A stretch of 64,000 bases of DNA from Hormiphora californensis. Its lineage: Eukaryota > Animalia > Ctenophora. Position numbers and translations under genes: made by a program. The stretch covers positions 2,170,001 to 2,234,000 of the forward strand of contig CM035358.1 in the NCBI GenBank assembly GCA_020137815.1, written 5' to 3'. The notes beneath the pieces were generated by a model. The model did no database searches and had not been told where the DNA came from. It was given only the letters and a program-made list of their open reading frames with translations. The first letter of the stretch is position 1. Each line of letters begins with the position of its first letter. This document shows positions 1-64,000 of the stretch, piece after piece.

Positions 1-858
1 ATCACAAAGTCCGTTAGGGAGATGGAGATAAAGAGAGTATTCGTTGGGCAAGACGGCTTCCTGTGGGGGAGGGGGAGTTAATGTCATATTGCCGGTAGTT
101 GAAATGTTGTGGAAGTTTTAGAATCATCAAATTCTCCATAGAATCTTCCAATTTTATGTTTATGTTTCCACAGAAATACCGGAATGTTGCGAAACTTTAT
201 TATAATAAACTTAAACTAACTCTAAGAGGCGAAACTATGACTCATGAAATTGAATAGTACATGTGTTTCCTATATGATATTGGCAGTAGTGGATGTAGTG
301 GCAAATTCAGTTGTAATTTCTTCTCCAATTAAGGTGTTACTATTCAGTCATAAATTACTCTCGATCAACCCCGATGTAAAGGTCAATTTGCCACTACGTA
401 ATTTACTTCGTGGAGAGCTGAATACAGTCGGACACGGATTCACCGGAACCCCAATTCACCGGGAGGATAAACTTCTCCCCGACATAGCAAATTAACGGTT
501 TGCCGGGAAGCCCCCTCAGCTCTCCCCCGAGCATCCCGGTAAATCGGGGTCCGACTGTGCGACCTCCATTCAGCACCCTCTCCTAACAACTCATCCCAAA
601 GTAAAAGAAGGGTAATTATATCATAGTAACTTCCACTTCCAACTATAGTTTTCGATTTCCCACTCGGGATCACTTCCATCCTTAATAAATACAAAGACTA
701 AACTTAATTGACACTGTTAATTAATACTCAATTAATTGGTACCTGATAAAGTAAGCTACACAGAGGGCGTTTAATATCGTCCCCACAGTAAACTCAACCG
801 ATGTTGCCGCACCATTGAGAGCGAAGTAGGTCATCCAGGATGTCGTGTTGTAACCCAT
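1..858 (-). CDS. Rhodopsin-class GPCR, 5' part (exons 858-743 and 60-1; continues beyond the window)
   Basis: Spliced translation MGYNTTSWMTYFALNGAATSVEFTVGTILNALCVAYFIR/KPSCPTNTLFISISLTDFV has an N-glycosylation sequon NTT, TM1 GxxxN and TM2 LxxxD-like motif. The phase-2 GT-AG intron 742-61 joins in frame. Confidence 0.7.
425..557. mobile_element. CAGTCGGAC-TIR MITE (Tc1/mariner-like)
   Basis: Termini CAGTCGGAC...GTCCGACTG, TA on the left; same family as 32482-32580 and 33777-33948. Confidence 0.75.
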
Positions 859-976
859 AGCTGTTTAAATAGGGAGAGAGTTGTTAATATTGTAACCTAT
901 AACTGTTGAAATAGGGAGGGAGTTGTTAATACTGTAACTGCATATCTATTTGAATAGGGAGAGAGTTGTTAATATT
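849..976 (-). repeat. 3 x ~42-bp tandem repeat spanning the GPCR acceptor and start codon
   Basis: Unit TGTAACCCATAGCTGTTTAAATAGGGAGAGAGTTGTTAATAT; on the minus strand it reads ...TTTAAACAG/CTATGGGTTACA. Confidence 0.8.
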
Positions 977-1025
977 GTTCATGTCGATTGTCGGAAAATG
1001 AAATATGTGCCAAAGTGCTACTATA

Positions 1026-2581
1026 CAGGGTGTCCCATATATTCTCCGGGTCGGTTGGCGAGCTGTCACGCAAAAACGGTGATAGTTGTGTGAAAACAAA
1101 CTGCGGGAGTGTGCTGGATTAATTCCTTCCTAACTGATGGCTTTGTTTTAAAATTAAATTTCAAAAGTTCATTTTTCATGAATGAACATTGCTGCCGTTC
1201 ATTCATGAATTCTGAAATATTGTTTACCTTGAGTAAGTAACTTTTCTTTGGCTCGCAATTATCTTTCCAATGAGCACCATAAAACTCAAATTGAAGCACC
1301 AGGTCACATGACAGTTGAGAAAATGAACATGCATGATTTTGGCTCTTTTTGCGACTTTCAATCGGCTGTATCACCGCTACCTTATCTTCAATCTTTTTGA
1401 AACTTTGGGTGAACATTGGATAAGCAAAGATCTTTGCTCACAAGAAAAATCAAGGTCAAAACTCAAAGTTCATTTTTAAGTTTTGGTAGTTCATTCCACT
1501 CATTCAGGAACCAACAACCCTAAAGTGATGAAAAGTGTTGGATTTTGCTTGGTCCATGTCCTGCAATGACAGAGAGGTGTAGTAACGTGTTTCCGAGCTA
1601 GTTAGTGGGTGCCATGTGATCATGACGATATCTGACACCTTCGTTGAGCAATAATTAAGAGATTTTCTCAAATTAAAGCATGTGATTCGGGTCTTCTGCG
1701 ATTGGTATCGTGCAGCAATCTTGAGAGATCTCATAGCACCTCGAAAATGATGAAAAGTTCAATAAATTGAGTTTATTTATGCTCAATAAGATTAAAACCG
1801 ATGCCACATTGAACTCAACGACCATTTTCGATAATAAATCAACTCATTTCATTGAACTAACCATCATTTTCGAGGGGCTATGAGATCTCTTAACATTGCT
1901 GCACGATACCAATCGCAGAAAACTCAAATCACATGCTTGAATTCGAGAAAATCCCTTAATTATTACTCAACGAAGGTGTCAGATATCACCATGATCACAT
2001 GACACCCACTAACTAGCTCTGAAACACGTCACTACACCTCTCTGTCATTGCAGGACATGAGCCAAACAAAATCCAACACTTTTCATCACTTTAGGGTTGG
2101 TGGTTCCTGAATGAGTGGAATGAACTACCAAAACTTAAAAATGAACTTTGAGTTTTGACCTTGATTTTTCTTGTGAGCAAAGATCTTTGCTAATCCAATG
2201 TTCACCCAAAGTTTCAAAAAGATTGAAGATAAGGTAGCGGTGATACAGCCGATTGAAAGTCGCAAAAAGAGCCAAAATCATGCATGTTCATTTTCTCAAC
2301 TGTCATGTGACCTGGTGCTTCAATTTGAGTTTTATGGTGCTCATTGGAAAGATAATTGCGGGCCAAAGAAAAGTTACTTACTCAAGGTAAACAATATTTC
2401 AGAATTCATGAATGAACGGCAGCAATGTTCATTCATGAAAAATGAACTTTTGAAATTTAATTTTAAAACAAAGCCATCAGTTAGGAAGGAATTAATCCAG
2501 CACACTCCCGCAGTTTGTTTTCACACAACTATCACCGTTTTTGCGTGACAGCTCGCCAACCGACCCGGAGAATATATGGGA
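1026..2581. mobile_element. ~1.55-kb palindromic (foldback) non-autonomous DNA transposon, Tc1/mariner-like
   Basis: Left end TA|CAGGGTGTCCCA. Two near-identical inverted arms give mirror ORFs 1066-1416 and 2198-2548, centred near 1800. The right terminal bases are missing. Confidence 0.85.
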
Positions 2582-3183
2582 TTAATAAATACCATATATT
2601 GCTTGTTGAGTTGCTGACACTGCATGTCACAGGCATAACTCAATTATTATTGGTTGGTACAAGGACGAGTCGAATTGTATTACATCCGAATGAACTTTGC
2701 AATTAAACAGATACTGAATTAATGATGAAACGAAAGGTGGCATTAGTAGGAATGTAGTTGAGGGAGAGAAGGGACTGGAAGAGACAGAGAGACCGGGTGA
2801 CGGCAACTCATATACTGGCAGATATTTAATATATTTAATATAAGCCAAAAACTAATTGAAATTAGTTGGCGGGAAAGGTGACCCACTTACACCTTTTGCT
2901 ACTGCCGGGTATCACCACGAACTCTCTCCTGTCCCTGTCTCTCTCTCTCATTCTCTCTCATTCTCTCTCGCTCTCTCTCTCTGCTCCTACTCTCATCTCT
3001 CTCCTCTGCTCTCTTCTCTCTTCTCTTCTTCTCTCCTCTCTCTCTTTGTCCCCTCTTCTCTCTCTCTCTTCTATCGCTCTCTCTGTCTCTCACTATCAAC
3101 TCTCTTCAATAGTACCAGGGTTTATAGTCGTGTTGTAACGACATCGGGCTGTTAACCATATGTTTAAATAGAGTAGTTAGATA

Positions 3184-3961
3184 GGGTAAACCGGGGCAAT
3201 TCGAACAACTGGGGCAATTCGAACATAGTACTGCCCGTCTCTCACCTAGTTAAGCTATCATAATGACGTCATCCTATCTCCAGAAGAAAACTGCTCGTTC
3301 GAGCCTGCCCGTTACCACTAAATAGGCTCTAGATCCGGTTTAAGTTGATCAATTTCCGATTTGAAAAAACCAGCTGAAAGCTAATAATATCAGCTTTCAG
3401 ATGGTATAAAAATTATTTAAATATTCGCATGTTTTCATTCCAAATTCTGGTAAATTAAGATTACCGGGGCAATTCGAACAACCGGGGCAATTCGAACATG
3501 GGCAATTTGGTTAACACACCGGGGCAATTTGGTTAACTCCCGGGCCAATGATGTACAGTTCTTTGCACCACGTGATCACGCGTGATACCGGGGCAATTCG
3601 AGCAAGAACGACCAGCGTGTAGATTGCGTGTAGATTACATTGTTCGAATTGCCCCCACCTCTAACAACACCAGGCGGGAATCTTCTTCTGGTGTTGTGAG
3701 GACGTTCACGTGACTCCCACGTGACGAAATAAAGCACTCCTATTGGTGATGCTCGAATTGCCCCGGTACCAATTTTTCCGACCAAAATTTTTCAATTAGT
3801 TATTTAGTTAAGTAAATGATGGTCCCTATAGTTGAAATTTATCTTATTTGAAAGATAAAATAATGAACTTTAATCCTATATAATTTTTTTCATTGTATCT
3901 TTTTTAAATGGGAGTGAGAACCGATTAAGTAAAAAGTTAACCATTTTGCCCCGGTTTACCC
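3184..3961. mobile_element. MITE with GGGTAAACCGGGGCAA TIRs and TA TSD
   Basis: TA|GGGTAAACCGGGGCAA...TTGCCCCGGTTTACCC|TA, with multiple internal GGGGCAATTCG motifs. The flanks rejoin into the local repeat unit. Confidence 0.85.
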
Positions 3962-4388
3962 TAGGGAGAGGGCTGTAACCCATAGCTGTTTAAATAGAGT
4001 AGTTAGATAGGGAGAGGGTTGTAACCCATAGTTATTTGAATAGAGTAGTTAGTATTGCTGAGGTTAATGCCAATGGTATTACCATACTGCTTGTTGAGTT
4101 GCTGACATTGCGTCCCACGCATAACTCAATTATCATTGGTTGGTACAAGGACGCTGGACGAGTTTGTTTTGTTCAAACGCGGGGAGGGAGGGTCGAACAA
4201 GGCAAGGACGAGTCATTGTATAATTACATCCGAATGAACAATTAAACAGATACTGAATTAAAGATGAAACGAAAGGTGGCATTAGTAGGAATGTAGTTGA
4301 GGGAGAGAAGGGACTGGAAGAGACAAAGACAGAGAGACCGGGTGACGGCAACTCTTGTGGCAGATATTTAATATTTCGAGGTTTTAAT

Positions 4389-6680
4389 ATATTGAGAAAT
4401 TTTGGTTCTATCTCGCTGATCCCCCTCTCTGATCCCTTTCTCTCTGATCACTCAGGTGTCTCCAATAATTAACTATTACTGGTGCGAGACACTTACAAGA
4501 GATTACATGAAATGACAGTGGCGAGAACATACCGATTAGATATTCTAAATCACAAAACTAAAAACAAAAACAGAGCTCGGGATACAAAATCACATATATT
4601 AATTAATATCAAGTAGGAAATATGTGATGGGGATCTACTCACTACTCAGCTTCTACTAGAAAACCGATTAATTCGTTAAGCTGAGACTGGATATAATATG
4701 TGTCGCCGTCTGCCCTAACGATATACGATTCAACGCATCTTATTAATAAAGATATCACTATACAGAGATCACCAGACAGCAATCAGTAATCACATAAGAG
4801 ATGAACCCCTCGGTCCTTTTGAAGATTATAAGCCGAATCATGAATATCATCAGGTAGTTCTCCACCACCAGGTCATAACCCTTGAACTGTACACAGCAAA
4901 GATCGCCTACGCCAATATGAATAAAAATCATAGTCATTCCTCCCGCAAAACTTTCTTGCTTTCCCAAAAATTTTTCTCGCTCTCTCTTCTATCTCTCGAT
5001 CTCTCTCTGTCTCTCACTATCAAACTCTCTTTCACTGCCTTATTCAATTATATTCACCTCTATATCCTGATCCGGCAGCAGGCAAAGGTTTACGTGTGTC
5101 ACCTTTCCCGCCCAACTAAAGTTTCAATTAGTTTTTTGGCTTAATTTAGGTCCCTTTTTGGTTTCTAATCGTAGCATGAGATTATTCATGATGTAATATT
5201 GTCGAAATGATGCGCTATATGAGAAACGAGACGAATTTCTGTGAAAATCGTATTTAGGAACGTCGTAATGACGTCATTTGACGTAATTAGTGACGTCGTA
5301 ACGACGTAATTGCATCACGATATATTTTGAATCAATACCCCAAAAGGAGCTTGTAAAGTTTCATTGACCACAGTGGTCAGGAAAGGGAGTTTTGCTCGAA
5401 AAAACGTGAATTTGCTGAATTTTTCTCGTCAAATTTTTGACTTTTGACGCGATTTAAGGGCTCAAAATGATAAGCTACGAAAATTCACAATACAGTATCT
5501 GAAAGTTCAGACAATTTGCCGGTAACGATTTTTCGGTCAAATCAGAAATCGGAACACGTCTTTAGGGTGCTAGAGGCGTTTGAAAAAAGTTAGTCGGTCT
5601 CGCGCAATGACGTCACTCGTGACGTCATTGCGCGCGTCATAGCTAAGATGGAGAGTCTCCACCCAGATGGGTACATGCACGAGACAATTATCTGTCGAAT
5701 GCCGCTTGGTTTAAGGTCGTACGATGTCTGGTTCGTCTCAAACTGGGACCAAACGGATGGTAACAAAGCGTCTATACATATATATATATATATCAACCTA
5801 GTTATCCCCACACTGAATTTTCTGTTTTGGGGGTGGTGTTATAACTTTTGAACAAAAAGAGCTAGCCACTTGAAATTTTTACCATCGATAGAGGTCTACA
5901 AGAAGCTTCTAAGTACAAAATTTCAGTTTCCTAGCTCTTCCGGTTCGGGAGTTATGGCATGTCAAAAAGTGCCAAAATGGGCTAAAAGTATGAAATAACT
6001 ATATATACGCTGTGAGCAAGCGGTCCGTTTTGGGGGGAAATTTTTTTTCGGGGGATGGATGGGGTCACCTTTGCGCTTGCCAGCGCAGTGATATTGAGAA
6101 ATTTTGGTTCTATCTCGCTGATCCCCCTCTCTGATCCCTTTCTCTCTGATCACTCAAGTGTCTCCAATAATTAACTATTACTGGTGCGAGACACTGACAA
6201 GATGCATGAAATGACAGTGGCGAGAACATACCGATTAGATATTCTAAATCACAAAACTAAAAACAAAAACAGGGCTCGGGATACAAAATCACATATATTA
6301 ATTAATATCAAGTAGGAAATATGTGATGGGGATCTACTCAGCCCATACTTCTACTACAAAACCGATTAATAACGAGACTGAGAGGATATAATATGTGTCG
6401 CCGTCTGCCCTAACGATATACGATTCAACGCATCTTATTAATAAAGATATCACTATACAGAGATCACCAGACAGCAATCAGTAATCACATAAGAGATGAA
6501 CCCCTCGGTCCTTTTGAAGATTATAAGCCGAATCATGAATATCATCAGGTAGTTCTCCACCACCAGGCCATAACCCTTGAACTGTACACAGCAAAGATCG
6601 CCTACGCCAATATGAATAAAAATCATAGTCATTCCTCCCGCAAAACTTTCTTGCTTTCCCAAAAATTTTTCTCGCTCTCT
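4389..6680. repeat. ~600-bp direct duplication (4389-~4985 and 6092-~6680) separated by probable transposon fragments
   Basis: Near-identical sequence and duplicated short ORFs (4758-4967 and 6453-6692); 2590-2830 is also duplicated at ~4080-4370. Confidence 0.8.
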
Positions 6681-6756
6681 CATTCTATTCACCCTCTCTT
6701 TTATTTCTTGATCTCTATCTTTCTTTCTCCCTCTAAATCTCTCTCAACTTTTACAG

Positions 6757-14089
<7,333 letters not shown>

Positions 14090-16973
14090 TATTGACAAAA
14101 TCAGGGAACTCTTAGGGGGGATTGTGATCCGATCCGAGGACTCCCAATGCCACCAAAATCAGGGCAGGGAACCGGTTGTATGAATGTTGTATAAATGTGG
14201 TGAAATGGGAAACTGTAATAGTACATAATATAGTGTGACTGATTGTGTATGCACTACCTACCTAACCTTTTAGTCGACCTTAGAGACGCGTCTATTGTCT
14301 ATTGTCTATTGTCTATTGTCTATTGCCTATTTCCCTGCCCCGCCTCTCTTTGCCATGCTACGCAGTCTGTCTGTTCGGCACTTTAAGCGCCTCGGGCTCA
14401 CGTAAGCTCACACCGGGCCTTCGGCCCGGTGTTAGAGCTGGCCAAACCCCGATTTGATTCTCGTAAGTGCGCTCAGATGAGGTCGTGGCACCAGACAATG
14501 TCTTTGAGGGTTTTTAGTTAGCAACTAAGTTACATAACCAACTACATTTTCGATTTGATCAGAGCGGTTGACATTAACTTGAACCCCGTTCTGCCCGGGG
14601 ACCCTACGCACGGGGAAAATCTCTTGGCCACTTGGCACCGCTGATGAATACCGGTGAATGGTACCAACAACATTCAAATGGAACTCTTTGACTTGATGCC
14701 AAGCGGTAAAATATCCTGACTAGGTATCACCTGACCTATGAGAGGTGTTAAATTAAGACATACAGGAGACCAACTGGTTCCATTAACAGTTATAATGGAA
14801 CTGGTTGGTCTCAGCTGTGTATGATAATAATATATTGATCCCAAACCTTTCATCAACAATACCCACTTTCCAAGACTGATCTTAGCACAGCCATTAAATG
14901 AAACTTTCATTCAATGGCTTTCACTTTAGCACTGCTAAAGTGAAAGTGAGTATTGTTAAGGACACAGGTAGAGTGCTTTGATGTTCAATGAGAATTTATA
15001 GCTACTTTTAGCTAAAAGCTTGAGGCCAGAGACAGAAACTAGAAAGACATAGTTTACCAGTTACTGCAATACTATTACAGTTCATATGGGTACTTTCTCA
15101 TTAAGCATCTGTTGATTAGGTGCTACCTTCACTCCCCTCATTCGTGGTTTTCAGAAAGGAATTAATTGTAGCTATTATAACAATTAATATGACGTGATCA
15201 ACTGCTATAGCCCAACTGTTCATTCTGAGAATTCTGATACAAAGATATTATTGGCCGTACTGATATATGAGGTAACTCCAACCCCCCAGTTTCATCTCCT
15301 TGTTTAACATGGGAGTTACCAAGGGAATCCACTGGGTTCGATTAATCTAGGCACATACCCACAGTACTATTCGAATTGGCGTATCTTTATATCAGGAATC
15401 TCGGATAGCAACAATCCTTGTGTTTTATTGCTATCTGAACAGATTAGGCGTATAGACAGGGCTCTTATTATCAGCAGTGCTCACGTATCAGGATAATGGT
15501 ATTAATTATGCACTGAACTGCTGTAGACATCACCCACTCACTTCATACACACACAACACCCACACACATGACCAAGCCTGTACGACAGGTTATTGATCAC
15601 CGGCTGTATTACAGCACGAGAGAGCCGTCACTAGTATCGTGCAGTGATCCGAAGATCATGATAACAATTAATAAGACGTGATCAACTGCTATAGCCCAAC
15701 TGTTCATTCTGAGAATTCTGATACAAAGATATTATTTGCCGTACTGATATATGTGTGTGGGTGTTGTGTGTGTATGAAGTGAGTGGGTGATGTCTACAGC
15801 AGTTCAGTGCATAATTAATACCATTATCCTGTAGCTATTATAATTGCTACACCATGGTACTTCTCAATCAACCTAGCTGACAGCACTGACCACATGAACA
15901 CACTGTAATGGTATTGGTATTGGCTGCCATGCCACATGACGACATCATGTTCATGTTGGCCACATTGATGCCTGAGTGAGATCGAGGTCGCGCAGCGACC
16001 GAGATCGATCTCACATCTAGGCCTCCGGTCCGTTATTGATTTTAGAGCAAATTTTTTCAAAGACCTGGCTGCAAGGAACTACTGAACCAATTTGCATCTC
16101 GTTTGTTGCTCCTGGCAGATAATTATCTCTAGTTTTACGGAAAATACCCGCGAGTATCAGCATTTGAGGAATAGTGGGTCAAAATTGACGCTAAACATGA
16201 GCAATTCTTTAAAGACCTGGCTGCAAGCTCCTACTCGGTCCTGGGGCGATCTGCGGGTACTGGGGGAATCGTCATGGCCTTGTGAGTATGGGAAAATACC
16301 CGCCGATTCATCACGATGCGAAATGAGGCCATAATTGACCTTTGAGTAGTGCTAGGTCAGCTAAAAAGGTCTCCAAAAACGGTCTATCACGCGCGATCTG
16401 CTGAAAACGTGCTTTATATCGCGCGCACGTGAGTTCTTGCTCTCAACGGACCGGGATCCTATTATTCGCGGAGCGAGAATAGGATGCGATGGATCCAAAT
16501 GTTCATGGAACTATGGCCTGATGGAAGAATTCTCCAATTAATATTTTCAACGTTGTCATTGTGAACTGTATGGCTACGCCAACCCGATCTGAGATTTAAC
16601 AATCAAATTTTGATTGTCAAATCTCAGATCGGGTTGATATCGCCAGACAGTTCACAACGTTGAAAATAATAATTGTTTTAAACATTGTTTTATACGGATC
16701 AACTCAACGTCAGACCACGTTTTGATTCAAAATGAGGTCTGACGTCGTTAAGTTGGTCCCTATAAAACAATTTTCATGAACCACCAGGTCCAACAGTGGT
16801 TTTACGTCATAATCACATTGGCAGCCCACTAAAAGCACGACTTGGACCGCGTCGTGGGCGGTGCTATGTGGGCGGCCAATATGAAATTATGACGGAGGAC
16901 CACTGGAAGCAACATTTACTGCTAATGCTATACCCCTGACAGTATACCACCGAAACTTGTCGAGTTAACGTAT

Positions 16974-17122
16974 GGGTCAGCACACACCAAAGTTAAAATT
17001 AAAATTAAAATTTTGATTCTAAACCCGCACACACCAGCGGCCGTTAAAATTTCTCTCCCCATTCTAAAAGTAACAATCTCGCGCACGATTTTAATTTTAA
17101 CTTTTATTTGGTGTGTGCTGAC
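16974..17122. mobile_element. Small MITE with GGTCAGCACACACCAAA inverted termini
   Basis: GGGTCAGCACACACCAAA ... TTTGGTGTGTGCTGACC, followed by a further partial terminus. Confidence 0.6.
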
Positions 17123-17488
17123 CGGGTCAGCACACACCAAAGACCCTTATTATATTGGCCACCCACTAACAGCTTTCAACATTGCACACCTTGGACGCGT
17201 CGTGGGCGGCCAATTTGATGGAGCGTACCACTGGAAGCAACATTTACCGCTATACCCCCAGAAACCAAGTTTCAAACGCAGGAATCTGGCTGGGTATGAA
17301 CTAATGTATTAATACAATAACATAATTATATAAATAGAGGTGAAATATATCAGGGTAAAAAGTCTCAAAATATAGTGAGAAAGATGCAATCACAATTCCT
17401 CCTCGGAACCAGTATTTTGGGAATATTATATCGTCACCAACTCAAGCTCATGATCAAGATACAAATGTCTCTCTGATACGGTCTTCCT

Positions 17489-38006
<20,518 letters not shown>

Positions 38007-38313
38007 GGCCTGGTATTATAGAGAATGGGTTAGCACAACATTATCGTGGGGGTGTAGTACATTAAAACGGGGAGGGGGTTAGTACACTAAAATGGGGTGA
38101 GGGGGGGGGAGGAGAAGGGGAGGGATGACGGATGCTATAAATACATACAAGGAGTCGGGATCTATAAAATTAATTAGAAGAACATCAAATTAACAGGAAA
38201 ACAAAATATTTTAGCATCTTCAATAAGTCAACAACACACCCCGGCCACCGCACGAAAAACATCATCCTCCAATCAAATTTATACACACACTGCCCTCTCA
38301 GGGACTTCACATC

Positions 38314-38766
38314 TCAGTAGGTGAGAGTTGCAAGGGTAATGGTATCTTCACTTCTCACCAGGACCTTCACTGTGCTATACTCAATGCAGACTGTACTACC
38401 AGGGGCTGACTGCTGAGCGATAAATGAAACGTTGGAGATGAGAGATGCATCCATTGTTACCCCTTCTCTGCTCTCTTTGGCGAGGACCAACCCTTGCTGA
38501 GGGGAGATAGGTTGTTTCAATCAAGATGCTATGGAGCTGTAGAGAGCAAGTTGAATAAAATATTGGTTACTAACCAATGATAATCTCAATTTCTTAAAAC
38601 CAACAAAAAATAGCTCGAATGCCAAACTCCCAAATTGCGTGTGATGTGTCCTAATTTCTCAAACCCAACAAAGCCCCGTTTTTACCTTGTTCAGGTAGAT
38701 AGCTGCCTGTATCCTCATATCACTGTTTAACAGAGTATCTAACCTGCCTTGTAGATCTTTTTCCAT
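38314..38766 (-). CDS. LAMTOR5: Ragulator complex subunit LAMTOR5/HBXIP-like, 87 aa (exons 38766-38686 and 38496-38314)
   Basis: MEKDLQGRLDTLLNSDMRIQAAIYLNK/QGLVLAK...IAQQSAPGSTVCIEYSTVKVLVRSEDTITLATLTY resembles LAMTOR5 (QGLNL, LAQQAA, VVCLES, ITVAV) in size and motifs. Confidence 0.7.
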
Positions 38767-38896
38767 CTTTCTATTACAAGTAGTAGGGGAACATAAATTG
38801 GGGATTTTACAAGCAGGGCTGAGTATCAAATAACATCATTTTACAAAATCTATTAAAAACATTAAAAAGGGTTACTAAAAAACTGTTGACTGTACA

Positions 38897-39311
38897 TTAA
38901 TTTTGTTTCCACACCGATCCATCCTTATACCATTCCTTCTTCCAAATAGGAGCCCTTGCTTTGATCAGATCCACAGCCTTACTAACAAACTCAATAGCAG
39001 CTGCTCTGTGTGGTGATGATGCGGCCACCACAATACTAACCCCACCAACCCCCACCTCTCCAACCCTAGTGCGCCACATAAACCCTCCTAACATCACCCC
39101 CTCCAATCTCCTCCACCAGCTCCCTGATCACTTTATCTGCCATTGTGGGGTATGCCTCGTACTCCAGTCGGACCACCTCCCGACCTTTGAAGTTATCCCG
39201 GGTTGTCCCGCAGAAGACGGAGATGGCCCCACAATCTGGCCGTGTCACATGGTCCTACTGCTTCGGTGGGGTTTAGAGGTTCATTCAGCTGATCTTCACA
39301 ACAACCTCCAT
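38897..39311 (-). CDS. MOCS2: Molybdopterin synthase catalytic subunit (MOCS2B/MoaE), with apparent frameshifts
   Basis: [44 protein letters not shown] and [12 protein letters not shown] are split over frames by single extra bases. Confidence 0.85.
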
Positions 39312-39748
39312 GTCATGTTCTAGAGCGGGGAAGAGAGGAATTAAACTAAGCAGGTATATAGCAAAGATGAATCGAGTGCGAGGAAATGATAAAATCACTT
39401 AACAGGGGAAGGTTTGGGGAGGAGTTAAAAATATCAGGGTGTGGGAAAATTGTAAAACTCAAATTGGGTAACGAATGTGTAATAATTTAACATTTATAAA
39501 AATCAAATTATGTATTGAGCTCACAGGAAAATCAAATTTAATCAAATAAAAACCATAAAAACCCTCCCATCTCACATTTCACGATATCCACCAGTCCAGT
39601 CTTTACTCCAGAGGATGGTGTGTTGTGATGGGAGATAGGGCGAGATGATTGTTTTAACTCCAGACCTGCTTCTCTGTGACGTCACCCAAGAAACACCACC
39701 ACGACTTGCCAAGCTAGACTGTGTTTACAAGTGTAAAGGGGGGGGGGG

Positions 39749-41254
39749 TTAGAACATAACAATACCACGGCCAGGCCTAGGATGATTTGTCCTGATGTGA
39801 AGGGTTAAACTTTCCTCAGTCGCCGCGATAAATCTACAGCGTGGACATGATAATTTGGCACTTTTCCACCCCCTCTTTCTCTGCACCGCCCCTATTTTTG
39901 CCTCGATCCGTTTTCCTATCGCAGCCAATTTTGTCATATTTTCAGGTCTGCCTGTCTGCGTTCCGTAAGGGCATAACAGTCCCCGGGGTGGTGGTTTGAG
40001 TGGTGCTGCAGTCGGGCCAGGATTTACCGAGATGCTTGGAGAAAAGGGATCCGAGTTTGAGTAAGATTTGGTTAACTCCCAATGCTGGGGTTCCGGTAAA
40101 CTGGGTTCCGGTAAATCGGGATCCAAATGTTTTGTCATTTCTCTCTCTTGACGGTTTGTCCGTTTGTCTGATTGTGATTCCTGCGTCTGGATCTCGTGAT
40201 AGTTTTGAGATACTGATTTAGGAGCTATCGGCCGATACTTTTTTGAGAGCTGCTCCATTTCATTATTTGGTATATATCTTTTAGCTGTGCAAATCAGCTC
40301 CCTGTTAGGTGAGGTAGGCCGGGTAATTCCTCCATCTGCTGACGAGGGCTTACAGGATAAATGAACCTCATTCGACCTGCCAAGGAATTGAACGTAATTT
40401 GACCTGGCAAGGAATTGAACCTCATTTGACTTGCCACGGCTATTATAAATGAGGGGGTACACAGCCGGGTGTTCTAATCTCATGTGTCTATAGAGGCAAC
40501 CAAAATACTTTGTCTTATAGTCACAATAATCACAATGTTTAAGAAAATTGGGACGGACTTTTATCCTTTTAGGATGTTTCTCCCGAATGTGTTGATCCAA
40601 CGCACCATGACACGTTGTCTTATAGTCACAGAAATTGCAATGTTGTTCCAGATCTGTATGGATGGTCTGAGAAGGAGGACTCCGTGAGGTGGGAGATAAA
40701 TGGCACGGAGAGATATTCACCCCAAGTGGGGTAGGCGAAGGAGTGGAACTGGATCGATGGAGAGCTGCAGGAGTGGTGTTGTGTTTAGCAGTAGCTGAAG
40801 GTGTTGTGTTGGGTTTAGGAGTAGCTGAAGGTGTTGTGTTGGGTTTAGGAGTAGCTGAAGGTGTTGTGTTGAGCTTAGGAGTAGCTGAAGGTGTTGTGTT
40901 GAGCTTAGGAGTAGCTGAAGGTGTTGTGTTGAGCTTAGGAGTAGCTGAAGGTGTTGTGTTGAGCTTAGGAGTAGCTGAAGGAGCGGTTCTGGTATTGTCC
41001 TGTTTGGAAAGAGGAGTGGTATTGGCCTGTTCGGAGGGAGTAGAGCTCCAAACTAACTCACACAGCTCCGGGTCCTCCACTAATGAAGTAGCCGTACTCC
41101 GGTAAAGAAAATCCTTATTTCTGGATGGTGGAACATTACCTATTCTGTATGCCAGTGACCCAGTCCCGCTAGTATTACAAGCCTCTTGCAGGGACACATC
41201 CCACGCCTCAGAGATCTCTTTGAGGATGTCCCAAACTACTGTATCAGCCGTCAT
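39749..41254 (-). CDS. C2H2 zinc-finger protein, paralog 3 (501 aa, with TPSATPKLN repeats)
   Basis: Intact ORF with CNFCDYKT...HIREKH, CDYCDYKT...HMRLEH and CPRC...HIRTNH. Confidence 0.8.
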   Translation of the reverse strand: MTADTVVWDILKEISEAWDVSLQEACNTSGTGSLAYRIGNVPPSRNKDFLYRSTATSLVEDPELCELVWSSTPSEQANTTPLSKQDNTRTAPSATPKLNTTPSATPKLNTTPSATPKLNTTPSATPKLNTTPSATPKPNTTPSATPKPNTTPSATAKHNTTPAALHRSSSTPSPTPLGVNISPCHLSPTSRSPPSQTIHTDLEQHCNFCDYKTTCHGALDQHIREKHPKRIKVRPNFLKHCDYCDYKTKYFGCLYRHMRLEHPAVYPLIYNSRGKSNEVQFLARSNYVQFLGRSNEVHLSCKPSSADGGITRPTSPNRELICTAKRYIPNNEMEQLSKKYRPIAPKSVSQNYHEIQTQESQSDKRTNRQEREMTKHLDPDLPEPSLPEPQHWELTKSYSNSDPFSPSISVNPGPTAAPLKPPPRGLLCPYGTQTGRPENMTKLAAIGKRIEAKIGAVQRKRGWKSAKLSCPRCRFIAATEESLTLHIRTNHPRPGRGIVMF

Positions 41255-41664
41255 AGTGTCTAGATAGGGGGAGAAATGTATTAGATACTGGGAGAGAGTG
41301 AGGGGAGGGAGAGATGGGGATATATGAGGTACTGGAAGATGAGGTGTTACAGAGGGAGAGGGAGGGGGGAATAAGGGGTTCAGGAATCAGGAGACGAAGG
41401 GTGAAGACAAAAACAAGGAGAATTCGTTTAATAAAAAACGCATTCACATAAAACAGAGCGTGGAACGTCCCTGAACCGCTACCTGAATGATGCTGATGTT
41501 GTCTAACAGTAGGTGATGGTGTCACATGTCTAACAGTAGGTGATGGTGTCACATGTCTAACAGTAGGTGATGGTGTCACATGTCTAACAGTAGGTGATGG
41601 TGTCACATGTCTAACAGTAGGTGATGGTGTCACATGTCTAACAGTAGGTGATGGTGTCACGTGC

Positions 41665-42879
41665 CTAACTAGCGATGATGACGCCACGATAACACTTGAT
41701 CGGGTGTTTGTTACGCATGTGGTTCCGGAGGGTCGCCCAGGATTTACTCTTGTAATCGCACTCCTGGCAAGACCACTCCTTGTCCCTTTGTCCCCCGCTC
41801 GCGATCCTCTCCTGGATTCGATCCGCTATGCAGGGCATCTTGCCCTTGGGTCGACCCGTTGGTGGAATGGGGACTAACTCCGACGGTATATCAAACTCAA
41901 AGGGGCATGGTTGACGGGGAGGTGGTCGGGGAGGTGCCTGTATTTGGGGAGGTCGAATTTGAGGTCGGGGCAATATCGGCCGATACTTTTTTGAGAGCTG
42001 CTCCATTTCGGCGTCCCGTTCTTCTGGTATATATCTTTTAGCTGTGCAAATCAGCTCCCTGTTAGGTGAAGTAGGCCGTGTAATTCCTTCCTCTGCTGAT
42101 GATGACTTACAGGATAAATGCACCTCATTCGACCTGTCAAGGAATTGAACCTCATTTGACCTGCCAAGGTTTTGATTGGATTGCAGTTCCCTGTTATTAA
42201 TAAGGGGGTACACAGCCGGGTGTTCTAATCTCATGTGTCTATAGAGGCAACCAAAATACTTTGTCTCGTAGTCACAATAGTCACAATGATTAACATGTGC
42301 ATAACTATCACGGACCAGGACCTTTATCCGTTTAGGATGTTTCTCCCGAATGTGTTGATCCAACGCACCATAACACGTTGTCTTATAGTCACAAAAATTG
42401 CAATGTTTTGTATTCTTGGGAAGAATGGTCTGAGTAGGAGGACTCCGTGGGTCGGGAGATAAATGGCACGGAGAGATATTCACCCCAAGTGGGGTAGGCG
42501 AGGGAGTGGAACTGGATCGATGGAGAGCTGCAGGAATGGTGTTGAGCTTAGGAGTAGCTGAAGGTATGGTGTTGAGCTTAGGAGTAGCTGAAGGTATGGT
42601 GTTGAGTTTAGGAGTAGCTGAAGGTGTTGTGTTGAGCTTAGGAGTAGCTAAAGGTGTGGAGGGAGTGGAACCCCAAATAAACTCACACAGCTCCGAGTCC
42701 TCCACTATTGAAGTAGCCGTACTCCCGCAAAGGAAATCCTTATTTCTGGATGGTGGAATATTACCTTTTCTGTATGCCAGTGACCCAGTCCCGCTAGTAT
42801 TACAAGGCTCTTGCAGGGATACATCCCACGCCTCAGAGATCTCTTTGAGGATGTCCCAAACTACTGTATCAGCCGTCAT
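41665..42879 (-). CDS. C2H2 zinc-finger protein, paralog 2 (chimeric; possibly a pseudogene)
   Basis: The N-terminal part is nearly identical to paralog 3 (MTADTVVWDILKEIS...), and the C-terminal part is nearly identical to paralog 1 (QPCPFEFD...WSCQECDYKSKSWATLRNH). Confidence 0.72.
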   Translation of the reverse strand: MTADTVVWDILKEISEAWDVSLQEPCNTSGTGSLAYRKGNIPPSRNKDFLCGSTATSIVEDSELCEFIWGSTPSTPLATPKLNTTPSATPKLNTIPSATPKLNTIPSATPKLNTIPAALHRSSSTPSPTPLGVNISPCHLSPDPRSPPTQTILPKNTKHCNFCDYKTTCYGALDQHIREKHPKRIKVLVRDSYAHVNHCDYCDYETKYFGCLYRHMRLEHPAVYPLINNRELQSNQNLGRSNEVQFLDRSNEVHLSCKSSSAEEGITRPTSPNRELICTAKRYIPEERDAEMEQLSKKYRPILPRPQIRPPQIQAPPRPPPRQPCPFEFDIPSELVPIPPTGRPKGKMPCIADRIQERIASGGQRDKEWSCQECDYKSKSWATLRNHMRNKHPIKCYRGVIIAS

Positions 42880-43202
42880 AGTGTCATGGTGTCTAGATAT
42901 GGGGAGAGATGTATTAGATACTGGGAGAGAGTGAGGGGAGGGGGAGAGATGGGGATATATGAGGTACTGGGAGAGAGGGAGTATTACATAGACAGAGAGG
43001 GGAGTGTTACAGAAAGGGGAGAAATAAAGGGTCAAGGAGAGGAAGGGTTTATGGGTGTAGATTGTAGACACTAGACACAAAACAAGGAGGATTCGTTTAA
43101 TAAAAACGCATTTCAAGTTTGTTCACATAAAACAGAGCGCAGTCCAAAACAAACGAAAATTATCTTTCTCATCAGATATGTATATTAAAAAATCATCCAA
43201 TA

Positions 43203-46200
43203 CTACCGAAAAGAACCATCACCATTTTTTAGTTTTTCAGCCATGGTAGAAGGAGGTCTGATCCGGGGTCTGATTACACCAGCTGCTGCGGGAGACGATA
43301 CCGACCCTGAACCGCTACCTGAGTGGTGCTGATGGTGTCTAACAGTAGATGATGGTGTCACATGCCGAATTGCAGCTGATGATGTCGATGTCACGTGTCT
43401 AACAGTAGGTGCCGATGTCGATGTCACGTGTCTAACAGCAGCTGTTGAATTCGATGTCACGTGTCTAACAGGTGATTGTGATGTCACGTGTCTAACAGGT
43501 GATTGTGACGTCACGCTATTCCCGTAGAGGTTGTTCTTGTGAACATGGTGTCCGGGGTGTTTTGATCGGTAGTGCGACAACAAATACTCATCCGTACTCC
43601 CCGTATAGTCACACAGATTACACTTTCTCGGGTGTTTGTTGCGGATGTGGTTCCGGAGGGTTGCCCAGGATTTACTCTTGTAATCGCACTCCTGGCAAGA
43701 CCATTCCTTGTCCCTTTGTCCCCCGCTCACGATCTTCTCCTGGATCCGGTCTGCTATGTGAGGCATCTTAGTAGGCATCTTGGGTCGACCCGTTGGTGGA
43801 ACGGGGACTACCTCCGACGGCATATCAAACTCAAAGGGGCATGGTTGACGGGGTGGTCGTGGAGGTGGTCGAGGTGGTGCCTGCATTTGGGGTGGCCGAA
43901 TTTGAGTTGGTCGGGCAGGTTGCTGTATGGGACGCTGCTGTTGCTTACAGACAGCATGAGCTGACGATGATCCTCCCTTACTGGTAGTATTTCTAGGATC
44001 GTGTGCGTAACCCACTGTCACCGGGTACTGGGCCACATCCTCCAGGGGTTGAGAGCGGTGGATGTTCACAAAGTGCAGTCTAATCTCAAAGTCACTGAAC
44101 ATCACAACATTCGGTGCACAGAGGAGGCAAGTGTAACATTTTGGGGGCCGGGCAGGGCACTCTGTCTCTAGATGTCGTTTGATATCCACCTGCTCCCTTG
44201 TCTTGTAAGGGCAGTAGTTGCACGAGTAGAGGGGAGTGTGACTGTCCTGCATATGTCTGTGTAACGTCTCCTGTGCAGTAGTTTTGTAGGGGCACAACCG
44301 ACACTGGATGACAGTATTCCCACTCCTAATATTGGGTGGAAGGTGAGGGGATACGACGGTGAGGGAGGGTGCCGCTACGGGTGGTGTGGTGCACGTGGTG
44401 GTGTGGTGGACGAAGTATCGGAGATGTCGGGTCTTGTACCCGCAGTTGTGGCACACCATAGGTGACTCCCTGTTGTTGATCAGCTTGATACAGACTGGCT
44501 CGAACTCTACAGGATACTCGAACTCCATTGGGGTGGGGAGAGAGCTGGAGGAAGATTCTTGGTCAGATGGTTCAGTAGAAGGTGTCTGTGGCACAGATTC
44601 TGTTGATGCTGTATCCTTTGTAGCAGGTGATGGTGCTTCATCTAGTTTGGTTGGAGTCATTGAAGGTACGGTGAAGGCAGATGGGTTAGGTGACATGGTG
44701 ACATCCATGGCAGCGTGATTCAGGGTGATAGTCAGATTCTGTTGTTCAATGTGTTGTGACATATTGTGTGTAACAGGGACTGTAACAGGTAGTGTTGCAC
44801 TTGTTGTACTTGTCACACTAGGAGAATGTGGGAGTGGAATTGATCGCCCGACAGTCGTCACAGGTTTGATACCAGTCATTCCACCGACTGTAACAGGTCC
44901 TGTAACGGGTTGCGTAACAGGTTGCGTAACAGGTTGTGTAACAGGTTGCGTAACAGGTTGCCTAACAGGTTGCCTAACGGGTTGCGTAACGGGTTGTGTA
45001 ACGGGTTGTGTAACAGGTTGCGTTAAAGTAGCAGGCCTTTGAGCGACAGGAGTAACAGAAGGTTTCTCCAGCGGCGACTGTGACATAGAGGGTGTCTGCA
45101 ACGGTAACTGTGACATAGAGGGTGTCTGCAGCGATGACATAGATGTTGTTGTTGCTGGTTTCTCCGGTAGAAAACTCTCAGATCTCTCGAGAGTCTTCAG
45201 AGTTACAGTGGGTACTGTATCTGACGTCACAGCCGAAGTCATAGGGGGAGTTGCACTCACAGATGACGTGATAGGGGGAGTTGCACTCACAGCTGATGTC
45301 ATAGGGGGAGTTGCACTAACAGAAGACGTCATAGGGGGAGTTGCACTCACAGATGACATTATAGGGGGAGTTGCACTCACAGGTGCTGTAGTTACACTCT
45401 GAATAGGGGCGGGTGACATAGGAACCGGTGTCATGGAAACAGAGGAAGGTGATGATGACGTCATATTAACAGGTGATGACGTCATTGTAGTTTGTGAAGT
45501 GTGTTCCTGAAACAATGGTGCCCACCTGATACCAGTCCCCGGAGATGCTACCGCTGGAGGTGTTGTTGTGACAGGGTGGGACACTGGTGTTTGCTGCGTT
45601 ACATTTCTCTGGATTTGTTGGTGAGTTTGGTGTGCCGTCACATTAGGCGTAGGAGGAGGTCCCCGTGGAGTCGTTACAGCAGCAATAGGGGTTGTGTGGG
45701 AGGCAGCGGGAGGTATCTGTGATGTCATCGAAACGGCAGGTCCCTGCATTTGTGTTGCTGGTCCCTGCATTTGTGTTGCTGGGCCCTGCATTTGTGTTAT
45801 AGGTCCCTGCATTTGTGGCGCCGTTGCTTGTCGATGGATTTGTGGCGCCGATGTTGGTCCCTGCATCTGTTCTTGTGTTACGGCCGGTCTCAAAGCTGTC
45901 ATTGTCCTCGACACGGCCTGTGAAACAGGAGGTGTAGCAGTCCTTGTAACAGTGCCAAGTCTCTGTAATTTAGGGGGTGAGGGGACGCCTCTCTGATGCA
46001 ACACCCCAGGGAATTGGGGATGTAACACCGGTAACCGAGGTGTGACATGTCTGTGTAACAGTGGGGGTTGTGTTGTGGTCACTATGTGCTGCTGCTGGTA
46101 GCCCTTGTTGCCATGTTGCTGAACCATCAGAGTGGGCTGATGTAGTTGCATGGGAGGGGGCTGCTGCACAAAGTGGACCTGAGGAGAAAAGAGGTTGAAA

Positions 46201-46729
46201 ATTATACTGATAACAATCAAATTATATATATCACCTCACTGTGGTAATAAATTAAATATACCTGAGTGACAGGTTGTCGGATCATAAGTCGCGTTGTGAC
46301 AGTAGGAATAGCAGCAATGGACACTGGAGTCAGTCTAACTGGACGGGGAGGGCTCATTATAAGGACATTGTTAGCTGGCCTCACTAAAACAGGCCTCACT
46401 CCATTCATTTCTGTGATATGAACTCCTTGTTTCTGAGGGCTGATTCCCAGTTTCTGGGGGCTGACTCCCTGTTTCTGGGGGCTGCTAACGGCCACGGACA
46501 CCAGCCGAACTGAAGGCTGGGGACTCGCCCGATGTTGTTTGAGGGGCGACGAGTTGTTGATGTGACCTGTTGCAGTGGCTATCGGGCTAGTTCGGATTGG
46601 TTCGAGTCCTGGGAAGAGAAGTTTTGATGGGTTGTTGTCTGATGATGTTGTTTGTTGGGGTGTTGTTGAGACGGTATTGTTGCTAGTAGCTCCATTAGTT
46701 GATGGGCGGGAAGCAGGTGATTCAGTCAT
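43203..46729 (-). CDS. Large Pro/Thr/Ser-rich C2H2 zinc-finger protein, paralog 1 (exons 46729-46262 and 46178-43203; ~1147 aa)
   Basis: Two long ORFs joined by a phase-0 GT-AG intron; about six CxxCxY...H fingers in the C-terminal half. Confidence 0.82.
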
Positions 46730-46750
46730 ACGATATCACACCGCCATCCT

Positions 46751-46956
46751 AGACACCTATAAAATAGAGGGTGAGACACTTGTAAAATAGAGGGTGAGAC
46801 ACCTATAAAATAGAGGGTGAGACACCTGTAAAATAGAGGGTGAGACACCTATAAAATAGAGGGTGAGACACCTATAAAATAGAGGGTGAGACACCTATAA
46901 AATAGAGGGTGAGACACCTATAAAATAGAGGGTGAGACACTTGTAAAATAGAGGGT
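46751..46956 (-). repeat. 23-bp minisatellite (~9 copies) built on the acceptor upstream of the zinc-finger ATG
   Basis: Minus-strand unit ACCCTCTATTTTATAG|GTGTCTC. Confidence 0.93.
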
Positions 46957-47302
46957 GAATCGGAGGTGAAACACCTATATATAATATTGGGCGAGAAAGG
47001 TCGTTCAATGGACAAAACAGAGGGAATTTGGATTTGGGGGTGAGATGTACATGTCCTATACCGATCGGGTGTGGAATATTCAACATTGCTAGGGATTGGG
47101 AATTAACTGTTGTCGCTTGTAAAAGCTGTTCAAAGAAAGACCTACAAAACAAAATAAAAAACAAATCACCCAGAGTCCTCCTCATTTATTCGACAATCTC
47201 TCTCACCACACACGCCCAAGGTTGTCATACTGTAACGTCGCACACGCTACTTGAGTTTCGCTATTGTGAGACCAGTAAAAGTAGGATAACGTCATCTCCT
47301 TT

Positions 47303-50300
47303 TCAAGAGGGTTCTGCAGATTTGTCTAAAGACCATATCCTAACAGTCTCGTCATCCCCAGCGCTTGCCAGCAGGCTTCCTTTCCAACTCACGCAGTTTA
47401 CATCACCTGGTGGATCAATTAGCTAATTAGATAACAATCAATGTAGTGGATAGGAATAATTAATTGGTTAATTAGTTAATTAGTTAATAAGGTAATTACC
47501 CAATGACGTAACATGTACCTTGGTGGGCGTTTTGTTGAGTGTGCGAAAGGAGAAGAGAAGTACCGTGTGCCTCAAATAATCGGATAGCATTGTCACCACC
47601 GGCTGTGGCAACGTATCTAGAGGGAATTAGGGGATTAATTAGCAGGGAATTAGGGGATTAATTAGCAGGGAATTAGGGGATTAATTAGCAGGGAATTAGG
47701 GGATTAATTAGCAGGGAATTGGGGGATTAATTAGCAGGGAATTAGCAGGGATTAATTAGCAGGGAATTAGGGGATTAATTAGCAGGGAATTAGGGGATTA
47801 AGACCAGAGGGGGGGGTCCGAGGGTCAAAAAATGCACTTTTCTGAGGTTTACATATGTGATGTAACTCGGAGGTAGGAAAGTTTTGGATAGGGTAGCTGC
47901 GCACCAAGTGTATTAGGAGGCCCTGTTTTTTGAGGTTAACTTTTCGCCCAAAATGAATGTAAACCTCAAAAAAGCTTGTATTTATATCACCTACACAGTT
48001 TAAAATGGTACCAATCGATAGATCTTATCAAGGAGACCAAGTATTCAAAGTTTCAGAGGTCTAAGCCATATAGTTGTCCAGATATTTGAGGTTAACATAT
48101 ATCCCAAAAAATAACATTTTGTTGGATAACTTTAGGTCCACAATTTCACTTTATGCTCCACTTCCTGAAGAGACGGCTAGGACCTGGGCCTTGAAACTTG
48201 GCAGTTATGATCCTGAAATGGTGAACTAAAAATCTGGTGCAGCGATTTTTGATTTAGGCCCTAGTTCCTGAAATATTGAGGTTAACATTTTAAAAAGCTT
48301 GATTTTTGAAACGTTAACCTCAATATTTCAGGAACTAGGACCTAAATCAAAAATCGCTGCACCAGATTTTTAGTTCACCATCTCAGGATCATAACTGCCA
48401 AGTTTCAAGGCCCAGGTCCTAGCCGTCTGTTCAGGAAGTGGAGCATAAAGTGAAAAAAATGTTCTGAAATATTCAACAAAAGGTTGTTTTTTGGGAGATA
48501 TGTTAACCTCAAATATCTGAACAACTATGTGGCTTAAAGCTCTGAAACTTTGAACACTTGGTCTCCTTGATAAGATCTATCGATTGGTACCATTTTCATC
48601 TGTTTAGGTGACATAAATACAAGCTTTTTTGAGGTTTACATTGATTTTGGGCCAAAAGTTAACCTCAATTTTCTCCTTAACGGTGCGCGCTAAAACGTTT
48701 CCAACTATTTCATCTGGTCCGGCTCTTCGAGCCGGACCAAACCCCGAAAGTGACTTTTTAGACCCCCCGACCCCCCCCTCTGGCCTTAATTAGCAGGGAA
48801 TTAGCAGGGATTAATTAGCAGGGAATTAGGGGATTAATTAGCAGGGAATTAGGGGATTAATTAGCAGGGAATTAGGGGATTAATTAGCAGGGAATTAGAG
48901 GATTAATTAGCAGGGAATTAGGGATTAATTAGCAGGGGATTAATTAGCAGGGAATTAGGGGATTAATTAGCAGGGAATTAGGAGATTAATTAGCAGGGAA
49001 TTAGGAGATTAATTAGCAAGGAATTAGGGGATTAATTAGCAGGGTTCTGGGGATAGAAATACGCTAGTTAGAGGATCTGATTAGCTGTTAATATTACTCC
49101 TTGAGCACTCCAGTAATGAGTGGATATCCGATATTTAGTGACTAATTATCCACGAATTATCCACTAATTATCTAATAATTATCCACTAATTATCCACTAA
49201 TTATCTACTAATTATCTACTAATTATCCACTAATTATCTACTAAATATCTAATAACTATCTACTAATTATCCACTAATTATCCACTAATTATCCTACCTT
49301 GATCCCCAGCTGACATCATATATTGTTCGAGGATGAAAACCACAGATGCTGCTTTTGCAGGTGTAACGACCCTGAAAAGAAGTAGTGTATTATTAGCAAC
49401 TTTGATCCACAATCCACAGAATTAAGGTAACCCAACACATGCTGAGGACCACCTTTTTGAGGAAGAGCACCGTAAGAACTGGTTAACACAGACCTAACAT
49501 ATATGTAACATAATATAATGTAACATTGTATTACCTCATCTTTACACCAAACCCGCAGAGTTCGATCATCACTGCAGGTTACAAACTTATCCCCTGACTT
49601 ATTGAACGCTATCGACCAAACCGATGAAGAGTGTCCTGCATGGAGAGAATTAGTTAAAAACGCAGTAAGGCGCGAGTGGTTGATAATCGGGGAGGGCGAG
49701 AGAATAAACAGATTGAAAACGCTTTCAAAATCATGAAATTGCTTTTTTTGTGCTGATATTGGCTAGCCCCAACCTGTAAGTGTGTCTGTACATTCCCAGT
49801 CATCTCCGTATTCCTTATACACTCTGATAGTGTCGTCATAGCTGGCTGATAACAAGGTCGGTTCAGTAGGATGCCATAACACTTTCTTAACATCCTGGGT
49901 ATGTACCTGAAATCAGGCATGGAATTAGGAATTAAACAAGGAATTACCTGAAATTACGGGTATACCTGTCAAATAAATGTGACACGTTGAAATATTAAAC
50001 AAACCAACTGCAAGACACTTCACACTGTACTACTACATAAAGTATGTGTATATAATTACAAGTTACAGGTACATACATAGTCACAATTATACACTGTATA
50101 ATTGTGTCAATGTATGTACCTGTAACTTGTAAGCTATACTAGGTAACGCAAGGTACACTCACATGTATACATGTGGATTTGTACCTGTACTGTAAAATAT
50201 TTGTACTGTACCTGTACTGTACCTGTACTGTACCTGTACTGTACTGTAAAATGTGTGTACAAATGCGTTTCATGATGTACACTACCTGGAAGACACACAC

Positions 50301-52375
50301 AGGCCAGTGCTCACAGACATGGCACACCATTCCCGTGCACACTACGTAATTGTGTCAATGTAATACATTTTCGGAGATCAGTACCTGTAAGACACACTCG
50401 TACTCCCAACATGTACAGTACCTGTAAGACACTAGCACACTCGTATTCCCAACATGTACAGTATCTGCAAGACACTAGCACACTCGTATTCCCAACATGT
50501 ACAGTACCTGTAAGACACTAGCACACTCGTATTCCCAACATGTACAGTACCTGTAAGACACTAGCACACTCGCACTCCCAACATGTACAGTACCTGTAAG
50601 ACACTAGCACATTCGTATTCCCCATCCTCCATTACATCCCAAATCCAAACACTCTTGTCCCTGCTACAACTGGCTAGGTAGTCACCGTCCCTTGACCACG
50701 CTACACTCTTCACCTAGGGGGGGGGGAGGTTAGGGGAGGAGGTTAGGGGAGGGCGGTTAGGGGAGGGAGTCACCGTCCCTTGACCACGCTACACTCTTCA
50801 CCTATAGGGGGAGGGGAGGGGTTAGGACTTAGGGCCGGGGGAGGGAGACTGGGGCAAGGTAGTCACCGTCCCTTGACCACGCTACACTCTTCACCTATAG
50901 GGGGAGGGGAGGGGTTAGGACTTAGGGCCGGGGGAGGGAGACTGGGGCAAGGTAGTCACCGTCCCTTGACCACGCTACACTCTTCACCTATAGGGGGGAG
51001 GGGTTAGGGGAGGGGAGGGGCCGGGGGGCTTGGGGGGAGGAGACTGGGGCAAGGTAGTCACCGTCCCTTGATCACGCTACACTCTTCACCTAAAGGGGGA
51101 GGAGGTTAGGGGAGGGCGGTTAGAGGAGGGTGGTTAGGGGAGGGAGACTGGGGCAAGGTAGTCACCGTCCCTTGATCACGCTACACTCTTCACCTAAAGG
51201 GGGAGGGCGGTTAGGGGAGGGTGGTTAGGGGAGGGTGGTTAGGGGAGGGTGGTTAGGGGAGGGAGACTGGGGCAAGGTAGCCACCGTCCCTTGACCACGC
51301 TACACTCGTCACCTAAAGGGGGAGGGCGGTTAGGGGAGGGTGGTTAGGGGAGGGTGGTTAGGGGAGGGTGGTTAGGGGATGGGATACTGGGTCAAGGTAG
51401 TGAGAAACAGTATAGATGTATAAACCCTCCCCAAATTGGTTCAAAGGGCCGGGGAAAGGGAATCGAGCTGAGACCAGAGCGAGAGAGAGCTCTCACTCCC
51501 GTCTCCACCTCGACTATACCTCATTCTCATGTCCTTCCAGGGTAGTTTCTAGTTCCCATTGATCATCCTTCAGCTCCCAAATACACGTGGTACTGAAACA
51601 CGTGTTCAATATAATAATCAGCATGAACCGACCGAATCAGGAAATACTGGTCTCTGATTGGCTGATAACCAGTCACGTGACCTAAATAACGAGTTCTGAG
51701 GACCCTTGCTCTGCCGAACCCTCACTGAGCGCATATGGGCGACACAGAAGGACCCCATCCCAACCCCGATAGTCCCAACCCCGAAAGTCTCGTCGAAAAT
51801 GGCAACTTGACAGTAATTACCTGTCGATATACTGGCAGTATAAAAATCATTACCTGTCGAAGCTAGCAGTAGCAAGTTTCCTTCCACAAGGTGACCAGGC
51901 TACCTGTCTGATAGTCCTTGTGTTACCACCCTCCAGAGTTAGGAAGTTAACCCACTTTTCACCCTCCTGCCGCCATAACCGCACCGTCTTGTCCTGGCCT
52001 GGTGGAAGAGAGAGGTTTTATTTGAGTCGCTGTAGACACTCTGTTCAATGTGATCAAGTCTAAGTTTCCAGGGAGTCTGCAGGACTAAACATCTCCGTTT
52101 GGGCTTTATCAAGCGTACAATGTAACACAAGGGAGTCACTGTTATGCAGCTAAATTCGAAACATTAAATATGGGTGCAAGTGTTCCACTCCCTTTCCCTT
52201 TTGTGGCTCACACCGTCATTTTATTTCAAAAGTTAAGCGTGCTCTGTTATGGTTCGGTAGATCCCCCTGCTTTATTACCTGTGGATGCAAGTGTTTTGCT
52301 GATGGGACTCCAGTCAACACTCCATACCTGTCCAACATGCCCCTTCAAAGCAGTCACCTCTACCAGACATACCAT
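47303..52375 (-). CDS. CIAO1: Cytosolic Fe-S assembly WD40 protein CIAO1, multi-exon
   Basis: [47 protein letters not shown]...[27 protein letters not shown]...[14 protein letters not shown]. Confidence 0.9.
47620..49045 (-). repeat. 23-bp minisatellite AGGGAATTAGGGGATTAATTAGC in a CIAO1 intron, interrupted by a transposon
   Basis: Directly visible on both sides of 47802-48785; an 11-bp TAATTATCCAC array follows at ~49141-49275. Confidence 0.92.
47802..48785. mobile_element. Palindromic MITE with TTAA TSD and purine-purine termini (Kolobok-like)
   Basis: TTAA|GACCAGAGGGGGGGG...CCCCCCCTCTGGCC|TTAA with a long internal inverted repeat centred near 48300. A truncated related end lies at ~54582-54640. 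Confidence 0.8.
50381..50620 (-). repeat. 43-bp tandem repeat of the CIAO1 exon end plus donor
   Basis: Unit ...GAATACGAGTGTGCTAGTGTCTTACAG|GTACTGTACATGTTGG; the true junction is 50594/50593, with five further copies. Confidence 0.92.
50678..51400 (-). repeat. ~90-120-bp tandem repeat of the CIAO1 acceptor plus exon start
   Basis: Seven copies of TAG|GTGAAGAGTGTAGCGTGGTCAAGGGACGGTGACT; only the copy at 50713 continues into the real exon. Confidence 0.92.
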
Positions 52376-52660
52376 AATCAGGCTAGAGGGAGGGAGTTGG
52401 ATGTTTGAGTAGTGCATTATCTGGGTATTTAGAGGTAGAGAGAAAGAGAGAAAAAAGAGACACATATATAGTATTTGGTTTTCATGCTATTTTTGGTTGT
52501 AATAAGTTAGTAAAAGAATGTGTTAATAAGTTAATAAAAGCACCCCTGAGCTATCACATCTAAAAACTCTCCCACACACTACAAATCATTTAAAAAAAGT
52601 GTGAATCATGCTAGACAAACGTCAAATATGTTAGACATGTTAGACATGATGTTAAACATG

Positions 52661-55600
52661 TTAGACAAAGATGGGTTGTCTAACTTCACACACCCCAGTC
52701 CCGTATGAACCAAGTTTACCCAGCATTATACTGGAACTAGGGTTACTCAAGCTGTCCTGTTCGTTGTAGAACGCAGCACGACGCAGAAACTCCGTGGAGG
52801 TCTCAAAGGATACTTTCTGGAGCGGTGAACTGCTATCTCGTATACCAATCCTAATAATGGGGAGAGAGTGTAAGAGATACCGGAGTTAGAGTTGTTGGTA
52901 ACCATGGTAACCAACTGTGGTAACCATGGTAACCAACTGTGGTAACCATGGTTGATGGTAACCATGGTAACATTGCTATGTATCTCCCACCTGTTGAATG
53001 GTCGGTAAACACCATGCTGTGTGACGTAATCTGAGAGAAGACTGAGATGACGGGGGTCCACCCTGATACCATAGGGTGCAAATACACCCTCCAGCTCCTT
53101 TATTAGTGCTGCTGATGCTGCCTCAATTCCATAAAACTCTCCAAACCTGGCGGTGAAAAGGAAGCCCCGTCAATTTTACAGCTCACTTAAATTTTATCTG
53201 ATTTCACACCAGGAACCGACCGAAACAAGTAAACAACCAATCAGAACTCGTTATTTAGGTCACGTGACTGGTTATCAGCCAATCAGGGACCGGTATTTCC
53301 TGATTCGGTCGGTTCCTGTTTCACACAACAGTTGCTGGTTAGATCAAGTTATCAGAATCAAATTTTTAAATCGATTCCATGTTAGCTTCGTAAAACATGT
53401 TAGCTTCATATATATTACTTGTTGATGTCGTTGGTGAAGATATCAGTGGTATCCACTATCTCCCAATGTTCCCAGATCTCTCTGATATTGATCCCCTCGG
53501 TCATGAGGACCAACCTGCCTCGATCATCCTTCTCCGTGTTGATGAAGGCACGTTTTATACCTGGGTATAGGGTGTGTTATGGGGAAATTAGTAACTAGTA
53601 TTTAGTAAAGTCTAGTAACTAGTAACTAGTAATTAGCAATCAGATAGTAACTAACGACTATTATTGACAAACACTACCTTGCACATTCCAAAGAAGACTT
53701 CTCTTTGCCAGGTCCTCCAGGACACTGCCCATCATGACATTTGACCCACTGAGCCCGAAATCAAGGACCACCTCACACCACAACATGTTATCCTTGTCAT
53801 AGCGGTAGGAGGTGATGGTCTTCCTACGCAGGAGGGCCAGCTCCCGAGCATCTAGTCCTTCTTCTTCTCCGTCCTGAAGTAGGGGAACTGATAATATCTC
53901 ATGGGAGACACTTGCCAAAATGCCCAGACATTAAAATGTAGAAGGGTGGTACAAAACGAGCTCGAAAGAGCATCCCAATGGTTGCCACCTTAGGCTGACA
54001 GGCTATGGAGCACCCCTTGAGGGAGAGTGCCGCTTCACTAGACTGCGTATAAGAAGCACTACAAACTGGGCCGATTAGGTACATAGAGTACCAATCGGTG
54101 GTCCGAGCCACCACTCTGGTCCTGAAGCAGGATTCTGGCCTTAAATGGCAAGTGCTGGTAGAAGAAATGACGTTTCTCATCTACGTGTGGGCAGAGAAGC
54201 CGCGTCATCGCTCGGCAATATACCTACTTCTGGGGAAACCCAGTAACGTAAGACTGGTGGAAATACACTGGTGCTCTCAGCTATGTGTCTAACTGGATTA
54301 GTAACCGGCTTGAAACTTAACAAAAGCGGACCGAATGTGAAGCTAGCCTTTCCCTCGAAGGGGATCCTCCATGGAGGGTCCCTGGACAGGACTGACTAGT
54401 GGAACTACTGAGCAACTCTTTGTGTGGGGTGCTCGGGAGGAACGCCAGAATTTTGATTCGCCGGGAGCTGGCCCCGTAAGACACCAGCAAAGTGGGAGGA
54501 AGTACGGGAGGTTCAAACACACACACACACACTTGCCAAAATGTATCCATTTGGTTGTAAAAAGAAGGATATAATTTGCGATTAAGGCCAGGGGGGGGGG
54601 TCCGAGGGTAATTTTTTACTTTTCTGAAGTTTACATTATATTGCACCTAACTAAGGAAGGGGGAACTTTTGCGCTGATACAGTCAACCCTTGATTTACCA
54701 GAACCTCAATCGGGTCTGATATATGATCCAATAACTTAAATACCCTTACTCACCTCAGCTCCAACCACTGGTTGCTCTTTCTCCCCTTCTTCTCCCTCAT
54801 CTCCATCATCTTCATAACTATTTATCTGAGATTTCTGGGCGCCCCTCCTCTCTCCCTCCTCTCTCTCATCATCCACCTCCTCTCCCTCTGTTGCCATAGC
54901 AACAATACCACCCTCTGGCCCCTGTTTGTTGGTGGTTAGGGTATCCTTTTTAACTACTGCTCTTACTACCTGGAGTTGGAAGGAGAGGGTTGTTACAATT
55001 TATCAAATTGTGGAACGGTCCACATCACAAAGACAGAAAATGGGTAACCTGTTCAGACCCCTTCCTCCAGCACATCAATTAAAACTAAACAATTAATTTA
55101 GTCAATTAAACAATTAATTAACTACCTGGTTGTTCCTCTGTTTCACGAATTCAGCCTGCAGTTTCCCTATGAAGGTACTCTCAATAAAATTGAGAATCTC
55201 CACTGGTGTACAATAACACTTGTCAGCATAATCCCCCTCCGGGAGAATGTGAAAGGTAATCTTATACCGTTGGGAAATCCCATTTCCCCGTTCATCCGTC
55301 ATACTCTCAACAATATCAACTTTCTCCAGAACCTGATTCAACCTCACTTCAGTGAGCCGCTTAGCTAAACACTTTGCAGCCCCCTGACTGGTGCCCAGTT
55401 TTAATGGGACTGTCATCATGGGGGTTTTGATGCTGTTCCCTCCCGTCATCAACAACTCCCTAATCCGGGGGATTCCCATAGTGATGTTGACATCAGCCCG
55501 ACCAGCAAAGTGGAAGGTGTTCAGTGTCATCTGGGTGGATGGTTCCCCAATACTTTGTCCAGTCAGGACACCCACACCATCCCCAGGATGGGAGAGAGCT

Positions 55601-58600
55601 TTCACTGCTTGGAGGAGGATCGCCTCTTCAAGTTGCTCCCTCTCAGGACATTTGATGAGCGCGGATGCGATGTTGTGACGAAGGGTTTCACTAACACTCC
55701 CAAAGTTACGGTGGGGTGGGAGGGTGGAAAGGAGTGGCAGGGCTCGCTTTCGACCCACCTTCTCTTCCCAAGCCTCTTTCTTGGTAGCACTGAGTGCGTT
55801 CCATGCGGAGATGATAGAATGGGTTTGTTCCGATCTCTGTTTACCCTCGTTACTCGTTGATAACTTCTTGTACTTTTCCTTTTTCTTCATCTTAGTCTCG
55901 AACAAATGGAATGGATTAGCGTACTTTTCCCTCAGTTTCTTGACACTATCCTGCTCGCCCAGGGCCGCGGGTACAGCGACGCAATCCAAGGAGGACTTCT
56001 GACTTCCGATATCCTTACTGAGCACATTATAGTTGGTGATAAGGTGCTTCAACCCGTTAGGAGTTAACAAATTACCCTTTGTTACATCAATGCCATCGTG
56101 TCCGTACAAGAACTGAACGACACTGCCATCACTATCTCGGGCTGTGTGATCGTATGAAGTACAGATACCCTCCAAATGTTTGATAAGGCACCTCTGAAGG
56201 TACCCCGATCGACTCGTCTTCACGGCCGTATCAACCAGACCCTCTCTCCCTGCCATACTGTTGAAAAACAGCTCCTGGGGCTTGATCCCAGTAAGGAACC
56301 GAGAGATTACAAGACCACCCGCCGCCAGGGAAGGGTCGTATGGGAGGTAGGATGGGAGGGATCGTCCACTGAGCATGAGGGGAGGCCGGGATCCTTCCAA
56401 CTCCGTCTGTCCCACCATGCAAGATATCTGCGAACAGTTGACATTAGATCCCTTCGCTCCGGTCGCCACCATAAGCTGTAAGTTGTTATGGGGGAAGTGT
56501 TTGAGGAGATTTAGTCCCATACACGCCCGGGCTAACTCAGTCTCACACCGGGAAGTTTCAACTCTAGCACCCCGATCCAGGGCACCCAGATCTTTAAACG
56601 GGACTGGTCTCAGATGAGCCTCCTGGTATGCTGCCTTCAGATCACACGGCTGTTCCACACCGAGTACCTTACACGCTATCTCCTCTCCTTTTGCCTCCTG
56701 AAACTGCATGATCGACCTCCGTTCCTGTTCCCCATGATCCCTGACCAAGATATCCTGGAGACCCACGGTGAATCCTCTCCACGATAGGAAACTGGTGAAG
56801 AGACGACCAAAGGCAGATAGAAGGGCAGTGGCCACATCACCCCCGTATATCTCAAAAACAAGGTGGATCAACCCGAACTCCTTGCTCCCACATTGTCCCT
56901 TGTCGATAACACCACACAGAAGATCTCCCTCCATGATTATCACCTCACTGTCCATTAGATCGTCCGTCTGGATGGCGGGGTTGTGGTCAGTTGAGGTTAC
57001 CCAGCACTTCTCAGCCGTATTACTCTTCCCCTTGAGGGAGGGGAGTGGTTTGGAGGGTGGGATTACAGCACGGAGGATGGTTGAAATTATCTGTTTGCCA
57101 CTCCACATGGGAACCGGTTTTAGGATGGACGGGGGAAGGAGTTTTATCCGGCGGGGTGCGTCAACCAGACTCATGAACACAAAGTGATGGTATTCATCCT
57201 TGGTAAAGAACCGTCCTCTTTGAGTGATCAGGGTACCCGCTACCACGTGATCTTGGATCAACCCTCCCAGGGGCTTACCATCTTTTGGAACTAGATAGTT
57301 GTTAGATACACCCATTAATCCGTATGCCTCTGATCTGGATATCTCATCTTGGGGTAAATGAGCGTTCATTTCATCACCATCAAAATCAGCGTTATAAGAT
57401 TTACACACTGAGTAATGTAGTCTGAGTGTCCGTTCATTACTGAGCACCCGGGCTTTGTGGGCCATGATGGACACCTTGTGAAGGGTGGGCTGTCGGTTCA
57501 ACAACATAACATCTCCATTCTGGACATGCCTCAGGACCTTCTTGTTGTACCCCGGTCTGTCTTTATTCTCCACAAGCAGGGTCTTAGCGATGGCCTCTCT
57601 CGATCTTTGATTATCAGCACTAAGCAACACCCTCTTCCCATTCTCCATTTCAACATGAGTTGCTCCCGGATATTTCTTAGGACCGTTAATGACAGCCCTC
57701 CTCAGTTCCAGGACATTTAGTGGGGTAACTGGCTGTGGGAAGGTAAGCCGGGTGGCAAATACTAACGGTAACCCGACCTCATCACAATTAATGTACGGAT
57801 CAGGGGAATATGACAGATCGAGCTGCGTAGTTCACCCTCTTCCCCATCATATGCATTCTAAACAGACCTTGTTTCTTCTCCAGCACCCCTCTCACCATGG
57901 TAACGGCTTCATTCACTCTCTCCTGCATCTTCACCCAGAGGGTCTGGATCTGTTTGAATTTATCATTATCTACATCATCTCCTCCCTCCTTGGATGTGTT
58001 AGCTGCTGCCTTCTGTTCTGACAGTATCGTACTAAGTTGGACGGTAAGAGATAGGATCTCAGAGAGCTTTGTGCTGTAAAAGTGCTCGTATTTCAGCCCA
58101 GATACCACGGACATTGGTCTGAATTTAACAGGAGGCACGCTGAGGAGCCGGTAGAAAAATGAGGAGGGAGGGGTGCCGTTAAATAGCAGATTGTACACTG
58201 CTAAGTCTGTGCTGTACACCTCCTTCATTAGTGCGAGTGCTGAGTTGGGGGTTAGCAATACGATCTTGTTGACTTTGTGCCAGGGAGGAGGTTGACTCTT
58301 CTGAAAGATAACGGGGAGGGTTAGCGATGAATCAATGTTCACAAAATGTGTTTGAAATTTTAACTGATTTAAAACCTACATTCACATTGGGTTGTTTCTT
58401 CAGGGCACTTTCCCAACTTGTAACTTTCTTTCCGGGTAGGGGTCTCAGGTAAATCTTAGTGTTACCTTCCGTTATCACATCCCGTACCGGGGCCTTGCAG
58501 TGGGGACAAAACTTCTGACTTGCCATACCCTTCAAATATTTAACCAGAATATCCTGCAGAGGGGGGGGGGGGATAATTTTTAATTATTTTTGTAAGAGGG

Positions 58601-60338
58601 ATTTGTCATGCAATCGATGATACAAATTGATAGTTCTAAGTTAAGGTCACTTGTATGTTAAAAGCCTAGCTATTGCGGTTCCCCGACTGATAAAGAGTGG
58701 GGGAAAGAGGGTTTAGGAAATATATTGACTCCTTCGAGTTATAAGAATAATCTGTCGTGGAGTTGTACTGAAACATTATTTCAGTACAATATTATGATAA
58801 TTGGTAAAAATGGCCAATGTCAGTTAACTCGGAGATTGTAATTTGTCATTTGTCTAATTAGATTCCTTAGTATCTAATGTTACATCTCTCTTACCATCAG
58901 GAACTCGTTAGAGCTCGTATTAACGTCCGTCGCCTCGGAAGATAGGACAGTCGATTTAAAAAGTGCCTCGGTGCTAGCTCTAATCTCATCCATCAAACTC
59001 TCGCTGACTTGCTTCAAGTGTCTCAGCTTCTCCCTCACCTTCCTCGGTATTTTTACTTTTCTTGCCTGGGTAAATAGAAAAATGTTTCAATCAGATGTAT
59101 GGTAAGGACAAGTTGCATTGAGGGGGAGGGGGGTTCATTTGTCACCATGCCCATTGCCCCCCCCCTTGGACCACAGTTTAAGGTTTTAACAGTTAATTTG
59201 TTTGACCCACCTGCTGTAGTCGAAGCCTTTTTAGTTTCTTTCACACGATTTACAATTGACGCCGCCATGTCTGATATACCCTGAAAATGTATTGTTGGAG
59301 TATTGTTGGAGTCTCTCTACCCAGAGGGATACAATATAATGGCTTAGCTTTTATCAGTAAAAGGTAGGTGGTATTATTTGATGGCTTCTGGTGTAGTAAC
59401 AGCAATAATACCTGAGCACTTGCAACATATCCCGATCTAACAGCCCGCAGTTGAAGAGCCAAGACATGGGTTTGGTAGTCCGTACAGAGGAGCCTGTTAC
59501 ACGCAAAACAGCACGACCGGAGAATCGCTGTCAAATAACTGAGGGGGACGACACGGCGTTGAAACTTGAACTCAAAAACGGTATCTAAGTGGTTCAAAAG
59601 ATCATACCAAAAGTAAATGGAGCAAAAGAGCATAATATTACAACCTACTAATCTAACTATATCTAATGCAAATTTGCACGGAAATGTGACACCCTATCGT
59701 CAATGTGACGACGTGATCCGTCAATGTGACGACGTGATCCGTCAGCGTGACGACATGATCCGTCAGTGTGACGACGTGATTCGTAGGTATCACGTATCAC
59801 ACGTGTTGAGAACTGCTTGCGACTTGAGGGGTCACATCACATGTATAAAAGGGAGAGAAAGAGAGAAAAAGAGAGGGATCACATCACATAGCATATAGCA
59901 GACAGGCAGAGAGAAAAACAGACCCCTCGATTTGCGATCGGTACGATCGCCCCAGTTTTGCTAGTATACCTAAAGTAAATGGGGTTGAAGACAGGTAGTG
60001 GCAGTTGAATATGCCCAAAATGTCCTGGGCAGTGTGCACTGTATTGTTTACATGTTTGACAGACCTCGTTCTGTTCACAACCTCCCAAAGCTGGGTCATA
60101 CAGACCACCTGAGAGGAGAGTTTGTTACATTTACTAGGGAGAGAGAGAAAGAGAGAAATTAATAGTCTGTAAATTATTTAACCATTTCTGGAGATGTCGA
60201 CCTACCAGGTAAGGGGTTCCCGATTCTGTCAACAGAGGTTGGATTTGTGATGCACTTCACTGATACTTTCAGGATCAGCTTATCATCAAATGGGGAAAAC
60301 AGTAACTTATCCGGTTCCAAATATGGTAGCTCTGCCAT
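52661..60338 (-). CDS. POLR1A: DNA-directed RNA polymerase I largest subunit, multi-exon
   Basis: CQTC...[48 protein letters not shown], catalytic [49 protein letters not shown] and C-terminal [10 protein letters not shown]. One apparent extra base lies near 57808. Confidence 0.96.
53210..53318. mobile_element. 109-bp hAT-type MITE; partial copy at ~51620-51699
   Basis: TIR CAGGAACCGACCGAA...TTCGGTCGGTTCCTG flanked by the 8-bp TSD TTTCACAC. Confidence 0.9.
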
Positions 60339-61009
60339 TGCATCAAGCCGCTGTACTGAGAAAATATACTGATTGGGAAGAAAGTAGTTTGCCTTCGAGC
60401 CTCGTAAGGGCGATTAAAAGTGCCCCAAAATTGGTGGTATTATTTCTAAATTTCCACCATTACACAAGGGGCGAAAACCATTAGCCAAAAATGTCGATAC
60501 ACTGTCGCCGTAAACGGTAAATTGAGCGACTTTCCTCTGAAGCGCAAACGTTTTTTTAAAACTTTCAACTTTTTTGTATTGCTCGCTTCTCAACTCGAGT
60601 ATTAAGCGCGCGCCGCGCAACAAAGTATGCAATGTATTATTAGAAATTTCGCGTGCTACGTAGACCGAGATGATCAAATTCCGTATTCTCTCCAAATTTA
60701 CCTAACTGTTGCAATGCTGAAGGTTTGAACACGAATCCATGTTTTATTAAATTGAAACCAATGTCGGGAAGAATCATCCATTCCCAAAGAACCTGAGCCT
60801 GTCCAAATTCCCAATTTATCCACCAGGAGTCACCTGCGCGTTCCAGTAGTGCTGACATTAACACTACTTTGTACTCGCGCGTGTGCTAGTCGCCGAAGAG
60901 ACGCCACTACGACCCCTCGCTTGGCTGGCAGGGTCGGTTGGGTGCCATGCCAGTCAACCGAGGGAATTGCTAGGACTCTGAGACAATAAATGTGACAACG
61001 ATTATACTT

Positions 61010-61990
61010 TTATTCAAAATATTTACTCCAATCGACAATATCAAACTGCATGACAGCACGAAGAGCTTCCTCCTCAGTATCAACTTTAGGACAATACTCG
61101 CCGTGTCTATACCAATGATGAAGCATCCTGGCCTGAAGAGCGGGCACGGTATGATGTATCAGAATGGATTTACGGTCCGTACAGAAGGGATAAAAGTGAC
61201 TAACATAATAATGGTATATCCGGGTTGGTGTAAGACCGGCCAGATATGCCAACATTCCTATGTAGACATCCTCCCAAATTACAGGTTGTATAACACCTGC
61301 TTGGTGTACTGATATTATAGCCCGGACTGCAGGTTGAGATAGGATATACCCGCCACCTAGATTGTACTGTGTATACTCGGTTATCCTGCCTCCCTCCCAC
61401 TCATCCCGGAGCGAGAATTTCCCAGTTTTGGGCACTTTTAGGTCCCCCTGACGTGGTTTACCCGCATAGAACCCGGGGTACTGTTCCGTAGTCACGGTTG
61501 AGAGGTAGGTGGAGAGAAAGGAGAGGTTTAGAAATGAATCCTCATCAACTTTAACCAAATATGTAAAATTGTGTGTCTGAATCAAGTTTGTAAAACTGAA
61601 AATAACCTTCTCAGAAAGATTCTCATAACTGTCTTTGAAGTCACCCAACAGTATATCACCATGCTCCCGTGCCTCTCTCCTCACCTCCTCCAACACCTCA
61701 CTATCACCTCCGTCACCCACAACAAACACATGACACCACGTCACATTGACACCCCCTTGCTCCCAGGGGTAACCAAGGTAACTGGAGGAGCGAAGTAGGG
61801 ATCTCTCTGTGTGGTGGTGAGGTGTAGAGAGTATCACTATCAAGAGGGGGCAATTCTGTTTCTGTTGCGGTGGTGATGACGTCACAATGTTAGGTGATGA
61901 CGTCAGTAGATCTGGTGAGAATATCATGAAGATAATGAAGAGGAGGAGAAGGAAGAGGAGTAGGGGCCGAGGTTTCCAGTTGACAATCAT
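61010..61990 (-). CDS. Glycosyltransferase family 31 (beta-1,3-galactosyltransferase-like), intronless
   Basis: Type II TM anchor, HGDILLGDFKDSYENLSEK, KVDEDSF, GGGYILS, WEDVYIG. Confidence 0.9.
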   Translation of the reverse strand: MIVNWKPRPLLLFLLLLFIIFMIFSPDLLTSSPNIVTSSPPQQKQNCPLLIVILSTPHHHTERSLLRSSSYLGYPWEQGGVNVTWCHVFVVGDGGDSEVLEEVRREAREHGDILLGDFKDSYENLSEKVIFSFTNLIQTHNFTYLVKVDEDSFLNLSFLSTYLSTVTTEQYPGFYAGKPRQGDLKVPKTGKFSLRDEWEGGRITEYTQYNLGGGYILSQPAVRAIISVHQAGVIQPVIWEDVYIGMLAYLAGLTPTRIYHYYVSHFYPFCTDRKSILIHHTVPALQARMLHHWYRHGEYCPKVDTEEEALRAVMQFDIVDWSKYFE

Positions 61991-62447
61991 TTTGTTACAC
62001 CTTTATCAACTCCGGGTAAATTCCACTCTCTCTCCCTCTGAGAATAACGTGAGGAGCTAACACACTAGAGATACAGAACCACGGGCCATAGTTCACGCTA
62101 TAACAAATAGAAACAACTGTGTTTGTTTGTAAGCTTCTCACAACCAGCGTGGTGTAATAGTAGTCTCTCCAATATAAACAAAACGAACAATATAGCAACC
62201 TTCTCCCTCTCTCTCTCTCTCTCTTTTTTACCGCTGCAACTCACACTGCACAACAAGAGAAAAAAAGAGAGAAGTGTCTTGCTATAAAAACTCAATACAA
62301 ATAGTTAATTTTATAACACCCCCATAGATCATTGTTCCATTGTCACACATTGCCCCCTCTCTGTGTCACACAATGTCTCTCTCTCTCTGAGTGACACATT
62401 ACCCCCTCTATCTCTCTGTGTCACACATTGTCCCTCTCTTTGTCCCT

Positions 62448-63725
62448 CTATTTTTCCCAGAATGTAGGTAGCTGGTTTCCAGGAATGTTAAGACGTCTGC
62501 AGCCATCCTTAGTCAGTACCGCCAACCTAATCATACCACCACTACTGCCGTCCCGGTGCATGGCAATAGCCACCGCGTTAGAAACAAATTTGAGGCATTC
62601 TTGCTCTGACATTCCCTCCTGAAACAAAATTAAGTTTAGAAAGAGTTTAGTCAAGTGAGATTTAGGACTAAAATTAGCTTTTTAGATATTTTCATAGAGG
62701 GCCAGTGAGATCTATAAAAAAGTGTGGCCTTACCTTGTAGGTGCTGTCGCAGTGTCCGTAGATGTAGGTAGATCCCGAACCACCAATAGCAAAGGGCATC
62801 CTCACACACATACCTGGGGTTGGGAAGGTGAAATTAGAGATAGAATGAGAGATGAGAAGGATAGAGATGGAAGAAGAGATGGCCTAGAGATATGAAAACA
62901 CATTGAACGAGAGGTTAGAAAAAAAGACAGCTAAATACCGACATTACTACACACACTCACCTCCAAGAGGCAGACAGTAGACCTGGCCACCTTTGATCTT
63001 GTCCCATCCGGCACAGATAATACTGGCAGACAAGTTATCTCTGTTGTTGTAACAGAACAACTGGAATATCCTACTGGCTACCTGGGCATGGCAGGGAAGG
63101 TGTTATTGTGGTGGGGAGGGGGGGGGGTTGGAGGGGGTGATGAAAACCAAAAGTTATCAAGGAGCTAAATCATGGGATAGAAAGGATATTTTGCCTCTCT
63201 GTCTGTCTCATGTCTGTCTGTCTGTCTGTCTGTCTATCTGTCCCCCCGTCTCCCCTCTCTCCTTCCAACTCACCTCAACTGTTGGTTCCTCATTAGTTTC
63301 ATTCTCCTGCAGATCCAGATAGAACTTTACGTAGTCCGCGATTGCCTGGGTATCAGCTGCGCTGCCTGACCTACAGCAATAGATCTTGTCGGAAACCTGC
63401 ACAAACAATCATACAATCACACAAACTGTGGTGGTGTGCTATATTGAAATCATATAGTGGAGTCCTACATAATAGTTTTAGAAAATGAAGTCGGGCCCCA
63501 ACTTAGTCACATTGGTGAACAAAGTTCCTACCAAATCTACCCATCAACACGTACCTGTGTCAGTTTATCTGTAACCCTGTTAGCCACATAAGTTCCAGTA
63601 CTTGTCCTACTGTCTGCTCCGAAGACGACCCCATCGGCGAACTCAACTGCCATGATAGTAGTTCCAGTCATGTGCTCGGCAGTCAGCCATTCCGGGGCAT
63701 CGAACCCAATGTCGCTTTGGAACAT
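62448..63725 (-). CDS. PSMB6: Proteasome subunit beta type-6 (beta1), multi-exon
   Basis: [75 protein letters not shown]. Confidence 0.95.
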
Positions 63726-64000
63726 ATCTCAACTACTATCAGTTGAAAGAGAGTAAGGTGGATTAGTTAAACAGGGTGTGGGGGACGGGGGTAATGTGGA
63801 TTAGTCAAATGTGGGGTGTGGGGGTAAGGTGGGTTAATTATAGGTAAGGGTGGGATCTTGTAGTTTTTAGTTAGTGGAATGATATGGACGACATAAAAAC
63901 AAAGTTTTTGATTGAAAAAAAGAACATGTAAAGTCTACAGTTGATACTTGATTCAAAAAGAATCATTTTTGAGAAAAAACACCCTCGAATAACGAATCAA

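What the first reader, a model, noticed from the sequence alone, without database searches (positions are those of the whole stretch)
849..51400. Recurrent tandem amplification of splice junctions: six arrays in five unrelated genes
Seen: minisatellites at 849-976, 9729-11130, 34824-35308, 46751-46956, 50381-50620 and 50678-51400 have unrelated sequences. Each unit is a copy of the neighbouring functional donor or acceptor, often with exonic bases, and the array always extends into the intron or 5' flank while the coding exon stays intact. Four of the six carry AG|GT at the junction. Established: tandem duplication of AG|GT segments is a classical model of intron gain, and AG|GT points support recursive splicing. 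Inference: this lineage may have a splice-site-anchored repeat-expansion process and a strict exon-proximal rule for choosing among many identical sites, or it may use the arrays as ratchet or decoy sites.
Basis: partly seen in the sequence, partly recalled or inferred. Interest (0 to 1): 0.8.

Follow-up and report, generated by a model that had tools for sequence, protein, structure and literature searches.

The report
Comb-jelly splice-junction "mirage" repeats
In five genes of a comb jelly, short pieces of DNA at exon edges are copied head-to-tail 3 to 41 times, a repeat type already known from lancelets ("mirages"), and they are likely tolerated by-products of local duplication that splicing would mostly skip.

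Summary
All six arrays exist and overlap exon edges in five genes of a ctenophore (best named SMC2 hit Bolinopsis, 59%). Three are clear junction copies (A2, A5, A6); A3 holds only 2 exonic bases; A1 and A4 copy an acceptor-like AG just before a start codon, likely a trans-splice site (no RNA). They match the "mirage" minisatellites of amphioxus, a name I took from earlier notes of this scan, which found the pattern elsewhere in this genome and in at least 22 genomes. AG|GT is background here (41 of 50 donors, 24 of 50 acceptors). Only 1 of 59 AG|GT points in the arrays is both a good acceptor and a good donor. A4 is a single unit in a second individual's contig; A5 is missing from a related species' contig. 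This argues against ratchet or decoy function. Distal copies score as well as the true sites, but using them gives a stop within 5-21 codons. Enrichment is borderline over all arrays (6 of 31, 2.7 expected), absent for two-copy echoes, and clear only for arrays of 5 or more copies (5 of 9, 0.9 expected; post hoc, selected window). Real, known kind.

The parts
848..978 (-). A1: 42-bp unit x3.1; copy of an acceptor-like AG at 861/860, two bases before the first ATG of a GPCR-like gene (name recalled); likely 5' UTR or trans-splice acceptor
   Evidence: acceptor scores 4.3 (proximal), 5.7, 3.1
9729..11132 (+). A2: 30-43 bp units, 41 donor copies, starting at the donor of guanylyl cyclase exon 9576-9731; 3 exonic bases
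34825..35308 (-). A3: 16-bp unit x30 = first bases of SMC2 intron 8 (donor CT|GTAAGT at 35307/35306); 2 exonic bases
46751..46958 (-). A4: 23-bp unit x9 = 17 nt pyrimidine tract with AG plus 6 nt of 5' UTR, 27 nt before the ATG of a zinc-finger gene; single unit in sample S2
50393..50622 (-). A5: 43-bp unit x5.3 = last 29 nt of CIAO1 exon 4 plus first 14 nt of intron 4; absent from the organism B contig
50594..50713 (-). CIAO1 exon 4 (120 nt, 40 aa), flanked by A6 upstream and A5 downstream
   Evidence: matches CIAO1 residues 108-146 over query residues 1-39
50672..51401 (-). A6: 88-119 bp units, six distal copies of the CIAO1 exon 4 acceptor with about 42 exonic nt
   Evidence: back-joint 50760->50676 in run X3
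49141..49294 (-). extra: 11-bp unit x14 starting 3 nt inside CIAO1 intron 7 at the donor; shorter version in organism B
49904..49954 (-). extra: 10-nt two-copy echo of the CIAO1 exon 5 acceptor, 41 nt apart; organism B lacks the 41 nt
51816..51860 (-). extra: 12-nt two-copy echo of the CIAO1 exon 2 donor, 33 nt apart
47621..49044 (-). extra: 23-bp array ending about 5 nt before the CIAO1 exon 8 boundary (does not span it), split by a TTAA-flanked element

Best explanation
These are junction-spanning minisatellites of the "mirage" kind, likely born as ordinary local duplications, likely amplified by unequal exchange, and likely tolerated because splicing would mostly use the site next to the full exon while other products would be degraded. 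Step 1 (inferred): short duplications arise throughout the short, indel-rich introns; about 1 in 10 spans an exon edge by geometry. Step 2 (inferred): those that leave the exon whole survive. Step 3 (shown for A4, hinted for A5): copy number differs between individuals, as for any VNTR. Step 4 (inferred): the copies carry only 2-42 exonic bases, so they lack the rest of the exon and its partner site; exon definition would favour the live site, and nonsense-mediated decay would remove leakage. At A1 and A4 the choice would change only the 5' UTR.
For: Anatomy matches the published description (PMC3087553 passages; PMC3902484 passage). Units of the six arrays are unrelated and each matches its own junction. 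One 711-nt contig of sample S2 joins 46774 to 46980, a single unit at A4. One 1729-nt contig of organism B runs from CIAO1 intron 7 through exon 4 with about 290 nt where the window has 686, and no A5. Stops follow within 5, 7 and 10 codons past the A2, A3, A5 donors and within 5-21 codons of all 6 distal A6 acceptors. Two-copy echoes at junctions are at background (3 of 93 against 1.5%, P 0.17); 0 of 15 arrays under 3 copies span a junction. Human precedent: a 68-bp duplication of the CBS intron 7/exon 8 junction yields normal mRNA (PMC2630376 passage).
Against: Arrays with 5 or more copies span junctions more often than random placement gives (5 of 9, 0.9 expected, P 4e-4; P 1e-3 with 25% more junctions), and spanning arrays have more copies (P 0.002), which pure neutrality does not predict. 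No RNA shows which copy is used. A6 copies are strong acceptors (13.7-14.5 against 15.3) with a weak but possible donor behind them (3.7, above the 10th percentile of real donors), so some use is not excluded. Exon definition in ctenophores is not shown by anything I read or ran.
Confidence: 0.63

Rival explanations
1. Exon-edge-biased expansion. Seeds arise anywhere, but seeds holding an exon edge grow more: in a very polymorphic genome alleles would pair in the conserved exon, and the exonic part of a copy would give a second landing site for unequal exchange. The arrays would still have no function.
For: Excess only among high-copy arrays, none among two-copy echoes. The fixed differences between copies and live exon are synonymous in both arrays that allow the test: GAA/GAG in 5 of 5 A5 copies, CTA/CTT in 5 of 6 A6 copies with the sixth CTC, as expected if the copy came from another working allele. 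A pleurobrachiid ctenophore has about 3.2% heterozygosity with indel-rich introns (PMC8527503 passages).
Against: The window was picked for this pattern, thresholds were chosen after seeing the data, n is 9. Two synonymous changes could equally be later changes in the live exon. A2 and A3, the largest arrays, hold only 3 and 2 exonic bases, too few to pair. No genome-wide test was possible.
Confidence: 0.24
2. Functional ratchet points or decoys: the arrays tune splicing or expression, or AG|GT units let a mis-spliced RNA be spliced again to the right product.
For: Copies keep strong single sites: 40 of 41 A2 donors score 9.7-9.8, 5 of 5 A5 donors are identical, A6 acceptors 13.7-14.5. At A6, use of a distal acceptor would rebuild GAG|GTGAAG, a possible donor (sequence; score). 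Human ABCA7 VNTR length is linked to aberrant splicing (PMC13747324 passages).
Against: 1 of 59 AG|GT points reaches the lower quartile of both real acceptors and real donors. Host introns are 619-2174 nt; recursive splicing is known from much longer introns (recalled). A4 is absent in one individual's contig, A5 in organism B. Strong sites are expected in young copies.
Confidence: 0.07
3. Intermediates of intron gain (Rogers-type duplication of AG|GT).
For: PMC3087553 proposes mirages as a route to new introns; four arrays carry AG|GT.
Against: The duplications copy existing junctions, not exon-internal AG|GT. CIAO1 exons 4-7 align in one organism B contig with breaks in the same introns. AG|GT is background.
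Confidence: 0.03
4. Assembly artefact.
For: Several exons carry apparent one-base indels (SMC2 exons 2, 4, 8; POLR1A exon 4), so the assembly is imperfect.
Against: Contigs of run X3 hold a back-joint at A6, depth peaks at A5 and a 129-nt piece with two distal A4 units and no difference. A2 has 30 distinct unit variants among 40.
Confidence: 0.03

Closest known systems
Amphioxus 'mirage' minisatellites (Adh3, globins BflGb6/BflGb9, troponin C, PGBD5). Seen: passages of PMC3087553 and one passage of PMC3902484; the original Adh3 paper was not held
   Same: Tandem copies spanning an exon-intron boundary, at 5' or 3' edges, units of 10-160 bp, many copies keeping splice signals, copy number differing between haplotypes
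   Different: Here in a ctenophore; two arrays lie at acceptor-like sites before a start codon (likely trans-splice sites); normal splicing is reported for amphioxus but untested here
Human CBS 844ins68 (PMC2630376, passages)
   Same: Duplication of an intron/exon junction; the site that keeps the exon whole is used and mRNA is normal
   Different: One extra 68-bp copy, not an array
Human ABCA7 intron 18 VNTR (PMC13747324, passages)
   Same: Length-variable array next to a splice donor; reads that use donors in the intron meet premature stops
   Different: Effect on splicing is reported; the passages I saw say 'adjacent to' the donor, not a copy of the junction
Recursive (ratchet) splice sites (features recalled, no call)
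   Same: AG|GT points inside introns
   Different: Here they are repeated, lineage-specific, in short introns, and almost never both a good acceptor and a good donor

Membership tests
mirage minisatellites | tandem unit spans a real exon-intron boundary | tested here: met
   A2 (3 exonic nt), A5 (29), A6 (42); A3 marginal (2 nt)
mirage minisatellites | the boundary is real for the two 5'-end arrays (A1, A4) | tested here: inconclusive
   acceptor scores 4.3 and 9.1 against real median 8.5, 10th percentile 3.9; no RNA
mirage minisatellites | both donor and acceptor edges can be copied; units about 10-160 bp | tested here: met
   three donor and three acceptor arrays, units 16-119 bp
mirage minisatellites | many copies keep splice signals | tested here: met
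mirage minisatellites | copy number differs between haplotypes | tested here: met
mirage minisatellites | mRNA is spliced normally | not testable with these tools
   no RNA holder listed
mirage minisatellites | somatic length instability; concerted evolution sparing array ends | not tested
   only unit variants of A2 were counted
recursive splice sites | AG|GT that is both a good acceptor and a good donor | tested here: not met
   1 of 59 points; A6 borderline
recursive splice sites | conserved between individuals and species | tested here: not met
   A4, A5
recursive splice sites | lariat or saw-tooth nascent reads | not testable with these tools
   no RNA
intron gain by tandem duplication | a new intron position bounded by the duplicated AG|GT | tested here: not met
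   CIAO1 exons 4-7 only, one organism B contig; other genes not compared

The most novel reading that the evidence does not exclude
Repeats that hold an exon edge expand preferentially, driven by exon-anchored unequal exchange between very divergent alleles; the process also amplifies spliced-leader trans-splice acceptors (A1, A4); and the survival of exons such as CIAO1 exon 4 between six rival acceptors and four or five rival donors of equal strength shows exon definition at work in ctenophores despite a median intron of 258 nt, with one-unit and many-unit alleles as a ready-made test.
Probability: 0.2. Interest if true: 0.55.

Novelty: new member of a known kind. Interest (0 to 1): 0.22.

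Why it matters
As it stands, a clean ctenophore example of a repeat class named in amphioxus. My searches of the held library listed no ctenophore report, but the scan's notes list the pattern many times. If expansion proves biased to exon edges genome-wide, it would explain how mirages grow. Natural one-unit and many-unit alleles (A4) would let one test exon definition and trans-splice site choice in an early-branching animal without engineering. The arrays are also a trap for gene annotation and read mapping.

Tried and rejected
No whole genome is held, so no genome-wide test. No RNA holder listed; the guessed RNA run X12 laid 0 records and X11 laid 0: no evidence either way. A homolog search with CIAO1 exon 2 returned only long WD40 proteins; POLR1A returned no ctenophore among the 120 listed. 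A metagenome scan with a repeat motif gave 4 contigs of 1.0-2.3 kb with only a microsatellite-like and a 12-bp repeat: too little for an independent test. The acceptor scores were misaligned by one base on the minus strand and were redone; the LTR identity was out of register and was redone. The intron-swap control measures chance likeness only and overstated the echoes; the intron-interior control replaced it. Depth over A5 is far higher in X5 (14,074-20,601 against flanks of a few hundred) than in X3 (2,207-4,600), but the tool states depth is no copy number, so it is a hint only. Organism B at A4 is unclear: contigs break at 46782 and 46930 and one goes back with 27 other letters, perhaps a different repeat. 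Organism B at A6: the contig runs on unlike the window after 50726 and no back-joint is listed, but table 8 was cut. Papers not held: the Adh3 mirage paper and the 2010 ctenophore trans-splicing paper. PMC8724738 and PMC10078293 passages gave nothing on duplicated junctions. The protein atlas did not answer, so the GPCR label rests on recall. No supplements were read.

Full report
Setting. The window is intron-rich animal DNA. The SMC2 coiled-coil exon is 59% identical to Bolinopsis microptera and 35-39% to the other hits, and POLR1A is about 48% identical to cnidarians and bilaterians alike, so it is a ctenophore; I did not place it more finely. I modelled seven genes by hand: PSMB6, POLR1A, CIAO1, a zinc-finger gene, SMC2, a guanylyl cyclase and a GPCR-like gene (last name recalled). 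Pfam, PDB and tblastn support the exons next to A2, A3, A5 and A6. The 50 introns are all GT-AG, median 258 nt. No whole genome and no RNA run were available.

Observation. All six arrays are present and overlap an exon edge by 13, 3, 2, 6, 29 and 42 bases. A2, A3 and A5 start at donors; A6 ends at an acceptor; CIAO1 exon 4 carries arrays on both sides. A1 and A4 copy a pyrimidine tract and AG 2 and 27 nt before the first ATG. Seven gene starts in the window have such an AG with scores 4.1-9.1, and three of four further starts have one within 80 nt; 10% of all AGs score 5 or more. A pleurobrachiid ctenophore carries spliced leaders on at least 56% of long cDNA reads (PMC8527503 passages), so I infer trans-splice acceptors, though a 5' UTR intron would look the same.

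AG|GT. 41 of 50 donors and 24 of 50 acceptors read AG|GT. Three donor and three acceptor arrays give about 3.9 expected; four were seen. This feature carries no information.

Enrichment. After removing microsatellites, coding repeats and arrays in five marked elements, and merging one split array, 31 non-coding arrays remain; 6 span one of 107 junctions, against 2.7 expected from random placement of one unit (P 0.048; 0.11 with 25% more junctions; 0.009 with elements left in). With 3 or more copies it is 6 of 16 (1.5 expected), with 5 or more 5 of 9 (0.9 expected, P 4e-4); under 3 copies 0 of 15. In the gene-dense half alone it is 4 of 18 (P 0.20) and 4 of 6 (P 0.007). Short two-copy echoes at junctions outside arrays are 3 of 93 against an intron-interior rate of 1.5% (P 0.17). 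So seeding looks like background and any excess lies in growth. The window was chosen for this pattern and the cut-offs are post hoc, so this is a lead and not a result.

Reality and age. Contigs of run X3 show a back-joint at A6 and depth peaks at A5, and two distal A4 units without a difference. In run X5 (another sample) one 711-nt contig joins 46774 to 46980, so A4 is one unit there. In run X7 (organism B) one 1729-nt contig runs from CIAO1 intron 7 through exon 4 with about 290 nt where the window has 686, without A5 and without the 41-nt stretch that holds the acceptor echo; the 11-bp array near the exon 7 donor is present but shorter. These are contigs: no copy numbers, and direction of change rests on one outgroup.

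Site choice. A matrix from the 50 real sites scores the copies as high as the live sites: A2 40 of 41 at 9.7-9.8, A5 5 of 5 equal, A3 copies 3.1 against 2.1; A6 13.7-14.5 against 15.3, A4 six of seven distal sites at 9.1 or more. Strength cannot choose. Pairing across the shortest intron would pick the wrong copies, so I infer choice by exon context: copies hold at most 42 exonic bases and no partner site. Reading past the live donor meets a stop in 5, 7 and 10 codons (A2, A3, A5), and all six distal A6 acceptors meet one in 5-21 codons, so leakage would feed nonsense-mediated decay and no strict rule is required. Human CBS 844ins68 is a precedent for the exon-preserving choice (PMC2630376 passage).

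Ratchet and decoy. Of 59 AG|GT points in the six arrays, one reaches the lower quartile of both real acceptors and real donors. A6 is borderline, with strong acceptors and a donor score of 3.7, so re-splicing after an error is not excluded there. Absence of A4 in one individual and of A5 in a relative argues against need.

Copy versus exon. The fixed differences are synonymous in both testable arrays: GAA/GAG in 5 of 5 A5 copies and CTA/CTT in 5 of 6 A6 copies; scattered later changes include stops. I took this test from earlier notes. It fits copying from another allele in a polymorphic species but also later change in the live exon.

What is known. PMC3087553 (passages) describes tandem duplications of exon-intron boundaries in amphioxus Adh3 and globins, termed mirages, with 10-160 bp units, haplotype length differences, normal splicing and an unclear origin; PMC3902484 (one passage) adds troponin C and PGBD5. 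The name and first paper came to me from the scan's notes; a word look-up lists 118 such notes in at least 22 genomes. These are unchecked AI notes and I count them as leads only. Library searches for ctenophore with tandem repeats, intron and splice site and for mirage, minisatellite and amphioxus listed no ctenophore report; most subscription papers are not held.

Verdict. Real, a new member of a known kind, most likely without function. What stays open is whether exon-edge seeds grow preferentially, and whether A1 and A4 are amplified trans-splice acceptors. Interest 0.22.

Noticed in passing
7204-7355 and 7546-7849; 12515-12567 and 12571-12688: (GA)n and (TC)n tracts lie together in guanylyl cyclase introns 1 and 5 and could pair in the pre-mRNA; (TC)n tracts end 7-29 nt before three acceptors.
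   Followed up: no
47621-49044: A 23-bp array upstream of the CIAO1 exon 8 acceptor is split by a ~980-bp element with inverted ends and TTAA on both sides (piggyBac-like, label recalled).
   Followed up: partly
20575-29141: LTR-type element in SMC2 intron 16: 1234-bp terminal repeats 99.9% identical, GCGC on both flanks, longest open frame inside 256 aa; likely young and non-autonomous.
   Followed up: partly
18480-19961: A single-exon, cysteine-rich secreted or membrane protein gene (thrombospondin-like, recalled) nested on the same strand in SMC2 intron 17.
   Followed up: no
39960-42890: Two partial tandem duplicates related to the zinc-finger gene (77-90% identity), each with an acceptor-like AG just before the ATG and with coding 27-30 bp repeats.
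   Followed up: partly
17500-63725: A run of closely packed minus-strand genes, most with an acceptor-like AG shortly before the start codon: possible trans-splicing or operon-like arrangement.
   Followed up: partly
37265-37347: tRNA-Leu(AAG) on the + strand inside SMC2 intron 2.
   Followed up: no
9729-11132; 20215-20298; 52896-52971: Units carry an X-box-like palindrome (RFX motif, recalled): 21 partial copies in A2, full matches at 10448 and 20284.
   Followed up: partly
SMC2 exons 2, 4, 8; POLR1A exon 4; 38900-39320: Apparent one-base indels break frames in conserved genes, and a MOCS2B-like gene (name recalled) has frame breaks; likely assembly errors.
   Followed up: no
3962-4052: Decayed two-copy relative of the A1 unit, without the exon.
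   Followed up: partly
975-2580 and 29660-31190: Two related elements made of long near-perfect inverted repeats (seen).
   Followed up: no
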